A DNA stretch of 64,000 bases, from IMG/VR virus record IMGVR_UViG_3300042197_000731, positions 59,285 to 123,284 of that record; one strand, written 5' to 3'. Below the pieces are notes generated by a model that searched no databases, was not told the origin of the DNA, and worked only from the letters and a program-made list of their open reading frames with translations. Below, in pieces: positions 1 through 64,000 of the stretch (its first letter is position 1; the number at the start of each line of letters is the position of its first letter). The DNA comes from a virus. Both the position numbers and the translations under genes were made by a program.

Positions 1-366
1 TAGATCATCTGCCTCAAGATTATTGTGTTTAAGAACGGTACAATTGGTCTTTTCAATGAGAAAAGTCTTGAGTTTTTCAAAAGTTTCCCAGAAAAGTTTG
101 TCTTCTTCTAGTTCACTTTCTGTAAGTGCGGCTTTTGCTACGGTACGATTTTTCTTGTACGGTTCATAGAAGTCTTTACGCCAACTACGACCTTCAAGGC
201 AAAATACAACATGTTTTGCGCCAAAATCACGGTATGCTTTATTGACGCTTGCTAGCGTTACGTGGATGGAAAATCCCAGCTTGTCCCATGTATCACTTTG
301 CCGACTGGCGGTATGACGAGCACGGAAAAAGGTGTTTGCGGTGTCTACGATTAGATATTTTGTCAT
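1..366 (-). CDS. rnh: RNase H / 5'-3' flap exonuclease (T4 Rnh-like), runs off the window edge
   Basis: Manual translation from ATG at 366: MTKYLIVDTANTFFRARH...VVFCLEGRSWRKDFYEPYKKNR...LEADDL, a PIN/FEN-type 5' nuclease signature. Confidence 0.85.
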   Translation of the reverse strand, partial: MTKYLIVDTANTFFRARHTASRQSDTWDKLGFSIHVTLASVNKAYRDFGAKHVVFCLEGRSWRKDFYEPYKKNRTVAKAALTESELEEDKLFWETFEKLKTFLIEKTNCTVLKHNNLEADDL

Positions 367-401
367 TTTAAATGGATGTTTTATGTGATGGCATCAGGTA
401 A

Positions 402-1073
402 TTAATTTACTAAGATCGCCTTTTGATTTTTCGTTTTCATTTTTTTTCTTCCGGGCGTTGAATAGTCCTTAGACACATGAGTTTTGTAAGTATGGCAATT
501 AGCACATAATGTTTGGCAATTTTCTTCTCTGTTATCGTATGGATCACCATTAATGTGATCAACCTGCAATTGAGCAGAAATTTTAATAGGATAGTTACAA
601 ATATACCCTAAGCGTCCATCAATATTTTCACAATAATTTTTTCTATGTTTTCTATATGAATGCTTTGAATTCATATAATCAATGTATGAGGCAAAGCCTG
701 CCTCTTTCGCTCTTAATTCATTCATTGAACTTACGCGATCAGCGTGTGAGGCAAAGCCTTCTCTTATCGCATTCGCATTCAACTGATCGGCGTATGAGGC
801 AAAGCCTGCCTTTTTCGCCCTTACATTCAAATACTCATAGGGTGAGGCACAGCCCGCATTTTTGGCCACTACCTCTTCAATAGAATTTAGACCATGCTTT
901 TCTGCGACTTTTTTGCCATGATGTTTAGCACATAGAGATCGAAAAAGAGGTGTACCATCTTTACGATATGTTCCCATATGTTGCCTAGCATTATTACACT
1001 CGGGGTTAACACATTTCGGACGATCACCGATGGGAATAAAAATTTTATATGTGCCTTCAGATGATTTTTTCAT
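402..1073 (-). CDS. HNH homing endonuclease with internal tandem repeats
   Basis: C-terminal LQVDHINGDPYDNREENCQTLCANCH; four AxxxG(F/C)AS repeats. Confidence 0.8.
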   Translation of the reverse strand: MKKSSEGTYKIFIPIGDRPKCVNPECNNARQHMGTYRKDGTPLFRSLCAKHHGKKVAEKHGLNSIEEVVAKNAGCASPYEYLNVRAKKAGFASYADQLNANAIREGFASHADRVSSMNELRAKEAGFASYIDYMNSKHSYRKHRKNYCENIDGRLGYICNYPIKISAQLQVDHINGDPYDNREENCQTLCANCHTYKTHVSKDYSTPGRKKMKTKNQKAILVN

Positions 1074-1142
1074 GATGCTATTACACTGATTGCTTGTTAA
1101 ACACCGTGAACTGTATCATGACTTCATTTTTTTGTCAAGCGA

Positions 1143-1607
1143 TTACGAAATTTCTGTTCTGCCTGATCCTATGTCTTTTTTCTGAACACCTGACACTGGT
1201 CTAGGATTGTTGGCTTCGTATTGTTCAAATGTTTCTAGTACGACATTCCTACATACATCCTGAAACCATTGATCCACAATTTGTGAATCGTCATTGCCTT
1301 TATACCCAGCACGGATCAATTTAGCAACAAAAAATTCGTTCCAATCTAATTCAAAAGCGCCATTACCGATATTATTAGGATCTAAATCCACATTTACAAT
1401 ACTAACATAAGGTTCGCCTTTTTCAGTGGCAATTTCTTTTGCGGTTTTCTTAACAATTGGTTTAGATTCCGTTGGCTTCTTAACACGTTTCTTTTTCTCT
1501 TTTACTGATTCAGAAACAGGTTCTACAACAGTTTCAATATTAGATATCTGTTGAACACCTTGTTCTGGTTGTTTTTGAGAAAGTAAATTTTTGATTATAT
1601 TGAGCAT
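1143..1607 (-). CDS. hypothetical phage protein
   Basis: 154-aa ORF in the operon orientation. Confidence 0.7.
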   Translation of the reverse strand: MLNIIKNLLSQKQPEQGVQQISNIETVVEPVSESVKEKKKRVKKPTESKPIVKKTAKEIATEKGEPYVSIVNVDLDPNNIGNGAFELDWNEFFVAKLIRAGYKGNDDSQIVDQWFQDVCRNVVLETFEQYEANNPRPVSGVQKKDIGSGRTEIS

Positions 1608-1616
1608 TTTAGTACT

Positions 1617-1862
1617 TTAATGTTTTAGTGACCATATGATAAATTCATGTTTATCAATATAAAATTTTTCAATAGTGAATGATCCAGGCGGGGAACCTGG
1701 ACCAATCATTCTTGTACCTTTGTAGCAATGTGTTAGCCACAGCCTCTTTTCTGTTAGAAAACATTTTCTTGGTAATATACAAAAATGTAAATGCCAATCT
1801 TTGACATATTTTAAATATGGAGTTATAAAATCAATATAATCCAAAGCGGCTGGACCTAACAT
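1617..1862 (-). CDS. hypothetical protein
   Basis: 81-aa ORF, co-directional, tightly packed. Confidence 0.55.
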   Translation of the reverse strand: MLGPAALDYIDFITPYLKYVKDWHLHFCILPRKCFLTEKRLWLTHCYKGTRMIGPGSPPGSFTIEKFYIDKHEFIIWSLKH

Positions 1863-2004
1863 AGACGGAAACTTTCATTGATTGCTTCTATTTATTTTTG
1901 AAACAATTTTGTATAAAAATTTCTGAAACCAAACTGTACTAATAATATATACAAAACTTAATATTGATAATGGAATAAATAGATATACTAAGTTATTGAA
2001 CATA

Positions 2005-2208
2005 CTAAATTGTTTTTCCCAAATCAATATAAATTAATCTGTCTAGCAAATCTTCGTAATTCTTGCCCAGTCTTCTTGCCTGCCAGATGTCTGTAAGCAA
2101 TTGGATATGTTCAAATGTTTTATCTAGGCCGCGATCTTTTACTGCTTCGATTAAAATATCATCGTCTATATCATCTACGTCAATATCTATAGTAATTTTT
2201 CTACTCAT
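2005..2208 (-). CDS. hypothetical protein
   Basis: 67-aa ORF. Confidence 0.6.
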   Translation of the reverse strand: MSRKITIDIDVDDIDDDILIEAVKDRGLDKTFEHIQLLTDIWQARRLGKNYEDLLDRLIYIDLGKTI

Positions 2209-2240
2209 AGTGTGCCTTAGTATTAATTATATTAAAACAT

Positions 2241-2531
2241 TTATCTACCGATATTATCAATAAATATGATTTTTTCTACAGTTTTAGATACTTCTTCCTC
2301 TTCGTGAACGATATAAAGCACATTGTCGAATTCATCTATCTTTTTATTGTATCGTCTTGATGATAGAACATAACCGCCATTGGCATTGTGAACTGTAATA
2401 GTTAGTGGATATCTGGTATGTAGTGAGTTGACATCTTCTGCTACCGAAACTTCTAAGTTTCCCTTTAAGGCTCTACCAGACAACTTATTTGCCCCACTCC
2501 TACTGAACAGATTTCTTATCTTACTTAACAT
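2241..2531 (-). CDS. hypothetical protein
   Basis: 96-aa ORF. Confidence 0.6.
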   Translation of the reverse strand: MLSKIRNLFSRSGANKLSGRALKGNLEVSVAEDVNSLHTRYPLTITVHNANGGYVLSSRRYNKKIDEFDNVLYIVHEEEEVSKTVEKIIFIDNIGR

Positions 2532-2536
2532 TGATA

Positions 2537-2716
2537 TTATCCTAGAATTCGTTGCTTTTCGAACTTTTTATATTGATCTGACTTGTATAAATCACGCTCA
2601 TCAAACTTAAGCATGTTTTCTTTACAGAATTCTCTATACGCATCAAGATCATTAAAGATTCTAGTTACTTCAGGCTTCATTGTTAGATGCTTTTCGATGT
2701 ACTTTGGCACTGCCAT
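2537..2716 (-). CDS. hypothetical protein (59 aa, not in ORF track)
   Basis: Manual translation MAVPKYIEKHLTMKPEVTRIFNDLDAYREFCKENMLKFDERDLYKS..., preceded by AAGGAA; fills the gap between neighbours. Confidence 0.6.
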   Translation of the reverse strand: MAVPKYIEKHLTMKPEVTRIFNDLDAYREFCKENMLKFDERDLYKSDQYKKFEKQRILG

Positions 2717-2730
2717 GATAAATTTTCCTT

Positions 2731-3102
2731 TTAGATTTTAAGTAACATACTAGGTGTTCTCGTTTCATACTTTGCGAGAATACCCATATTTGAGTTGTTT
2801 AATTCTATCCAAATGTTTTTGTCTGGATAAAAAGTTGCTAATCTTTCATAGATATCATCCACTAATAGATGATAATTACTAGTATTTAACGACGAATCAT
2901 CCTCTGGATATAAATTCATAATAGAAGGAATAACTTCATTCATATTTGTTGTTTGATTATTCCAAGTAGAACAATCAATCCACACTTTAAAAGATAGTTC
3001 TTCGCCATTGACATTTCGAACAAATTTTGCCCAGAATTTTTTGTCTGAATGTTTAATAATTCTCTGTCGTTGCTCAGAAAGCATTTGATCACGCTGTAAC
3101 AT
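2731..3102 (-). CDS. hypothetical protein
   Basis: 123-aa ORF overlapping the upstream gene. Confidence 0.6.
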   Translation of the reverse strand: MLQRDQMLSEQRQRIIKHSDKKFWAKFVRNVNGEELSFKVWIDCSTWNNQTTNMNEVIPSIMNLYPEDDSSLNTSNYHLLVDDIYERLATFYPDKNIWIELNNSNMGILAKYETRTPSMLLKI

Positions 3103-3403
3103 ATAGTCCCTTCACTTCTTCAAGTTCTTTCATATTGTGATTAACGATATTGTCTTTGAACAATAGCAAGAACAACAATGCTGAATTTTTTTGAGAAAAA
3201 TCTAAATGTAATCTCATACCACCATTTCTTTGTTGTACCGAAACCTTGCTATTTTGAAATTGTATCGTGGTTATTTTCTTCGTGGAATCATAATTTATCT
3301 CTGCCTCCTGCATACGTGCCCACTCTATGACTTCATCAGTGAGTTTATCTATATCTATTGTTATAGGAAATAGTCTCATGAGTTTGCTTTTATATCTTGC
3401 CAT
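3089..3403 (-). CDS. hypothetical protein
   Basis: 104-aa ORF. Confidence 0.6.
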   Translation of the reverse strand: MARYKSKLMRLFPITIDIDKLTDEVIEWARMQEAEINYDSTKKITTIQFQNSKVSVQQRNGGMRLHLDFSQKNSALLFLLLFKDNIVNHNMKELEEVKGLYVTA

Positions 3404-4299
3404 CCACTTTTCAGTGTTAATCCGTAGTCGTTAGTGCCCTGTATTGGCACATAATCGTCCTTGAAAAGCAATGGTATATTTTTGAAGGGATTATAATTTA
3501 CTTCGTGATGAACTCTGCCAAATTTCCAGGTCAGTTTACTAACGTCTGGATGCATATCAACCTGCATTTGACTTTTAGCATTAGTGCCTTCTTTGGCGTA
3601 AAATTCAGCAGTATTACCGCCACCTAATTTCTGAGTACGCATTTTATCTTGTAAGAAAGCATTAAACTGTACGGTTGCCCAACCTGCTTTAAGCATTCTT
3701 AAACTTATATCAGTGTCTTCATTATATCGACCACGCCATCTGAATGGAGTATCATTACGAATTAAGTTACAACTATAAATTCTGGTATTCGCAACAAAGG
3801 GTGGAATCTTGGAGTTTTGTGGAGCAAAAGCACGATATTGTGGACCCGCCATACCGATATTTTTATATCTGAGTACGAAGTCTTCCATGATCCTAAAACA
3901 AGTACCATCACCAAATCTGATTTTCTTATTATCAGTCAATCGTAAAAATTCAGCAATGTTATCATCACTAATCCAATGCCAATCATGGCCAGTAGAAATA
4001 CTATGATCCCACGCGAAGTTTCTGGCAGGGCCTGGCCCAGTTGATTTAGTCAATCCTAGATTATCAAAGCAATCATAATTGCGTTTATACGACATATCTA
4101 ATTCTAATATCGTAGAAAATGACTTTTGTCCTGTATCTTTTTCCCAATTTCTTATTGACTTGTAATACAATTCACATTCTTGCGGCTCTACAACTAAGTA
4201 ATGAGGTACTTTCATGAGATCCAATATTTTACTAGTCAATCTCATATTATTTTCAAATCTACCTTTTGTTGGAATATAGTATGGAAATTTTGGATTCAT
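3376..4299 (-). CDS. TET-associated/GREB1-like GT-A glycosyltransferase (putative DNA-base glycosylation)
   Basis: YIPTKGR, GPGPARNFAWDH, WHWISDDNI (DxD-like), RIYSCNLIRND, RYNEDTDISLR and GGNT motifs. Confidence 0.7.
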   Translation of the reverse strand: MNPKFPYYIPTKGRFENNMRLTSKILDLMKVPHYLVVEPQECELYYKSIRNWEKDTGQKSFSTILELDMSYKRNYDCFDNLGLTKSTGPGPARNFAWDHSISTGHDWHWISDDNIAEFLRLTDNKKIRFGDGTCFRIMEDFVLRYKNIGMAGPQYRAFAPQNSKIPPFVANTRIYSCNLIRNDTPFRWRGRYNEDTDISLRMLKAGWATVQFNAFLQDKMRTQKLGGGNTAEFYAKEGTNAKSQMQVDMHPDVSKLTWKFGRVHHEVNYNPFKNIPLLFKDDYVPIQGTNDYGLTLKSGWQDIKANS

Positions 4300-4745
4300 A
4301 TTACATCTTTGTATGTTCTGTATCTTTTTATTTCACGCACGACATTAAAACTGACATTATAATCATCTGCTATTTCTTTCATCAAGCGTGAGTCATTTCT
4401 TATTGACCTTACATCATTCTCTGACAGCGTTCGTTCTTTATATTTGTGATTACGTTTTTTATTATACATATCACGCACATTGTCTAAATGAGTTCCTAAA
4501 AATAAATGTTCTGGATTTACACACAGTCTGTTGTCGCATTTATGACACACATAAAAATTATCAAGGATCATTCCAGACATTTCAGCGGAAAGTCTATGTG
4601 CTTTTACAGATTTTCCATTATATGAAAAAGCACCATATCCAGTAGCATATCTTCCAGCAGTCCATTCCCAGCAACCATTAGATGTGTTTTTGTTTACTTT
4701 TTCCCAAAATCTTTGTTCTAAGTTTATTGATTTACGGCCAGCCAT
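4296..4745 (-). CDS. HNH endonuclease
   Basis: RFWEKV..GCWEW..GYG..AHRLS..VCHKCDNRLCVNPEHLFLGT..N, plus a C-terminal HTH-like tail. Confidence 0.9.
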   Translation of the reverse strand: MAGRKSINLEQRFWEKVNKNTSNGCWEWTAGRYATGYGAFSYNGKSVKAHRLSAEMSGMILDNFYVCHKCDNRLCVNPEHLFLGTHLDNVRDMYNKKRNHKYKERTLSENDVRSIRNDSRLMKEIADDYNVSFNVVREIKRYRTYKDVI

Positions 4746-4771
4746 TTTGTTTTATAGTAATTGAGGATTAC

Positions 4772-5023
4772 TCATTCTTCAATCCAGAATAGATCACTTA
4801 CGTTGTTTTGCTCTCGTTTAGGAAACCAAATACTTTTTGTTTTCTTAGTCAATGATTGACCAACTAGTTCCTCAAACCTTTTGACTGCGGCCTCATCTTC
4901 AAAGTTAATCAATAGTTGACGATATGCTCCATTGTCAGGCTGATTGTATGATGGCATATTTTGCCAGTGTTCGTCATAGAACTCTTGTGGCCACTCGATA
5001 ACTTCTTCGTCAGTTGTATTCAT
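4772..5023 (-). CDS. small protein typically adjacent to TET-associated glycosyltransferases
   Basis: WQNMPSYNQ...LLINF...F..LVGQSLTKKTKSIWFP pattern, recalled from phage TAGT loci. Confidence 0.5.
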   Translation of the reverse strand: MNTTDEEVIEWPQEFYDEHWQNMPSYNQPDNGAYRQLLINFEDEAAVKRFEELVGQSLTKKTKSIWFPKREQNNVSDLFWIEE

Positions 5024-5757
5024 TATTGCTTCTGTACTGGTAGTAGATATTCGTATTCGGTAAGTCCGCTATCAAGTGTAATACGCATAACACCCGCATC
5101 ACTGATATACACATGTTTATCACCTGTTAGGTCCATAATTGCTAGAAATTGCTTTACAGGCCAGTGAAAAGATTTAGACAGTGAGCCAGATACACCTGCT
5201 TGAAAAACGAACTTGCCAGCATGTGTTGATGGATTACCAAACGACATTGCTATAGAGTTATTTTCATATAGTACGTTGAAATTTGGCTCATCACTATGTA
5301 CGTTAGATTGCTTTTTGAGCCTGGTAATACCCGCAACAGTAGGCTTAAAATTCAAATGCCAGGTAGCACCCTTGAAAATAACGTTTTTGATTTTTTGCTC
5401 AACCAATGTCTTACTCATTAGACGATAGTCATTGGCAAAATCGCCATCCTTATTTTCAAAGTGAATTACCGCTGGATGATCTTCGCCATCCTTGGTTTCT
5501 TTAAGTACATTGATCTTGGCATCAGAGTTATATTCATCGTCGAAACTAAGAATAGTTCGTAGTTTTTCAAGTGAAGGCATGCCAAAAACACCCTTAAAGG
5601 CTGGAATAGATGTCTTCATCCTAGCATTTAAGATGACTGTTTTGTTTTCGGTAACAGCAGAAATCGTAGTTTCTATGTCTGTGCCAGTTACTTTGATTAG
5701 TTCAATATTGCCGATAGGCAACGTATGATGGATGATGTCGTTTAGTATGTCCTTCAT
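5023..5757 (-). CDS. probable DNA polymerase sliding clamp (gp45-like)
   Basis: 244 aa from MKDIL; directly downstream of polB; clamp-like size and alpha/beta pattern; a clamp loader is also present in the window. Confidence 0.6.
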   Translation of the reverse strand: MKDILNDIIHHTLPIGNIELIKVTGTDIETTISAVTENKTVILNARMKTSIPAFKGVFGMPSLEKLRTILSFDDEYNSDAKINVLKETKDGEDHPAVIHFENKDGDFANDYRLMSKTLVEQKIKNVIFKGATWHLNFKPTVAGITRLKKQSNVHSDEPNFNVLYENNSIAMSFGNPSTHAGKFVFQAGVSGSLSKSFHWPVKQFLAIMDLTGDKHVYISDAGVMRITLDSGLTEYEYLLPVQKQ

Positions 5758-5829
5758 TGATTTTCCTGTATTGTTTATGGATAGTTTAATGTCTTGATGT
5801 TTCAAAGTCAAGATAATTGTTTACAAAGT

Positions 5830-6861
5830 TTATTCAAAAACGAAAAGATCACTAAGAACTTCGTCAACTGCGGTAAGTTCACGTAAATTCCAGTTTAGTA
5901 CGGATAGTAAGTTATCAATCTTTTCGTCAACCAGAGTTGTTTCCATGCTTGCGTCATCAAATGGCAAAGATAGGAACCATTCTGGCAATCGTAGTTCATC
6001 GGTTGGATATGCGATACTAGTAAAGTTGTGTGGGTTTGATTTTAGTTTACAAATAACAACACGCATACCATCAACGATCTGCATACTGTAATTATCATTG
6101 TTTATCTGTCTTAGATAATTCCAGTTCAGGCTAGCCCGGACATGTCCGGGCATATTGGTATCACCATCATCTTCGTCACTGACAAAGATTGACTTGTCCA
6201 TTTTTTTGGCATTTGATTTTGCTTTGTTAGCATATAGTGTTAGATTGTTGACGGATTTCGGACTGCCCTTCATCCAACTGCTCATTTCTGATAGTTCTTT
6301 TTTGAATGTTTTTATCTTTTCAATAATGAATTCTTTTTCTTTACCTGCTAGAACTTCCTCTAACACTTCCATGAGAAATACTTGAACAAATTTTGGAGTA
6401 TCACTGCGTTTGAGATCAAGTCCCATGGCCTTGATTTTACCACGTTTACCATTAACATCTAATCTTTTGCCTTCTTTATCATAGATGTTTACAGCATAGC
6501 GTTTCTTCGTGATGAATAGAGCACGATCACCTACTAACTCTCGGCCTGCCTTAATAATTTCACCGTTCTTTGTTGGACAATGAAATGCTTGCTTCATAAA
6601 TTGTGGGAAACTGGCGTTTGTGTCGTTGGCAAGATCATCGTAAATTTCAATGGCTCGTTCCTTTGACCAATCTAGGGCATCAATTGCGTTACGTTCTTTG
6701 ATAATAGGCCAAATGCTGTAATAAATGGAGTCGGTATTATGAACCAATATATCATTGGCAAAAAAATAAGGATCAGCATCCTCTATGCTAAGATCGTATA
6801 CGTAATCATCTACTTCTCCTAAACACTCTACTGAATTTACTTTTGTCCATTCTGCATCCAT
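5830..6861 (-). CDS. DNA polymerase B C-terminal half, with N-terminal split-intein IntC (42 aa)
   Basis: YVYDLSI...FFANDILVHN|TDSIYY, then KKRYA and KIKAMGLDLKRSDTP PolB motifs. Confidence 0.92.
   Translation of the reverse strand: MDAEWTKVNSVECLGEVDDYVYDLSIEDADPYFFANDILVHNTDSIYYSIWPIIKERNAIDALDWSKERAIEIYDDLANDTNASFPQFMKQAFHCPTKNGEIIKAGRELVGDRALFITKKRYAVNIYDKEGKRLDVNGKRGKIKAMGLDLKRSDTPKFVQVFLMEVLEEVLAGKEKEFIIEKIKTFKKELSEMSSWMKGSPKSVNNLTLYANKAKSNAKKMDKSIFVSDEDDGDTNMPGHVRASLNWNYLRQINNDNYSMQIVDGMRVVICKLKSNPHNFTSIAYPTDELRLPEWFLSLPFDDASMETTLVDEKIDNLLSVLNWNLRELTAVDEVLSDLFVFE
6736..6861 (-). mobile_element. split intein C-fragment
   Basis: Block F (VYDLSI) and block G (VHN), followed by Thr+1. 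Confidence 0.9.
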
Positions 6862-7799
6862 TGTACTACCCTTTCTATTGTTTCAATTTTGTTTTTTCTA
6901 AATTCATTTTCCCATATAACCATTACTCTAAATCCGTGATTTATTGCCGTTTGTATTTTCTTTTTGTCTTTTTCCCACACATCTTTTGCCAACATATTGC
7001 CTATAATTTTTCTGTCTTCTTTGTATATAGAAGGATTACAGTGCCAATAATCTCCATTGAATTCTATTATACAGTTTTTGTGTTTTATATCAAATATAAC
7101 GTATGAATTTAATTCGTGACACCATTTTCCATAAGGTTTATTAAATGTAGTATGCTCTAGACGACCAACTTTTTCTTCTAACATTGTTGTGAATTCTTTT
7201 TCTAAGTTTGAACCTAAATTTTCTTTTGATTCTTTTCTAGATAAAATCACTTCAACGGCTTCGTCTAGCGTAATTTGAAGTTTGTTAGCGATTGCTATTG
7301 CCGAATTAGAGGTTCCTTTTTGTTTGTTATACTCTAAATATTTTATTGATCCAAGATCTTGGCCATACTTTTCAATAAAATACTCTTTAGTATTACTGTA
7401 TGCCTGTTTATCACAATATTCATGCCATTTTCTCAAGCCTTCTTTTTCGCCGTATCTTTCAATACATTTTTTTAAAGTAATAGATCTGCTAGCATTATAT
7501 TCTAAAAATTGTTTCTCAGACCATCCATATTTTTCTTTTTTATATTCATATGTATTAGAGTATGCTTGCTTTTCGCAATATGATTTCCAACGTGCTTCTC
7601 CCTCGATCTGTCCATACTTTTTAACCATATTTTCGTATGTTAAAGTTGTTTTTTTTGCTAAACTAGGATCAACTAACATAGCATTTGGATATTTTTTTAG
7701 ATATTCGTCACACGTCTTAATTTTGCCAGAACATTTATATCTTAGATGTGTCCATTGAATTCTGTTAACTTCTTTGCTACATTCTAAACATTTAATCAT
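6837..7799 (-). CDS. free-standing endonuclease (Vsr/DUF559-like PD-(D/E)XK) between the two polymerase halves
   Basis: N-terminal CxxC..H zinc motif, repeated KYG..EG..W..YC.KQAYSNT units, C-terminal DIKHKNCIIEFNGDYWH..IWE. Confidence 0.8.
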   Translation of the reverse strand: MIKCLECSKEVNRIQWTHLRYKCSGKIKTCDEYLKKYPNAMLVDPSLAKKTTLTYENMVKKYGQIEGEARWKSYCEKQAYSNTYEYKKEKYGWSEKQFLEYNASRSITLKKCIERYGEKEGLRKWHEYCDKQAYSNTKEYFIEKYGQDLGSIKYLEYNKQKGTSNSAIAIANKLQITLDEAVEVILSRKESKENLGSNLEKEFTTMLEEKVGRLEHTTFNKPYGKWCHELNSYVIFDIKHKNCIIEFNGDYWHCNPSIYKEDRKIIGNMLAKDVWEKDKKKIQTAINHGFRVMVIWENEFRKNKIETIERVVQWMQNGQK

Positions 7800-7828
7800 A
7801 TGCTGATACTCCTATCAGCATATATTTA
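7798..7828 (-). promoter_or_regulatory. late promoter (TAAATA) plus hairpin sequestering the RBS and start codon of the endonuclease
   Basis: Minus strand TAAAT-ATATGCTGATA-GGAG-TATCAGCATAT-G: 11-bp stem with the SD in the loop. Confidence 0.7.
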
Positions 7829-7831
7829 TTA

Positions 7832-10219
7832 TTATTTTGGAGAAAACGTTATTATTAAATCATTTTCTTTGATTTCATTGGGTTTGACTTCGGTCAAAAA
7901 CCCATCTCTGTCTACGATTAAACTATGATCTTCTGTTACTGTTACTTGCTTTCCATTTTTGGTAGTTATACGATAAAGTTTCTTTTTTGTTTTATGCCGC
8001 ATAACATAACTGATTGAATAAGCATTGGGTTCCATTTGTTCAGCACTAAATCCAAGAACTTTAGTTTCGTTCCAAACTCCGTATTCTTTCTCGCCTACTT
8101 TTGAATGTTCTAGGCAATTCGCATATAAACTAGCAATAGTCATATCACCATCAGATGTTCTTATAATAGAATCTCCCGTAACACTGTCGCCATAAATTAC
8201 TGCTTTGCCCGTTAAATCATACTCGCCCGTTACAAGTTCGTTTAACTTAGAACCCATATGTTTTACGATTTGTCTACCGGATAGTGTAACGCTCTGGCCT
8301 ATACGCAAATCATAGAACCTACAATGCTTGTTAAGCAGGGCTCCGTATGCTGAATTAAGCAAAATTTTACGCACTAATTGACGTTTGTCCAGAAATTCTT
8401 GTTCTTCTTTGGTTTTTGCTTGCTTTAGTTTTGCTTGAACTTGTTTCCGTTCACTGTACCATCTGGTAAGTAGGCCCGGGATAACGCCTTCTTGTCCATA
8501 GGTGAATATAGTGCCATTAGCACTTAGCATCCATGGCTGATTGCTATCGTAGATCATATGCCAAATTTCAGCAGCACTGTATGTATCACTGACGCCACGC
8601 TCCCAATCTATAGTGATTAGAGTATCGCGTTCTTGGTTCATAACGGCGGTGTATTCAAGAGAGCCAAATAAGCCTTCCCATAGAATTGGACCTGTGATAT
8701 CCTTAGCAGTTTTGTTTCTTTTTTCTCGTGCTAATCTGGTCTTCTTATCTTCAATATATTGTTCTGTTAAGGTTTGTCTGAGTTGTCCAACGATTGTTTC
8801 TGGTGCCATGTTAATAGCGCGGATAACTGACGGGTATAGACTGTTGATGTCGCACGCCGCGACCCACTCGTGCATACCCCTTTTGGGCGTAGCAACAAAG
8901 GCACCGGCGGCAGTGATATCTTCTTCGTCATCATCTTCTTCATAAATTTCATCCTTAAGGTCAATTGTTTTGTTTTGAACGATTAGATTTCTATGATGGG
9001 CTTCATTAATAACAGCCTGCTCAATCATGGCCACGCTACCCATAACTGTTTTTAGCAGTACGGTATTTTCGTGAGCAAGTTGATTTGCCAGATCCAAGAA
9101 TTTTAACTTGGCATGAATTTTGTATACTAGTAGTGTGTCTTGGCGGTTATATTCAATGAATTTTCGCCAGTCACGATTGAACAATTGATCTAGTGTGCCT
9201 TCGTATTGAGTTTTGTTTTCTCCTACTTCCATTTCACCGATGTAGTCAAGTTTATAACTATGTCGTTGCTCGTAGTTATACTTCTTGTACAGTTGTAGAT
9301 AGTCCATATGAACACGACCAACTAGTTCATATGTAGTTTCTGTTTTGCCAAACTTGTTGATAATTTTTTGTCTGGGATGTTGATCAAATAAGCAAAATCT
9401 ACGGGTATCGTTCTTGCTCATGACCCTGGTTACTCTATTAACCATATAAGGTATATCGTAACTCTCACTGTTCCAGCCAGTAAGCACATCAGCATCATCA
9501 ATTAAGGCAAAGAAAGTCTCAAACATATCCACCTCATTGTCGAAGATGAATACATTATCAAAATCTTTTACCAATTCTTTTGCTGTATCAGCATCAATAT
9601 GTGCGGGAGGAATACACAATGTAACTAACTGTTCCAGCCAATCTAGATATAAGGTGATAGCCGTGACATCATTGAATGGATCTGTAGTAGGCGCAAATCC
9701 AGGGCCGAGTTTTAGATACTTACATGTGTACACGCTATCCCAACGAAGATTGTCTGGATCGTATACTTCACAATCATCCTTATTAAGAAGATGACTGAGT
9801 TCATGTACCGTTATTTTTGATGTCGTGCGCTTACTCTTTGAACGAGTTTCTACGATATGCGAGTTTGGATACGCATATGGCTGCATATTGACTTCAATGT
9901 CGAAGAACACTGTATGTAGTTTAGGTGCTGGACGATCTAGATAATTATCTGCTAGACATCTGAAAACTGGATTAACATCACTCTCAAACAATCGCTTATT
10001 TGATAGAATACGTTTTTCTTTTTGAAATTCACTTAACTTTCTGGTGTTGAATTTACTCAGGGCATCACCGTAAACACTACGATACTTGCCCTTGGGATCT
10101 TCCCAATATAAAACATAGTTCGTAGGATAATCCACATAGCGACGAACTCCACTATCGTCACGCTCAACTACGTGAATTATGTCCTTGTCTCGCTCAAGGA
10201 CAGCATCTACATAACTCAT
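7832..10219 (-). CDS. DNA polymerase B N-terminal half (3'-5' exonuclease and palm motifs A/B) fused to split-intein IntN
   Basis: FFDIEV, GWNSESYDIPY, YNRQD, DINSLYPS, KILLNSAYG, YGD|SVTGDS. Confidence 0.93.
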   Translation of the reverse strand: MSYVDAVLERDKDIIHVVERDDSGVRRYVDYPTNYVLYWEDPKGKYRSVYGDALSKFNTRKLSEFQKEKRILSNKRLFESDVNPVFRCLADNYLDRPAPKLHTVFFDIEVNMQPYAYPNSHIVETRSKSKRTTSKITVHELSHLLNKDDCEVYDPDNLRWDSVYTCKYLKLGPGFAPTTDPFNDVTAITLYLDWLEQLVTLCIPPAHIDADTAKELVKDFDNVFIFDNEVDMFETFFALIDDADVLTGWNSESYDIPYMVNRVTRVMSKNDTRRFCLFDQHPRQKIINKFGKTETTYELVGRVHMDYLQLYKKYNYEQRHSYKLDYIGEMEVGENKTQYEGTLDQLFNRDWRKFIEYNRQDTLLVYKIHAKLKFLDLANQLAHENTVLLKTVMGSVAMIEQAVINEAHHRNLIVQNKTIDLKDEIYEEDDDEEDITAAGAFVATPKRGMHEWVAACDINSLYPSVIRAINMAPETIVGQLRQTLTEQYIEDKKTRLAREKRNKTAKDITGPILWEGLFGSLEYTAVMNQERDTLITIDWERGVSDTYSAAEIWHMIYDSNQPWMLSANGTIFTYGQEGVIPGLLTRWYSERKQVQAKLKQAKTKEEQEFLDKRQLVRKILLNSAYGALLNKHCRFYDLRIGQSVTLSGRQIVKHMGSKLNELVTGEYDLTGKAVIYGDSVTGDSIIRTSDGDMTIASLYANCLEHSKVGEKEYGVWNETKVLGFSAEQMEPNAYSISYVMRHKTKKKLYRITTKNGKQVTVTEDHSLIVDRDGFLTEVKPNEIKENDLIITFSPK
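7835..8185 (-). mobile_element. split intein N-fragment (117 aa, Ser1)
   Basis: Starts SVTGDSII right after YGD; block B VTVTEDHSL; ends at the stop codon. Confidence 0.9.
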
Positions 10220-10485
10220 TACAGAGTTCGCCCTACTGTTTCTAGAATGGTATTTAGTTCTTCCATATCACGGTTTACTTCGGTCAACTTACTCTTATTT
10301 GCGACTTTGATAGCCTTCTTTAGAATAGATGGTTTGATCTCAAGTTCTTCTGCGATGGCTTTTACGGTCTCGTTAAGGCCAGCGTTTAGATCTTCTACTT
10401 CTTGAAGAACTTTGATTCCCTCGTTGATTAATTGGCTAAGTTTGATTTTGGCTTCATGATTAAATGTTCGATTGTAGTCACTCAT
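10219..10485 (-). CDS. dsDNA-binding protein (T4 DsbA-like)
   Basis: 88 aa from MSDYNRTF; helical ..VKAIAEELEIKPSILKKAIKVA pattern. Confidence 0.55.
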   Translation of the reverse strand: MSDYNRTFNHEAKIKLSQLINEGIKVLQEVEDLNAGLNETVKAIAEELEIKPSILKKAIKVANKSKLTEVNRDMEELNTILETVGRTL

Positions 10486-10786
10486 GTGAACAGAACTCCT
10501 GATGTTAGATGGTTTGTGTATTGTACGCTGAAGTTGATCAATCAATCAACGATTTTGGAAAAATGCCCCATTTTGAATAGAATGAGTAGCGAATTCATTG
10601 TACTATTGAGGTATGGGGCGACCTACTCGGTCCTAAGGCCAAGACTGTTAACCGATGATTAAGTATGTTAGATAATTAACATCGCTTTGATTTTCTAAAT
10701 CATCAGTATATTCAATTTTTTCTAAGACAAATTCTTTGCCTAGATTTTCTGTAGTATTTATAGTTTCTTCTGAGGTTGGAACAATA

Positions 10787-11230
10787 TTAGATTCGTTCAT
10801 TCAGTGTAGCCTTTAACATCCAACTATGTTTTTTATGGGCATCAATTCTATTCGCTAGGAAGTCACTTAATCCCACTTCGCCCTCACGTTCCGAAAGATC
10901 ATATACCATTTTAAAGATTTTAACGCACTTTTCACTATCTGAGAGTAGATCACTGATCATATCAAGGGCGGGTGGAACAATCAGTTCATCTTCTATTTGT
11001 GATAGCATACTAAGTCTTGTATAACTGCCAGGAGTATAACTTCCTAACTTTCTGATATTTTCAGCGAATGGATCTATGCTTTCAAAAACTTCTTCGTAAA
11101 TTTTTCCGAATAGTTTGTGATACTGAGAAAAGTCATTTCCTTCAACATTCCAATGGTAAAAATGCGCTTTCAAATAGAAACTAAATTCAGTACTGAATGC
11201 TATTTTCATTGCTTTAATTAACTCTTCCAT
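10787..11230 (-). CDS. dps: Dps / ferritin-like DNA protection protein
   Basis: KAHFYHWNVEG..F..YHKLF..IYEE...D..AE.IR..G; HKKHSWML. Confidence 0.92.
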   Translation of the reverse strand: MEELIKAMKIAFSTEFSFYLKAHFYHWNVEGNDFSQYHKLFGKIYEEVFESIDPFAENIRKLGSYTPGSYTRLSMLSQIEDELIVPPALDMISDLLSDSEKCVKIFKMVYDLSEREGEVGLSDFLANRIDAHKKHSWMLKATLNERI

Positions 11231-14200
11231 TATTTACTCCGTGATTTTTTATTTATTCTTTGACTTTTAGATAGTGAGCCAACTGGACTTACGGGATTAT
11301 CTACACCTATCGTTGCTGCTGATCCACTGTAACCTGCTTGATTTAACTCTTCTTCAGTGAGTGGTATACCAAATGCTCTAAATGCGTCTAATTTAGTGGA
11401 AGATGCGGAATCACCTGTAAGATACCAGCCACGAACATCACGGCGCATATTGAATTCGTTGATCAAGATTTTTTTATCTGTACCAACTACGTTGAAGTAT
11501 AGATTTTCATTGGTCTTTGATTTACCCCAATTACTTGCGCCACGTTTACGGCATTTGACTAGAGCGCCACTGGCATACGCACTTGGCCATACCTTATAAC
11601 GACTCTTGACTTTATAGTAGCAGGCATCCTTTTTCTCGGTCAACATATCAATATTGAACATAGGACCGCTACAGTGAGGACATGCTTCTTCTCTTAATGG
11701 AGAATTACTAACAAGTTTGTTTATTACTCGTAGTGTATTTGGACCTATTTTTCCATCTGGGTCTAGACCATTTTGACGCTGAAACTCTTTAATGGAATCA
11801 ACATCAGTTAAGCCTAGTTTTTGTATATTTTGCCGTTGAGTAGTTTGTTTTCTAATATTGTAGTCGGTATTACTACGATCACCTCTTGTTGCGCCAGATA
11901 GATAATTGTAGTATTCTCCTACTTTCATATCACGAAAATGTGGGTTACCTGCAAGTAATTGCTTTCTTTTTGCTTCTACTTTCGCTGGATTTCTGGAATC
12001 GTTTGGATTACGACTTTTCCAAGCGTCCATAAGAGTATCAATAACTGCTTTGTTGGGATCATTGCGTACACCGTCATATATATCTACCGCACCACGACCT
12101 CCTACGGCGTGTGCCATATATAAATTTACTTTGTCTGGCACGATGCCATTATTTTTTAGGACACTGGCATTTTCATTTGTTAATTCTTGTAGTAATCTAT
12201 TTTGAGTTGCTTGATCAAATTTTGTAGTTTTTGGATCAATGCCTGCTTTTCTAGCAAGATTTGCTAGTGTGCTTCCGACAAACTGATATGCGCCTACTGC
12301 GTTAGCATTGCTGTGATTATCAGATCTATACTTTTGAAAACGCATTACTTCATCAACGGACATGTCTGATAGTTTTTTAGCGCCGCCTAGATTTTCTTTA
12401 CTCCATTGTTCGGCAGTGAGTAATGGTGCACCGACGTTTGGCCCCTTATTCGCTTTTACTATATTAACAATTTGGCCATTTTGTACAACATCGCCAAATG
12501 CTATATCTGGATTTTTTTGAGATTCCGCTTTACCGATAGCGTCTACTATTTCTTCAGGTGGCGGTAGGGGCATACGTTGAATAACTCCAGTACTGCCCGT
12601 ATCGGGTCTGGATAAATCAGCCTCACCAGCATATCTAAGTTGTTCGGGTGTTAAATTTGATCTTAATTCCTGTTGTTGAGCTGGCTCTTGTTGTACCCGA
12701 GCATTTTGTGAAGCCCTATTTGGCGCGGATTGTGATGGCGGTTTAATGGGTTCACTGATTGAAGGTTGTGATTGTGCTTGATCTTCAGCATCACGTTGAG
12801 CCTGGCTCATTTGTTGTCGTGGTTCAACTTTGATGGCGGATGCAGAGGTAGTACTTCCTGTAAATGGTGGAAGATTAAGAGTTGCTCCAGCAAATATTTT
12901 ATTAGGATCTTTAATTTGCGGATTTAATCGCATTAACTCAGCAACAGTGACACCATTTTGTCTAGCAATTGTACTTAATGTATCACCACGTTCTATGGTC
13001 ATTGAGTTTGGTATAGCAGGTTCACTGATTGAAAGTTGTGATTGAGATTGATCTTCAGCATCACGTTGAGCCTGACTCATTTGTTGATTTATTTTTGGTG
13101 TTTCTGGTCTTTGTGTAAAAGATGGTGTGGTGCCCATATCAACCGCTGATTGTGATGGTCTTGATTGTGCCGGAGTTGATGGCCCACCTGGCAATGATGG
13201 TAATGGTAAATCTCCCATAGCAGGTGAAGAAGTACGATCATCATCAGCGCCGCCACCACTTAATGCGCTTGACGTGTCAGTTGATACACCAGTAGTTGGT
13301 GCTGATCTGACCGTTCCACTAGCAGTTGTTCCAGGTGGTCTGGCAATACTTGCTTCTGCTTTTTTAATTAATTCTTGATTTGTTACTTGTATACCGCCTG
13401 GATGATACCATTTGCCATCACGCTTTGTTAAATTTCCACCCAAACGCGATAAGCCTTGATCAATGATTCCAAGATTTGCTTGTTGGCTCGGTGTTTCTGG
13501 CTGTCGGCCAAGATCTCTGGCAGTTGGCTCTGGTTGATAATATTGACCAGTTCCGGCACGAGGCATTGCGCCGCGCCTAGGTTCAGTTGCTTTTCTTTGA
13601 ACTGAAGTTGATGCTGGTGTGACAGTAGTTGTAGGTGCTGCTGATTGTGTCCTACCGCCGGACTGTGCTGCTCTGTATTTTGCCCATTCCTCTGGTGGAG
13701 CATATATACTGGGTGTTCCAGGTTTTGGTTGATATGTAATAGTTGGTCCAGCGGCTAGTCTGTTTTTCGGAGCAGTAGTAGAACTGGGTTCTGGTTTAGG
13801 AGCAGCAGGTGAAGTGGCAACTCTTGTAGCAGCAGCCTGTCTAGCGGCAGCCCGAGCTGCAGCCGCAGGATCAACCTGTTGAACTGGAGATTGTACTCTA
13901 ACTTCAGTTGATGAAGTTTGAGATCTGGCACCTGGACCAGGTCCGGCACCAACAGAGGCAGCACTTAATCTGTTTCTTTGTGCTTGTGCTGCGGAATCAG
14001 TGCCTGTCGCACGAGCTTTGTTTTCAAATACATTTTTTAATGTTATCTCTTGATCTTCTTTTACTTTGGTGCTAACATTTATTGCTGCTCCACGGCGTTC
14101 TGGATTAGGATCCTCACGGCGTTTTTTACTAGCAGCACTGGCTCGACCTTTTTTACCTAGTGAGTGTGCTTTGCTGCGTGGCAAGCATTTTGGCTTACCT

Positions 14201-14385
14201 TCGCCCTCACTGCCACGCGCACACTCTCCTCGAATTTTTCCATCAGGCCCAAATCTTACCCATTTTTCTTTGAACCATTTTCTGAGATTTTCGGTAATGA
14301 CTTCACTTTCAACATCTTTGGCATGTATTAAATTTTCAGTGATGTTTACTTTTTTGTTACTGGAATAAAACTCATATAAATTCAT
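11230..14385 (-). CDS. modular virion-associated protein: basic micro-modules, low-complexity linker, LysM, lysozyme-like domain, peptidoglycan-binding domain
   Basis: LysM IERGDTLSTIARQNGVTVAELMRLNPQI; AESQ..AVGAYQF muramidase-like; FQRQNGLDPDGKIGPNT PG-binding; leader MNLYEF. Confidence 0.75.
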   Translation of the reverse strand: MNLYEFYSSNKKVNITENLIHAKDVESEVITENLRKWFKEKWVRFGPDGKIRGECARGSEGEGKPKCLPRSKAHSLGKKGRASAASKKRREDPNPERRGAAINVSTKVKEDQEITLKNVFENKARATGTDSAAQAQRNRLSAASVGAGPGPGARSQTSSTEVRVQSPVQQVDPAAAARAAARQAAATRVATSPAAPKPEPSSTTAPKNRLAAGPTITYQPKPGTPSIYAPPEEWAKYRAAQSGGRTQSAAPTTTVTPASTSVQRKATEPRRGAMPRAGTGQYYQPEPTARDLGRQPETPSQQANLGIIDQGLSRLGGNLTKRDGKWYHPGGIQVTNQELIKKAEASIARPPGTTASGTVRSAPTTGVSTDTSSALSGGGADDDRTSSPAMGDLPLPSLPGGPSTPAQSRPSQSAVDMGTTPSFTQRPETPKINQQMSQAQRDAEDQSQSQLSISEPAIPNSMTIERGDTLSTIARQNGVTVAELMRLNPQIKDPNKIFAGATLNLPPFTGSTTSASAIKVEPRQQMSQAQRDAEDQAQSQPSISEPIKPPSQSAPNRASQNARVQQEPAQQQELRSNLTPEQLRYAGEADLSRPDTGSTGVIQRMPLPPPEEIVDAIGKAESQKNPDIAFGDVVQNGQIVNIVKANKGPNVGAPLLTAEQWSKENLGGAKKLSDMSVDEVMRFQKYRSDNHSNANAVGAYQFVGSTLANLARKAGIDPKTTKFDQATQNRLLQELTNENASVLKNNGIVPDKVNLYMAHAVGGRGAVDIYDGVRNDPNKAVIDTLMDAWKSRNPNDSRNPAKVEAKRKQLLAGNPHFRDMKVGEYYNYLSGATRGDRSNTDYNIRKQTTQRQNIQKLGLTDVDSIKEFQRQNGLDPDGKIGPNTLRVINKLVSNSPLREEACPHCSGPMFNIDMLTEKKDACYYKVKSRYKVWPSAYASGALVKCRKRGASNWGKSKTNENLYFNVVGTDKKILINEFNMRRDVRGWYLTGDSASSTKLDAFRAFGIPLTEEELNQAGYSGSAATIGVDNPVSPVGSLSKSQRINKKSRSK
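12749..13086. repeat. 68-bp direct repeat pair (12749-12816, 13019-13086) flanking the LysM domain
   Basis: 64/68 identical; encodes QQMSQAQRDAEDQ(A/S)QSQ(P/L)SISEP. Confidence 0.9.
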
Positions 14386-14387
14386 GT

Positions 14388-14609
14388 TTATTTTCCTAAT
14401 TTGGCTAGATACGCAGCATTTGATAGAGAGTTTTTCAAATTACTTGCTGTTTGTGGAGTTTCGGCTGCTTTGGCTATTAATGGAGTAAGAGCACTCATGG
14501 CTTGTTGTTCTGGACCTGTGAGTGGTTTTTGATCATTTATTTTTACAACGGCACTGGCTGCCTGATTGATGTCAAGATTTGGGCCCAACACATTTTTTAA
14601 ACCACTCAT
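14388..14609 (-). CDS. hypothetical protein; probably the -1 frame extension of the upstream gene
   Basis: Frame is open upstream to the A14 tract at 14760-14773. Confidence 0.55.
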   Translation of the reverse strand: MSGLKNVLGPNLDINQAASAVVKINDQKPLTGPEQQAMSALTPLIAKAAETPQTASNLKNSLSNAAYLAKLGK

Positions 14610-14749
14610 TGTATTTTTGGCAGTGGCTATATCTACTTGTTGAGCACGTTTTTCAGCCCTTACATCCTTGGGTCCGGCGGTTGTTTGTTGTTGTGGACTA
14701 GTAGTTTGTTTAGTAGGATCTTGTGCGTTTGGTGTAGGTGGTGCCGCTT

Positions 14750-16306
14750 CTACCTTAAATTTTTTTTTTTTTTAGGAATATAGTTGTTTTCTACGATATC
14801 AAATCTATTATCTAGATAGTTTTCAAACTGCCTAGAAAGACGATTAACTATGTTATGTTTATTTTCTGCCATAGAACTTGTATTGCCTATATTTGATAGA
14901 GCAAAATTATTTCTGCTGCCAGTCGATGATATTTTATCTAATATCTTTACTGGAGGTACGCTACGCCCTGCTCCGGTACTACTCTGCGGCTGTGCTGGTA
15001 ATCTTGATGGTTCAACTTTTGGAGCACTTAACCCTGGCCCAGGGCCAGCACCAACGGAGGACCGTCCTAACTCAGTTCTATAATCTCGTGCTGAAGGAGC
15101 AACACCCATGGCGACAGCCTTACCAGTTCTTCTTTTCATGGTATCTTGACTAAAAGTTAATCCACTTGCGGGATCTACCGCGGCCGGTCTTACGCGAGTA
15201 GTTGCTCCTTGATACACTGAATCTGCTTCAGCACCTGCACTGGCATTGCCGATGTCGTATGATGTTATTGTATTCGGAGGTTTAACTGGAGATGCAACTG
15301 CTGCTGGTGCTGCTGAACTTACCGGTGCTACTGATGGAGTGGATATTGAAGAAGGAACAGAGGCATTGCCCGCAGCATCCGCCGCTGCGGCCATTCGATC
15401 CATGCGGGCTTCAAAATCTGATGGTAAAGCACTGGTTGTTTTAGAAGGATCGTATAATGAAACAGATTGTTTTAAACCAGAACCGTCCACTATCGCACCA
15501 CTTCCTCCTCTGGTAGTTGGGAATTTTTCAGGAGCAAGTTTTTCTTTCCCTAAAACGTCTCTAACAGTGTTTAGATTTTGTCTACCAAAATTAAGTTCTT
15601 GTGCTCTACGTTGAGCATCCGCATTTTTGAAGTAACTTACAGGTGGTTTTGGACCAGGCATTCTTTTTAGAATATCTGGATCTTGACGATTCGCACCACC
15701 TAGCCATTTTTCTTGTTCAGGTGTGAATGTAAATCCCTGATCATCTGGTTCATATGTTTTATATGGATCACGGGCTTTTAATTTTTCTGTTGTTCGTTTT
15801 AACCAATCATATTCGGATAACATTTCTTCTTCCATGCCTACCATTTTTCTTTCAACATCTTTGGCGGTATCAGTACCCTTTAGGTATCCAGGAAATTTAT
15901 TCATCTCAAGAGTAGGCTCAATAGATTTAGATGCTGCTGGTAATGGTCCACCTGGATCTTTTCTTTTACCAACAAATGATTGTTGTTTAGAAATATCGCC
16001 CAATTTTGGCTCTAATCTTCCATAAGGATCAACTGATGGCTTCGCTGCGGGAATTTCTTGTTTCAGCGTTGGAATTTTTTCTTGTGCTTGACTAATAGCC
16101 TGTCGTGTACTTTGGCCAGGTTGAACTTTAATTCTTGGTTTAACCGTGCCGCCTACTGCGCCCATTGGGGGAGCAATATCTTGTATTGGACTAAAATCAA
16201 ATTTAGGCTCAATACGTTGACCGCTAAAATCTCTGGCACCAGGTCTGAAGCCAACTTGTTCAGAAAGAATATCTAATTTGGATAGGATATTTTTAATGTC
16301 GCTCAT
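14750..16306 (-). CDS. low-complexity putative head/internal protein
   Basis: Start MSDIKNILSKLDILSE; many L/I-x-E sites; ends in a poly-A tract. Confidence 0.7.
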   Translation of the reverse strand: MSDIKNILSKLDILSEQVGFRPGARDFSGQRIEPKFDFSPIQDIAPPMGAVGGTVKPRIKVQPGQSTRQAISQAQEKIPTLKQEIPAAKPSVDPYGRLEPKLGDISKQQSFVGKRKDPGGPLPAASKSIEPTLEMNKFPGYLKGTDTAKDVERKMVGMEEEMLSEYDWLKRTTEKLKARDPYKTYEPDDQGFTFTPEQEKWLGGANRQDPDILKRMPGPKPPVSYFKNADAQRRAQELNFGRQNLNTVRDVLGKEKLAPEKFPTTRGGSGAIVDGSGLKQSVSLYDPSKTTSALPSDFEARMDRMAAAADAAGNASVPSSISTPSVAPVSSAAPAAVASPVKPPNTITSYDIGNASAGAEADSVYQGATTRVRPAAVDPASGLTFSQDTMKRRTGKAVAMGVAPSARDYRTELGRSSVGAGPGPGLSAPKVEPSRLPAQPQSSTGAGRSVPPVKILDKISSTGSRNNFALSNIGNTSSMAENKHNIVNRLSRQFENYLDNRFDIVENNYIPKKKKNLR

Positions 16307-16310
16307 GATT

Positions 16311-18761
16311 TTATTTATCTTTCTGCTGTCTATATGTTCCGCCAAACAAGGTGCCAACTTTGGACTTATTCTTTATCTTTGGATTTACAACTCCAGCAAT
16401 ACTACCTGCTGTAGTTTCATCTATTGTGGATTTTTTTGCTACATCTTTTAATTTCAAGATTGTGGCATTATTGCGATCCGCCCAACGATTTGCTTCATCT
16501 TCGCTACGAAAAACTTTTGTTTTTACTATTTTTTGATCACGATTGTTATACACTTGAATCAACGCTTCTACCGAATTATCTGTGCTTTCCGATACGCTTT
16601 CCTTCTTGGTATTTTTCACACAATTAGGGTATTTTTTACCAAACATAGTTTTCATACCCTCTTTACGATAGCCTTTCCAACATGCCTCGCCTACTTTGCT
16701 CTCATTGACGCCAAAATCTTTGTTAGTAACTTGCCACGGCTGTTTTAAAGGAACAGGATCTGGACTTGGCTTAACACCAGCGGTAGTTGAAATATTTTTT
16801 GCTCTAGCAAGATTAGATTTGACCATATTTAACGCATCTGGAGTAATGCTTCCACGAACGCCAGTTTGAGTAGCATCTGGAACGACATCGAAACCCTGAC
16901 GTTTCATGCCACTGCTTTGTAAAACTGTATCAGTTTTTGAAACAATTTGATCTAACTGTTTTTGATCTGTACCTTCCGCCACACCTTGCTTTAGACGCTT
17001 GCCGTTGATTACTTCTACACCGTTGATTTCTAAAGGATACCAATCATTGATTGCCAATCGTTCAAACACTTCATCCAACGAACTGGCTTTTACTTTCAAC
17101 TTTACTTGCTTGGACAATGCGTTGCTCTTGTCAAAGGCTAATACTCGGTAAACTTGATCCGAGCCTTCCGCCACACCTTGCTGTTTCACACCTTGCTGTT
17201 TTTGTTGACGTTTTACTGCTTTCTGTTTAGCAAGTTTAGCAGGGCTTGTTGGTTGTTTTAATCCTTTTTTCCAGTTAGCAGGTGGAGTTTTAATCTCGCC
17301 TCCCCACTGGTCAAATTCGCCTTCCGCCACACCTTGTTCGCTAATATGCTTTAGATGCGTAGTAGTTAATACGAAAGAATCCTTATACTTACCATCTTCG
17401 CCGGCTTTGCTAGGATCGTCTAACTTAACTTTAACTCGCCCATCTACATTGATATTTTTAGATACAGCAACAATCGTACCTGTGCCCAACGGACCATCTA
17501 CACGATCTCCTACATTGTAGGTATTCTTAAAGCCTTCCGCCACACCTTTCGCCTTTAGGTGCATGTCTCTTGTTTTTACATAACGCTTGGTTTCTTTATC
17601 TCCAGATTCAATATCACCTTGATTATAATGCCCTATTGCTCGTCCTGCGTGTTTACTTGCAACCACATCGGGATGTTCTTTGCCTTTGATAGAACGCTTG
17701 ATGCCTTTTACAACATCACTAAAGCCTTTCGCCACACCTTGGCGGCCAAGTTTTTTCTTAATACTAGCGATTTCACGGGCAATAGCATTTTGTTTAGTCC
17801 AGAAACTGTAATCATCACTGTATTGATATTCTGGATCAAATTCGCTTTCTAACTCACGCAATCTTGCTTCTAATTCCTCTCTACTTGGCTCAGGCGCATA
17901 CTTTGCTTGTGATTTAGTTGGACCACCAGTTTTTAATTGACCGCTCTTTTTCATATCATCAATCATCGCAGCAAACTGACTATGAAAATCACTTTCATTA
18001 ACAGTTGATTCAGACGCAGCACGTATTGATTTTAGATCTTTATCTGATGGCGCACCTTTGCTGCCAGGTTTACGCATACGTTCACCACTGCCACCTTTTA
18101 TACGTTCACGTTTTGCTCTGATATTAGCCCATAAGCCCGGTTTTTCACTCTCACTTACTGGCTGTTCAGTTGATGTAGTGTTATCGGCGGGTAAATTTTT
18201 AGTGTAGTAAATTACAGATTTTTTATCTGATGCTTCATCGTATTCACGCTTAATCTTCTGTGCCATTTCTGGATTTTTATCCATCATGGATCTGAAGTAT
18301 GTTTTGGCGCCATTCAACCAATTGAATTTTTTAGGCATGCCATCTACGCTAACAGGATTGCCCTTAACGATAACATACCAAGGACCACGCTCAAAATCTT
18401 GAAATTTTTCTTCTTCGTCTTCCGCTACTGGAGCGGTTGACTCAACTACACTATTTTTTTTTACTGGTTTCAATCCTTCTGCTAGTGGAAGAAAATCATC
18501 TTCACCAGCGTCAACATTCATCATTTGATATTCAAGATGTTCTCTGACCGATTTTAGATAGTCATTTGCTAGTGTTATCTTGGAAGCGACCCAACCTTCT
18601 AAGCCTTGTTCTTCAGAAATATTACGTAATAACTTGTGTAGAACAATAGCATGTTCAGCGGCATAGTAGCAATCTACTCTGGCCATTTGAACTTCGTGAT
18701 CGCTATGGGCTTCATGTGCGTCCTCTAAGAAGCCTTCCTTTAGAAACTGTTTACTATTCAT
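16311..18761 (-). CDS. modular polyprotein with QGVAE-repeat junctions (putative capsid-packaged)
   Basis: Leader MNSKQFLKE; five GVA(E/K)G repeats delimiting 52-71-aa unrelated modules; TAAATA upstream. Confidence 0.8.
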   Translation of the reverse strand: MNSKQFLKEGFLEDAHEAHSDHEVQMARVDCYYAAEHAIVLHKLLRNISEEQGLEGWVASKITLANDYLKSVREHLEYQMMNVDAGEDDFLPLAEGLKPVKKNSVVESTAPVAEDEEEKFQDFERGPWYVIVKGNPVSVDGMPKKFNWLNGAKTYFRSMMDKNPEMAQKIKREYDEASDKKSVIYYTKNLPADNTTSTEQPVSESEKPGLWANIRAKRERIKGGSGERMRKPGSKGAPSDKDLKSIRAASESTVNESDFHSQFAAMIDDMKKSGQLKTGGPTKSQAKYAPEPSREELEARLRELESEFDPEYQYSDDYSFWTKQNAIAREIASIKKKLGRQGVAKGFSDVVKGIKRSIKGKEHPDVVASKHAGRAIGHYNQGDIESGDKETKRYVKTRDMHLKAKGVAEGFKNTYNVGDRVDGPLGTGTIVAVSKNINVDGRVKVKLDDPSKAGEDGKYKDSFVLTTTHLKHISEQGVAEGEFDQWGGEIKTPPANWKKGLKQPTSPAKLAKQKAVKRQQKQQGVKQQGVAEGSDQVYRVLAFDKSNALSKQVKLKVKASSLDEVFERLAINDWYPLEINGVEVINGKRLKQGVAEGTDQKQLDQIVSKTDTVLQSSGMKRQGFDVVPDATQTGVRGSITPDALNMVKSNLARAKNISTTAGVKPSPDPVPLKQPWQVTNKDFGVNESKVGEACWKGYRKEGMKTMFGKKYPNCVKNTKKESVSESTDNSVEALIQVYNNRDQKIVKTKVFRSEDEANRWADRNNATILKLKDVAKKSTIDETTAGSIAGVVNPKIKNKSKVGTLFGGTYRQQKDK
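16973..17741 (-). repeat. array of five 16-bp repeats CAAGGTGTGGCGGAAG
   Basis: Copies at 16973, 17165, 17321 (exact), 17534 and 17726 (1 mismatch each); spacings 192/156/213/192 bp, all in frame. Confidence 0.92.
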
Positions 18762-18788
18762 TTCGGTTAATCCTATGATTTTATATAT

Positions 18789-19892
18789 TTATCTACTATT
18801 TGTAATTGCGTCTGGATGTTTTCGGTTGTAAAGACGCATGATAACGCCTGCTTGGGCATTTGCGCCATTTTCTTCATCACTACCTGTTACGCCGGAGTTG
18901 TGGTCTAATTCATTGTTTAAGTGTTGTTTGTAATGTACTAATTCGTGTGCTAGAGTTCTTAACACATCAACAGGATGTCTGCCATGTACACCTACCAATA
19001 TCATATTCTTTTCAGGCATGAATTGACCAAAACTGCTTTGAATGCCATCGCCGCCTATCGTCATCTTGAATGAAATCTTGGGTAAATTCTTTATCTCCAA
19101 CACCTTCATTGCTATCGGTAAAAATTGTCTAATAGAGCCTTTTAGAGCATCTATAGTTGATATGTCTTCATTGATTTTACCACTTATTGGACTTGCTGTA
19201 TCCGTGCTCACGCCTACTATATCTTCGGTTGTTGCTGATTGAATCTTATCAAAAATTGTGCCCAGTTCTTGACGTGGATATTTGTACATCTTGGTCAAGA
19301 ATTCTGTTCTCTCTTCTGGATTGTTACGAATTTTGTTCCATAAATTTCTAGCATCAGTGCCGTGACTTACGTCATATGTTTCGTTGCCGATGGTAATTTT
19401 TTTCTGTAGTTCCGGAATCACTACGACATATCCATGTTTATCGGCAGTGACTGGTTGCTCACCATCTCGCAGTGTTTTGTAGTAACTAGGGCTACCTGCT
19501 GGTTTGGTAATATTTCCGTCTTTGTCTTTTTGATCTCTTTTGGTATATGTATCTGGGTTCAATCGATCAGCATCTGGGCCACCTACCACTGTTATGAATA
19601 CAGTGTTTGCTGGGTCAAATTTTTGTGGTAGTACATACATCTTGTTGGTTTCAATAATTCTGTCACCAGGAACACCAGCAGCGGTCATTAGTTGATATTT
19701 GTCGTTGAAGTTGAATGGGCTTTTAGGACCACTGGTATCATTGCTAGTGAGAATGTACACATTTTCACTGCCAAATCTACGTTGTAGTATTTCAAATACG
19801 CCAGCATGGCCTTGATGAAATGGCTGAAATCTTCCAGGGTAAGTAACAATTACATCTGGCTTTTGTTGTTCGTAAAGTTCGTATGCGTACAT
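18789..19892 (-). CDS. HxGH cytidylyltransferase-like nucleotidyltransferase fused to a HEXXH zinc metallopeptidase
   Basis: YPGRFQPFHQGH; TLAHELVHYKQ...EENGAN; leader MYAYELYE. Confidence 0.75.
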   Translation of the reverse strand: MYAYELYEQQKPDVIVTYPGRFQPFHQGHAGVFEILQRRFGSENVYILTSNDTSGPKSPFNFNDKYQLMTAAGVPGDRIIETNKMYVLPQKFDPANTVFITVVGGPDADRLNPDTYTKRDQKDKDGNITKPAGSPSYYKTLRDGEQPVTADKHGYVVVIPELQKKITIGNETYDVSHGTDARNLWNKIRNNPEERTEFLTKMYKYPRQELGTIFDKIQSATTEDIVGVSTDTASPISGKINEDISTIDALKGSIRQFLPIAMKVLEIKNLPKISFKMTIGGDGIQSSFGQFMPEKNMILVGVHGRHPVDVLRTLAHELVHYKQHLNNELDHNSGVTGSDEENGANAQAGVIMRLYNRKHPDAITNSR

Positions 19893-19930
19893 AGTAATTA
19901 TATGTTAATACTATATTTATTACAGAAATA

Positions 19931-19955
19931 GAAAACGGGACACTGTGGTCCCGTT
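19931..19955 (-). terminator. rho-independent terminator
   Basis: AACGGGAC-cacagt-GTCCCGTT followed by TTC on the minus strand. Confidence 0.6.
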
Positions 19956-19978
19956 ACGATGTTTTACGTGTTTAAGTA

Positions 19979-20923
19979 TCAACTAGCAGGTTCAACAACT
20001 GTTGATTTTTCAGCCAGTGCTGCCTCTGCTGCTTTCTTTTGTGCTTCTAGTGCTGCTTTACCTTCTGGGCTATTAGCATCAACACGCTTTAGACCACGAC
20101 GTTCTAGCGCAGATAGATCGCCCTTGAACTCATAATGTCCAATGTGATTTAGTAGCACTCTGCTATCTGCCCAGATATCACCACCTAGTGCCTGCCAACG
20201 ACGACAGAATGTCCAGTCTTCACTTAGATAGTGTCCCTTAGCATCAATCACAGTATCGAAAATACTATACATGAATGGTTCGTATTGCTTACCTAGGCCG
20301 ATATCGTCAACATATTTACATTCTGGATGTGCGACAGTAAGTTGTTCATAAACATGCTTCTTGAATAGTAGGAAACCTGTTCCTTGTGTATCTACTTGGA
20401 AGATAGGCCCTTCAATTCTGCCACCATTCTTTAGATTGATAACATAGTCAATAGGCAAACTCTTCTTAGGATACAGACCACCGATAACGTCCTTATCTGC
20501 GGCAATCATGCCAAAAATTGCTTCTGGTTCAAACCGAATATCAGCATCAATAAACATGAAGTGTGTTGCTGCTGCGTTGGTCATCATCTTGGCACATAGA
20601 TTATTTCTAGCGCGAGTGACCAGACTCTCATTGACCATAGTATCTAGACTCCAGTTTAGACCTACTTTGCTCGCTAGCAAGGTAAATCGTAGAAAACTGG
20701 TCATAGTTGGCTCACTGACCATACCGCCATAACATGGAACAGCAAAGTGTACATGAACTTTCTTATAATCAAACGTGGGTTGTTGTGTGCCTGGTGTGGT
20801 TTTTGGTAGATTAGGCACGGGCATAATAGGCTTAGTTAACTTAGGTACTGGTGTTCCAGAACTTTGTGGTGTAATAAGTTTTGCGTCTACAGTTTCTTTT
20901 TCGCTCATTGATTTTTCTTTCAT
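19979..20923 (-). CDS. GT-A fold glycosyltransferase
   Basis: VPCYGG, ESLVTRARN, FMFIDADI (DxD), GTGFLL, LSEDWTFC, HIG. Confidence 0.8.
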   Translation of the reverse strand: MKEKSMSEKETVDAKLITPQSSGTPVPKLTKPIMPVPNLPKTTPGTQQPTFDYKKVHVHFAVPCYGGMVSEPTMTSFLRFTLLASKVGLNWSLDTMVNESLVTRARNNLCAKMMTNAAATHFMFIDADIRFEPEAIFGMIAADKDVIGGLYPKKSLPIDYVINLKNGGRIEGPIFQVDTQGTGFLLFKKHVYEQLTVAHPECKYVDDIGLGKQYEPFMYSIFDTVIDAKGHYLSEDWTFCRRWQALGGDIWADSRVLLNHIGHYEFKGDLSALERRGLKRVDANSPEGKAALEAQKKAAEAALAEKSTVVEPAS

Positions 20924-21087
20924 TCAGTTTCTATTTCTACAATGATATCATTGCCGACTAATTCTTGAACAATTTGTTCAAGTGATGCTAAAACTTCAGT
21001 ACTAGCAAGTGATGTTTCTAGTGTATCTGAATTTTTAACTAGTTTATTAAGTTTTATAGTTATGATTTCTTCATGGATTTTTGCCAT
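20920..21087 (-). CDS. hypothetical protein (55 aa, not in ORF track)
   Basis: Manual translation MAKIHEEIITIKLNKLVK...VQELVGNDIIVEIETE; TAAATA upstream; ATGA overlap with the next gene. Confidence 0.6.
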   Translation of the reverse strand: MAKIHEEIITIKLNKLVKNSDTLETSLASTEVLASLEQIVQELVGNDIIVEIETE

Positions 21088-21120
21088 TTGTTGTTGATCC
21101 TAGTTGAATATGGATATTTA

Positions 21121-21843
21121 TTATTCAGGATCAACCAGATTATAAATTTTATTAACGATTCCTGGATGAACAATATTCAGCAACATTACGATTTTTTCAT
21201 CGTTAGTATAAAAATACCCACCACCAAAATATCCTTTTCCACGTCTTAATTGACGAACAAGATATTCGCTTGCGCTGTTTTCTATTTCTGACTTTGATAT
21301 AACATCAGCAAGAGCATTGGCATTTTCAATATTAAACGCACGATTTAATGTTATTTTATATTTGAAAGAATTATGTTGACTGCGTATGATATTGCCATCT
21401 GTAATTAATTTATGTTGAGCATCTGAGCCTGGAATAGATACTTCTATCACTCTTTCGCCATATAAATTTGCTACCGTCTTTAGTAATTCAATATCATTAC
21501 TGTAGAATATAGCATGTGGTTCTTCAACACGAAATCTTAGATCAGTGCTTTTGTCATGATTTTCAATAAAATTTGATAAATCATGTAGTTGAGTATCATC
21601 GGCATTTTCGAAATTACTACGTTGTCTATTGTAGAAGTAACTACTACCATAAAACTTATTTGCTCTCTCAATCATTTCAATGATACGATCAGAAAAACTA
21701 GTTATATTTTTACTTCGCAGTAATTTACAACCAGGAGCATAAATTTTTACACTGTTAGCATATATTCCATAAAATGCTTTTTTTGTATTTTGAATATTAA
21801 CAGTTGGATTTAATTGAGTCCAGAATGATGTATCCATTTTCAT
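21121..21843 (-). CDS. hypothetical protein
   Basis: 240-aa ORF. Confidence 0.7.
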   Translation of the reverse strand: MKMDTSFWTQLNPTVNIQNTKKAFYGIYANSVKIYAPGCKLLRSKNITSFSDRIIEMIERANKFYGSSYFYNRQRSNFENADDTQLHDLSNFIENHDKSTDLRFRVEEPHAIFYSNDIELLKTVANLYGERVIEVSIPGSDAQHKLITDGNIIRSQHNSFKYKITLNRAFNIENANALADVISKSEIENSASEYLVRQLRRGKGYFGGGYFYTNDEKIVMLLNIVHPGIVNKIYNLVDPE

Positions 21844-24091
21844 CTATTAGAGTGTTAGTGTTGTATATTGTATATGCTTTTTGCTGAAAGTCAAACTCAA
21901 TTTTACCATTATAAGTAACATTGACGTTACACTTAGATAACTTTTCAAATAATATCTTTTTGCTCAGTGGCACTTTGATCAATTCAGAAATAGTTCGGGC
22001 CAATGGCCTTGCGCCCAGTTTGCTATCATAGCCAACTTCAATGATACGATCCATAGCAGTGGTATCAAGATTAACGGTAATACCTTTATCTAGCAGCAGA
22101 TCATTTAATTCCTTGACGAACTTGCCAATAATTAACTTGATATGATCCTTGGATAACTTCTTGAACTTAACGATGCTATCAAGACGATTTCTGAACTCTG
22201 GCTTGAAGAAGTCTTTAACTGCCTTATCGTCTTCGTTTGATTTCTCTAATTTAGGAACAAATCCCATGGTGTTAGTTTCATTCTCTGCTGCGCCAAGATT
22301 GCTAGTTAGCATCAATACACATTGACGACAATTTGCCTTCTTGCCATTGCTGCTGGTAACTATACCTTCGTCCATCATGGTTAGTAGAATGTGAGCAACA
22401 TCTGGATGTGCTTTTTCAATCTCGTCAAACAGAATTACTGAATTAGGATTCTTTTCAATATCACTGATCAACAGACCGCCACCCAAATTGCCGTCATCAT
22501 AGCCAACATATCCCGGTGGCGCACCAATCAACTTTGCGATAGCATGTTTTTCTTGATACTCGCTCATGTCGTACCGTATCAACTTCATGCCTAGATTTTC
22601 TGCTAGTAATTTAGCCAATTCTGTTTTGCCTGTACCGGTTGGACCAGTTAATAGAAAACTGCCAACAGGTTTATTCAGTGCTTTCAGTCCAGCCTTGCTA
22701 ACATATATTTTTTCTAAGATAGTATCTACTGCTCCATCTTGGCCAAATAGTTTAGACTTGATATTGCCCTCAATATTCTCTACTAGTGATACGTTCTGAG
22801 CATCCAATTGTTCTATTGGAACTTTGATATATTGACTGAGAACACTGATAATATCGCTTTTCTTGATAGTTAAATTCTGACCTAGAACTTTTGCCTTAGC
22901 ACAGGCAGTATCAAGTAGATCAATGGCTTTGTCTGGCAGTTTTTTATCTGTTTGATACTTGGCACTTAATTCAACGGCAGCAATTACTGCCTCATCAGTT
23001 ATTTCTACGCCATGAAAATCTTCAAAAACATCAGTTAACTCGGTGATAATTTTCTTTGCTATATCAATGCTTGGTTCATCAACGGTCAATCTGTAAAAAC
23101 GGCGCATCAATGCCCGATCTTTTTCAAAACTCTGATTGTATTCTTCCCATGTTGTACTGGCGATTACTTTGATATTGCCCTTGGTTAGTGCTGGCTTGAT
23201 CATGTTTGAAAAGTCTACACTACTATTTGAACCACTGCCGGCACCACGCATCTGATGTGCTTCGTCAATGAAAAGAATAGTATCACCCTTAAGTTCAAGT
23301 GCCTTTAATACATGTTTCAATTTTTCTTCAAACTCGCCACGATACTTACTGCCTGCCAGTAGCGATGGAATATCAAGACTATATACAGTGTAATTCTTTA
23401 GATAGTCTGGAACTTCGCCTTCAACAATTTTTACTGCCAATCCCTCGGCAATAGCAGTTTTGCCAACGCCAGGATCGCCTACCATAAGCACATTACACTT
23501 GTTTCTCTTTGCTAGAACATTGATCATTTCCTCTAGTTCTACTTCTCTGCCAATTACGGGATCCAATTTTTCTGATTTTGCCATTTCAGACAAGTTATCA
23601 CAATAGTTTTCTAGCAGGGTATCCAACTGAGACTTGCCCTTTTTCTTTGGCTTTTGTTCAGCGAAAGTATTATTCCAGTAATTGATTACTTTATCTTTCT
23701 CGATGCCATACTTCATTAAGAAGTACCGCGCATGACTTTTATCTTCAGCACATATACTCAGATAGATATCTACAATTTGTAAATTTGATCGTCCACTAAA
23801 CAGTACTTGAGTAAACGCACGATTAAATACTCGTTCTAGAGTGTGAGTCTTTTTTGGAACAATATCGTAACCGTTGCTGATTAAATAAGTTTGACTATCA
23901 ATGTAATCTTCTAACTCAATCAGTAGATCATCAATTTTTACTTCTAATTTGGTAGTCAACTCACGAAATATATCGTGTGTGAGTAAGCCGTAAAGCAGAT
24001 GCTCTAGCGTTACATATTCGTGATTTTTCTTGATGGCTAGTTTAGTAGCCTCTTCAATAATCTTATCAATTTCTGGTTGTGTTTGTAGCAT
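21797..24091 (-). CDS. clpA: ATP-dependent Clp protease ATP-binding subunit ClpA-like
   Basis: Clp-N HEYVTLEHLL; two AAA+ modules (GDPGVGKT/FIDEAH and GPTGTGKT/FDEIEKAH); GARPL. Confidence 0.92.
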   Translation of the reverse strand: MLQTQPEIDKIIEEATKLAIKKNHEYVTLEHLLYGLLTHDIFRELTTKLEVKIDDLLIELEDYIDSQTYLISNGYDIVPKKTHTLERVFNRAFTQVLFSGRSNLQIVDIYLSICAEDKSHARYFLMKYGIEKDKVINYWNNTFAEQKPKKKGKSQLDTLLENYCDNLSEMAKSEKLDPVIGREVELEEMINVLAKRNKCNVLMVGDPGVGKTAIAEGLAVKIVEGEVPDYLKNYTVYSLDIPSLLAGSKYRGEFEEKLKHVLKALELKGDTILFIDEAHQMRGAGSGSNSSVDFSNMIKPALTKGNIKVIASTTWEEYNQSFEKDRALMRRFYRLTVDEPSIDIAKKIITELTDVFEDFHGVEITDEAVIAAVELSAKYQTDKKLPDKAIDLLDTACAKAKVLGQNLTIKKSDIISVLSQYIKVPIEQLDAQNVSLVENIEGNIKSKLFGQDGAVDTILEKIYVSKAGLKALNKPVGSFLLTGPTGTGKTELAKLLAENLGMKLIRYDMSEYQEKHAIAKLIGAPPGYVGYDDGNLGGGLLISDIEKNPNSVILFDEIEKAHPDVAHILLTMMDEGIVTSSNGKKANCRQCVLMLTSNLGAAENETNTMGFVPKLEKSNEDDKAVKDFFKPEFRNRLDSIVKFKKLSKDHIKLIIGKFVKELNDLLLDKGITVNLDTTAMDRIIEVGYDSKLGARPLARTISELIKVPLSKKILFEKLSKCNVNVTYNGKIEFDFQQKAYTIYNTNTLIDENGYIILDSIKSNC

Positions 24092-24099
24092 GTAGATAT

Positions 24100-24915
24100 T
24101 TAGGTAGATGTTTTGATTTGTCGCACTAAATCTAGTTGTGAGACAGATAAGGTAGTTGGTATTATAATGTTAACTTTCACATAAAAATTTCCTCTGATAT
24201 CCTTTTGAAATTCATATAAACCCTCGCCTGGTATTTTAAATTTTGTACCTTGTTGAGTGTTTGGTGGTATTTTTATGATGAAAGTTTTTTCGGATAGTGT
24301 TTGTACTTCTAGTTCACAGCCTAGTATAGCATCAAAGCAGTTCAGCGAAATTTCCGTTTCTAGATCCAAGCCTTTTTGTATAAATTTGTTAGACTCGTGA
24401 ACGATGATGCTGATGTACAAGTCGCCTGGGTGAGCGTTTGGGAAAATTCTCTCACCTCCACCACCAAACTTCATTACAGTGCCAGATTTTATACCTCTGG
24501 GTATCTTTATCTCTAGCGTTTTGCTATCGTTGTTCTTAGTGCGTATCGTTACAAATTTTGTAGTTTCGGACAACGTATCTGCTAGATTAATTTCTATTGA
24601 AGTTTTTATGTCTGGATTTCTACGTTGTCCCCTCATAAAATGCGAAAATATATCACCGTCACCAAATGAAAATCCAAATGAGTTGAATACATCATCAATG
24701 TTTGGATTACCGCCAAAATTACCACTTCTCATGGCGTCGTATTCTGCTCGCTTACGATCATCCATGAGTGTATCATATGCTTGCTGTATTTCTTGAAACT
24801 TAGCAGTATCACCACCACGATCTGGGTGATGTTTGCCCGCTAACTTTCTATACGAACTTTTGATTTCGTCCTTGGAAGCACCAGGAGATACATTTAAAAT
24901 TTTATAATAATCCAT
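24100..24915 (-). CDS. DnaJ-class chaperone (J domain plus C-terminal domain, no zinc finger)
   Basis: DYYKIL..IKSSYRKLAGKHHPDRGG; GDLYI; G/F-rich linker. Confidence 0.9.
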   Translation of the reverse strand: MDYYKILNVSPGASKDEIKSSYRKLAGKHHPDRGGDTAKFQEIQQAYDTLMDDRKRAEYDAMRSGNFGGNPNIDDVFNSFGFSFGDGDIFSHFMRGQRRNPDIKTSIEINLADTLSETTKFVTIRTKNNDSKTLEIKIPRGIKSGTVMKFGGGGERIFPNAHPGDLYISIIVHESNKFIQKGLDLETEISLNCFDAILGCELEVQTLSEKTFIIKIPPNTQQGTKFKIPGEGLYEFQKDIRGNFYVKVNIIIPTTLSVSQLDLVRQIKTST

Positions 24916-24931
24916 ACTCACTATTCTACAA

Positions 24932-24959
24932 CAAAAATGGGCAGAAATCAACTGCCCAT
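24932..24959 (-). terminator. rho-independent terminator
   Basis: ATGGGCAG/CTGCCCAT stem followed by a T run on the minus strand. Confidence 0.65.
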
Positions 24960-24982
24960 CTTGTGTTTTGATAATTTATATT

Positions 24983-25195
24983 TTACTTTTTGGTTCCGTC
25001 AGGTACTTCTTTACCCTCTACCTTTTTGCGAACCTTGATTTCCTTACATGTTTGTTTAACTGTGCCGTCCTTGTTCTTTACAACTTGGCCGTTTTTGTCT
25101 TTAACATCAGTACAAACTTTTTTGATTTCTGGAGCAGCATTTAGGGATAGTGATGCTGCCATTAATGCTATAAATAAGAAATTTTGTATCTTCAT
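24983..25195 (-). CDS. small secreted protein
   Basis: Signal peptide, two Cys, Lys-rich. Confidence 0.6.
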   Translation of the reverse strand: MKIQNFLFIALMAASLSLNAAPEIKKVCTDVKDKNGQVVKNKDGTVKQTCKEIKVRKKVEGKEVPDGTKK

Positions 25196-25201
25196 ATCAA
25201 C

Positions 25202-25657
25202 TTACCTTTCTGGAAATTCTGCGTCTGGAACTAACTTTCTGCCCTTATAATCAGATTGTGGCGCGACGTATGGTGCAGGCGCACTGGAAGGCATCATTGA
25301 TGGTGTATAAGATTGTGGTGCTGGGCTCATAGACATACTAGGAGCAGGCAGTGCGGCTGGTGCTGCCGGTGCCGATTGGGTAGCGGCAACGCCTGCTATC
25401 TTTTCTTGGCCTCTACTCCATGCGGTAATACCCAATATTGCGCCCATTGCCATGTGAAATAGACCTGCCCCAATTAGCGTAAGTGGTTGCCATTGACGGA
25501 AAGCGTCATTTGCTGCCTCAACTTCCCAAAATTGTACTATGGTAAACATTATTGGAAATAGAATGAAGTCAAATACACAAACGACCATATACATCATGGC
25601 CATCATAGGTCTCCATTTTTTCTGCATCCAATCTTCTTTTTCTTTTGCTTTGCTCAT
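25202..25657 (-). CDS. holin (3TM/GTA-holin-like)
   Basis: KWRPMMAMMYMVVCVFDFILFP..FHMAMGAILGITAWSRGQEK; located in the lysis cassette. Confidence 0.65.
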   Translation of the reverse strand: MSKAKEKEDWMQKKWRPMMAMMYMVVCVFDFILFPIMFTIVQFWEVEAANDAFRQWQPLTLIGAGLFHMAMGAILGITAWSRGQEKIAGVAATQSAPAAPAALPAPSMSMSPAPQSYTPSMMPSSAPAPYVAPQSDYKGRKLVPDAEFPER

Positions 25658-25923
25658 TTTTTCTTCCCATTCATAATCTTTTGTGTTTCTTTGTACCACT
25701 CTTGCCAGCCATTAACACTTTCAGAACATTGATAGTAGGTGCCATAATTTTGTATAACAACTGCCATCAGATCCTTAATACTATTTTGGTCTTCTGGTAC
25801 TTCTATTAACTGAGAGCACTTTTCTAATAATATTTCTGGCGCCTCAGGAAATTTTTGAGTGACAGGCACTGTAGTAAAACAGCCAGTCAAAAATAGAGGT
25901 AGAATTAGTAATGCTAGTTTCAT
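25654..25923 (-). CDS. o-spanin (Rz1-like lipoprotein)
   Basis: Lipobox FLTGC, Pro-rich, follows an Rz-like gene. Confidence 0.7.
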   Translation of the reverse strand: MKLALLILPLFLTGCFTTVPVTQKFPEAPEILLEKCSQLIEVPEDQNSIKDLMAVVIQNYGTYYQCSESVNGWQEWYKETQKIMNGKKK

Positions 25924-26423
25924 TTTTTACCTCTGGTCAATTCGTTTATAGTTAAGTTTATTCTGGCCGCTTCATTGTGTAGTTTGATGATATCAACTGG
26001 TATAGGACATACTTCCATAAACTTAACTACTTCTTCTTTTTTGACTACTTCACGATCTACATAACGTATAATTTCATCAGCCTTTTCTCGTACAATCTTA
26101 TTCTTGTATACGACTTTTTCTTGAATTACAACCTTAACTTCTTCCGCCTTTGCTTCGGCTATCTTTAGTTTTTTTTCTACTTCTTCAACTTTATCGCGCC
26201 ATATTTTTTCTGTGCTATAACCACCTTTTACATAGATACCAGCACAAAGAATAATAATACTGACGATTTGAATTATCTTGTAGTATCCAGCAATCGCAGG
26301 AATCAATCTGACCATAGGCGATATGAATACAAAACTCAACACCGTTAAGGTAATACCAATGAACAGTATTGAGTTTACAATGTATTCAAGCATCGTTGTA
26401 GGTAACAGATGTAACAACCACAT
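25920..26423 (-). CDS. i-spanin (Rz-like)
   Basis: N-terminal transmembrane helices plus coiled coil, downstream of the endolysin. Confidence 0.65.
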   Translation of the reverse strand: MWLLHLLPTTMLEYIVNSILFIGITLTVLSFVFISPMVRLIPAIAGYYKIIQIVSIIILCAGIYVKGGYSTEKIWRDKVEEVEKKLKIAEAKAEEVKVVIQEKVVYKNKIVREKADEIIRYVDREVVKKEEVVKFMEVCPIPVDIIKLHNEAARINLTINELTRGKK

Positions 26424-27067
26424 TAATGAACTCCTAGAACATGTAGGGCGTGATTGTAGTGTTTAATTCTATCTTCTAGTCCTATCGTACCGCCGTTAAT
26501 TCTCTTACTTAAGGTAATTATATCCTTCTTATCGGCGAACTGATTTAACTTATTCTCATCCCAGAACCAGGCAGCACTCTGAACACAGCCTTCAAATGTT
26601 TTTAGATGTTCAACTGCCTCTTCAACATCAATTTCCAAACTCATTGCGTAGTTCGTGTAGTTGTTCTTGCCAGTTAATTGAATTAATCCACGCCCACAGT
26701 AGCGGTATCCATCGCCACTTTCTTCTGGACCATTGCCCATGCGATTAGCATAAATTCTGTTAGCAATTGCTTCTTGACGATTAGGCATTGCCGCATAGCG
26801 TTGTGCTATCTCGTCATTCGGGAAATATTTGGGAAATACTTTTCGTAGTGATTGCCAACGATAGTTTAAGTTTTCTTTGATGAATCTAAAGTTACCAGAT
26901 TCGTGAGCACATTGTGCTAAGAAAGCAGCAACCCGAAGTGGAGTTTCTATTTCGTATTCGGGAAGTATCGCTATCAGAGCATTGTACCAATCATCTATAT
27001 ATTGATTTTTTGGTACGATTTCTTTAAGTTGGTCAAGTGTGAAGTCAAAACTGAATTGAGTAGCCAT
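26423..27067 (-). CDS. endolysin, glycoside hydrolase family 19
   Basis: FLAQCAHESG, ENLNY, YANRMGNG, GRGLIQLTGKNNY, INGG. Confidence 0.9.
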   Translation of the reverse strand: MATQFSFDFTLDQLKEIVPKNQYIDDWYNALIAILPEYEIETPLRVAAFLAQCAHESGNFRFIKENLNYRWQSLRKVFPKYFPNDEIAQRYAAMPNRQEAIANRIYANRMGNGPEESGDGYRYCGRGLIQLTGKNNYTNYAMSLEIDVEEAVEHLKTFEGCVQSAAWFWDENKLNQFADKKDIITLSKRINGGTIGLEDRIKHYNHALHVLGVH

Positions 27068-27118
27068 GTTATATCCTCTGTACTACTCACGTATTTATCC
27101 CAAAATACAAAAATAATA

Positions 27119-27727
27119 TCAGCGTATTCTGGCCAGATCTCTAAGCAAATTAGTGTAATCGTTGACTACTGCTTTTTTGGTTATGTTGACTCTAGCTGAT
27201 TCTTTCATTTGCTCTAGTTCTTTATTGAACATTTCATCACGATCATACTTGGCGATGTACTGATCTGGTGTCATAGGAATGACCTGCTTTAATTTCCTAG
27301 CATCAACTGGATACTCATCTTTGCTTTTTTGATACTGAAAGCGCCACTCTGAAAACTTTTGATCGGTAAGATTGATAATATCTTCAATCAACTCAACAAT
27401 ATGTTTGGCTGCTGGTGGTGTTCGTTCTAATTCTACGAACACTAGATAATCGCCATCATCAAGTTCACCCGTGCTGATATCAGCATCCAGTACCCATTCA
27501 TAGCCACGCTCTATGAAGTTCATAAGATCTTCGGCTGCTTTTTTCTCAAGTGCTTTGATGCTCAATACCATGATATCGGCATCTTCACCCATCTTGCTCT
27601 TGAACTCGTCTATATGAAGTTTGTTATGAACTAGTCTGGCTAAATCGCCATGTTCAAGACCTTCAGAGAGTTGGTGCTGGTGGGATTCCTGGTGGCTGCC
27701 CTGGTATTTGTCCTGGCTGTGCTGCAT
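27119..27727 (-). CDS. hypothetical phage protein
   Basis: 202-aa ORF; start uncertain. Confidence 0.65.
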   Translation of the reverse strand: MQHSQDKYQGSHQESHQHQLSEGLEHGDLARLVHNKLHIDEFKSKMGEDADIMVLSIKALEKKAAEDLMNFIERGYEWVLDADISTGELDDGDYLVFVELERTPPAAKHIVELIEDIINLTDQKFSEWRFQYQKSKDEYPVDARKLKQVIPMTPDQYIAKYDRDEMFNKELEQMKESARVNITKKAVVNDYTNLLRDLARIR

Positions 27728-28244
27728 TTCCTTCTACCTTATTATTCTCATTGCCTGTGTCATCATCTAGACCTTCCTCGTATGCGTCGTCAATTTCTTC
27801 CGCATTCAAGGTTTCATTTTCTAATTCAATAGAACCACGTTCAATATCACTCATCAATCTTTTTGGCATAGTAATCGTAACAACCCATACCGGCTTACTA
27901 ACCATACGTGGTGTTTTTGTGCCTGGCTTAAAATCGTCAGGACTTTTAACTTCAACTGGATATTCAAATGTGTCTTTTTCATATGAAATTTCACAACCGT
28001 AGTCCAGTAATCTTTTTCCACCCGATGGATCTGGCATCTTTCTGAAGGGATACATCCACTTACAAGTGACGAAATACTTTTCGTAGATTGGTCCTTCTAC
28101 TAGTTCGCCTATCTTCCAGTTCTTAAAGGTGTAAAGATCAAACTCGTCTAGCACTCGCTCATAATCTAGTAATGAGTTCAAGTTACTATCAGACATGTAT
28201 ATTGTCTTGGTGTTAGTTAGTATACTTTTAAGATCAGTTGCCAT
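27663..28244 (-). CDS. hypothetical phage protein
   Basis: 193-aa ORF with TAAATA upstream. Confidence 0.7.
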   Translation of the reverse strand: MATDLKSILTNTKTIYMSDSNLNSLLDYERVLDEFDLYTFKNWKIGELVEGPIYEKYFVTCKWMYPFRKMPDPSGGKRLLDYGCEISYEKDTFEYPVEVKSPDDFKPGTKTPRMVSKPVWVVTITMPKRLMSDIERGSIELENETLNAEEIDDAYEEGLDDDTGNENNKVEGNAAQPGQIPGQPPGIPPAPTL

Positions 28245-28428
28245 TTTTCTAGTGTTTTAATTTATTTATCATGATTGATGAATACTAGCAAAACTGATAA
28301 ATTGGGACACGAAACTAATATTTAGTGTAGAAAATAATTTCTAATATATGATTTTTCAGAGTATAGAAGATGTTTAAATAATGATGTGAGGCAATCCCCA
28401 CATCAACTCTATAGAATAGGAGAAAACT

Positions 28429-29163
28429 TTGTCAAAAAGAAATCGTAGAGAGTTTCAAGCACAAGCAATAGAAAACAATGTAGTCAGTCTAAGTTCATAT
28501 TACACCAAAAAAAGACAGGTACATTTGTTACCAAAGACCCTAAATCAAGAATCCTATATAAATTTACTAACAGATCCATCAAAGTTAATAGTTTTCGCAA
28601 CTGGTCCAGCAGGAACAGGCAAAACAATGCTAGCAATGTTGGCTGGAATTAAAGCACTCAAAGAAGGAGAAATTACAAAGATAGTATTAACACGACCAGC
28701 AGTTGGTGTTGATGACGAACGTCATGGCTTTTTGCCAGGCGACTTAAATCAAAAAATGGAACCGTGGACACGACCACTCTTCGATGTACTTGCGGAATAC
28801 TATGATAAAAAAGACATCGTTAGAATGCTAGACGAACAAATAATAGAGATATCTCCACTAGCATTTATGAGAGGACGGACGTTTAAACACTCCTGGATCA
28901 TTGCTGATGAAATGCAGAATGCCACGCCTAATCAAATGAAGATGTTACTTACTAGATTGGGAGAAGGCAGTAAAATGGTAGTAACTGGAGATACCAAACA
29001 AGCCGATAGAAAAGATCCAGACAATGGACTACTTGACTTCAAAGGACTTGTTGAGAGTTACAAAAACTGTATGTATGTTAGCGGTATAGAGTTGACCGGT
29101 AAGGATATCCAACGACATCCTGCCGTAGTAGAGATATTGAAAATTTATAAGGAGATTGCGTAA
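28429..29163 (+). CDS. phoH: PhoH-like ATPase
   Basis: GPAGTGKT, LTRPAV, GFLPGD, LAFMRGRTF, ADEMQNAT, TGDTKQAD; GGAG RBS before a TTG start. Confidence 0.95.
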   Translation: MSKRNRREFQAQAIENNVVSLSSYYTKKRQVHLLPKTLNQESYINLLTDPSKLIVFATGPAGTGKTMLAMLAGIKALKEGEITKIVLTRPAVGVDDERHGFLPGDLNQKMEPWTRPLFDVLAEYYDKKDIVRMLDEQIIEISPLAFMRGRTFKHSWIIADEMQNATPNQMKMLLTRLGEGSKMVVTGDTKQADRKDPDNGLLDFKGLVESYKNCMYVSGIELTGKDIQRHPAVVEILKIYKEIA

Positions 29164-29168
29164 CCGTA

Positions 29169-29402
29169 TTACTTACGTTTAGTATAAGAAACCAGAGCGT
29201 CAATTTGACCCTGCATTCTGTTAATTTTTCTTTTTAAGAAAGCAAGTTCAATTGACTGCTCTGTGTTTGTAGATGCTAAATTTCTGAATTGCTCACGCCA
29301 TATCTTCATTTCTTTTTCATGTCCGAGTAGTGTTGGACGAGGTGGCGCATTTGGATCGACCTCTTTTTTCTTCTTTGGCATACTGTACATACTCAGACTC
29401 AT
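29169..29402 (-). CDS. hypothetical protein
   Basis: 77-aa ORF. Confidence 0.55.
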   Translation of the reverse strand: MSLSMYSMPKKKKEVDPNAPPRPTLLGHEKEMKIWREQFRNLASTNTEQSIELAFLKRKINRMQGQIDALVSYTKRK

Positions 29403-29412
29403 GGTAACATCC

Positions 29413-29712
29413 TTACTTTATTTCGTTCATCACAGTATTTATGTACTCGCTATAACCTTCTTCAAAGTACTTAAATAGTTCATCCCACGTTTTTTCAGCG
29501 TGCCATGTGTTTTTCACCACGCTTTTAGTAGATAGATTAAGAATAATTTTAGCATCACTTCGCAATTTATCTTTTAACCCACGAGTAATATTGACCATTT
29601 CGTCATAGTATACATTCTCTGGACTGCTCATATAACCACGGACCTTAGTCATTCCAGGATCACGTGGCTTTAGCGTATAAAACGCTACTAAATAAATATC
29701 TTTATTTTTCAA
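29413..29712 (-). CDS. hypothetical protein
   Basis: 99-aa ORF. Confidence 0.6.
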   Translation of the reverse strand: MKNKDIYLVAFYTLKPRDPGMTKVRGYMSSPENVYYDEMVNITRGLKDKLRSDAKIILNLSTKSVVKNTWHAEKTWDELFKYFEEGYSEYINTVMNEIK

Positions 29713-30362
29713 TTTGATTTTCTGTTACCTTTCCCGTCATATTTTTTTATATTTTCTTCCCATGATATTAATTGTAAATTTTCTTTTGAACTCATTTGTT
29801 CTATTGATATACCCTGTTCAAATCCCAATCTTACACTTATTATATGATCAATTTGATATGCCCCAATTACTCCACATTTGCCAATTGGCAAATTATTTGG
29901 ATTTATTTCGGTTTTATATTCTTTATAAGTTTTTCTTGTTCTCGTTGAGATTCTATTTCTGTATTTTTTAAAATTAGAATAAACTATGCTATCTCTAGCC
30001 ATAATTTCTTCGGATTCTTTTTTTCTTTTTGTACCTCGTTGCGTGTTTGCGTATGCTGCTACTCTGGGATCATTTTTTGTTAATCCTTTATTCCAAGGTT
30101 CTCTCGGACGATTAGTCCAATACTCCTTGACTGATGTTTTGATCTTTTGCCTGGTATCGTCATTGACCGAATGTTCTTTTAAACCCTCACTAATATTAAA
30201 TTTATGTTCTTCTGTTAATTTTTTACCAGTTAGAGCGACAGAATTTTTCTCGCCTATTTTCTTTTTAATAACTGGACATTTAGAAGCTTTTTTATCACAG
30301 CATAATAACCCATTGTAATTTGTATATGTCGATAGTAATCCACATCCTCTATAACAAAGCAT
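29709..30362 (-). CDS. HNH-type homing endonuclease with NUMOD3-like motifs
   Basis: GKKLTEEHKFNISE, PWNKGLTK, YQIDHIIS..ENLQLISWEENIKK. Confidence 0.75.
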   Translation of the reverse strand: MLCYRGCGLLSTYTNYNGLLCCDKKASKCPVIKKKIGEKNSVALTGKKLTEEHKFNISEGLKEHSVNDDTRQKIKTSVKEYWTNRPREPWNKGLTKNDPRVAAYANTQRGTKRKKESEEIMARDSIVYSNFKKYRNRISTRTRKTYKEYKTEINPNNLPIGKCGVIGAYQIDHIISVRLGFEQGISIEQMSSKENLQLISWEENIKKYDGKGNRKSN

Positions 30363-30411
30363 AAATTTTCTCCTTTAATCTATTTATGCTTAGTTCTACT
30401 AACGTCGCGGA

Positions 30412-31335
30412 TTATTTATTAATTTGTGCCAATTCACAAAACATGGCACTAATGTTTATCTCAGGATCTGCTACTAAACTGTGATTTACAAGTGCTTTAC
30501 GAATTACAAGAATGGCTTCGTCTTGACCTTCATCCGACGCACTCCACAGTTGAAGATTATCATAACACCATCTGAACAGTTCTTCCATTTCCTCTGGCCT
30601 AGCCTGTGAACATAGCAATTTTCGTGCTTCACGCAATTTTCGTGCTTTGATTAGTTCAACAAGAGCAAACTTGTAGTCCGCTGAGCCACTATCACTATCA
30701 CGAGGAGACAGCAATTTTCCAGTGTTTGAATTGCTCTGTAGCAGATTTAAACACTTACGTAGATCTGGATACGTTACCTTGATGTAGTTGTCTAGTGTTT
30801 CTAGATCAAAGTCAACACCCTCATTGACCAACACAGTTGCCGCACGGGCTGTAAATTCAGTCTGATCAGTCTTATCTATATGTAATTCGTAACAACGACT
30901 TTTCAATGGAGGAATGATTTTATGAACTAGATTACAGGTAAAGATAAATCGTGCTTGAGATTGATACGTTTCCATTAGTCCACGAAGTAGACCTTGTGCG
31001 TTTGGACTCAGAAAATCTGCCTCGTCTAGTAGTACAATTTTTAGATCACCGAATGGCATTGTACTGATAAAACCCTCAATCTTTGATTTGATGAAGTCAA
31101 CCCCGTTATCACGACTGGCGTTTACCTGCATAAAATCATAGTCATGAATTTCAAGTTCATTAACTAAAATTTTTGCTAGAGTGGTTTTACCTGTTCCCGC
31201 TGGACCGTATAACAATAGATGTGGCAAACTTTTTTCGGTAATCCACTGAGCAATTTGTTGCTTGGTAGTTTCATCAGTGAATACATAATTATCAACACTA
31301 GATGGACGATACTTTTCAGTCCAGAGTTCCTTCAT
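30412..31335 (-). CDS. clamp loader ATPase subunit (gp44/RFC-like)
   Basis: LWTEKYRP, GPAGTGKTT, NASRDNG, LLDEAD, PLKSRC. Confidence 0.93.
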   Translation of the reverse strand: MKELWTEKYRPSSVDNYVFTDETTKQQIAQWITEKSLPHLLLYGPAGTGKTTLAKILVNELEIHDYDFMQVNASRDNGVDFIKSKIEGFISTMPFGDLKIVLLDEADFLSPNAQGLLRGLMETYQSQARFIFTCNLVHKIIPPLKSRCYELHIDKTDQTEFTARAATVLVNEGVDFDLETLDNYIKVTYPDLRKCLNLLQSNSNTGKLLSPRDSDSGSADYKFALVELIKARKLREARKLLCSQARPEEMEELFRWCYDNLQLWSASDEGQDEAILVIRKALVNHSLVADPEINISAMFCELAQINK

Positions 31336-31538
31336 TTGATATTCCAATCCTTTTTTGCTTGTTCAATGACTTTACATGGGTTCATAATTGCCCACGCGCC
31401 TATGATAGCAGGCGCAGCGAGTAAAAACAATATCTTTTTAACCGAAGATATTTCCATCACAGGAGGATGATGCGGGCATCTACCTTGATTGAAATCACAC
31501 TTTGATGAATAATTTTCACCACATGTATCACATTTCAT
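31332..31538 (-). CDS. hypothetical small membrane protein
   Basis: CxxC N-terminus and one hydrophobic segment. Confidence 0.5.
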   Translation of the reverse strand: MKCDTCGENYSSKCDFNQGRCPHHPPVMEISSVKKILFLLAAPAIIGAWAIMNPCKVIEQAKKDWNIK

Positions 31539-31549
31539 AATTTTTCCTA

Positions 31550-32029
31550 TTATTGAGATTTGTTATTTTTTGCGAACTCGGCATCCGCAACACGTTTACG
31601 AAGACTACTGGAACTAAAACTATGATCACGGCCATTAAAAATTAATTTAATGTTTCGCTTCTCGCATATTTCTTTGCCCGTAAAATTCTTATCAGCATAC
31701 TCCACACCTAAAATTCTAACATCTATGGGCAAAGTTAGCAGAATGTCTTCAAGATCTTTTTCTGTTTCATACACTATGATTTCGTCTACATATCTTGTGG
31801 CGGCCAGTTGAATTTGTCGCTCAACAATACTTTGTACTGGACGATTTTTTGTGTCTGGGCGATCAATAGTTGGATTAGTTTGTAGCCCAGCAATCAGATA
31901 GTCGCAATGATTTTTCGCTTCTGCTAGCATAGCAATATGTCCCGCATGAGGACCTAAGTCAAATGTAGAAAAAGTAATTCCTATCTTGAGACCTTTTTCT
32001 TTTAACTCTTTAACTTTGTTGAATATCAT
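31550..32029 (-). CDS. glycerol-3-phosphate cytidylyltransferase-like (TagD family)
   Basis: FSTFDLGPHAGH, R..SFSSSSLR. Confidence 0.85.
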   Translation of the reverse strand: MIFNKVKELKEKGLKIGITFSTFDLGPHAGHIAMLAEAKNHCDYLIAGLQTNPTIDRPDTKNRPVQSIVERQIQLAATRYVDEIIVYETEKDLEDILLTLPIDVRILGVEYADKNFTGKEICEKRNIKLIFNGRDHSFSSSSLRKRVADAEFAKNNKSQ

Positions 32030-32198
32030 CTGTCTTCTTTTTTAGAGTGATAGTACCGTCATCTTGAACATCCCATACCAGGGTATCTCCGATTTTCCAG
32101 TCCATTTTTTGAAGTAAATCATCTGGAAAAGTTAGCATCAAGTTTTCTGGATCTTCTGGATCTGATTCAACGTTTAGAATGTATGAGTTTGTATTCAT
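32010..32198 (-). CDS. AbrB/SpoVT-like small DNA-binding protein
   Basis: LTFPDDLLQKMDWKIGDTLVW..DGTITLKK. Confidence 0.6.
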   Translation of the reverse strand: MNTNSYILNVESDPEDPENLMLTFPDDLLQKMDWKIGDTLVWDVQDDGTITLKKKTDDIQQS

Positions 32199-32602
32199 CG
32201 TGTTTTTTGATCTACACCTAGTGCGGAAGAAAGAATATCATCACTGTTTGGAGTTTCATCAGAAACTGCCATAATAGCATCCGCGTCTACACGCCTGATG
32301 ATAAACTCTTGACCATCAATTTCAACTTTTATACCGCGCGTCCAACGACCATGCTCTACTAGGACCCATTGTTCTGGCACCACATCTTGCTGTTCTGGTC
32401 CAATAGCATATACTTTTGCCCATCGTGGTCTAATGCCAGACGCTTTAGCATCGTCACCTAGCAGAACAAGACCACTAGATAACTTCCGTTCACCGAAATT
32501 CATTTCGGAAACAATTACATGATTTTTGATGGGAATAATGCCCTTAATTTTGTTTGTAAATTGATACTTGATAGTCGTATCAAACGGATTATTTAATTTC
32601 AT
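32195..32602 (-). CDS. groES: GroES-like co-chaperonin
   Basis: PIKNHVIV..SSGLVL..AKVYAIGP..I.AV. Confidence 0.8.
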   Translation of the reverse strand: MKLNNPFDTTIKYQFTNKIKGIIPIKNHVIVSEMNFGERKLSSGLVLLGDDAKASGIRPRWAKVYAIGPEQQDVVPEQWVLVEHGRWTRGIKVEIDGQEFIIRRVDADAIMAVSDETPNSDDILSSALGVDQKTR

Positions 32603-32793
32603 TGTCGTCCTCGTTGATTGTACTTGTCTTTGATTATATCATTCTTTTTCTTAACAATGTTACCATATTGGTCAACCACATCACCACGAGCATTGACGTT
32701 CATGTTTCCTACAGCAACTTCGCGTTCATGTAACAGTCTTAAACGGTCCATATCTATTGATTTGCCCTGGGCTGTTTTATATACTTTTGGCAT
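32599..32793 (-). CDS. hypothetical protein
   Basis: 64-aa ORF (AVGNMNVNARGD). Confidence 0.65.
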   Translation of the reverse strand: MPKVYKTAQGKSIDMDRLRLLHEREVAVGNMNVNARGDVVDQYGNIVKKKNDIIKDKYNQRGRQ

Positions 32794-32802
32794 AAAATAT
32801 CC

Positions 32803-33318
32803 TTACTTTAAAAATTCTCGTATATCAAGTTCGTACACAATACTGTTTACTTTATGAACACCTAGTAAATACAACACATAACTAGCAGTGCTGGATCCGC
32901 GTCCTATTCCATAAACAACATCATGTTTTTTGAATACGTCTACCATATATTTAAGAAACCGTAGCAAATCAAACAGATTTCTTTCTTGAAATAGTAGTAA
33001 TTCGTCGGCCACTCTACACAATTCATCGTCTGATTTACAAAGTCCAACTATGTAATCAACGATATTTAGATCTTTGTATTCTTGTGGTATATGCCAATTT
33101 GATGTGTTTATGGTATCAAACTCTGCCAATGATAAATCGTGAAATTCCTCGTACTTTGCCAGTGGAGAAATATCTAGATAAAAATGTGATACGGCAGCAT
33201 TATAGGTATCAGGATCCCTTACTGAAACACCATCAAGGGATGCCTTTGGATTTTTATACAGTAAAGCATATAAATCATCTGATGATAGATATGCTCTACC
33301 GTAATCGTCAAATTTCAT
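32803..33318 (-). CDS. DNA polymerase III alpha (DnaE)-like fragment
   Basis: GIGRGSSTASYVLYLLGVHKVN matches the DnaE GRGS..S.V.Y.LGI motif; only 171 aa. Confidence 0.75.
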   Translation of the reverse strand: MKFDDYGRAYLSSDDLYALLYKNPKASLDGVSVRDPDTYNAAVSHFYLDISPLAKYEEFHDLSLAEFDTINTSNWHIPQEYKDLNIVDYIVGLCKSDDELCRVADELLLFQERNLFDLLRFLKYMVDVFKKHDVVYGIGRGSSTASYVLYLLGVHKVNSIVYELDIREFLK

Positions 33319-33551
33319 TTGGTTTGAACTAAATCTTTCAAGGATTCGTTTTTCTTATTTACTTCTTCAAGTGTCTTTTGATGCCTACGACTGGCCTCGG
33401 CATTATATTCATCAAGTAGCATATGAATTTGACCTACTACACTGTAATTTCCAAGACGATAACTTTGTGTTAGATAGTTAGTCAGTTCAGAAATCTTCTT
33501 GAATAGATCTTGATCATTTATGGCTGATAAATCTTCAACTAGTGGATGCAT
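33315..33551 (-). CDS. hypothetical protein
   Basis: 78-aa ORF. Confidence 0.6.
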   Translation of the reverse strand: MHPLVEDLSAINDQDLFKKISELTNYLTQSYRLGNYSVVGQIHMLLDEYNAEASRRHQKTLEEVNKKNESLKDLVQTK

Positions 33552-33683
33552 CTTAATTCTCCGTCTGTATTTTCAGTAATTCTTCTAGTTTTTCTCTGGC
33601 CAGATAAATTCTACCGTCACAAAGATATTCATAGATTGACGTAAGAATTTTGTGAGTAGTCACATCATATAGTGCTTCACTTC

Positions 33684-34106
33684 TCATAGATCACCGTCCG
33701 CTCTATTTTCACTGCGATAGACATCAAATTTACCACCTGGATATCGTGCTTCCAATTTCCTAACGTTTTCAGCAATAACCTCGTTTGGATCATACCCCAG
33801 TGCCCTACACGCATTTACCCAGTACCAGGCGATATCACCAAGTTCACGCATCATATGAAAACGATTTTCTTCAGTAAATGGCTTACCTTGAAATAGCATC
33901 TTTTTGACGATTTCACTAAACTCACCACCTTCGCTGGACAACCCAACACTAGCAGTCAACAGTAGTGGAACATTTAGTTGAATTCCTGCTAAAGCGGCCT
34001 GTTTTTCCAAATTATGAATGCTTTCAATCAATGATTGAACATTATTGGATTGTTTACTGGTAACTGTGCCTACAAATTCTTTGTAACGATTGAGATCAAC
34101 TTCCAT
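33684..34106 (-). CDS. MazG-like nucleoside triphosphate pyrophosphohydrolase
   Basis: GLSSEGGEFSEIVKK..RELGDIAWY..N..KL..RYP. Confidence 0.88.
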   Translation of the reverse strand: MEVDLNRYKEFVGTVTSKQSNNVQSLIESIHNLEKQAALAGIQLNVPLLLTASVGLSSEGGEFSEIVKKMLFQGKPFTEENRFHMMRELGDIAWYWVNACRALGYDPNEVIAENVRKLEARYPGGKFDVYRSENRADGDL

Positions 34107-34174
34107 TTTTAATTCCTTAAAGTGTTAATGATTATAACACAATCTGGGATGATATCAATCGTTACGTGAACAAA

Positions 34175-35425
34175 TTAGCCAATTCTGTACCAAACACCAT
34201 TTCCGCTGTTTATGGTTGAGTTGGCGTAATAGATCCAACTTCCGCCGACAGTGGTGTTTACTGTAGTACCATTTAATGAGCCGTATACCGTATCTGTACC
34301 GGAACCACCGTGAGTTAGTGTTGTAATTGTATTGGCAAATGATATACGAATTACTTGGCCCTGCATAGCGCCAGTAGGCATGATTACTGTATAGGTAGAT
34401 ATAGTTGACGATGTTGGATTTACAGCGGCGAATCCAGCAGCATTTGATAGTGTAGTAGATCCACCGTCCGTAGCAGTAACAAGTTCTACGCCATATGCAT
34501 CGCCGCCACATAGATCGCTAATACCATTTACAGTCAGATTTCCTACGTTAGCATTGCCAGATACGGCCAGTGATGTTAGAGTTCCTAGTAGTGTAACATT
34601 TGGCTGAACGTTGGTAATCAGATTGCCTTGAATGCCACTGTTTGCTATAAAATAATTAGCCGTAACGTTGCCTGTAAACGAAGCGTCAGTTCCCGTGCTA
34701 ACCATATTACCAATGAAGTTGTTAGCAGTGATGTTGCCTATTGCTACTCCACCAACGTTTGTAACAGTCATGGTAATACCAGTAGTAGCAGCACCACCAA
34801 CATCAGTTGTAATGACCAGATTGCCACCCATAACCCGAGTTTTGTTATTTACCCAGTCCACGAGATAGAAACTGGTGCCACCGTCGATGGTGCCTACTTC
34901 ATATGTGTAAGTACCTGGACCGTCAAACGTCAATACACGACTAGTAGTGTTATAGCCAGCAATATCGTATGCTTTGGTAACACTGGCTGGCATAGTAACC
35001 GTATGTGCTGAGTTTGCTACGATTATCTGAAGGACAATTCTAGCAAAACTTCCGTTCGTTGGAGCAAAACCGGTAAAGCCACTGATAGTAGTAGAACCCG
35101 CAAGGGTCATTGTTTGAAATGTGCCCGTATCAAAGTTAACGCTAACAGAACCAGATACCGCATTACCTACATTGAAGTATTTTTCTCTAATACCCTGCAT
35201 TTGGGCATTGGTAATCAGATTGCCCTGTAAGTTATTGTTAAATGTGCCATTATTAAGTGGACTTGCCAAAATTACTTTGTTTTGTAAATCAGTTATTTCT
35301 TCATACGCTGATTCAAAGTTATTTTTAATATTAGTAAAATTGTCTCTAAATCCTTGACTACTATTATCCTGACCTGCGACAGGATAAGTGCCATCAATGA
35401 TGTTATAATTTATTTGACTTGCCAT
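34175..35425 (-). CDS. virion structural protein (tail/baseplate-associated)
   Basis: YPVAGQDNSSQGFRDNF N-terminus; G/N/T-rich beta-strand repeats. Confidence 0.65.
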   Translation of the reverse strand: MASQINYNIIDGTYPVAGQDNSSQGFRDNFTNIKNNFESAYEEITDLQNKVILASPLNNGTFNNNLQGNLITNAQMQGIREKYFNVGNAVSGSVSVNFDTGTFQTMTLAGSTTISGFTGFAPTNGSFARIVLQIIVANSAHTVTMPASVTKAYDIAGYNTTSRVLTFDGPGTYTYEVGTIDGGTSFYLVDWVNNKTRVMGGNLVITTDVGGAATTGITMTVTNVGGVAIGNITANNFIGNMVSTGTDASFTGNVTANYFIANSGIQGNLITNVQPNVTLLGTLTSLAVSGNANVGNLTVNGISDLCGGDAYGVELVTATDGGSTTLSNAAGFAAVNPTSSTISTYTVIMPTGAMQGQVIRISFANTITTLTHGGSGTDTVYGSLNGTTVNTTVGGSWIYYANSTINSGNGVWYRIG

Positions 35426-38034
35426 TATGTTATTACTCCAACTTGGGGATACTTCAGATATTTATCTCCGGATCCTGGCTCTTTATATTGTTCTCTGAAA
35501 TTATGTATGAAACTAACGTTTGATACCGTTACTAACGCATTTGTGTATAAGGTAATATTTGAATCACTGTTAATAGTTTTTACGGTTCCAACTTTTACAT
35601 TGGTATTTACTATGATAGTATCATTTACATAAATTTCACTGCCGAATATAGTAGAACTTGATATAGATGAATAGGATACGGATGATAGAGTATTTTCTAC
35701 TGGAGAATCAATAACTAAAGTTTCGGCACTAATAATTCTGATAATATCACCTAATTCTTCGCCAGTATCTGATCTATATAGTGGACGACCAGCACGTAAT
35801 TCAGTATTGAAACTAGTTCCGTTACCATTAATTATGGTACTACCAACAGTTGAACTAATAGTGCCAGCACCATTAACTGTTAGTGTTAACCCAACTATAA
35901 TGTTACTATTTGTATTTGCGCTAATAGTTCCTGTACCAGCAACGAAATTATTTGCTATAAATGTATTTGCTGTTTTGTTGTAACTAGTACTCATACTGTT
36001 ATCCCATAGATAACGATCAATGGTAAAATCAACACGATTTAGTAAATTTATATTTTGACGAACACGATATGCTACTTCTTTACCTTTGCCGGGTATGGTA
36101 TAGCATAAAATCAATGCTCTGGTAAAGCCGAGTACAGTGCCATTTTCTTGTCTACTGGTCATCCAGTCAGGTAATACTCCACGATTTGAATAACCAACGC
36201 CATTTACCATTCTAGTTTCCATATTTGGAAAACTATTTGGATAAATTGTGCTTATGTTTTGACTATTTGCCGGTAAACTAACCGCTAAATTAGGACCCAA
36301 CCCCTCGTTATTAACCTGTTCATCAATTATATCTACATAAACTACTTCATATTTGGTATTAAAATTGCTATCTACTGCTATAGCAGTTTTCACTGGTCCA
36401 AATCTTAGAGTTTTCCAATAATGATTTAGAGTCATTGATTGTACATATATGCTTGCTTCTCTAGGCTTTAATCCTGCCAAGAATAAACTTCTACGTAGCG
36501 TATTTTTGCCAAACCATGGATCATTTGATCTATACAAATATGATTGTGGGAAAATATCGGTATTATCTATCAGAGATTTATAACTATCTCGTTCACTGGA
36601 ATCGGGTAATATTTGAATGTATAAGTTCTCATACGGTTCTATAATAGGCGCCAATACTGTTAATGTGAAAGTTTTTGTACTATAAACAAAGTTGTTGGCA
36701 TCGTATACTGCTACTGTGAAATTAAACACACGATCAAAGAAAGTATTACCGTCATCAAATGTAGTAGTACCACTGTCTAACATGAATGTATCAAATGTTG
36801 CTCTGCCAGAAATTAACCCATTATCAAGTAATTTTAGACCGGGTGGCAATGTTCCTGTACTAGTTTCTAGGCGATAATTTAAGTATCTATTACTAGGAGT
36901 TTCTGCCTCGATATATAATTCTGAAACTTGACCAGTAAAGATATTTCCTAAATCACTATCTGTTAACCACTCAACTTCGTCAGAAATTTGTCCAAGAACA
37001 CGTAAACTAAATGTTTTGGGCACACTAGCATAAATTGGTAGAGTTTGCTTATACACGTAAACAGAAAACGTATAGGTGGCATTTCCTAAGGAACCACTTG
37101 GAACTAAACCCGTTATCCATCCCGAGTTGGCATTTAGTGTTAGGCCAGGCGGCAATGATCCGCTTGATATAGCATATCCAATTACGTCGTCATCAAAGTC
37201 TAGACCATTTATTTTTATATCTACTCTGGTATCTTGACGAATACGTTTTAATAATCCAGCATCGTCTAATATTACTGGTGTATGTTTTGGTGCTGATGAA
37301 TCCGCTGTTATTAATGTATCAGAATCTGCTGTTAGTAAGGTACTATCCGCTGTTATACTTGATAGAGCAAACACAAATATAGTATAGATTTTTGTGTCTA
37401 CGGTAATACCATTATCTGCTTTGATGGTAAATTGATAGTTTTTACTTGTACTTGTTCCAGTAAAATCAAAGAAATATTCATCAAATTGACTGTTGTCAAA
37501 TCCAGTATTTGATGCCGTTTGTTCTGAAATAAATGGTCTAATATACCCAGATAGAATGCCAGTAGTTGAATTTAGTGTAATGCCTGGAGGTAATTCACCA
37601 TCAATAATACTAAACGTAGAGGTAAGATATTGATTTGATTCAATAGTGTTTATATCTATATATAGGTACGAGCCGTCAATGTATGAACCTAAATTTTCTT
37701 GAACGGGTGTTATTATTTGTGGCAATATGCCTGCAATAGTAAGACTAAATGTTCTATCAGCAACTTCGAAGGCTGGACTAGTTATTCTTAACGTGAATGT
37801 ACTTGTTGTTATTTTATTTGACGCTGCAGGAACACCGCCGATTGAGCCTATAGGCATACCCGCCATAGTACCATCTGATTTTATTTCCAATCCTGTTGGT
37901 AATCTGCCAGAAACTAAACTGTATACTGGCGTGCCGCCACCCACTACATAGGCATCAAAATTAAATTCATAGTATTCTTCTTCTGGTATTATACCCAGAT
38001 CACCGGCGGGGGTAAGCCAAATAGGTATACTCAT
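35425..38034 (-). CDS. putative baseplate protein with He_PIG/Ig-like repeats
   Basis: Repeated G.LP.G(L/I).L...G.I.G motifs. Confidence 0.7.
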   Translation of the reverse strand: MSIPIWLTPAGDLGIIPEEEYYEFNFDAYVVGGGTPVYSLVSGRLPTGLEIKSDGTMAGMPIGSIGGVPAASNKITTSTFTLRITSPAFEVADRTFSLTIAGILPQIITPVQENLGSYIDGSYLYIDINTIESNQYLTSTFSIIDGELPPGITLNSTTGILSGYIRPFISEQTASNTGFDNSQFDEYFFDFTGTSTSKNYQFTIKADNGITVDTKIYTIFVFALSSITADSTLLTADSDTLITADSSAPKHTPVILDDAGLLKRIRQDTRVDIKINGLDFDDDVIGYAISSGSLPPGLTLNANSGWITGLVPSGSLGNATYTFSVYVYKQTLPIYASVPKTFSLRVLGQISDEVEWLTDSDLGNIFTGQVSELYIEAETPSNRYLNYRLETSTGTLPPGLKLLDNGLISGRATFDTFMLDSGTTTFDDGNTFFDRVFNFTVAVYDANNFVYSTKTFTLTVLAPIIEPYENLYIQILPDSSERDSYKSLIDNTDIFPQSYLYRSNDPWFGKNTLRRSLFLAGLKPREASIYVQSMTLNHYWKTLRFGPVKTAIAVDSNFNTKYEVVYVDIIDEQVNNEGLGPNLAVSLPANSQNISTIYPNSFPNMETRMVNGVGYSNRGVLPDWMTSRQENGTVLGFTRALILCYTIPGKGKEVAYRVRQNINLLNRVDFTIDRYLWDNSMSTSYNKTANTFIANNFVAGTGTISANTNSNIIVGLTLTVNGAGTISSTVGSTIINGNGTSFNTELRAGRPLYRSDTGEELGDIIRIISAETLVIDSPVENTLSSVSYSSISSSTIFGSEIYVNDTIIVNTNVKVGTVKTINSDSNITLYTNALVTVSNVSFIHNFREQYKEPGSGDKYLKYPQVGVIT

Positions 38035-38035
38035 T

Positions 38036-38863
38036 TTATATATTAGCCACCTGAACAAATACGTTGCCAACGTCAGTGCTTACAGTACGTACTATCAAAA
38101 ACGCAGTTGTATTTCCGGTAATTTCTACAGCGTCGGTATTGATATTTGTTCTATTTGGGTAAAAAGGCAGTACAATGGTACTTAAACTAGGGCCAGGATT
38201 GAATAACATATATGTTCGTTCTAATCCAGCAGCAATTGTAGCATTTAATGTTGCAGTAACAGTGGTACCAGCATTTATAGTAAATGCTACAGTTGATCCA
38301 ATTGAATCAGTAGTATTCAACACAAATTCATACGCATCACTAACTCCATTTATAGGAGTATCTAAATTATCTCCAGATGGACTACGAACAATGTGATTAA
38401 TAGATAGCAAATTAGATGAAGTTCCTGAGATATTACCAGTATACGTACCTGTAGTGCCAGAGATATTGCCAATTAATGTATTTGCGGTAATATTACCAGT
38501 AAGCGTAACGGTAGTACCTGATATGTTACCGTTGAACGTAGGCGCGGTAATAGTACCGGTAGAAGTTATTGTTCCAGATACACTTAAATTGCCACCAGAT
38601 ATGTTTACATTTGCGGCAGTAACATTTATATTGCCAGACTCCGATGATAATACATTGCCACTGAGAGTTTCAGCCTCCACTAGATTAAATGAAGATACAT
38701 AAGTGCTAGTTATATTTGCGAATATTTCTCGCTCACTAACATTCGGCCATATAGACAAAATGTCCTGAAAATTTTCATTTACTTTAGTGAAACTGGTTCG
38801 TAGTGAATCACCAGTACCATCGTTTGGCGCAGAGCCTACATTTACGTTTGAGAATATTGCCAT
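38036..38863 (-). CDS. baseplate/tail fibre protein with T4 gp9/gp10-like N-terminus
   Basis: VNVGSAPNDGTGDSLRTSFTKVNENF. Confidence 0.7.
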   Translation of the reverse strand: MAIFSNVNVGSAPNDGTGDSLRTSFTKVNENFQDILSIWPNVSEREIFANITSTYVSSFNLVEAETLSGNVLSSESGNINVTAANVNISGGNLSVSGTITSTGTITAPTFNGNISGTTVTLTGNITANTLIGNISGTTGTYTGNISGTSSNLLSINHIVRSPSGDNLDTPINGVSDAYEFVLNTTDSIGSTVAFTINAGTTVTATLNATIAAGLERTYMLFNPGPSLSTIVLPFYPNRTNINTDAVEITGNTTAFLIVRTVSTDVGNVFVQVANI

Positions 38864-38902
38864 AGATAAAAACTCTTTTTACTTATTTATCTATGGCGAA
38901 TG

Positions 38903-38927
38903 AAAAAAATGGCAACTAAGTTGCCAT
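38903..38927 (-). terminator. rho-independent terminator
   Basis: ATGGCAAC/GTTGCCAT stem followed by T-tract on the minus strand, right after sod. Confidence 0.7.
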
Positions 38928-39481
38928 CAATATAATCTAGCGTTGACTTTATTCCAGTCTATTATTCGCCATATATTTTCTAGATATTTGGATTTATTAG
39001 AGCCATAATCCTTGGCCCAGACATGTTCCCACCAATCAATTAATAATCCAATATCGTTCTTTATTTGATGATTTGTTATTGTTTTTATATCACCATTCTT
39101 GGCCATATACACCCAGCCAGAACCTTGTATTTTCATAGCAACATCTTTGACTTCCTTTTTGAAGTCATCAAAACTGCCATACTTCTTGTTAATCAACGTT
39201 AAACTTATTCCATTGGGTTTATTACCTACTCGTGGAGGCATTAATTGTGGGAAAAATATATTATGTAGAAATGCTCCTGCCTCGTTAAATTTACGATCAC
39301 CTTCTTTTTTATTGTAGCGATCAACATATCCCTTTGCTAACTCACCATAATGGTAGTCAATAGATGACTTACTCAATACGGGAGATAATCCTGTACGTGG
39401 ATATGGTAATTTTTCCAATACTAGTTCTTTACCACTATTGGATTCTATCAAGTTAATGAGTTCTCTTACATTTTCAGACAT
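38927..39481 (-). CDS. sod: Fe/Mn superoxide dismutase
   Basis: LPYPRTGLSP..YHY..YVDRYN, FLHNIFF, QGSGW, DWWEH. Confidence 0.88.
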   Translation of the reverse strand: MSENVRELINLIESNSGKELVLEKLPYPRTGLSPVLSKSSIDYHYGELAKGYVDRYNKKEGDRKFNEAGAFLHNIFFPQLMPPRVGNKPNGISLTLINKKYGSFDDFKKEVKDVAMKIQGSGWVYMAKNGDIKTITNHQIKNDIGLLIDWWEHVWAKDYGSNKSKYLENIWRIIDWNKVNARLY

Positions 39482-39489
39482 GTATGTAT

Positions 39490-39708
39490 TTATTCACGAT
39501 ACATAATTCTAGCCTTAGTCATATCATACGGACTCATTTCAAGTACCACATTATCGCCCGTGATAATCTTGATTTCATTTTTTCTGAGTTTACCACCAAT
39601 ATAGGCAGTAACTAGAAACTCACTATTTTCTAGTTTAACTCTAAACATAGCATTGCCAAGAACTTGCTCAACAACACCATTCACGCGCATACCTTCCTCT
39701 TTTGCCAT
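39490..39708 (-). CDS. infA: translation initiation factor IF-1
   Basis: MAKEE...G.V...LGNAMFRVKLEN..GKLRKNEIKIITGD.V..EMSPYD.TKARI.YR. Confidence 0.95.
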   Translation of the reverse strand: MAKEEGMRVNGVVEQVLGNAMFRVKLENSEFLVTAYIGGKLRKNEIKIITGDNVVLEMSPYDMTKARIMYRE

Positions 39709-39721
39709 TAAATTTCCTTAA

Positions 39722-40099
39722 TTATCGCCGCATATGTGCGGCATCAATTGCTTCTTGTTCCGTAAATACGGGTTGAAGGCAACTCTTATGAACAACGGTA
39801 ATACCTTTGACCATATCACCAGTATACTGTTGACTGGGTTTGCTACTAACTGCGCCAGTAATCCAACTGTTCAAACTCTTGGGACGAGTATCTGACTCAC
39901 GCCGAACAACGTCGGTACGCATAGTTTGACCTGCGGGCTTACTGACTTTGGTAGTAGTTGATTTGTATTTATTTTTCAAATTTTCCCACTCACGGGCCTG
40001 TTCTTCTGCCTGACGTTTGGCCTCGGCAGACTTGTACTTGATTTTGCCCTTACGTTTGCCGGTAGTAGACAGCCAAGGACCTTCAAGATGCATGGTCAT
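39722..40099 (-). CDS. hypothetical phage protein
   Basis: 125-aa ORF (YTG..VKGITVVHKSCLQPVF). Confidence 0.7.
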   Translation of the reverse strand: MTMHLEGPWLSTTGKRKGKIKYKSAEAKRQAEEQAREWENLKNKYKSTTTKVSKPAGQTMRTDVVRRESDTRPKSLNSWITGAVSSKPSQQYTGDMVKGITVVHKSCLQPVFTEQEAIDAAHMRR

Positions 40100-40153
40100 G
40101 TAAATATCTCCGCTACAACAGAATTCATAGTATATGTGAAAACATAATTTTTG

Positions 40154-40510
40154 TCAAACTTTGGGCAAAGGAAAGTTTACATCTACTGGATTCCAGTCAG
40201 GCCCAGACACCTTACACACGATATGATTGTCTTTTACCAAGAAAAAACTATGATCTGGAAATCTTGAACGACAATGTTCAATTAATTCCTGTAGCGTTTT
40301 TCCTTGAGCTAAGAAAGTATCGTCATGTGAATCAAACCAATATTCAATATCGCCGTGATGTTCTGACTTTATGATATGAGTTTCATCATTGATTTTTTTA
40401 ATCAATTCATTTTGTTTTTCTAACTTATGTTCCATTTTAACGGTCATATACTTTTTCATTAGTAAAAAAAGACCGTACCAAAAAGCGAATTGAAGAATAA
40501 ATTCTAGCAT
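40154..40510 (-). CDS. hypothetical protein, N-terminal membrane anchor
   Basis: 118-aa ORF. Confidence 0.6.
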   Translation of the reverse strand: MLEFILQFAFWYGLFLLMKKYMTVKMEHKLEKQNELIKKINDETHIIKSEHHGDIEYWFDSHDDTFLAQGKTLQELIEHCRSRFPDHSFFLVKDNHIVCKVSGPDWNPVDVNFPLPKV

Positions 40511-40511
40511 A

Positions 40512-41348
40512 TTAGGTCCAAAGATGATTACGGATTTTAATTAGACGAATCAACATTTCAGTATCTTCGCGCTCGTATTCTGCCTCAATTTCTTGATTTT
40601 TATCAAGAGCAATTTTCCCTATATTGTTTTCTTCTTCGGATCCTGCCTCTAAATCTAACAGGTCATAGCCCTTTTCTCTACGCATATCACAGTAAGCAGA
40701 CCATCCACTGGCCTTCATAGGATCTGGGCGATTTTTGTATATATTTTTCCACCAATGATACAACTCATAGATTTCAGTAGCAGAAATTGCTTGAGGTGTT
40801 GGTTTGTCATATAACGGATCAGACACATCTGTCCATTCATAATCATGCTTCAAACTCATTTGCCAACGCAGATGATCTAATCCTGCTTCTGGACAACGCC
40901 ATACACGCCAACGAAACCAACCCCAACTCCAGCGTGGAGCATGATATTTCTTTCTTGCTTCCTTATCCCACGCAATATTAGCCCATGCCAGTTCTATTTC
41001 AACATAATCAACTAGTTCATTAAACAGACATGGCAGAAATCTATAGCCTACATCCTGCCAACGGCCGGGCTTAATGTCGTCCCTGTGTGCGGTTAACGCA
41101 TGAGTTTTTGTGACCCATCTGTTATTGATGTAATACTTAACATCATATAGACGATCTACGGGCCACCATAAAAAATCTTGAATGCTATCTAACGCTTCTT
41201 CTGCTAGCCAGTATCTGATCTTATGTTTACTTTGGGCGGTCTTTCGCCAGATGCCCCATTCTTTACCAGTAGACGCCCCTGGCTTGGGGGTGCCTCGCAA
41301 CCAATCCGCGAATTTTGTACAACTCCAGTATCTTGCTCTTTGACCCAT
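40512..41348 (-). CDS. hypothetical Trp-rich phage protein
   Basis: 278-aa ORF. Confidence 0.7.
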   Translation of the reverse strand: MGQRARYWSCTKFADWLRGTPKPGASTGKEWGIWRKTAQSKHKIRYWLAEEALDSIQDFLWWPVDRLYDVKYYINNRWVTKTHALTAHRDDIKPGRWQDVGYRFLPCLFNELVDYVEIELAWANIAWDKEARKKYHAPRWSWGWFRWRVWRCPEAGLDHLRWQMSLKHDYEWTDVSDPLYDKPTPQAISATEIYELYHWWKNIYKNRPDPMKASGWSAYCDMRREKGYDLLDLEAGSEEENNIGKIALDKNQEIEAEYEREDTEMLIRLIKIRNHLWT

Positions 41349-41350
41349 GA

Positions 41351-41719
41351 TTAAATTTCCCTAGATTTTACTACGAACCAACCTATTTTTTTCAAATCTT
41401 CGATGATTTCTTCCGTTACAACACCTTCATTTACGGATCCACCATTTGAACTTCCATCATCGTTGATGATTCCACTACAGTACCAATCCAAATAATCACC
41501 GCTGCCAATGATATCAGCGATTAGTCCGCCAGCATAACGCCAACTACAAGACCATGTATCATCTGTAAGAATAGGCCATACTTCATCTTTTCTAAACTGA
41601 TTATTACATAGGGCAGCATATAAGTTTTGAGCATATACATTATTGCTGCGAACTTTTTCGACTAACCAATCAGTTGACATCAACTCTTTTTCTAGATCAA
41701 ATTTTTGTTCATCATTCAT
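41351..41719 (-). CDS. hypothetical phage protein
   Basis: YAQNLYAALCNN..WSCSWRYAGGLIAD..DYLDWYCSG; probable start MNDEQ. Confidence 0.7.
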   Translation of the reverse strand: MNDEQKFDLEKELMSTDWLVEKVRSNNVYAQNLYAALCNNQFRKDEVWPILTDDTWSCSWRYAGGLIADIIGSGDYLDWYCSGIINDDGSSNGGSVNEGVVTEEIIEDLKKIGWFVVKSREI

Positions 41720-41903
41720 ATTGTGGAACAGATACACTGCCATTCTTGACTTCAGGAACATTTGTCCATGGACCAGGACATGTTTCTGTTACAGGAAGTA
41801 CATCACCATCTGGATAAGTGTGTTCTAAACGTGTTTTTCTTTCAAGAATTCTATACTGTAGAATTCGTGAAGATCCATTATTCAGCCATCGTAGTTCTAA
41901 CAT
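41712..41903 (-). CDS. hypothetical protein
   Basis: 63-aa ORF. Confidence 0.5.
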   Translation of the reverse strand: MLELRWLNNGSSRILQYRILERKTRLEHTYPDGDVLPVTETCPGPWTNVPEVKNGSVSVPQYE

Positions 41904-42180
41904 TTTTCTTTTTCTTCTTTACTTCTTCAAGTGCCACTAGTGGCTTAATTTTGTCATGTGACGTAGTTATGATAGATACCCACTCACTGTTGATTTTGAT
42001 TGGGAGATATAGATGAATCATCACTCGTGGCGGACTATCAACATATACTTTACTATCAATATACACTGATCCCGTAAACGGAATTCCTTCGTGATGACCA
42101 TATACACGATCACCTAAAAAGTATGTAGGTTTATAAGTTACCGTGTCAAAATATTTCTTCAAGCCAGACATTCTGCCCAC
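41878..42180 (-). CDS. hypothetical protein
   Basis: 100-aa ORF. Confidence 0.6.
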   Translation of the reverse strand: MGRMSGLKKYFDTVTYKPTYFLGDRVYGHHEGIPFTGSVYIDSKVYVDSPPRVMIHLYLPIKINSEWVSIITTSHDKIKPLVALEEVKKKKKNVRTTMAE

Positions 42181-42365
42181 CTTAGATTGAATAACATTGC
42201 GGATTTTGGATCGGTAAAGATAAAACGATATGATCCCAAAATAAAATCATCAAATTGTACAGCATAGTTTTTGCTCACTACATCATTAGTCCACTCTATC
42301 ATTGATTGTAGTGTATCTTCATTTACTGTACGAACTTTTATACTTATTTTTTGAGGATATTCCAT
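42159..42365 (-). CDS. hypothetical protein
   Basis: 68-aa ORF ending in F..P..A.LF.LRW. Confidence 0.55.
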   Translation of the reverse strand: MEYPQKISIKVRTVNEDTLQSMIEWTNDVVSKNYAVQFDDFILGSYRFIFTDPKSAMLFNLRWAECLA

Positions 42366-42706
42366 ACTTTTTCTTTGCCTACAATTTCTTTTTCTAGTTC
42401 TCGATATCTATCGCCAAGTTCTTTCAGTTCCGACCAACGTTCTTCTAACTCTGGGTTTACTTGAAGAATAGCCAATCTACTATTGATAGTATTTAGGGTA
42501 TCCATTAAACTAACATTGCCTATTTTTATATCTGCGCCGTCGGTTAAATGCAGACCATTGCTATATGATGTCGTTGAGTCAGTGCTAAAAATATATGGAG
42601 ATAAAGTAGAACTTGAAACTGAAATGTTACCAAACCCAGTGTATTGATCAGATAACGTAACATTCATTGTTTCAATTACAGCATCTAAATCATCATTTTG
42701 TATCAT
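42344..42706 (-). CDS. hypothetical protein
   Basis: 120-aa ORF. Confidence 0.6.
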   Translation of the reverse strand: MIQNDDLDAVIETMNVTLSDQYTGFGNISVSSSTLSPYIFSTDSTTSYSNGLHLTDGADIKIGNVSLMDTLNTINSRLAILQVNPELEERWSELKELGDRYRELEKEIVGKEKVWNILKK

Positions 42707-43548
42707 GTAATCTCCACTGTTTTATTAATATCCCACTCTGTCTCCTCATATCCCTCATAGCCACGTGGGTTACATACAACTCGGGTAGATCCAATCATGT
42801 AATCATATGGACTATGAACATGCCCATGAGTCCACAACTTAATACAAGGATGATCTAGAATAAACTCGGATAGATCGCTAGCATATCCTCCGTTCATATG
42901 GTGATCTTTGGCATACCTAGGATGAATAGATTGGCGAGATGGCGCATGATGAGTAACAACTACGTATTTCTTCGTAGTATCACTATCAATTACATCACCA
43001 ATATATTTCAAACTGGCACGATGGCGGTCAATTGTATGTGCTGGCCTAAGTTTCGTGTATCCATGTCCGTCATGACGAATGATACGATAATCATTCATGC
43101 CATTTTGAAGAGTGTAAAGTGTAATAGGATCACCACGATTACAGTCAGTCCATAGCGTACTGCCAACGAAAGTGAACTCGCCGATTTCCTTACATTCGTT
43201 TTCTAGAAAATAAATGTTGGGAAACTTGCTACATTCTTCCCGTAGATAGTCTAGACTAGCAATCCAGTTTCCATGATAGAACTCATGGTTTCCCGCAATA
43301 TAGATTACATGTGGAAATTGATCACTACAGCGCCTCAAAAAGTCACGAAATCGCAGTGCGGTTTGTTGCCTACGACCCAGATCTTCAAGATTGACACTAC
43401 TATACATCCCGTAATTCATTTCAGGATGATTATGTAGATCTTCAGCGACAAGAATATCACCGCTGAGAATTAGTACATCACACCCGTCATTAATGATATT
43501 GATATCGCTAAACTCAAGGTGTAAGTCGGAAACTATTTTGATTTTCAT
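42703..43548 (-). CDS. calcineurin-like metallophosphoesterase
   Basis: SDLHLE, LSGDI, AGNHEFY, THHAP, HGHVH. Confidence 0.92.
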   Translation of the reverse strand: MKIKIVSDLHLEFSDINIINDGCDVLILSGDILVAEDLHNHPEMNYGMYSSVNLEDLGRRQQTALRFRDFLRRCSDQFPHVIYIAGNHEFYHGNWIASLDYLREECSKFPNIYFLENECKEIGEFTFVGSTLWTDCNRGDPITLYTLQNGMNDYRIIRHDGHGYTKLRPAHTIDRHRASLKYIGDVIDSDTTKKYVVVTHHAPSRQSIHPRYAKDHHMNGGYASDLSEFILDHPCIKLWTHGHVHSPYDYMIGSTRVVCNPRGYEGYEETEWDINKTVEIT

Positions 43549-43736
43549 TCTTCATTATCCATATTAAACTTGCCGCTACGCAGCATTTGATTTTCTTTCG
43601 CCCGAACACGATTTCTAAGAACCTTCTTAGTGCCGCGACTATGCTTGGCAGCATTACCCCACTCAGTAGAAAATTGACGTTCACTGAACCGTTGAGGTTG
43701 ATTGGACTTGTTTGCCGACTTGCTCATGATTACCAA
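43545..43736 (-). CDS. hypothetical basic protein
   Basis: 63-aa ORF. Confidence 0.5.
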   Translation of the reverse strand: MVIMSKSANKSNQPQRFSERQFSTEWGNAAKHSRGTKKVLRNRVRAKENQMLRSGKFNMDNEE

Positions 43737-43780
43737 CAGAATTAAGGAGATATGTATTCTATGTCAGACCGTATTAAAAG

Positions 43781-44053
43781 TCAAATTTCGTCTACGGAAA
43801 TAATGTTTGAAATTTTAAAACTACGCCAGCCACTGTTTTCAGTATCCCAGACACTAATAAGTTCTGGGCTTGATTTACGTTTTGTGCCTTCTGTGACAGG
43901 CGCTGGTGGCAAAATATCTGATCGTAGTGTACAGCGAAGTGTACGCTCCGAACCGTCTACTTTGGTAAATTTTACAGAATAAGTTCCGCTCTTAAGAAGA
44001 TCGCGCAGAAACTGCGAGGTCTCGGCGGTAGTGTTTTGCTTGAAATTAATCAT
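43781..44053 (-). CDS. SH3/WYL-like beta-barrel phage protein
   Basis: VKFTKVDGSERTLRCTL...VWDTENSGWRSFK. Confidence 0.7.
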   Translation of the reverse strand: MINFKQNTTAETSQFLRDLLKSGTYSVKFTKVDGSERTLRCTLRSDILPPAPVTEGTKRKSSPELISVWDTENSGWRSFKISNIISVDEI

Positions 44054-44056
44054 AAT

Positions 44057-45370
44057 TTAGATCTTTTCTCCAGGAATAAAGCCACGAAAATGTAGGAAAC
44101 GAGGGAAACGCAGGCTATACGTACCGTCCTGGTTCATTGTAATAGCATCAGCACGAATTTCAACGACTTGACCAATAAGGCTAGAACGGTTAATCCAAAA
44201 CAGATCACGATCACTATCGCTAAAACCACTGCCGCAATTGACGGAAATATTTTTCCCGAGATCGGATCCGGAGCAAACCAATGCGCCCAGGCGTCCGACA
44301 TTTCGTCCAGTACCTTCTTCAACATCAACAATCTCCAGACTTACCTCAATAAAAGGCTTGAGTTTTAGCCAACTTACTGTACGCTTACATTCATATGGAG
44401 CATCAGTATTCTTGATCATGATACCTTCATAGCCGCCATCAATCGCAATTTGATTGATTTCACGGAATCGACGTTGACCCTCTTCAGTATCAAGATCAAC
44501 CAACTCCTGTTCTAGAACTTCTACGTTCGGCGTTTCTTCTCGCCACAGATCCTTCCATGCCTGCAACTTAATACTACGTTGACATTGAGGACGATCCCAT
44601 TTGCCAGCCTGAAATGCTTCAAGTGTAATGAAATCAAACAGATGAAGAACAGCATCACCCGCGTTTACGTTACTCTTGCGATGAATTTGCTTCATCAAAT
44701 CCTGAAAACTGCTGCTCATGACTTCACCATCAAAGACAACAGGTTCAGTAATACCAGTAACGGTACGACGGAATTGTTCCTTGATATGTTCAAAGTTCAC
44801 CAGTTCTTTGCCATTACGGCTGAATTGATCCACTCGTCCATCAGGATAAACAACAGTCAGAACACGAACACCATCCAACTTGACTTCAATCAACTTCTTA
44901 CCAGAAAGTTTGGATTCGTGATTAGCACTGTCTTGAGCCAGTTGACAACTAAACACAGGAATAGTATACTGCGGCCAATGGTCTTCAACAACCTTGTTGA
45001 TAGTTTTTTCGCTAACACCACAGCGTAGATCCTTAATCAGAATACGACGATACCATCCATTCCACTGTGTGTTTGTGGAATGATCCATCATATCTTCGAT
45101 CAGATCACGCGCCGCATTGCCGGTAATTTCACGATTAATTAGCCGATTAACATTTGCGACAAATGAAGACCATGGATAACCACCGCCATCAGTGCCACTA
45201 CGTTCAGGCACTTGTTTGATGCCGAACGTAATCATAGGATCCAGTGCCAACTTACAGCCGGCAAAGAATTCATCATTGCCAGACTGTGCTTCCGCAAGAA
45301 TAATGGCTTCTTTGTTCAGACGACTGGGATGATTTTCCAGATGATTAATTACACGATAAACGTCGCTCAT
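44057..45370 (-). CDS. lig: ATP-dependent DNA ligase
   Basis: EVKLDGVR (motif I), FDGEV, YEGIMIK, WLKLKP, SLRFPRF. Confidence 0.95.
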   Translation of the reverse strand: MSDVYRVINHLENHPSRLNKEAIILAEAQSGNDEFFAGCKLALDPMITFGIKQVPERSGTDGGGYPWSSFVANVNRLINREITGNAARDLIEDMMDHSTNTQWNGWYRRILIKDLRCGVSEKTINKVVEDHWPQYTIPVFSCQLAQDSANHESKLSGKKLIEVKLDGVRVLTVVYPDGRVDQFSRNGKELVNFEHIKEQFRRTVTGITEPVVFDGEVMSSSFQDLMKQIHRKSNVNAGDAVLHLFDFITLEAFQAGKWDRPQCQRSIKLQAWKDLWREETPNVEVLEQELVDLDTEEGQRRFREINQIAIDGGYEGIMIKNTDAPYECKRTVSWLKLKPFIEVSLEIVDVEEGTGRNVGRLGALVCSGSDLGKNISVNCGSGFSDSDRDLFWINRSSLIGQVVEIRADAITMNQDGTYSLRFPRFLHFRGFIPGEKI

Positions 45371-45744
45371 TTCTGTTCTCCTTGAATTTTTGTTGCGTGC
45401 TTGCAACGACCATGAAACTTAAAACCGGTACACGAACACACAAACCGACCATCGATTTTGCTAACAGTATAACTATCACCTTTGCTGCCCGCAACTGTCC
45501 AGGTAGGATGTGCGGGTTTTTCTTGCGTAGGCAACGCACCAAACGTATTAGCAACCTTGGCAAAAGTACGACCACGAGTGTCAAACCCCATGGGCTTACT
45601 AAAGATGGTAAGATTGTTAGTACCAGCACGAACATACCCAATCATCTTGCTCTTGCTATCGTTAAGCAAGTAGATATGATTGGGAACTTCGCTAGAATTC
45701 CATTTGGTGGTTTCTTGATAGAACTGCATGTGTTGTCGCATCAA
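45367..45744 (-). CDS. SWIM zinc-finger protein
   Basis: GSKGDSYTV..CSCTGFKFHGRCKH. Confidence 0.75.
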   Translation of the reverse strand: MMRQHMQFYQETTKWNSSEVPNHIYLLNDSKSKMIGYVRAGTNNLTIFSKPMGFDTRGRTFAKVANTFGALPTQEKPAHPTWTVAGSKGDSYTVSKIDGRFVCSCTGFKFHGRCKHATKIQGEQK

Positions 45745-45783
45745 ATGTCTAAGATGCTAGTGTACATCATGTCCTATTTTGTG

Positions 45784-46386
45784 TCAAATTTTTCCTGCTA
45801 ATACTATACGGCAAATATGTTCGGTTCTCTCAATATGCTCGAATGCTCTCCATGGCGAAGTGTCTACCGCAATAACTCCATGTCGGTCCATACCTACGAT
45901 ATTATATTTGATTTTACCCGTCACAGGATGATATCCAATATTTTTAACGCAGGCATCCGCTAATTCTTTAGTAATAGGCGGAATTAATGGTACATTAGGC
46001 GCTACACTAGTATATCTACTAAGTTCTGGAAATTCTTTAAGTAAATCTGGTAATTGAATTCCAGCATACATCGCAGCAACAGTGTATGTAGGATGAAAAT
46101 GTAATATAACTCGTACTTCAGTATCAATTACATTTTGAAGTGCTAAGTGTAGTGGTAATTCACCACTGGGTTTTAGATTATGACTTACATCAGTATATGG
46201 CAAACTTTCACCAGATAATGTTACTTTTTTAAACATTTCTGGCTGTAGAGTTTGTTTTCTAATACCACTGGGCGTTACATAAAAATGATCACGATCATGC
46301 CATCGTATACTAGCATTACCATCTCTGGCAGTAATCCAATTACGACGATATGCTTCCTCGAATAATTCAGAGATAGTTTCTAACAT
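45784..46386 (-). CDS. class II aldolase/adducin family protein
   Basis: DGNASIR, TPSG, PSGELPLH, HFHPTY, HGVIAV. Confidence 0.85.
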   Translation of the reverse strand: MLETISELFEEAYRRNWITARDGNASIRWHDRDHFYVTPSGIRKQTLQPEMFKKVTLSGESLPYTDVSHNLKPSGELPLHLALQNVIDTEVRVILHFHPTYTVAAMYAGIQLPDLLKEFPELSRYTSVAPNVPLIPPITKELADACVKNIGYHPVTGKIKYNIVGMDRHGVIAVDTSPWRAFEHIERTEHICRIVLAGKI

Positions 46387-46387
46387 A

Positions 46388-46504
46388 TTATGAATTTAGT
46401 AAACGACTAACAGATGTAATTACGGCAGAAATACGTCCAATATCACGTAATTGTTCTACAGTATAACCTTCTTTCTTTAGTGTATCGTAGTGTGCCTTAC
46501 TCAT
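46388..46504 (-). pseudogene. orphan duplicate of the AhpD 3' end (38 codons)
   Basis: MSKAHYDTLKKEGYTVEQLRDIGRISAVITSVSRLLNS versus the AhpD C-terminus SAHYKGLKAMGYTVEQLRDIGRIAAVMNSVAKVLNS. Confidence 0.8.
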
Positions 46505-46682
46505 TGATGTTATATACCTTTGCTAAAGCCCGCGTCTGAGACGGTTAATGATGTCATATTATGACTCCTTTATATGTTATTGCCTAACAAACTTCGACAC
46601 GAGGTACTCTGTTTAGGATGCTATCAGCATAGCAAAAGTATTTATACTTGTCAACAAGTAATTAAACTAATTTTGCCAAAAA

Positions 46683-47387
46683 TTATTCTTTTGATTTACA
46701 GTTGTCGCCGTGCCAACGATTGAACATTCCAGAACTAACTGTCTTGCTACAATGTCCGCAGGTTTTTTTGATTTGGCTTGGGTGTGTTCCGTTTGCCAGT
46801 TGATTCTTTACAGACTGTCCGCCCAAAAAGTTATGACTACCTTCTGCTACTCGTTTTTGGTTAGTTTTACGAGATACTTCTCCGCCCAAAAACGGATGGG
46901 TTCCATTCTTGACTTTTACTAACTCTTTTTCACGAGCCCAATCTTTGTCCAAAAAGGTATGGTTGCCTTCTGCTATTCGTTTTAGATTTCGCTGTGATGC
47001 TTTGTCACTGTCTTGCCAGTGATGCTCGCCTGCTTCTACCAAACGCTGTTGTGTTCGCTTTTGAATCTTACCGCCCAAAAAGTTATGTGTGCCATTCTCA
47101 ACTGCTTCTAATGCCGCCATTCTTGACAGGTTAGATTTTTCTTCAGGGCGCATCTTTAGTGCTCCAGAGATCAACAAACAAGCATACCAGTCTCCTTGAC
47201 TGTGGTGTATGTCGTAGTGTTCTTGGATAGTGACTGCTTTTAAGTTTGACGGATCATTGTTAGTATGATCCCCGTCAATGTGATGTATTTCATAAGAGCG
47301 TCCATCAGCATCAACGGGTATCTTACCGTGGTGCTTTTGATATATGTTTCTATAAGATCTATCTCGTCTCATAGAAATATTTATCAA
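46683..47387 (-). CDS. HNH homing endonuclease with GxH(N/P)FL repeats
   Basis: YEIHHIDGDHTNNDPSNL..EHYDIH; repeated G(T/S/N)H.FL; C-terminal C..C..WHGDNCK. Confidence 0.85.
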   Translation of the reverse strand: MINISMRRDRSYRNIYQKHHGKIPVDADGRSYEIHHIDGDHTNNDPSNLKAVTIQEHYDIHHSQGDWYACLLISGALKMRPEEKSNLSRMAALEAVENGTHNFLGGKIQKRTQQRLVEAGEHHWQDSDKASQRNLKRIAEGNHTFLDKDWAREKELVKVKNGTHPFLGGEVSRKTNQKRVAEGSHNFLGGQSVKNQLANGTHPSQIKKTCGHCSKTVSSGMFNRWHGDNCKSKE

Positions 47388-47902
47388 CTATTCAGCACCT
47401 TCGCTACACTATTCATTACTGCCGCGATTCTACCTATGTCTCGTAGTTGCTCTACGGTATAGCCCATAGCCTTCAAGCCTTTGTAATGAGCAGAAATACA
47501 AAATTCGCATTTGCCAACAATACTAGCGGCCAAACTATATGCTTCAAAACGTGCTTTTGTAGTGCCGCCATGTGTGGCAATAGCATTCATTCTCAATTGT
47601 GCCGGTAGGCCCTTGAGTTGTTCATCGCCCGTCATTTCAACGTATGGATACCATACATTGTTTTGTGCCATAATACTAGCAGCGGTAATTGCGGCCTCTG
47701 CCTCTTTACGATCAGCAATTTGTGAATGTAGCCATGTCCAGAATCCGCTTCTGCCCGTAGCAAACGCTGCTGCTAGTGCTACGGCTTCAGCCTCTTCAAC
47801 AGGCAGAGAACTGCGTTTAATAACGGCATCTAAATTTAGTTTTGTGTCTTTAGCATAATCAGGAATACTATTTTCCTTTAATGCGTCTACCCATTGAGTC
47901 AT
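47384..47902 (-). CDS. ahpD: alkylhydroperoxidase AhpD
   Basis: PDYAKDTKLNL, MAQNNVWY, SIVGKCEFCISAH (CxxC); lies near ahpC. Confidence 0.9.
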   Translation of the reverse strand: MTQWVDALKENSIPDYAKDTKLNLDAVIKRSSLPVEEAEAVALAAAFATGRSGFWTWLHSQIADRKEAEAAITAASIMAQNNVWYPYVEMTGDEQLKGLPAQLRMNAIATHGGTTKARFEAYSLAASIVGKCEFCISAHYKGLKAMGYTVEQLRDIGRIAAVMNSVAKVLNS

Positions 47903-47911
47903 TATTTTCCT

Positions 47912-49036
47912 TTACTTTAAAAATACATCGTTAATTTGTCTGTTCACTTTGATAAATGTAGTACATTTAGGTAGTTGTTTTAGGCTAGGTGCGCCAACAT
48001 AGGTACATGTACTGCGTAAACCACCTAATAAATCAAGAATAGTAGTTTCAGCGGGACCTCTGTAAGGCACTTCTACTGTTCTGCCTTCACTGCTGCGATA
48101 ATTAGCAACACCACCATGATGTTTAGTCATAGCGGTATCACTACTCATGCCGTAAAACTCTACCATCTTTTTTGAAACATATTTTGGATGATATCTAACA
48201 TGTGGCATAAGCAGGCTGTTATCATTATGATTACCTATGTTGATTTTATCTTGCTCAGTTGATTGATAAACGTGTTCAACTATTGTGCCACCGCCCTCAT
48301 CATGACCTGCTAACATGCCACCGAGCATAACAAAATCTGCGCCGGCACCAAATGCTTTAGCCACATCGCCTGGGCAAGTACAGCCCCCATCAGCAATAAT
48401 ATGGGCATCGAGGCCATGCGCCGCATCAGCGCATTCAATAATCGCCGAAAGCTGCGGATAACCAACGCCAGTCTGAATCCTAGTGGTACATACCGATCCC
48501 GGCCCAATTCCAACTTTGACAATATCTGCTCCTCGTAGTATCAATTCCTGGGTCATATCAGCAGTGACCACATTACCGGCAATTATGGTAGCAGTTGGAA
48601 ACGACCGTCTAATCTGTGATACATATTCTCCGAAATGTTCACTGTATCCATTAGCGATATCAATACAAATGAATTGTATGCTAGGATTGTTTTTCAATAC
48701 ATAATTTAGTTTGCGAAAATCAGACTCGCTGGTTCCGGAAGTAACTGCGAAATAATTCTTATCTAACGCACTTATATTAGACTTGATATCTTCTTCTTGA
48801 TATGATTTCACCAAGCAGGTAAACATTCCATGCTTTTGTAATGTGATTGCCATGGCAAATGTACCTACGCCGTCCATATTACTGGCCATTATAGGTACAC
48901 CTTGCCATGTTCGTCCGCTATGTTTAAACCGATATTCACGATTTAGCGACACCTCTTTGCGGCTGCTCAAGGTGCTGCGTTTTGGACGAATTAACACATC
49001 ACGAAAATCAAGTTTTGTATCTTCTTCAATTCTCAT
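47912..49036 (-). CDS. guaC: GMP reductase
   Basis: [58 protein letters not shown]. Confidence 0.95.
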
Positions 49037-49053
49037 GTGTGTTTATCTAGATG

Positions 49054-49611
49054 TTATAGAGTTTCGCCGCCTACAGTGCGGTTACAGGCACAAAGTTCAC
49101 CCGTTTGTAGCGCATCTAAAACTCGTAGAGTTTCTTCTGGACTACGACCAACATTTAGGTTGTTGACGGTAACGTGTTGAATAACGTTATCTGGATCAAC
49201 AATAAATGTAGCACGAAGTGCCGCGCCGGCTGGATTGAAGAATACGCCTAATTGTTCAACTAGACTTAGGTTTACAAATTCTTCACCGTCCCATGAACCA
49301 CGTTGTGTATCAGCGAATTGAATATGACGGATCTTACCTAGATCGTCGTGATTACGTTGCCATGCCAGTTTACAGAACTCGTTATCAGTGCTGCCCGTTA
49401 GTAGTACAGCATCCCGATCAGCAAAATCTTGGAACAACTTGTCATAAGCAACAATTTCTGTTGGGCATACGAAAGTAAAATCCTTTGGATAAAAGACAAT
49501 TACCTTCCACTTGCCAGGAAAACTGGCTGGAGTAATATCAAAAAACTGATCACTACCTGGATTAACACCAGTAACTACAAATTGTTCTAACTTATCACCT
49601 ACTGTTTTCAT
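49054..49611 (-). CDS. ahpC: peroxiredoxin AhpC
   Basis: FYPKDFTFVCPTEI, GELCAC. Confidence 0.95.
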   Translation of the reverse strand: MKTVGDKLEQFVVTGVNPGSDQFFDITPASFPGKWKVIVFYPKDFTFVCPTEIVAYDKLFQDFADRDAVLLTGSTDNEFCKLAWQRNHDDLGKIRHIQFADTQRGSWDGEEFVNLSLVEQLGVFFNPAGAALRATFIVDPDNVIQHVTVNNLNVGRSPEETLRVLDALQTGELCACNRTVGGETL

Positions 49612-49632
49612 ATTTTCCTTATTGTGAAATAA

Positions 49633-50082
49633 TTAAAATGTGTAACGAACGCTCATGGATACGCGATTGCCATTGCTGGCATTTACCCTTGATTGTCCCA
49701 GTTGATGTGACCAATCAACTACCGCACGTACACGGTCAACGATTGGCATTGATGCTTCTACGCCCGCAGTCATGGCAAGACCGTTATCACTGTTTTGATT
49801 GCTCAGATAAGCGGCGCCCAGTGTAGGAGTAATCGTCACAGGGCCAATCTTGGCAACATCGTATCCAGCAACTACACTCCAACGGTCCTGATCATTGCCA
49901 GTAACGGCGGTGCGTGAATAACCTAGCGTAAGGGAGGTTGGTCCCATGCTATGACCAAATGTTAATCCGCCATAGTTACGATTTGGGTTAGAAAAATCAC
50001 GACCAGCAGTTACGCCTAGTTCTAGGGCAGAGGCTGATAGAGTTGCTAGAGATAGAGTTGCGATTGCTAAAATTTTCTTCAT
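49633..50082 (-). CDS. small outer-membrane beta-barrel protein
   Basis: Signal peptide, amphipathic strands, C-terminal YTF (BamA signal). Confidence 0.75.
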   Translation of the reverse strand: MKKILAIATLSLATLSASALELGVTAGRDFSNPNRNYGGLTFGHSMGPTSLTLGYSRTAVTGNDQDRWSVVAGYDVAKIGPVTITPTLGAAYLSNQNSDNGLAMTAGVEASMPIVDRVRAVVDWSHQLGQSRVNASNGNRVSMSVRYTF

Positions 50083-50157
50083 ATTGTTCCTTATGTTTAA
50101 AGAGAAATAATTATATATGCTCCACCGCCGGAAGTAAATAAAAATGGTTGAACTGTT

Positions 50158-50436
50158 ATGGACAAAGAAAGAATACCAAAAAATTTACGACGAATGGTCA
50201 TTGAAAGAGATGGATTGCGTTGTGTGTATTGCGACGAAGATTTGGCAGGTGCCGAAGTTCATCTAGATCATGTGATACCAGAAAGTAGGGGCGGCCCAAC
50301 TAATTACGAAAATCTACAGGTAACTTGTCGTAAGTGTAATCTAGCGAAAGGTATATTAAGTGAAGATGAATTTACAGATAAACTTCGTCAGAGAGCACTT
50401 AATATTTTAAGTAGATTAGGGCCTGCTCGTCGTTAA
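50158..50436 (+). CDS. HNH endonuclease (minimal)
   Basis: RDGLRCVYC..HLDHVIPESRGG..NLQVTCRKCNLAK. Confidence 0.88.
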   Translation: MDKERIPKNLRRMVIERDGLRCVYCDEDLAGAEVHLDHVIPESRGGPTNYENLQVTCRKCNLAKGILSEDEFTDKLRQRALNILSRLGPARR

Positions 50437-50931
50437 CTATTCAATAATATTGCCATCAGCATCAACTTCTGACCAAGTATAATCACCTAGCCATTTTACT
50501 CTGGCGATATATTCAAGGTCATCAGTAACTAAACTATCACCAGGTCCATGGTGACACAGTATTACTTTACTCTTTCTAGAATCAAATGCTAACCAATAAC
50601 ATTGATCGTGATAGACTTGAAATTGATATTCAGCAGCATGTACTTGGTCGGTTATATCTAATTTGCGTTTTATTTGTGCTGCTTGTTTTTGTAGCACCAA
50701 TACTAATTCCATAATGCGATTATATTCTTGTTTGGCATGTAGTCTTGCTACATTTATCATTATGTCTTTTTGCCGTTCAACAGGAACTAAATCAAATTTG
50801 GGTCCACCTGCCTCAACTGGGTACGGTGTTACATTTCTATTGAAAAAGTTTACAATATCTCCACCTGGATTAATATCGTAACTGGTACGACCTTTAGAGA
50901 TATTACTGATTTCGTTTGATGTTTCAGACAT
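50437..50931 (-). CDS. hypothetical protein (DUF2452-like)
   Basis: VTPYPVEAGGPKFDLV..coiled coil..A.YQF..Y.L pattern. Confidence 0.55.
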   Translation of the reverse strand: MSETSNEISNISKGRTSYDINPGGDIVNFFNRNVTPYPVEAGGPKFDLVPVERQKDIMINVARLHAKQEYNRIMELVLVLQKQAAQIKRKLDITDQVHAAEYQFQVYHDQCYWLAFDSRKSKVILCHHGPGDSLVTDDLEYIARVKWLGDYTWSEVDADGNIIE

Positions 50932-50943
50932 TATGTGATTAAT

Positions 50944-51057
50944 ATATTAAGAAGTGTACTTATTCTGGCTCCGTGCCGTAGCATATCAACACACAGATTC
51001 CGCCCTCATCATCTGTTCGGGCTTCAGATATAAATCATGAAGTACACTTCTTAATAT
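50944..51057. repeat. 18-bp perfect inverted repeat enclosing a 78-nt GC-richer structured core
   Basis: ATATTAAGAAGTGTACTT (50944-50961) / AAGTACACTTCTTAATAT (51040-51057). Confidence 0.85.
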
Positions 51058-51058
51058 G

Positions 51059-51532
51059 TTATTTGCTATATTTCTGTAATAGATTTATGCTGGCAGGATC
51101 AGCCAATAATAATTTTAGTCCAGGGTGTAATGGAGTAGGCCAATCACCATATTCTACCCACGCATAACCCTGACTTTCCCAGTCTAATTTAGGTGTAAAT
51201 TCACCGTCTACTAATGCTAAGAAATTGTAATAGACGAATCCCGAACTGTGTTTAAACACATACATAGGCAACAATTTCATCTTGCCATTGTACCCTGCTT
51301 CTTCACGGACTTCTCTGCGAGCGGCAGTTTCTGGGCTTTCATTGCCATCAATGGCACCACCCCATGTGCCCCATGTACCTGGTTGTTCTACATAATTACT
51401 ACGGTGAGCAATACAAATTCTACCGGTGTCAAGGGCTTGAAATAGGCATCCAGCGCCACGACGACCCCAGAACCCAGTCTTCACTAACTGTTCACGATGA
51501 TCGCTATCGTTACTAATTTCTTTGATTCTCAT
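51059..51532 (-). CDS. Nudix hydrolase
   Basis: GGAIDGNESPETAARREVREEAG Nudix box; leader MRIKEI. Confidence 0.92.
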   Translation of the reverse strand: MRIKEISNDSDHREQLVKTGFWGRRGAGCLFQALDTGRICIAHRSNYVEQPGTWGTWGGAIDGNESPETAARREVREEAGYNGKMKLLPMYVFKHSSGFVYYNFLALVDGEFTPKLDWESQGYAWVEYGDWPTPLHPGLKLLLADPASINLLQKYSK

Positions 51533-51534
51533 GG

Positions 51535-52920
51535 TTAGGTGTAACTATTGTATAAAAAACTTCTTATATCGTGAAGAACTTCTTCACTATAATTCTCACG
51601 CTTGGCTACTTTTAAGGCATATTCTACTATGTCACGGTCTAATCGTTCTACGCCGATTTCATCATAGAATTTTGACCAAATCAACGGATAGAAGTCTATC
51701 AATGATTTTAATAGATCGGTTTGTTCATGTAAGTAATTTAAGCCATATGAATTTCGTAGTAACCACCATATATCATTTGCTATTTCTCGTCTATCACGAT
51801 CTTTCATACTCTCAACATTATCTGCTGCAACTTTTTTAAGTAATAATTTAAATTCGTCTAAAGGAACTAATTTATCAAGTGAGTGTAAATTTCCCACAAT
51901 TGATGGACGAATTAAGAAAGCAGTTTTAAATTCTTCAGGTGTCGCTACTTTACGAATATTACCGAATAGTGATGCATCAGTTTTTATTAAGTCTAGCCTC
52001 ATTGCCCTATCTAAACGTTTAAAATATTTTCCCGCTGAAAGTCCTTTCGCATGTAGGAAAGTAATCAGTCCTTGTATATTGTTATCATTTAGTAATTTTC
52101 TCATCAACTGCATATTTGTTGTGAAGATCTCATCACGCTCTTTACCGTGTTCTTGACGAGATTTCATCTTGGTGGGACTATATTTGTTGGCAACAGTATC
52201 AAGCAATTCTACTGCCCTGCCTGAAAAGAATACCGCTTGTGTAGGTTCACTGGGATGTATAATTTCTCTATCTGGATCAACAAATCCATCTATACCCAAT
52301 CGTCTAAATATTTCGTTCCATGCTACTGTAGTTTTATTGGTATTCATTACCTCACTTAGTCTCATGGTAACATACCAAAATTTACCTCCCGGGGTGTTTA
52401 CTCTCGCACTTTTGTTCGCAGCATCCATTAATGTATCAATGTATTTTGTTGCTGTATCACTATCAAGTGGCTGAGGTCTGTACTCTATTGGCAACTTGGT
52501 TAATAACGCTTTTAATTTATCACAGTACTCATTGTATTGTGCTTCAGTGAATTTCCCAATATCAATGATGTTTGCACCACTTCTAGCACGAAATATATTA
52601 GCCCAGGGTTTACCGCCTGCAAATGGTAATGCTGTCATGGCCATGGTACTTGTTGGTTCTGAATATATATTTCCAAATGGTGTAGTTTTGTATATCACAT
52701 ATTCAGCGGGATAAGCATATATGCCAATTGGGGTATTGTATCTACTACCCGGATTAATACCTAATTTTGGTAGATCAGTAAAACTTACAAATAAATTCTT
52801 AAATCCAGTGTTTGGTAATGGTTGGGCACTGGCTAATGCCTGTGTAATATACTGATTGACTGATACCTTTGGGTTCTGTTCAGGATTACGCCTGGCTTCA
52901 ACAATTTCGTGATATCTCAT
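51535..52920 (-). CDS. putative capsid-packaged protein, paralog of 57235..58602
   Basis: MRYHEIVEARRNP; LGINP.S.YNTP.G.Y.YP; LG.D..D..II.P.EPTQ. Confidence 0.7.
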   Translation of the reverse strand: MRYHEIVEARRNPEQNPKVSVNQYITQALASAQPLPNTGFKNLFVSFTDLPKLGINPGSRYNTPIGIYAYPAEYVIYKTTPFGNIYSEPTSTMAMTALPFAGGKPWANIFRARSGANIIDIGKFTEAQYNEYCDKLKALLTKLPIEYRPQPLDSDTATKYIDTLMDAANKSARVNTPGGKFWYVTMRLSEVMNTNKTTVAWNEIFRRLGIDGFVDPDREIIHPSEPTQAVFFSGRAVELLDTVANKYSPTKMKSRQEHGKERDEIFTTNMQLMRKLLNDNNIQGLITFLHAKGLSAGKYFKRLDRAMRLDLIKTDASLFGNIRKVATPEEFKTAFLIRPSIVGNLHSLDKLVPLDEFKLLLKKVAADNVESMKDRDRREIANDIWWLLRNSYGLNYLHEQTDLLKSLIDFYPLIWSKFYDEIGVERLDRDIVEYALKVAKRENYSEEVLHDIRSFLYNSYT

Positions 52921-53810
52921 TATCTATCTTTCCACTTAGTTGCTAGCCAATTGACTAAATCAAAAACAGTGTTTAATTTTTTCTGTCGCATAAATGCTAT
53001 AATTTTTGTAGCATTTTCTCTATCTACCCCGCTACTTGGCTTTCGTGCGTTGCTGAAATCGTTTTCTAATTCTTGTGACTTGGCTTTAAGATAGAAAGGA
53101 TTATCCCAATGATAGCGTAAACCATATTTAATGTTATTTGCTTCTTTGCTTAGTTGATTTTCTTTTTGGGCGCCGATTAACTCTAACCAGGATTCTAAAA
53201 CACTTCTACGAATATAACTAGGTATATATGGTTTACGCTTTTCACTATCAATTGTTTTTAATACCCCGATATCACCTGTTTGTGTTGTATCTAATCTACG
53301 CCAGGCGCCTTCGTCAGTATAAAAATATGCAGGTATATCACGGCGTTTTGCGCCTACTAATAATTTTCTAACTAATGAAATATGTTTTGGTTCTGGTTTT
53401 TCATTTTTCAATAATACATGTACACTGGTTACTCCACCTATTGGTATAGTGGGAGTTTTACTGAATAATCTATCTTCGGCTTCATGGGCACGACCATAAG
53501 CATTTTTAGGATCACGATTCAACCAGTAATCAACTGGCTTAGCGGAATATCGTTGATTGTACCAATTACCATCCATCACAAACATGACCGCACTTCGTGG
53601 GCCAATTTTTTGGTGATAACCACCAGTTTTAGTTCTGGCAGTACTTAGAAAGTATGGATAACCAGGCGGTGCATATTGTTCTTCAACACTGCCTAGTGTA
53701 CTGCTTAATTCAAATACACCATCAGTGACAATTTTTTCACCAGCAAATATATTGGTATAGTGATAAACTATGGGACTTAGGCCCTCTGTAAGTATTTCAT
53801 TAATTCGCAT
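52920..53810 (-). CDS. putative capsid-packaged protein, possibly ADP-ribosyltransferase-like
   Basis: MRINEILTE leader; VYHYT, FLSTAR, EAEDR. Confidence 0.55.
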   Translation of the reverse strand: MRINEILTEGLSPIVYHYTNIFAGEKIVTDGVFELSSTLGSVEEQYAPPGYPYFLSTARTKTGGYHQKIGPRSAVMFVMDGNWYNQRYSAKPVDYWLNRDPKNAYGRAHEAEDRLFSKTPTIPIGGVTSVHVLLKNEKPEPKHISLVRKLLVGAKRRDIPAYFYTDEGAWRRLDTTQTGDIGVLKTIDSEKRKPYIPSYIRRSVLESWLELIGAQKENQLSKEANNIKYGLRYHWDNPFYLKAKSQELENDFSNARKPSSGVDRENATKIIAFMRQKKLNTVFDLVNWLATKWKDR

Positions 53811-53825
53811 CTAGTATTTATGTCG

Positions 53826-54224
53826 TTAATCGTCAAAAGTCATTTGGAATTTACGGCCACGATACATAAATGTTACTGTTTCACCCTTGCGTACAGTGAC
53901 AGGAACAGTTGTACATACTTGACGCCATTCATACCTACGTTGATCTTCGCCTATGCGATTGCCAACGCCTGCTCCTACGATAGCACCGATCACCGTTGCG
54001 GCATCCCGTCCTGAGCCGTTTCCTACCTGATTGCCTATGATACCGCCCGCAACTCCACCGATAACGGTGCCAAGTGTACTATTGTTTGATTCAACTCTTT
54101 CCTGATGACATTGTTGTTGATATGTAGTTTGATATCGTGGCTGAACATGAATAACTCTGGCAAAGTCTTCATATCCAAACGCAACGGTACTAACAAATAG
54201 TAGAGATAGTGGTAATTTACGCAT
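53826..54224 (-). CDS. glycine-zipper 2TM envelope protein
   Basis: Signal peptide; GTVIGGVAGGIIGNQVGNGSGRDAATVIGAIVGAGVG. Confidence 0.85.
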   Translation of the reverse strand: MRKLPLSLLFVSTVAFGYEDFARVIHVQPRYQTTYQQQCHQERVESNNSTLGTVIGGVAGGIIGNQVGNGSGRDAATVIGAIVGAGVGNRIGEDQRRYEWRQVCTTVPVTVRKGETVTFMYRGRKFQMTFDD

Positions 54225-54261
54225 ATTTTTACTCCTATGATTATTTATGGACTATAAAGAC

Positions 54262-54286
54262 AAAAGGCAGAATCACCGATTCTGCC
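54262..54286 (-). terminator. rho-independent terminator
   Basis: GGCAGAATC/GATTCTGCC stem followed by TTTT on the minus strand. Confidence 0.7.
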
Positions 54287-54317
54287 CGTTTCTTGACGAA
54301 GGTATCTAAATTATTGT

Positions 54318-54683
54318 TTACGCATCAGCCGATACTGTTTCGGATTCCGAGGCGATCATAGCACGTGCCTTGATGGCATCCATGCTAATCACGGTAGCAG
54401 ACTTCGGCTTACGACCACGCTTCTTAGGAACACGAGGCAGTGGATTGTACTTCTCATCCGCAGCATCAATAGCAGCAGCATATTCCGGATTCTTGTACAG
54501 TTCCGTGGTCTTGAGAAAAGTTACGATCTCGGGCTTGGACATTTCCCGTGGCAGTTCAATCAGTTCAATATCGGTGTTGCCACGCTTGACCAGCATCTTC
54601 ACGCGGGCTAGATCGTTAGCAAACCTGACCTTGAACTCGTTGTTCCACTTGGAAACGCCGGCAACAGTAAATACTGAATTCAT
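54318..54683 (-). CDS. hypothetical phage protein
   Basis: 121 aa (FTVAGVS..KVRFAND..IELIELP.EM.K); AGGAG RBS. Confidence 0.7.
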   Translation of the reverse strand: MNSVFTVAGVSKWNNEFKVRFANDLARVKMLVKRGNTDIELIELPREMSKPEIVTFLKTTELYKNPEYAAAIDAADEKYNPLPRVPKKRGRKPKSATVISMDAIKARAMIASESETVSADA

Positions 54684-54760
54684 ATAGATTACTCCTTGGA
54701 GGATTGATTGAGAATTAGATTGTATCTGGAATTGATACTGTCGTCAAGAAACTTTAGAGA

Positions 54761-54994
54761 TTAATAGAGAATTTTGGCAACCTTGACACGGACATTGGAA
54801 CGTCCGCCGAACATTGCCTCAACCTGCCGTTCAGCCTGTTGAGAACTACCAGCCTCCACGACCATCTTGCGATCCTGTAGATCGGTACGGCTGCTGTAGC
54901 CAGCATAGGGAGAACTCAGCGGCTGAGTGATAACGTCAAACACTACTTCGAACTTCATGATAATTACCCTTTTTGGTTGAAAAATTAATCCCAA
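54761..54994 (-). CDS. hypothetical protein
   Basis: ORF; true start probably MKFEVV. Confidence 0.55.
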   Translation of the reverse strand: MGLIFQPKRVIIMKFEVVFDVITQPLSSPYAGYSSRTDLQDRKMVVEAGSSQQAERQVEAMFGGRSNVRVKVAKILY

Positions 54995-55209
54995 TCGTGG
55001 CCAATTTCGGCACGTGGGGTATATCGACTTACTTGCGAAGCAATATAAGAACGATCCTCTTGGTCCATATAGACCTCATCCTGTAGATCACGATAGGCTT
55101 TGGCGACCAAATATTGACTAACGCCCAGCCTCCGTGCGGCATCAGCAGCCGATAGGCCACTGTCAAAACAACTTTCAATTTCAATCAAAAGGTCACTCAT
55201 CTTACTCAT
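54985..55209 (-). CDS. hypothetical HTH-like protein
   Basis: GLSAADAARRLGVSQYLV; AGGAG RBS. Confidence 0.6.
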   Translation of the reverse strand: MSKMSDLLIEIESCFDSGLSAADAARRLGVSQYLVAKAYRDLQDEVYMDQEDRSYIASQVSRYTPRAEIGHDWD

Positions 55210-55276
55210 GATAACTCCTTGTGGTGGTGAAAAACGTTGATGAAACCAGCAACTTATTTATTGCTGGCTTCGTGGT

Positions 55277-55891
55277 TTACAGATACGCCATCTGCTTGGG
55301 CGACAGCGGGCTACGATACTTGGGAGCCGGGTTGGTAGCCCAGGCAATCACCTGATCACGCATACTCTTGCGGAAGCCGCTACGCAGGTTAGCGGTAATC
55401 AGACGCTCAATGCCTTGCCAGGCACTGCCGACCGCTGCCTTGAGGCTTTCAACTTGAGTACGTTGAAGACCAGCGCGACGGGCAATTTCAGCCATGTGCT
55501 TACGCTCATTACGGCGCTTGAGGATCTCAGAGCGACGACGGTTGTACTCAACGTAAGCCTTGAACTCAGCACGAACTTCCGGCGTAGCATCAGCCTTAGA
55601 AGCATAGCAAGGATAAGACCAACCACGAGTGGTGGCAAAGAACACTTCCTTGCTGGTCTTGGTAACAGGATCCCACACAACCATGTACCAGTCGGAATCA
55701 TCGTAGCCGTTCCGCTCGTAATCATACAAGCACAGACCATGATGGGTTTCATACAGGGTGTCACCCTGCTTGGCATCGTTCATGCCGTTAGTGCCAGGCA
55801 ACGGGCAATATTCACCATCGTGAAACGTGGTACGCAGAGTGCGAACCGCGCCAGAGTAATCAAAACTGGAACCCATGTGGATGATAGCCAT
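55277..55891 (-). CDS. hypothetical early protein
   Basis: 204 aa; GAGG RBS; sigma70 promoter upstream. Confidence 0.7.
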   Translation of the reverse strand: MAIIHMGSSFDYSGAVRTLRTTFHDGEYCPLPGTNGMNDAKQGDTLYETHHGLCLYDYERNGYDDSDWYMVVWDPVTKTSKEVFFATTRGWSYPCYASKADATPEVRAEFKAYVEYNRRRSEILKRRNERKHMAEIARRAGLQRTQVESLKAAVGSAWQGIERLITANLRSGFRKSMRDQVIAWATNPAPKYRSPLSPKQMAYL

Positions 55892-55910
55892 TTCGTTTAC
55901 CTCGTTTCGT

Positions 55911-55950
55911 TCAGTGAATACAGTATAGCAGGTATGCCAATTACTGTCAA
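55911..55950 (-). promoter_or_regulatory. sigma70-type early promoter
   Basis: TTGACA-17 nt-TATACT, followed by GTATTCACTGA. Confidence 0.8.
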
Positions 55951-55951
55951 A

Positions 55952-56176
55952 TTAGACCGCAGCCTTGAAGGACACACGACTCACGGCCGACGGCATGATA
56001 AAGCTGTACCCATCGCTGGTGTACCGGTAGTGGCTGCCAGCAGCAATCACTTCAGGCGCATCCAGTGCTCCAAGTGCGAACGAATACATCTCGTAACCTT
56101 CACAATACTCGTCAAGATACTCTTGGCGGATCTTGCCGTAGGTGGAGGTCATATAGGGTGCAGTGATCATGATCAA
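55952..56176 (-). CDS. hypothetical early protein
   Basis: ORF downstream of a sigma70 promoter with a GGAG RBS. Confidence 0.6.
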   Translation of the reverse strand: MIMITAPYMTSTYGKIRQEYLDEYCEGYEMYSFALGALDAPEVIAAGSHYRYTSDGYSFIMPSAVSRVSFKAAV

Positions 56177-56190
56177 CTCCGTTGTCTAAC

Positions 56191-56230
56191 TCAGTGAATA
56201 CAGTATAAGAGGTTTTGTATTATTTGTCAA
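56191..56230 (-). promoter_or_regulatory. sigma70-type early promoter
   Basis: TTGACA-17 nt-TATACT, followed by the same GTATTCACTGA. Confidence 0.8.
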
Positions 56231-56646
56231 ATCGGGAAGTTTTGATTGGCCATACGTTTGGCTATGGATTTCTGAACTTTAAAGTTTACAGGTTGACCCA
56301 TACCAGCCTCATCGTGCGTTAGCATGGCATACACTCGCAGGACGCTAGGATTTGCGCCTGATAGCGTATAAAACACACTGATATTGTGAGTTAGATGGGC
56401 GTGTTTAATGCCTGGAATTTCCAGCGACATCGGTGTGTTGGGCGTATTTCTTTTGTCCGAGGCTCCAAAAGGTTCAGTTGGATTCTCTTTTTTTGATTTT
56501 AAGAATTCAACATACTTTTCTAATACCTTAGGATTAGATCTGACATATCTACCAGCCGTTTCCTGGAATAGTGGACACTCCGAAACTACCATTCTCGGAG
56601 TATTGCCAGGAACTTGTGATTTTACTTCGCCGCGCCCTTTTGCCAT
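56227..56646 (-). CDS. RelE/YafQ-like mRNA interferase toxin
   Basis: F.....K..EFL..K..NP..D...IKHAHLTHNISVFY..LRVYAMLTHDE resembles the YafQ H.HI..D.LL.Y..L.R.G.H pattern. Confidence 0.55.
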   Translation of the reverse strand: MAKGRGEVKSQVPGNTPRMVVSECPLFQETAGRYVRSNPKVLEKYVEFLKSKKENPTEPFGASDKRNTPNTPMSLEIPGIKHAHLTHNISVFYTLSGANPSVLRVYAMLTHDEAGMGQPVNFKVQKSIAKRMANQNFPI

Positions 56647-56831
56647 GCGAGGGCACCTTCACGAAGATTTTTGATGTAGGAATCAACATCAACAGGTTCA
56701 GACCAAACATCAGCACGATGGGCTTCGACCACACGAACCAGATCCGAGGTAGCAACACCAGTATCATTGCCGCTGTCCAGCGATTCGTACAGGTGTTGGC
56801 CGCGCAGTTGGGTGATTTCGGTAATCTTCAT
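56622..56831 (-). CDS. small acidic protein, putative antitoxin
   Basis: 69 aa; overlaps the toxin-like gene; leader MKITEI..LYE. Confidence 0.45.
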   Translation of the reverse strand: MKITEITQLRGQHLYESLDSGNDTGVATSDLVRVVEAHRADVWSEPVDVDSYIKNLREGALAWQKGAAK

Positions 56832-56873
56832 GATGTTACATCTCTGACTTGGTATGAATCCATTATAGTGTAT

Positions 56874-57077
56874 TTAGCATTTATCGTCAAATTTTTTCTT
56901 GATGGTATCCAGCACTGCCGTAGCGTCAGTGTACTCGGACATTTTATCCAACTTGCCCTCAACCGTGGTGAAGATTCCCTCATAGTTTGGCACTGTGACG
57001 CTAGGCGTAATGCCCAAACTCAGAGTATAGGGCAGGTTGTATACAAGGGTTGTATTCCAGAAAAATTTCTTGTCCAT
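56874..57077 (-). CDS. hypothetical protein
   Basis: 67-aa ORF with AAGGA RBS. Confidence 0.5.
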   Translation of the reverse strand: MDKKFFWNTTLVYNLPYTLSLGITPSVTVPNYEGIFTTVEGKLDKMSEYTDATAVLDTIKKKFDDKC

Positions 57078-57234
57078 GATTGTCCTTTCTAGGAGAAAGG
57101 TATAATACTACAACTTTGTTTTTTTGTCAAAAAATTTGATGGGATGAATGGCAAAGTAAATTATTGCTCCGATAATAGACCCTAATCCTACGCCCACAAT
57201 AATACTATTTACAAGTGTTATATCCATGGCAAGT

Positions 57235-58602
57235 TTATTGTTTTCCATCAATTTCTGCTGCTGCCTTGATATGTCTACGTCTCCATGTTGCAGGATCAGG
57301 ATCTTTTAAAACATCTCGGGCATAGAGTACATCAATACTATTTCCATCTATTTGTGTATTATTTTGTTTACTGAATAGTGCTATACTGTCTTCGGCGTCA
57401 GATGATAATTTCACTCCGAATGTCAATATATAGTTCATAATAATCTTATATGAGATAGCAGAGCCAAAATTCCAATTACTAACTATTTCATCTATGTTTG
57501 GTTCTATTTCTGGCCAACGCTGTTTTAGTATTTTAAGAGCATAGTAACATGCGATAGAAATACTTTTAGTTAGATATGGTTCTAATTCAGGCCAACGCTC
57601 ACCTCTTTTGCTTAACGCATCAATTAAATCTCTGAAATCAGCACTATATTTCACAACTGATATTCTTGGTAATTCGTTTAACAACATATTACGACCGTAT
57701 TTCCATCCAGGTTCAATATCTGTCAAATATCGTAATATGTTATATATATCCTTATGCTCAATTACATACTTTCTAAGATCATGTATACTGATTTGTTTAT
57801 TTTTATATCTGTCTATAACTGTTTGAAATGTATAGTATCTTAACTCTCGTCTAATCGCACTGATAGGTGTACTGTTTTCAAAACTTTTAAGTAGTCTAAT
57901 TCCCGAAGTATTAAGTACAACACCTTGAGTGGGTTCATCTGGATATATGATACCATCGCCGAAATCAAGAACTGTGTTATAACCTAATACAGTGCGTAAT
58001 ATCCAATTCCAAATATTAGCGGCCCTAGATCCAATTACATCTCTTAGCCATTGACTAAGTTTCCAAGTCACAAACCATATATTTCCACCTGGTGATGCTA
58101 CACGACCTTCTGTTAATTTTGACTGATCAAGATATTCTATAAATGCGGTAAAATCTTTAGTATCAGCACTAAACATACTACCACCTACTTTTCTTTTAAA
58201 TTTATCTAATAGGCCAGGTATATTATCTAATGCTGTTTTTAGTTTTTCTAAATCGCGCTGATAATTTGCGTTTGTATAATCGTCTAAGAACAGTATTGGT
58301 TCTGGAAATTGAAATATTTGAATATATGGTGCATCATCTACAAAAGGTAATTTTCTAGGAGCATAGTGATCTTTTTTCTCTAGATAATATTCACCAGGAT
58401 AGAAATATACACCATTAGGAGTATTGTATGTGCTACGAGGATTTACCCCAATCTTATTGATCATGGTCATTGAGATACCAATTTGATTGATATCTACGCC
58501 ACTGTTAACCAGAAAATTGACTGCGCCTTTATGTCCAGATACTTCGCGTGGATTTTGTACTGGATTGCGACGGGCTTCTGTGGTAAATTCGTTTGCTCGC
58601 AT
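57235..58602 (-). CDS. putative capsid-packaged protein, paralog of 51535..52920
   Basis: MRANEFTTEARRNP; IGVNPRSTYNTPNGVYFYP; IIYPDEPTQ; TAAATA upstream. Confidence 0.7.
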   Translation of the reverse strand: MRANEFTTEARRNPVQNPREVSGHKGAVNFLVNSGVDINQIGISMTMINKIGVNPRSTYNTPNGVYFYPGEYYLEKKDHYAPRKLPFVDDAPYIQIFQFPEPILFLDDYTNANYQRDLEKLKTALDNIPGLLDKFKRKVGGSMFSADTKDFTAFIEYLDQSKLTEGRVASPGGNIWFVTWKLSQWLRDVIGSRAANIWNWILRTVLGYNTVLDFGDGIIYPDEPTQGVVLNTSGIRLLKSFENSTPISAIRRELRYYTFQTVIDRYKNKQISIHDLRKYVIEHKDIYNILRYLTDIEPGWKYGRNMLLNELPRISVVKYSADFRDLIDALSKRGERWPELEPYLTKSISIACYYALKILKQRWPEIEPNIDEIVSNWNFGSAISYKIIMNYILTFGVKLSSDAEDSIALFSKQNNTQIDGNSIDVLYARDVLKDPDPATWRRRHIKAAAEIDGKQ

Positions 58603-58609
58603 AGTTTAG

Positions 58610-58615
58610 TATTTA
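58610..58615 (-). promoter_or_regulatory. T4-like late promoter core TAAATA (representative copy)
   Basis: Same hexamer lies shortly upstream of starts at 7799, 18761, 19892, 21087, 24091, 27067, 28244, 30362, 38863, 39481, 53810, 54224 and 58602. Confidence 0.65.
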
Positions 58616-59194
58616 TTACTCACCTCCACCGCCATCACCTGAACCTTCACCAGTGCCGTAGTATCCACCGTAATATGCCGGACCATAGAAATAACGATTG
58701 GTTTTCTTCTTTGTAGATTTACGCGACTTTTTGCGTTCATCCAATTCTATTTGTTCGTTATTCTTTTTACGACCTTGGCAATGTGCTCGTTGGCTGAATC
58801 CTTTAGGATTCTTACAGTTTATACTCTTTTTATACTTTTCACTCCAGGCTTCCGCCACACCTTGTTGAGATTCGCTCAAGTCATCCTTCTTATAAGTAAT
58901 ACTCCAATTATCGTCACCGTAAATTACGACACCTTCGTAGTCATCGCTGTAATCAATATAAAGTTTACGCTTTACTCCGTCTGGGCAAGTAACACCTTTT
59001 TCTAGTCTACGTTCAACTTTTTCTTGAGACTGAATATCGCTATCTAAATCTCCGCTAGACACATCACCATTTAGCCACTGTGCGGCTAAGGTTTTTAGTA
59101 TATCGTCTCCACCACCTCCGCTGTCGGTAGCAAATTCGTTCAATGTATCTTCCGCCACACCTTGCTGTTTGTTTACGAATTCTGACGCTCGCAT
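58616..59194 (-). CDS. modular protein with two QGVAE junctions
   Basis: MRASEF leader; exact 16-bp repeats at 58849 and 59149; WSEKYKKSINC..HC module; Y/G-rich tail. Confidence 0.75.
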   Translation of the reverse strand: MRASEFVNKQQGVAEDTLNEFATDSGGGGDDILKTLAAQWLNGDVSSGDLDSDIQSQEKVERRLEKGVTCPDGVKRKLYIDYSDDYEGVVIYGDDNWSITYKKDDLSESQQGVAEAWSEKYKKSINCKNPKGFSQRAHCQGRKKNNEQIELDERKKSRKSTKKKTNRYFYGPAYYGGYYGTGEGSGDGGGGE

Positions 59195-59197
59195 AAT

Positions 59198-59791
59198 TTA
59201 CCACGCCCTTGGTTTAATTTTTACTTCGCCCACTAACCGTAAACTATCAGTACGATACCAGGCAGTACTTTCTACATCCCACAGCCCCATTAACTTGTTA
59301 TCCTGTCTACTACGAAAAGATCCTGACAATCTAGCAGGATAACGAATGGCATCTATGTATTTACTCAATTCTTCCCAGGGATATGTACTTAATCTATCCC
59401 AACTATCTAACTTATATTCACGGTTGAATAACTTAGCAATTTTTATAGCAGCAGCATCACTGCCCAAATTCAATATCTTAGCGCCTGGCTGTATTTGATA
59501 CAGTGATCCTTTAGGTGACACCCATCGTGGCATATTGTAATAACACCATTCTACCCATTCACTGGTATATCCTACATCTCCGCCACGATTGATCGCAGTA
59601 CTAGTCCATAACTTGGCATTGGGTTTAATATCTTCGCCTAACGCGGTACGGTCTAATTTTGGCATATACAATTGAAGACGATGCGTTTTACTAGCAGCCA
59701 TCTTATTACCAGTTTGAGTGGCAACATCAATCAATGCCTGTAATTCAGGTGATATACTTTCATCTTCAACTATAAATTCTTTAGAGATCAT
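59198..59791 (-). CDS. putative capsid-packaged hypothetical protein
   Basis: MISKEFIVE leader; LWTS..W..W..YIDAI..WDVEST. Confidence 0.65.
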   Translation of the reverse strand: MISKEFIVEDESISPELQALIDVATQTGNKMAASKTHRLQLYMPKLDRTALGEDIKPNAKLWTSTAINRGGDVGYTSEWVEWCYYNMPRWVSPKGSLYQIQPGAKILNLGSDAAAIKIAKLFNREYKLDSWDRLSTYPWEELSKYIDAIRYPARLSGSFRSRQDNKLMGLWDVESTAWYRTDSLRLVGEVKIKPRAW

Positions 59792-61067
59792 TCGGGTCAG
59801 CCTTTATGTATTGTAGGAAGTTCTGATGTCTATCCTTTAACCCAAACAATTTTGGATTTATTTTCTTGGTCACCGCAGTGGTATTAGTAAAGTCATTGAC
59901 TTCTGGTTTAACTCTACTATTCCAATACCATACGGCAATCTTTGCTGCGATATCAGGATCTGCTGCTAGATCAGGTTGTGCTTCTAGAGGTAATCCCAAT
60001 GCTTTGCCTGCTATACGATAATTATATCGTCCGGTTAGTTGTATGTATCCACGGCCACGATATTTGACACCATCACCGGGCTTTACATTGCCTAACAATT
60101 TAGCAGTTGTAGGAGCATATTTACGCTCATAACGGTTGAAATACTTTTTACCACCATGCTCTATCATTCTAGCATAGTCCATGGTTTCATGCGCGGTTTG
60201 TGCTAAGAATTGGGCTAACTCTGTACCTGCTAATCCAGCCTGTTGAGCAAATGCCATCAACTTTTTTTCTAATGGATTATCAGTAATGGGTTCAATTTTT
60301 TGTTGAACTTTTGCCACTTGAGGTTTCTGTTTAGACGCTACTGGGGCCGCTATAGGTTTCACTGTACCAGATGCCTGAGTTTGACTGGCAACAGTGGGCG
60401 GTGGATTCATGAACTGTGATACTTTGTCTTTGACTGCCATTCCACCAACTGCTCCGGCGCCCATAGCAGCAGCAAAACCCAAATTGGCTAACTGTTGCTT
60501 GAACCCTTCCGCTAATTCATCTTCTGGAATTATCTTACTGTATTCACCTTTGTTTAAGTAAAGTTCATTTTCTAATCTATACTCTAAACTGTTTAATTCA
60601 TTCCAACGATCTGATACAGTACTTATATACTTACGGGCAAGTTCTGGATTGGTTTTTTGTAACTGTTCCAACTTGTAATTCATTTGCGCTAGTTTGGATT
60701 TTATGCCGGCAAGTTTTTGTTTCTTCTTGATGATTTCTGGATTAGGACGACGAATATAGTCTATACTACCACGTAGTTTTGAACCAGCAGGTGTAGTGAT
60801 ACCCCAATCTATTTCTTCATCTGGGCTTAATTCCTGCAATGCTTTTAACATTTGACGAGCAATACGGCTTCTTCTAAATTCAGGAGCAACATAGATCATA
60901 TGTATTGAAGGACGATCCCGATATATGGAATAGTTTAAGTAACCTACCTGTTGTTCTGGGGTTTTTGCTATTAGCGTACCTTTATATCCGTCACGGAAAC
61001 TATCTTCAACATTGTTGACGATTTCTAGTCCACTGATATCTTCATCCATAATCTCATATGATCGCAT
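59781..61067 (-). CDS. GNAT acetyltransferase fused to a GH19 lysozyme/chitinase-like domain
   Basis: IYVAPEFRRSRIA..T.AG (GNAT); FLAQTAHET..YRGRGYIQLTGRYNY..WYW..TKKIN (GH19); leader MRSYEIMDE. Confidence 0.8.
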   Translation of the reverse strand: MRSYEIMDEDISGLEIVNNVEDSFRDGYKGTLIAKTPEQQVGYLNYSIYRDRPSIHMIYVAPEFRRSRIARQMLKALQELSPDEEIDWGITTPAGSKLRGSIDYIRRPNPEIIKKKQKLAGIKSKLAQMNYKLEQLQKTNPELARKYISTVSDRWNELNSLEYRLENELYLNKGEYSKIIPEDELAEGFKQQLANLGFAAAMGAGAVGGMAVKDKVSQFMNPPPTVASQTQASGTVKPIAAPVASKQKPQVAKVQQKIEPITDNPLEKKLMAFAQQAGLAGTELAQFLAQTAHETMDYARMIEHGGKKYFNRYERKYAPTTAKLLGNVKPGDGVKYRGRGYIQLTGRYNYRIAGKALGLPLEAQPDLAADPDIAAKIAVWYWNSRVKPEVNDFTNTTAVTKKINPKLFGLKDRHQNFLQYIKADPNDL

Positions 61068-61079
61068 ACTTGTCCTATC

Positions 61080-61820
61080 TTATTCTTTTGTGAAATCATT
61101 GGCATCAGAATATGTCCCGATATTGCCATAGACCGATTTTAATTGTTTGCCACTAAAAATTGCCCAAACTTCATAATTCTTTTCAAAAAAAATAATACCA
61201 TCATATCCCAACTTTTTTAATGATTTTACGAAGTAATCTCCGTCTTCGTCATCTAATAATTCCCATGTATGTTGAACATTGTAAATCCATCTTGGATTAA
61301 CTCCTACTGATATTAATTCATTTTCTTGTTGTTCAGATAGGCCAGTACGCAAATCGAAAGGATTTGTTACCTTAGCATATACTGTAATGATGTTTGCTCC
61401 GCTCTTTTCCAGATCACTGTATTCATGAGCAAATTTTAAATTTGGTGTTAAAAATATAGCCGCTCTGGATACCTCTACATTGCCTAAAATACCATAATTA
61501 TTATATGTTTTTAGGTGTGCTTTGAATTCCTGAAAATCACTATTAGTGCCATGAAAAAATACCAATGGTCTATTTTTAGAATCTACCGCAACACTGTTAT
61601 TAAACCATTTCCAAAAATTCTCCAAACTTTGCTTTACACTAGATATTATTCTACCTCTACTGTTAATATTAGGTAATCTATATGTTTTTTTAGTGCCCTT
61701 AGATGATGTAGTTTTATTTATTGGAATGGTACTTCTTTTTGTCGCAAATGTATCAGGAAATAAATCATCTTGAGTTTCCAATATTTGATGTTTATTTTTC
61801 ATGAATTCGTTAGAGAGCAT
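61080..61820 (-). CDS. ADP-ribosyltransferase-like (ART-PolyVal type) protein
   Basis: PLVFFHGT..IFLTP..FA.EY..VYAKV.NP..GYDGII..VWAIF..KQLKS. Confidence 0.65.
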   Translation of the reverse strand: MLSNEFMKNKHQILETQDDLFPDTFATKRSTIPINKTTSSKGTKKTYRLPNINSRGRIISSVKQSLENFWKWFNNSVAVDSKNRPLVFFHGTNSDFQEFKAHLKTYNNYGILGNVEVSRAAIFLTPNLKFAHEYSDLEKSGANIITVYAKVTNPFDLRTGLSEQQENELISVGVNPRWIYNVQHTWELLDDEDGDYFVKSLKKLGYDGIIFFEKNYEVWAIFSGKQLKSVYGNIGTYSDANDFTKE

Positions 61821-61828
61821 ACTTGTCC

Positions 61829-64000
61829 TTACATTACATAAACTTGGCCAACACTGTTGCCTAAAACATCATTGAACATTAATTCCATATCACGGGCTAA
61901 CATTTCACTTATCTGTCTACGCTCAGTTTCATCACGGAATTCGGGTTTTATGTTCAAGTATTTACTCGGGTTACCAAATACTTTACGACCATAACCTAAG
62001 TTAGTTGGTAGTGGATTTAGTGTGATAGTACCAGTGCCTAAGTATTGTGCGAATAGTTCGTACATGAATTCATATGGGCGACGAATTTGTCCTGTACGAC
62101 TACTACGTTGTGTGCCAATGGCATTGAATAGTGCATTGTATTCTGGTGTTAAATTGTAATTAGGTTGATCTGCTTTACGAAAATCAAAAACACTACCAAC
62201 TTTACCATAATATTCATCTAACAAGCGATTGACGGTAGAGAAGAATAGTTTTTCAGTTTCCTGCCACGCACTCCATTTATCCCGTCTTGCTCCTGCCTGT
62301 ATAGCATGTCCAAAACGATGTGCCATAATCCACGGAGTCATCATGACTTTTGCGTCGCCACGATTGCTGACATAAACTACCGTGATAGCATCATCATGAT
62401 TATCTAGTATTTTTTTAGCATCCTCTTCGCCAAATACTTTAACAATCTGATCAGGTGTCATGGGACCATATTCTTGATATTGACCTAACCCTGGCTTATT
62501 AGCAAAAAATAAACGGAAATCGTATGGAGTTTGTTCAAAGAATTTAGCGGCTTTTAATTCACTTTTGGGATGTGGTACTAATCGTTTATCTACACCGCGG
62601 AATGATCCTGGCTTACTGAAGTCACCTAATGTCTTGTAACTGGCCAATGCCATTTCATCTACGGTGTCTTCTGCCACATCTTTTTCTATACGATGATTTC
62701 TACCACCTATCAGATCTTGAATAATTTTTATTGCTTCTTCTTCGCTGCCGGCACGCACTGTTCTCGTCTTGGTGTATAAGGGCTTTTCTCTATTGGTGAA
62801 ATACATGTCATAAGTGACGCGGTATTTCTGTTCGGTGTCTTCCGCCACAGATTGTTGTAGTGCGCCTTCCTTGTTCCCAGCGATAATGGCTGCAATCTTT
62901 GGAATGTTTGCCAGTGTGAATTCAACCCATTTTTTACCATCTAACTCTTGACTGTTGTATCCAGTTAATAATTTGCCATCATGCGCTTTATAATACTTAC
63001 CCACATGCATCATACCCTGAATACCTACGCCGCGCTTTTGTCTATCGTAAGCAAGTCTGGGATCATCATAGGCATATAACTGACTTGGTCCATATTCCGT
63101 TGGGTCTATTGGTATAAATCGTGCTTTAACTTGTTTTGGTTGTTGACTCATCTGTAATGTAAAGTTATCTTTTAACAGGTAAGCAATACCTTTAATGAAA
63201 ACTTGCCAGGGAATGTATTTAGAATTGCCGTCACCATCGTCACGGCGATCAGACGATGGAGAAAATTCATTCAATGAGCCCTCCGCTACACCTTGCTTGG
63301 TTTGAATTCGTTCTTGAACTTGTTTAACATCTTTTACTGTGCCATATAATGGTTTAGCATCTGAGTTACCCATAAATTTGTTAAAAAATTCTTTAGGGTT
63401 AAAGGGACCCTTAACACTGTAATCACCTTTAGACAATGTAAAATCTCTAGCCATATCTTCAATACTTCTAATACCCTTTACGTCAACTTGCCCTTCACCT
63501 GGGATATTAACAAATACATGTGTTATTTCATATGGAAATGATTTAGACCATGATTCACCTTGGTTATTTGACAAAATATAAATTTGTGAACCTAAATTAT
63601 TTAATGATAACGCGACTGCGAAAATGCCGCATCCTTCGTTCATATAATAATCTGTATCTAATTTACTATCTGTTTCTTTAGCCACACCTTCTTCCCAAAC
63701 ATTACCACCTTCTCCGCGATTTTTATCCCAAAACCTTTTACCCATACTAGTCTGATCACCGCGAATAATACGAAATCCCTGTGGCAAACTCTTTACCCAA
63801 TCATACATCTTCTTAGCGATACCGCGACCTCTATACTCCTCATCTACCGCAAGATCATCTGGAAATAATGTTCTTCCATCACGGTTGAATATCACATACC
63901 CAACCTGTTTGCCATCAACTATGGCTCGTACATCAACATTAGCGCCATCAATACTATAATCTAGTGTTAGATCTTCGTAATTGGTTCTGGCTTCTACTAA
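61829..64000 (-). CDS. modular polyprotein (GNAT plus several unknown modules, four GVAE-type junctions); 5' end beyond the window
   Basis: Frame open to 64000 (LVEARTNY...); VDEEYRGRGIA GNAT; repeat copies at 63676, 63280, 62839, 62668. Confidence 0.8.
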   Translation of the reverse strand, partial: LVEARTNYEDLTLDYSIDGANVDVRAIVDGKQVGYVIFNRDGRTLFPDDLAVDEEYRGRGIAKKMYDWVKSLPQGFRIIRGDQTSMGKRFWDKNRGEGGNVWEEGVAKETDSKLDTDYYMNEGCGIFAVALSLNNLGSQIYILSNNQGESWSKSFPYEITHVFVNIPGEGQVDVKGIRSIEDMARDFTLSKGDYSVKGPFNPKEFFNKFMGNSDAKPLYGTVKDVKQVQERIQTKQGVAEGSLNEFSPSSDRRDDGDGNSKYIPWQVFIKGIAYLLKDNFTLQMSQQPKQVKARFIPIDPTEYGPSQLYAYDDPRLAYDRQKRGVGIQGMMHVGKYYKAHDGKLLTGYNSQELDGKKWVEFTLANIPKIAAIIAGNKEGALQQSVAEDTEQKYRVTYDMYFTNREKPLYTKTRTVRAGSEEEAIKIIQDLIGGRNHRIEKDVAEDTVDEMALASYKTLGDFSKPGSFRGVDKRLVPHPKSELKAAKFFEQTPYDFRLFFANKPGLGQYQEYGPMTPDQIVKVFGEEDAKKILDNHDDAITVVYVSNRGDAKVMMTPWIMAHRFGHAIQAGARRDKWSAWQETEKLFFSTVNRLLDEYYGKVGSVFDFRKADQPNYNLTPEYNALFNAIGTQRSSRTGQIRRPYEFMYELFAQYLGTGTITLNPLPTNLGYGRKVFGNPSKYLNIKPEFRDETERRQISEMLARDMELMFNDVLGNSVGQVYVM
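62668..63691 (-). repeat. four degenerate copies of the 16-bp CAAGGTGTGGCGGAAG repeat
   Basis: 2-3 mismatches each; spacings 171/441/396 bp, all in frame. Confidence 0.75.

Follow-up and report, generated by a model that had tools for sequence, protein, structure and literature searches.

Introduction

In T4-type phages, short conserved motifs (PeSL) are described as crossover points at which units are inserted, deleted or replaced between phages (PMC2839356). Conserved elements have also been described at the internal protein (IP) loci of the T-even phages (Repoila et al. 1994, as cited in PMC2839356 and PMC9026906). The T4 head protease gp21 cuts after L/I-x-E (PMC9026906). In phiKZ, 201phi2-1 and SPN3US, many head and ejection proteins are reported to be cut after Glu at S/A-x-E and A-x-E motifs, with redundant sites (PMC5694885, PMC9026906). 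Polyvalent proteins are another group, with 2-15 domains and extensive mosaicism, for which packaging and injection have been predicted (Iyer et al. 2017, PMC5512222). For some of them, proteolytic processing by in-built metallopeptidase domains has been proposed (PMC5512222).

Here, we analyzed a window of 64,000 nucleotides of viral DNA (IMG/VR record IMGVR_UViG_3300042197_000731, positions 59,285 to 123,284), in which a short coding word recurs between unrelated protein modules. The most probable explanation, in our judgment, is that three genes of an uncultured T4-like jumbo phage encode cargo polyproteins targeted to the head and that the linker between their modules is both an exchange point and a protease site. 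No published description of this linker was found in the literature searched.

Results

A 16-bp coding word joins unrelated modules in three genes

The word CAAGGTGTGGCGGAAG was present in 11 copies in the window (5 exact), all on the minus strand and each in frame as Q/K/E-G/S/D-V-A-E/K. A rescan recovered exactly the 11 copies and the mismatch counts given in the initial annotation: none at 16973, 17165, 17321, 58849 and 59149, one at 17534 and 17726, two at 62839 and 63280, and three at 62668 and 63676. The claim that all copies share one orientation and frame in three genes held, with the correction that the word is on the minus strand and the coordinates are those of its plus-strand reverse complement. 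The chance expectation was 0.29 copies, and a count of 11 was reached in 0 of 100 shuffles. The word was also the most repeated 13-mer of the 123-kb contig. A scan of the rest of the genome and of relatives had been suggested; further copies were found in the relatives, and the remaining 59 kb of the contig had none at two or fewer mismatches.

Linker-to-linker spacings were 192, 156, 213, 192, 300, 171, 441 and 396 nt, all multiples of 3, and the sequences flanking the copies were unrelated right up to the word. A blastp comparison of the window's 16 segments found no mutual similarity at E<=0.01, so the segments are as unrelated as had been proposed. The conserved block had sharp edges. Read directly, the 16-mer was without dyad symmetry and not palindromic, and neither a conserved sequence in the flanks nor a conserved stem-loop at the copies was found. 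The residue after the linker Glu was usually Gly or Asp, and there was no consistent start codon after the copies.

Polyprotein gene 1 (16311..18761; all gene and linker coordinates here refer to the minus strand) encodes 816 aa with the leader MNSKQFLKEGFLE, at least 8 segments and five linker copies. Three copies are exact: KQGVAE/G at 16973..16988, where contigs of 3 runs diverge at 16971/16972; QQGVAE/G at 17165..17180, with loose ends at 17161/17163/17180 and preceded by a partial duplicate, CAGCAAGGTGTGAAACAG (QQGVKQ); and EQGVAE/G at 17321..17336, with loose ends at 17338/17339. The other two copies, with one mismatch each, are AKGVAE/G at 17534..17549 and RQGVAK-G at 17726..17741, the latter with Glu replaced by Lys. 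These two form the edges of a 192-nt, one-module deletion in run X4. Modules of gene 1 matched stand-alone small phage genes and modules at other loci. The short AT-rich, late-promoter-like word ATAAATA precedes gene 1 by 31 nt and structural genes by 22-31 nt. The gene upstream of gene 1 (18789..19892) is cytidylyltransferase-like and has the leader MYAYELYE; its ortholog adjoins a remodelled polyprotein locus in the relative G005.

Gene 2 (58616..59194) encodes 192 aa. Its leader, MRASEFVNKQ, is closed by an exact linker (KQQGVAE/D, 59149..59164) and is followed by module 1, a second exact linker (SQQGVAE/A, 58849..58864) and the module WSEKYKKSINCKNPKGFSQRAHC. Gene 3 (61829..64000) encodes at least 723 aa, as its 5' end lies beyond the window and the contig. 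It is made up of a GNAT acetyltransferase module, three more modules and a conserved 279-aa C-terminal module, and shares 48.6% identity over 290 aa with L060. All four of its linkers are decayed: EKDVAE/D (62668..62683, three mismatches, GCA), QQSVAE/D (62839..62854, two mismatches), KQGVAE/G (63280..63295, two mismatches, both synonymous, GTA and GAG) and EEGVAK-E (63676..63691, three mismatches, GCT). In the last, Glu is replaced by Lys, and the Glu-to-Lys copies in the window are the two previously noted, at 17726 and 63676.

GNAT was the sole domain recognized by Pfam in the three polyproteins. For the 279-aa C-terminal module of gene 3, the ESM Atlas gave unnamed clusters and, at rank 23, a weak lead to a family assigned to 17% of members. 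Neighboring genes have similar leaders: MRANEFTTE, of the T4-like capsid-targeting type, in the gene at 57235..58602, and MISKEFIVE, MRSYEIMDE and MLSNEFMKNKHQILE in three genes within 59198..61820. The products of these three are, respectively, of unknown function, GNAT plus glycoside hydrolase 19, and an ART-PolyVal ADP-ribosyltransferase; ART-PolyVal is thus in a neighboring gene and not in the polyproteins.

Linker copies are conserved at the DNA level and decay

GTG was used in 10 of the 11 linker copies in the window and GCG in 9, against a contig background (136 ORFs) in which GTG makes up 11% of Val codons and GCG 13% of Ala codons. The earlier observation that GTG-GCG is mostly kept was therefore well founded, and no match between linker codons and genome codon usage was seen. 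The 10 other VAE peptides of the contig used GTG 0 times, and in the polyprotein ORFs of other contigs GCG accounted for only 4-8% of Ala codons. Loci were also retrieved through an N-terminal module, without using the word. The 80 loci obtained in this way contained 24 GVAE peptides, of which 17 had the identical 12 letters GGTGTGGCGGAA, compared to the 0.35% expected from codon usage. Together with the absence of GTG from the other VAE peptides, this supports the proposal of conservation at the DNA level beyond the need of the peptide. In a scan of the same 80 loci for another linker word, conserved orthologous genes accounted for all of the top recurrent 4-mers ending in E. A test of silent conservation at orthologous sites gave 3 usable cases, two of them from contigs already in the seed set.

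Across the ORFs analyzed, copies comprised a spike of 172 exact ones against 68 with one mismatch. With one seed copy per ORF removed, 44 of 238 in-frame copies were exact. Among the 194 decayed copies, changes were fewest at the T of GTG (7) and at the GA of GAA (5 and 2), and third positions had changed 50 and 57 times, mostly to A. Decayed copies (1-4 mismatches) thus drift to the preferred codons GTA and GCA and retain hydrophobic-x-Glu. That so many copies are decayed suggests turnover by copying and decay more than a strict constraint on each one. The 44 of 238 exact copies fit such turnover, and direct selection on the word may also contribute.

Another possible role for these codons is an RNA or translation signal, in which rare GTG-GCG or the Shine-Dalgarno-like AAGGUG would pause ribosomes so that modules fold separately. 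GTG and GCG are indeed rare codons in these ORFs, and AGGUG can pair with the anti-Shine-Dalgarno sequence. However, fixation extends to the common codons CAA, GGT and GAA, decayed copies lose the rare codons first and yet stay in place, and no consistent start codon follows the word. Pausing also leaves unexplained why similarity between genomes ends at the word (see below), and we consider it very unlikely.

The word is widespread in uncultured phages

In at least 119 IMG/VR stretches, exact copies numbered 168, and all but one (167) were in an open QGVAE frame of at least 60 aa. In metagenomes, at least 120 stretches contained 152 copies, 144 in frame, and close spacings were multiples of 3 in 26 of 27 cases. 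Polyproteins had up to about 8 modules in the window and up to 11 in other contigs. Contigs carried the identical word even where their capsid proteins differed by 10-21%.

Among 50,697 phage records, megablast found no match to gene 1. With tblastn, 87 marine phage records matched single small modules of gene 1 and nothing more, and the one match to gene 3 was weak. The four nearest cultured relatives, chosen by capsid protein, were without the word except for one 2-mismatch match in PA5oct, and gene-1 modules were not found in them in a search that had no positive control. In Vibrio phage 2.275.O, no repeated word resembling the coding linker was found; the 12- and 13-mers repeated there are intergenic, AT-rich and similar to promoters or terminators.

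Modules are exchanged at the word

Segments of 316 nt centered on 216 linkers gave 1186 blastn alignments, of which 943 started or ended within 15 nt of the linker and only 7 crossed it. When the center was shifted by +90 or -90 nt, 492 and 389 alignments crossed, respectively. Single modules with 85-98% nucleotide identity and the word on both sides were found between different neighbors. The closest relative, whose major capsid protein is 90% identical, shared with gene 1 its first and last modules and no others. Single-linkage clustering lumped 184 segments together, an artefact caused by end segments that hold several modules, so module comparisons rest on architecture strings and specific pairs.

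In run X4, which belongs to another study, one contig lacked exactly positions 17538-17729, with the joint inside the repeat and 11 ambiguous letters. Of the loose ends listed, 9 of 23 were at repeat edges. Only this joint (sides of at least 113 letters) and the 271-nt joint of X3 were used. Most short-sided joints (20-23 letters) represent the repeat aligning to another copy and were rejected as deletions.

These comparisons support the view that modules are gained, lost and replaced exactly at the word in relatives. From the comparative patterns and the one deletion variant in assembled contigs, we infer recombination at the word. Alignment of orthologs, suggested earlier as a check, placed breakpoints at repeat boundaries, and a fixed module order was absent in relatives. 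Since all the sequences are metagenome assemblies, chimeric joins at a short shared word could in principle mimic such mosaics. The word (16-20 nt) is shorter than the usual assembly k-mers and than the 31-mers of the index that yielded these contigs, though, and the same pattern is seen in two collections, across hundreds of contigs and many samples. The joins are also almost always in frame, which chimeras would not respect, making an assembly artefact extremely unlikely.

No dedicated recombinase was found

Tyrosine (PF00589) and serine (PF00239) recombinases were not found on the contig (G000), which is 35% complete, in agreement with the earlier remark that no recombinase gene was visible. 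None of 5 linker-bearing jumbo contigs, of which two are at least 99% complete, matched Pfam Phage_integrase. The 35% complete contig also gave no match to RecA/UvsX. The at least 120 metagenome stretches included no circle-sized contigs, an absence that does not argue against circles. The initial annotation had proposed an integron-like, in-frame swap site. The swapping part stands, through gain, loss and replacement at the word and the 943 breaks against 7 crossings; the site-specific attachment system gained no support, as no integrase was found on the contig or in the five jumbo contigs. For the same reason, homologous recombination fits better than an integron-like system. Recombination between linker copies would be PeSL-like in effect, yet no intergenic promoter or terminator is involved, with all 11 copies lying inside ORFs.

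A dedicated nuclease, recombinase or homing-type enzyme could instead recognize the 16-bp word and actively excise and insert the cassettes, as an in-frame counterpart of integrons or PeSL mini-circles, with the word kept by selection for recognition. The sharp edges of the conserved block, the spike of exact over one-mismatch copies and the identity of the word across contigs with diverged capsid proteins would suit such a machine, and T4-type PeSL recombination is reported to yield encapsidated mini-circles (PMC2839356). The absence of tyrosine and serine recombinases from the contig and of Phage_integrase from the five jumbo contigs argues against it, as do the lack of dyad symmetry, the abundance of decayed copies and the neutral drift at silent sites. 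We therefore think this explanation unlikely. A further form of it is equally doubtful: a dedicated phage function would recognize the word and cut or pair DNA there, perhaps via circular cassette intermediates, giving in-frame, integron-like loading of cargo. If this were true, the same five codons would also specify release by the head protease, and modules with the canonical word would behave as semi-selfish cassettes that spread among phage lineages and habitats.

The linker fits a head-maturation protease site

A Peptidase_S77 domain (PF03420, the gp21 family) was found on the contig at G000:5517-5963(-), in a gp21 homolog at G000:5385-6020 (minus strand), with an E-value of 1.8e-29, over the cut-off, and Gp23 is present on the contig as well. 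A gp21-type protease was found in 3 of 5 linker-bearing jumbo contigs; neither gp21 nor gp23 was matched in the linker-bearing contigs G002 and G004. In about 11 window genes the N-terminus reads M-[RKN]-x-x-[EQ]-[FIL]...x-E, like the T4 capsid-targeting sequence. Their leaders end in hydrophobic-x-Glu and include MNSKQFLKEGFLE, MRASEFVNKQQGVAE, MRANEFTTE, MISKEFIVE, MRSYEIMDE and MRINEILTE among others. We presume that they resemble the T4 IPIII leader.

The proposal that V-A-E fits the hydrophobic-x-Glu pattern of gp21-type proteases gained support from the protease on the same contig and from retention of the pattern in decayed copies. The P3 residue of the linker is Val, compared to the Leu/Ile published for T4. 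The linker is a putative cut site of the head-maturation protease, and the three polyproteins are predicted to be packaged in the head as cargo. The two Lys-for-Glu copies in the window would not be cut.

Selection on the peptide could be all that is needed if QGVAE were the best head-protease substrate, with the shared codons an incidental legacy and no role in recombination. In decayed copies hydrophobic-x-Glu is conserved best, and Gly or Asp usually follows the Glu, as this would predict. However, the same module is preceded elsewhere by another hydrophobic-x-E (IEE, VSE, IDE, LAE, ITE and others) or by a leader. The predicted cleavage is not dependent on the linker word, and its requirement is loose. 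VAE elsewhere in the contig is never encoded with GTG, and both the 17 of 24 GVAE peptides with the same codons and the concentration of breaks at the linker contradict a peptide-only account, which is quite unlikely.

Discussion

In the explanation we favor, each gene is a chain of small autonomous modules joined by Q-G-V-A-E. On the comparative evidence, the 16-19 identical bases are where homologous recombination or direct-repeat slippage joins modules in frame, so whole cassettes are inserted, deleted and replaced within and between related phages, with no dedicated recombinase needed. Copies would be identical by descent from one word copied along with each exchange and would later decay towards the genome's preferred codons. 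A single leader would carry the module string into the prohead, where a gp21-type protease would cut the modules apart for ejection with the DNA. The crossover word probably doubles as the coding sequence of the protease site by which each module is released. Such a system would account for fast diversification of head-delivered cargo in giant phages. Hundreds of small modules, most of them without a known function, would become candidates for injected proteins of host takeover or counter-defence, and the arrangement suggests a natural design rule for bringing several proteins into a T4-type capsid from one gene.

Several known systems share parts of this arrangement. Like the polyproteins described here, T4 IPI, IPII, IPIII and Alt have a short N-terminal leader ending in hydrophobic-x-Glu, which in T4 is a capsid targeting sequence removed by the prohead protease gp21, and both phages encode a protease of that family (PMC9026906). 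In both, the cargo is diverse and fast-evolving, and in our window an ADP-ribosyltransferase gene lies next door. T4 cargo proteins, in contrast, are single units with one leader each, whereas here one leader precedes up to about 8 modules. The internal copies of one fixed DNA word, at which cleavage is predicted, are also unlike T4 cargo. The sites of giant-phage head proteases, from a different lineage, are not reported in the accounts cited above as a fixed DNA word or as points of module exchange.

Polyvalent proteins are likewise multi-module, and ART-PolyVal is found here only in the adjacent gene. No account of a conserved nucleotide word at domain junctions was found in the polyvalent protein study, and the term "linker" is absent from its main text (PMC5512222). 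Integrons also have unrelated cassettes in an array, a recurring site between them and cassettes common to several genomes. However, IntI was not found here, the site is not palindromic and there are no attC-type imperfect inverted repeats. Integron cassettes are also promoterless genes, whereas those described here are parts of one ORF.

PeSL similarly use a crossover motif to shuffle units between close relatives (Arbiol et al. 2010, PMC2839356). PeSL are intergenic, non-coding promoter-terminator units that move whole genes, whereas the QGVAE word is in ORFs, translated and frame-keeping, and moves protein modules. Motif-mediated shuffling in T4-type phages is thus known for whole genes at intergenic cassettes, and the crossover proposed here lies inside ORFs and in frame, which would make it a prokaryotic-virus counterpart of phase-compatible exon shuffling.

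Copies of the word in the window

The window is the final 64 kb of a 123,284-nt IMG/VR contig (35% complete by CheckV; 37% G+C) and contains 11 copies of the 16-bp word CAAGGTGTGGCGGAAG, the linker that encodes QGVAE. Five copies are exact, and two each carry 1, 2, and 3 mismatches; the chance expectation for the window is 0.29, and 11 copies were reached in 0 of 100 shuffles. All 11 lie on the minus strand, in gene 1 (16311..18761), gene 2 (58616..59194), and gene 3 (61829..>64000). Translation of these three ORFs, with aligned contexts, placed every copy in frame as [Q/K/E]-[G/S/D]-V-A-[E/K], followed in most copies by G or D. The spacings between copies are 192, 156, 213, 192, 300, 171, 441, and 396 nt. 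The flanks are unrelated, as similarity ends with the word itself on either side, and no mutual blastp similarity was found at E ≤ 0.01 among the 16 segments defined by the copies. Copy count, translation, and blastp thus confirmed the initial annotation, which had described 11 copies in one orientation and one frame between unrelated segments.

Among 13-mers, the word is the most often repeated in the entire contig, and the remaining 59 kb hold no copy with 2 or fewer mismatches. The most decayed window copies (three or four) are all within gene 3. The exact copy at 17165 is immediately preceded, on its upstream side, by a partial duplicate, CAGCAAGGTGTGAAACAG (QQGVKQ; 17181-17198, minus strand). 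This duplicate, which gives QQGVK-QQGVAE, looks like a scar of slippage or abortive exchange at the word.

Conservation at the DNA level

Across 136 ORFs of the contig, Val is encoded by GTG in 11.1% of cases and Ala by GCG in 13.1%, while the window linkers use GTG in 10 of 11 copies and GCG in 9 of 11. Elsewhere in the contig there are 10 further V-A-E peptides, with GTG in none and GCG in one. The exact word occurs in at least 119 IMG/VR stretches. Among the matches listed there are 168 exact copies; the open QGVAE frame around them reaches 60 aa or more in 167 and 200 aa or more in 156. In these copies, information content is down to background by the third base ahead of the word and the second base behind it. 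At least 120 stretches of metagenome contigs also carry it, and 144 of the 152 exact copies among the matches listed are in frame, with spacings below 1.5 kb being a multiple of 3 in 26 of 27. In word-bearing polyprotein ORFs, motif codons left out, GCG provides 4-8% of Ala codons across 30-55% G+C.

Since both of these sets were chosen by the word, an unbiased set of 80 loci was added, gathered without use of the word, through a module near the N-terminus of the gene 1 protein (alignment A2). GVAE was found in ORFs of at least 100 aa at 11 of the 80 loci, and GGTGTGGCGGAA encodes 17 of the 24 GVAE peptides, compared to 0.35% predicted by codon usage. The DNA of the word is conserved beyond the need of the peptide, and the proposed constraint or homogenisation at the DNA level was upheld in loci chosen independently of the word.

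Module exchange at the word

Modules of genes 1-3 recur in other contigs in new combinations, at 27-80% amino-acid identity; at one locus (L048), the second module of gene 2 directly precedes a gene 1 module. Cutting 150 ORFs at 368 copies gave 218 internal modules (median length 80 aa). ORFs hold up to 11 modules, most of which have no relative within the sample. Megablast at ≥85% identity found isolated, module-sized matches flanked by the word on either side in each of the two contigs: 518 bp (loci L081/L105), 495 bp (L026/L067), 340 bp (L013/L108), 251 bp (L124/L127), 219 bp (L029/L093), and 181 bp at 97.8% (L022/L124). Translated contexts showed the same module flanked by different neighbours in five of these pairs.

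A crossing test was conducted with 316-nt segments centred on 216 copies (≤1 mismatch), compared by blastn to all other loci. An alignment was counted as crossing if it passed the word by 30 nt on both sides, and 10 near-identical full-length matches were set aside. Among 1186 alignments, 943 have their start or end no more than 15 nt from the word and 7 are crossing, compared to 492 and 389 crossing when the centre was shifted by +90 nt and -90 nt. The closest relative, contig G005, whose major capsid protein is 90% identical, retains the cytidylyltransferase-like gene that lies upstream, along with the modules at the two ends of gene 1. The interior of the gene is wholly replaced, and the locus is divided into three ORFs with GVAE linkers of their own. 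Two further loci, L015 (at ~2351) and L272, have the same two modules adjacent with 76% flank identity; the word stands in L015 where the aligned 16 letters encode EEETD in L272, so the linker may have been either lost or inserted between them.

At least 20% of the sequence words of gene 1 were present in 24 sequencing runs from 14 studies, and the gene was compared with assembled contigs from four runs whose labels are freshwater, marine, lake, and soil. Because these are assembled contigs, within-population frequencies cannot be read from them. One contig of run X4 joins 17537 to 17730 with nothing between, so that exactly one 192-nt unit is missing; the joint falls within the repeat, where 11 letters are ambiguous, and its shorter side has 113 letters. 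Nine of the 23 loose ends listed fall at the edges of the five gene 1 copies, which cover less than 4% of the stretch. A contig of run X12 has the start of the word where gene 1 of the window encodes ESVSE.

A contig of run X3 omits 271 nt (16421-16691) and has a single letter in their place, so the net loss is 270 nt, or 90 codons. This skip removes two C-terminal modules of gene 1, and its two edges immediately follow the hydrophobic-x-E sites in VGE|A and IDE|T, neither of which has the canonical word.

From these comparisons, the word as the putative site of module exchange is well supported. Gain, loss, and replacement of modules at repeat boundaries, as first proposed, are borne out by the crossing test, the shared modules, the G005 locus, and the X4 deletion.

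Mechanism and decay of the copies

Exchange had been proposed to be integron-like, with no recombinase visible in the window. That absence extends to the entire contig (35% complete), where no tyrosine or serine recombinase was found, and Phage_integrase was found in 0 of 5 linker-bearing jumbo contigs (261-525 kb, two at least 99% complete). The word is non-palindromic and lacks conserved flanks, and an attC-like or stem-loop structure is therefore unlikely. The original interpretation is in part supported: exchange at the word stands, and the integron-like mechanism is unsupported.

A decay spectrum was taken over 128 ORFs, each of which has one or more exact copies. In frame, exact copies number 172, and those with 1, 2, 3, and 4 mismatches number 68, 38, 46, and 42; the two other frames gave only 4 such matches. 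With one seed per ORF removed, 44 of 238 copies are exact. It is possible that selection on the word itself keeps the copies identical. Among the 194 decayed copies, changes are commonest at the first C (82, resulting in E or K) and at the third letters of the codons GTG (50) and GCG (57), where most are to A, which gives the preferred codon. Least often changed are the T of GTG (7) and the first two letters of GAA (5 and 2). This spectrum suggests that silent sites decay neutrally while the peptide keeps hydrophobic-x-Glu. We read the identity of the word as probably kept by copy-and-decay: new junctions would be made by recombination templated at the word, so each exchange would spread the canonical sequence while older copies drift.

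Modules, leaders, and candidate cleavage sites

The Cys- and Lys-rich gene 2 module WSxKYKxSINCxxPKGFSQxAHCxGxKK (58700-58848; aa 116-165; IMG/VR, loci L138-L217) occurs, as WSxKYKxSINCxxPKGFSQxAHC, in more than 580 viral stretches; it sits within polyproteins, right behind leaders, or by itself. In the best 80 of these, it is preceded by IEE, VSE, IDE, LAE, VME, and other hydrophobic-x-E sequences, follows a leader (e.g. MRANEFVSE) in about nine, opens a stand-alone ORF (MGWSE...) in about a dozen, in small contigs, and is preceded by canonical QGVAE only once. These varied sequences suggest that modules are autonomous units, that any cleavage requirement is loose, and that QGVAE is a single particular word whose copies are identical by descent.

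The gene 1 segment PGLWANIRAKRERIKGGSGERMRKPGSKGAP (18030-18146; aa 206-244) matches PHROG 16028 (E 5e-17) and small hypothetical proteins among 87 matching records of cultured marine phages of Synechococcus, Prochlorococcus, Pelagibacter, and Roseobacter. The C-terminal module of gene 3 (61832-62668; 279 aa), which includes MAHRFGHAIQ, is conserved, with 48.6% identity over 290 aa to locus L060; it matched no Pfam family, and the ESM Atlas returned viral and bacterial clusters, all of them unnamed.

The contig encodes a Peptidase_S77 (T4 gp21) homolog adjoining scaffold-like proteins, and its Gp23 capsid protein begins MTQVLLE-G...EALLE-G. In the available text of two studies, T4 gp21 cleaves after L/I-x-E and giant-phage homologs after S/A-x-E or A-x-E (PMC9026906, PMC5694885). 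Cleavage of the linker after V-A-E by a gp21-type prohead protease, as the initial annotation had it, is a plausible role. About 11 window genes begin with leaders such as MRANEFTTE, MRASEFVNKQQGVAE, MISKEFIVE, MRSYEIMDE, MRINEILTE, and MNSKQFLKEGFLE, which resemble the T4 capsid targeting sequence, given as ~10 residues in the available text (PMC9026906). The leader-bearing genes include an ART-PolyVal ADP-ribosyltransferase, a GNAT and GH19 protein, and a cytidylyltransferase-like protein. Two neighbours at 59781-61820, the GNAT acetyltransferase-glycoside hydrolase family 19 fusion and the ART-PolyVal ADP-ribosyltransferase, are candidate head-delivered enzymes.

Relatives and known systems

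By capsid protein, the nearest cultured phages are Vibrio phage 2.275.O (69.6%), Sinorhizobium phage Phosso, Pseudomonas phage PA5oct, and Yersinia phage fHe-Yen9-03. These four lack the modules and, except for one 2-mismatch match in PA5oct, the word; no analogous in-frame word was found in Vibrio phage 2.275.O. Its genome (MG592671.1) has ~20 copies of CGCAACTAATGTTTTATA at ~58-97 kb and many TGTTATAAT words genome-wide, which look like repeated promoter-type regulatory cassettes reminiscent of promoter-early stem-loops (PeSLs). In three linker-bearing jumbo contigs (G001, G003, and G005), the capsid protein is 79-90% identical to that of the window phage, and each contig has 5-7 copies. Two others, G002 (343 kb, 99% complete) and G004 (262 kb), have 5-7 linker copies and related cargo genes, and neither matched Peptidase_S77 (gp21) or the capsid protein (gp23) of the window phage; these genes are either diverged or outside the records.

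Among the papers listed in a literature search for QGVAE, nearly all concern alpha-synuclein and none phage polyproteins, and further searches gave only the comparison papers cited here and unrelated work, none describing the linker. This analysis contributes an unbiased codon test, a crossing test with shifted controls, a per-position decay spectrum, a one-module deletion seen in contigs from another study, and an integrase screen.

The T4 internal proteins and Alt share the same leader and protease logic, but they are single units, whereas the linker genes are multi-module with putative cleavage between modules. PeSL cassettes and IP-locus elements of T4-type phages recombine at short conserved motifs, according to the available text of PMC2839356. 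Recombination at the word works alike; however, PeSL motifs are intergenic and move genes, and the word was rejected as a PeSL because it is coding. Polyvalent proteins, as presented in the available text of PMC5512222, complete the three closest known systems.
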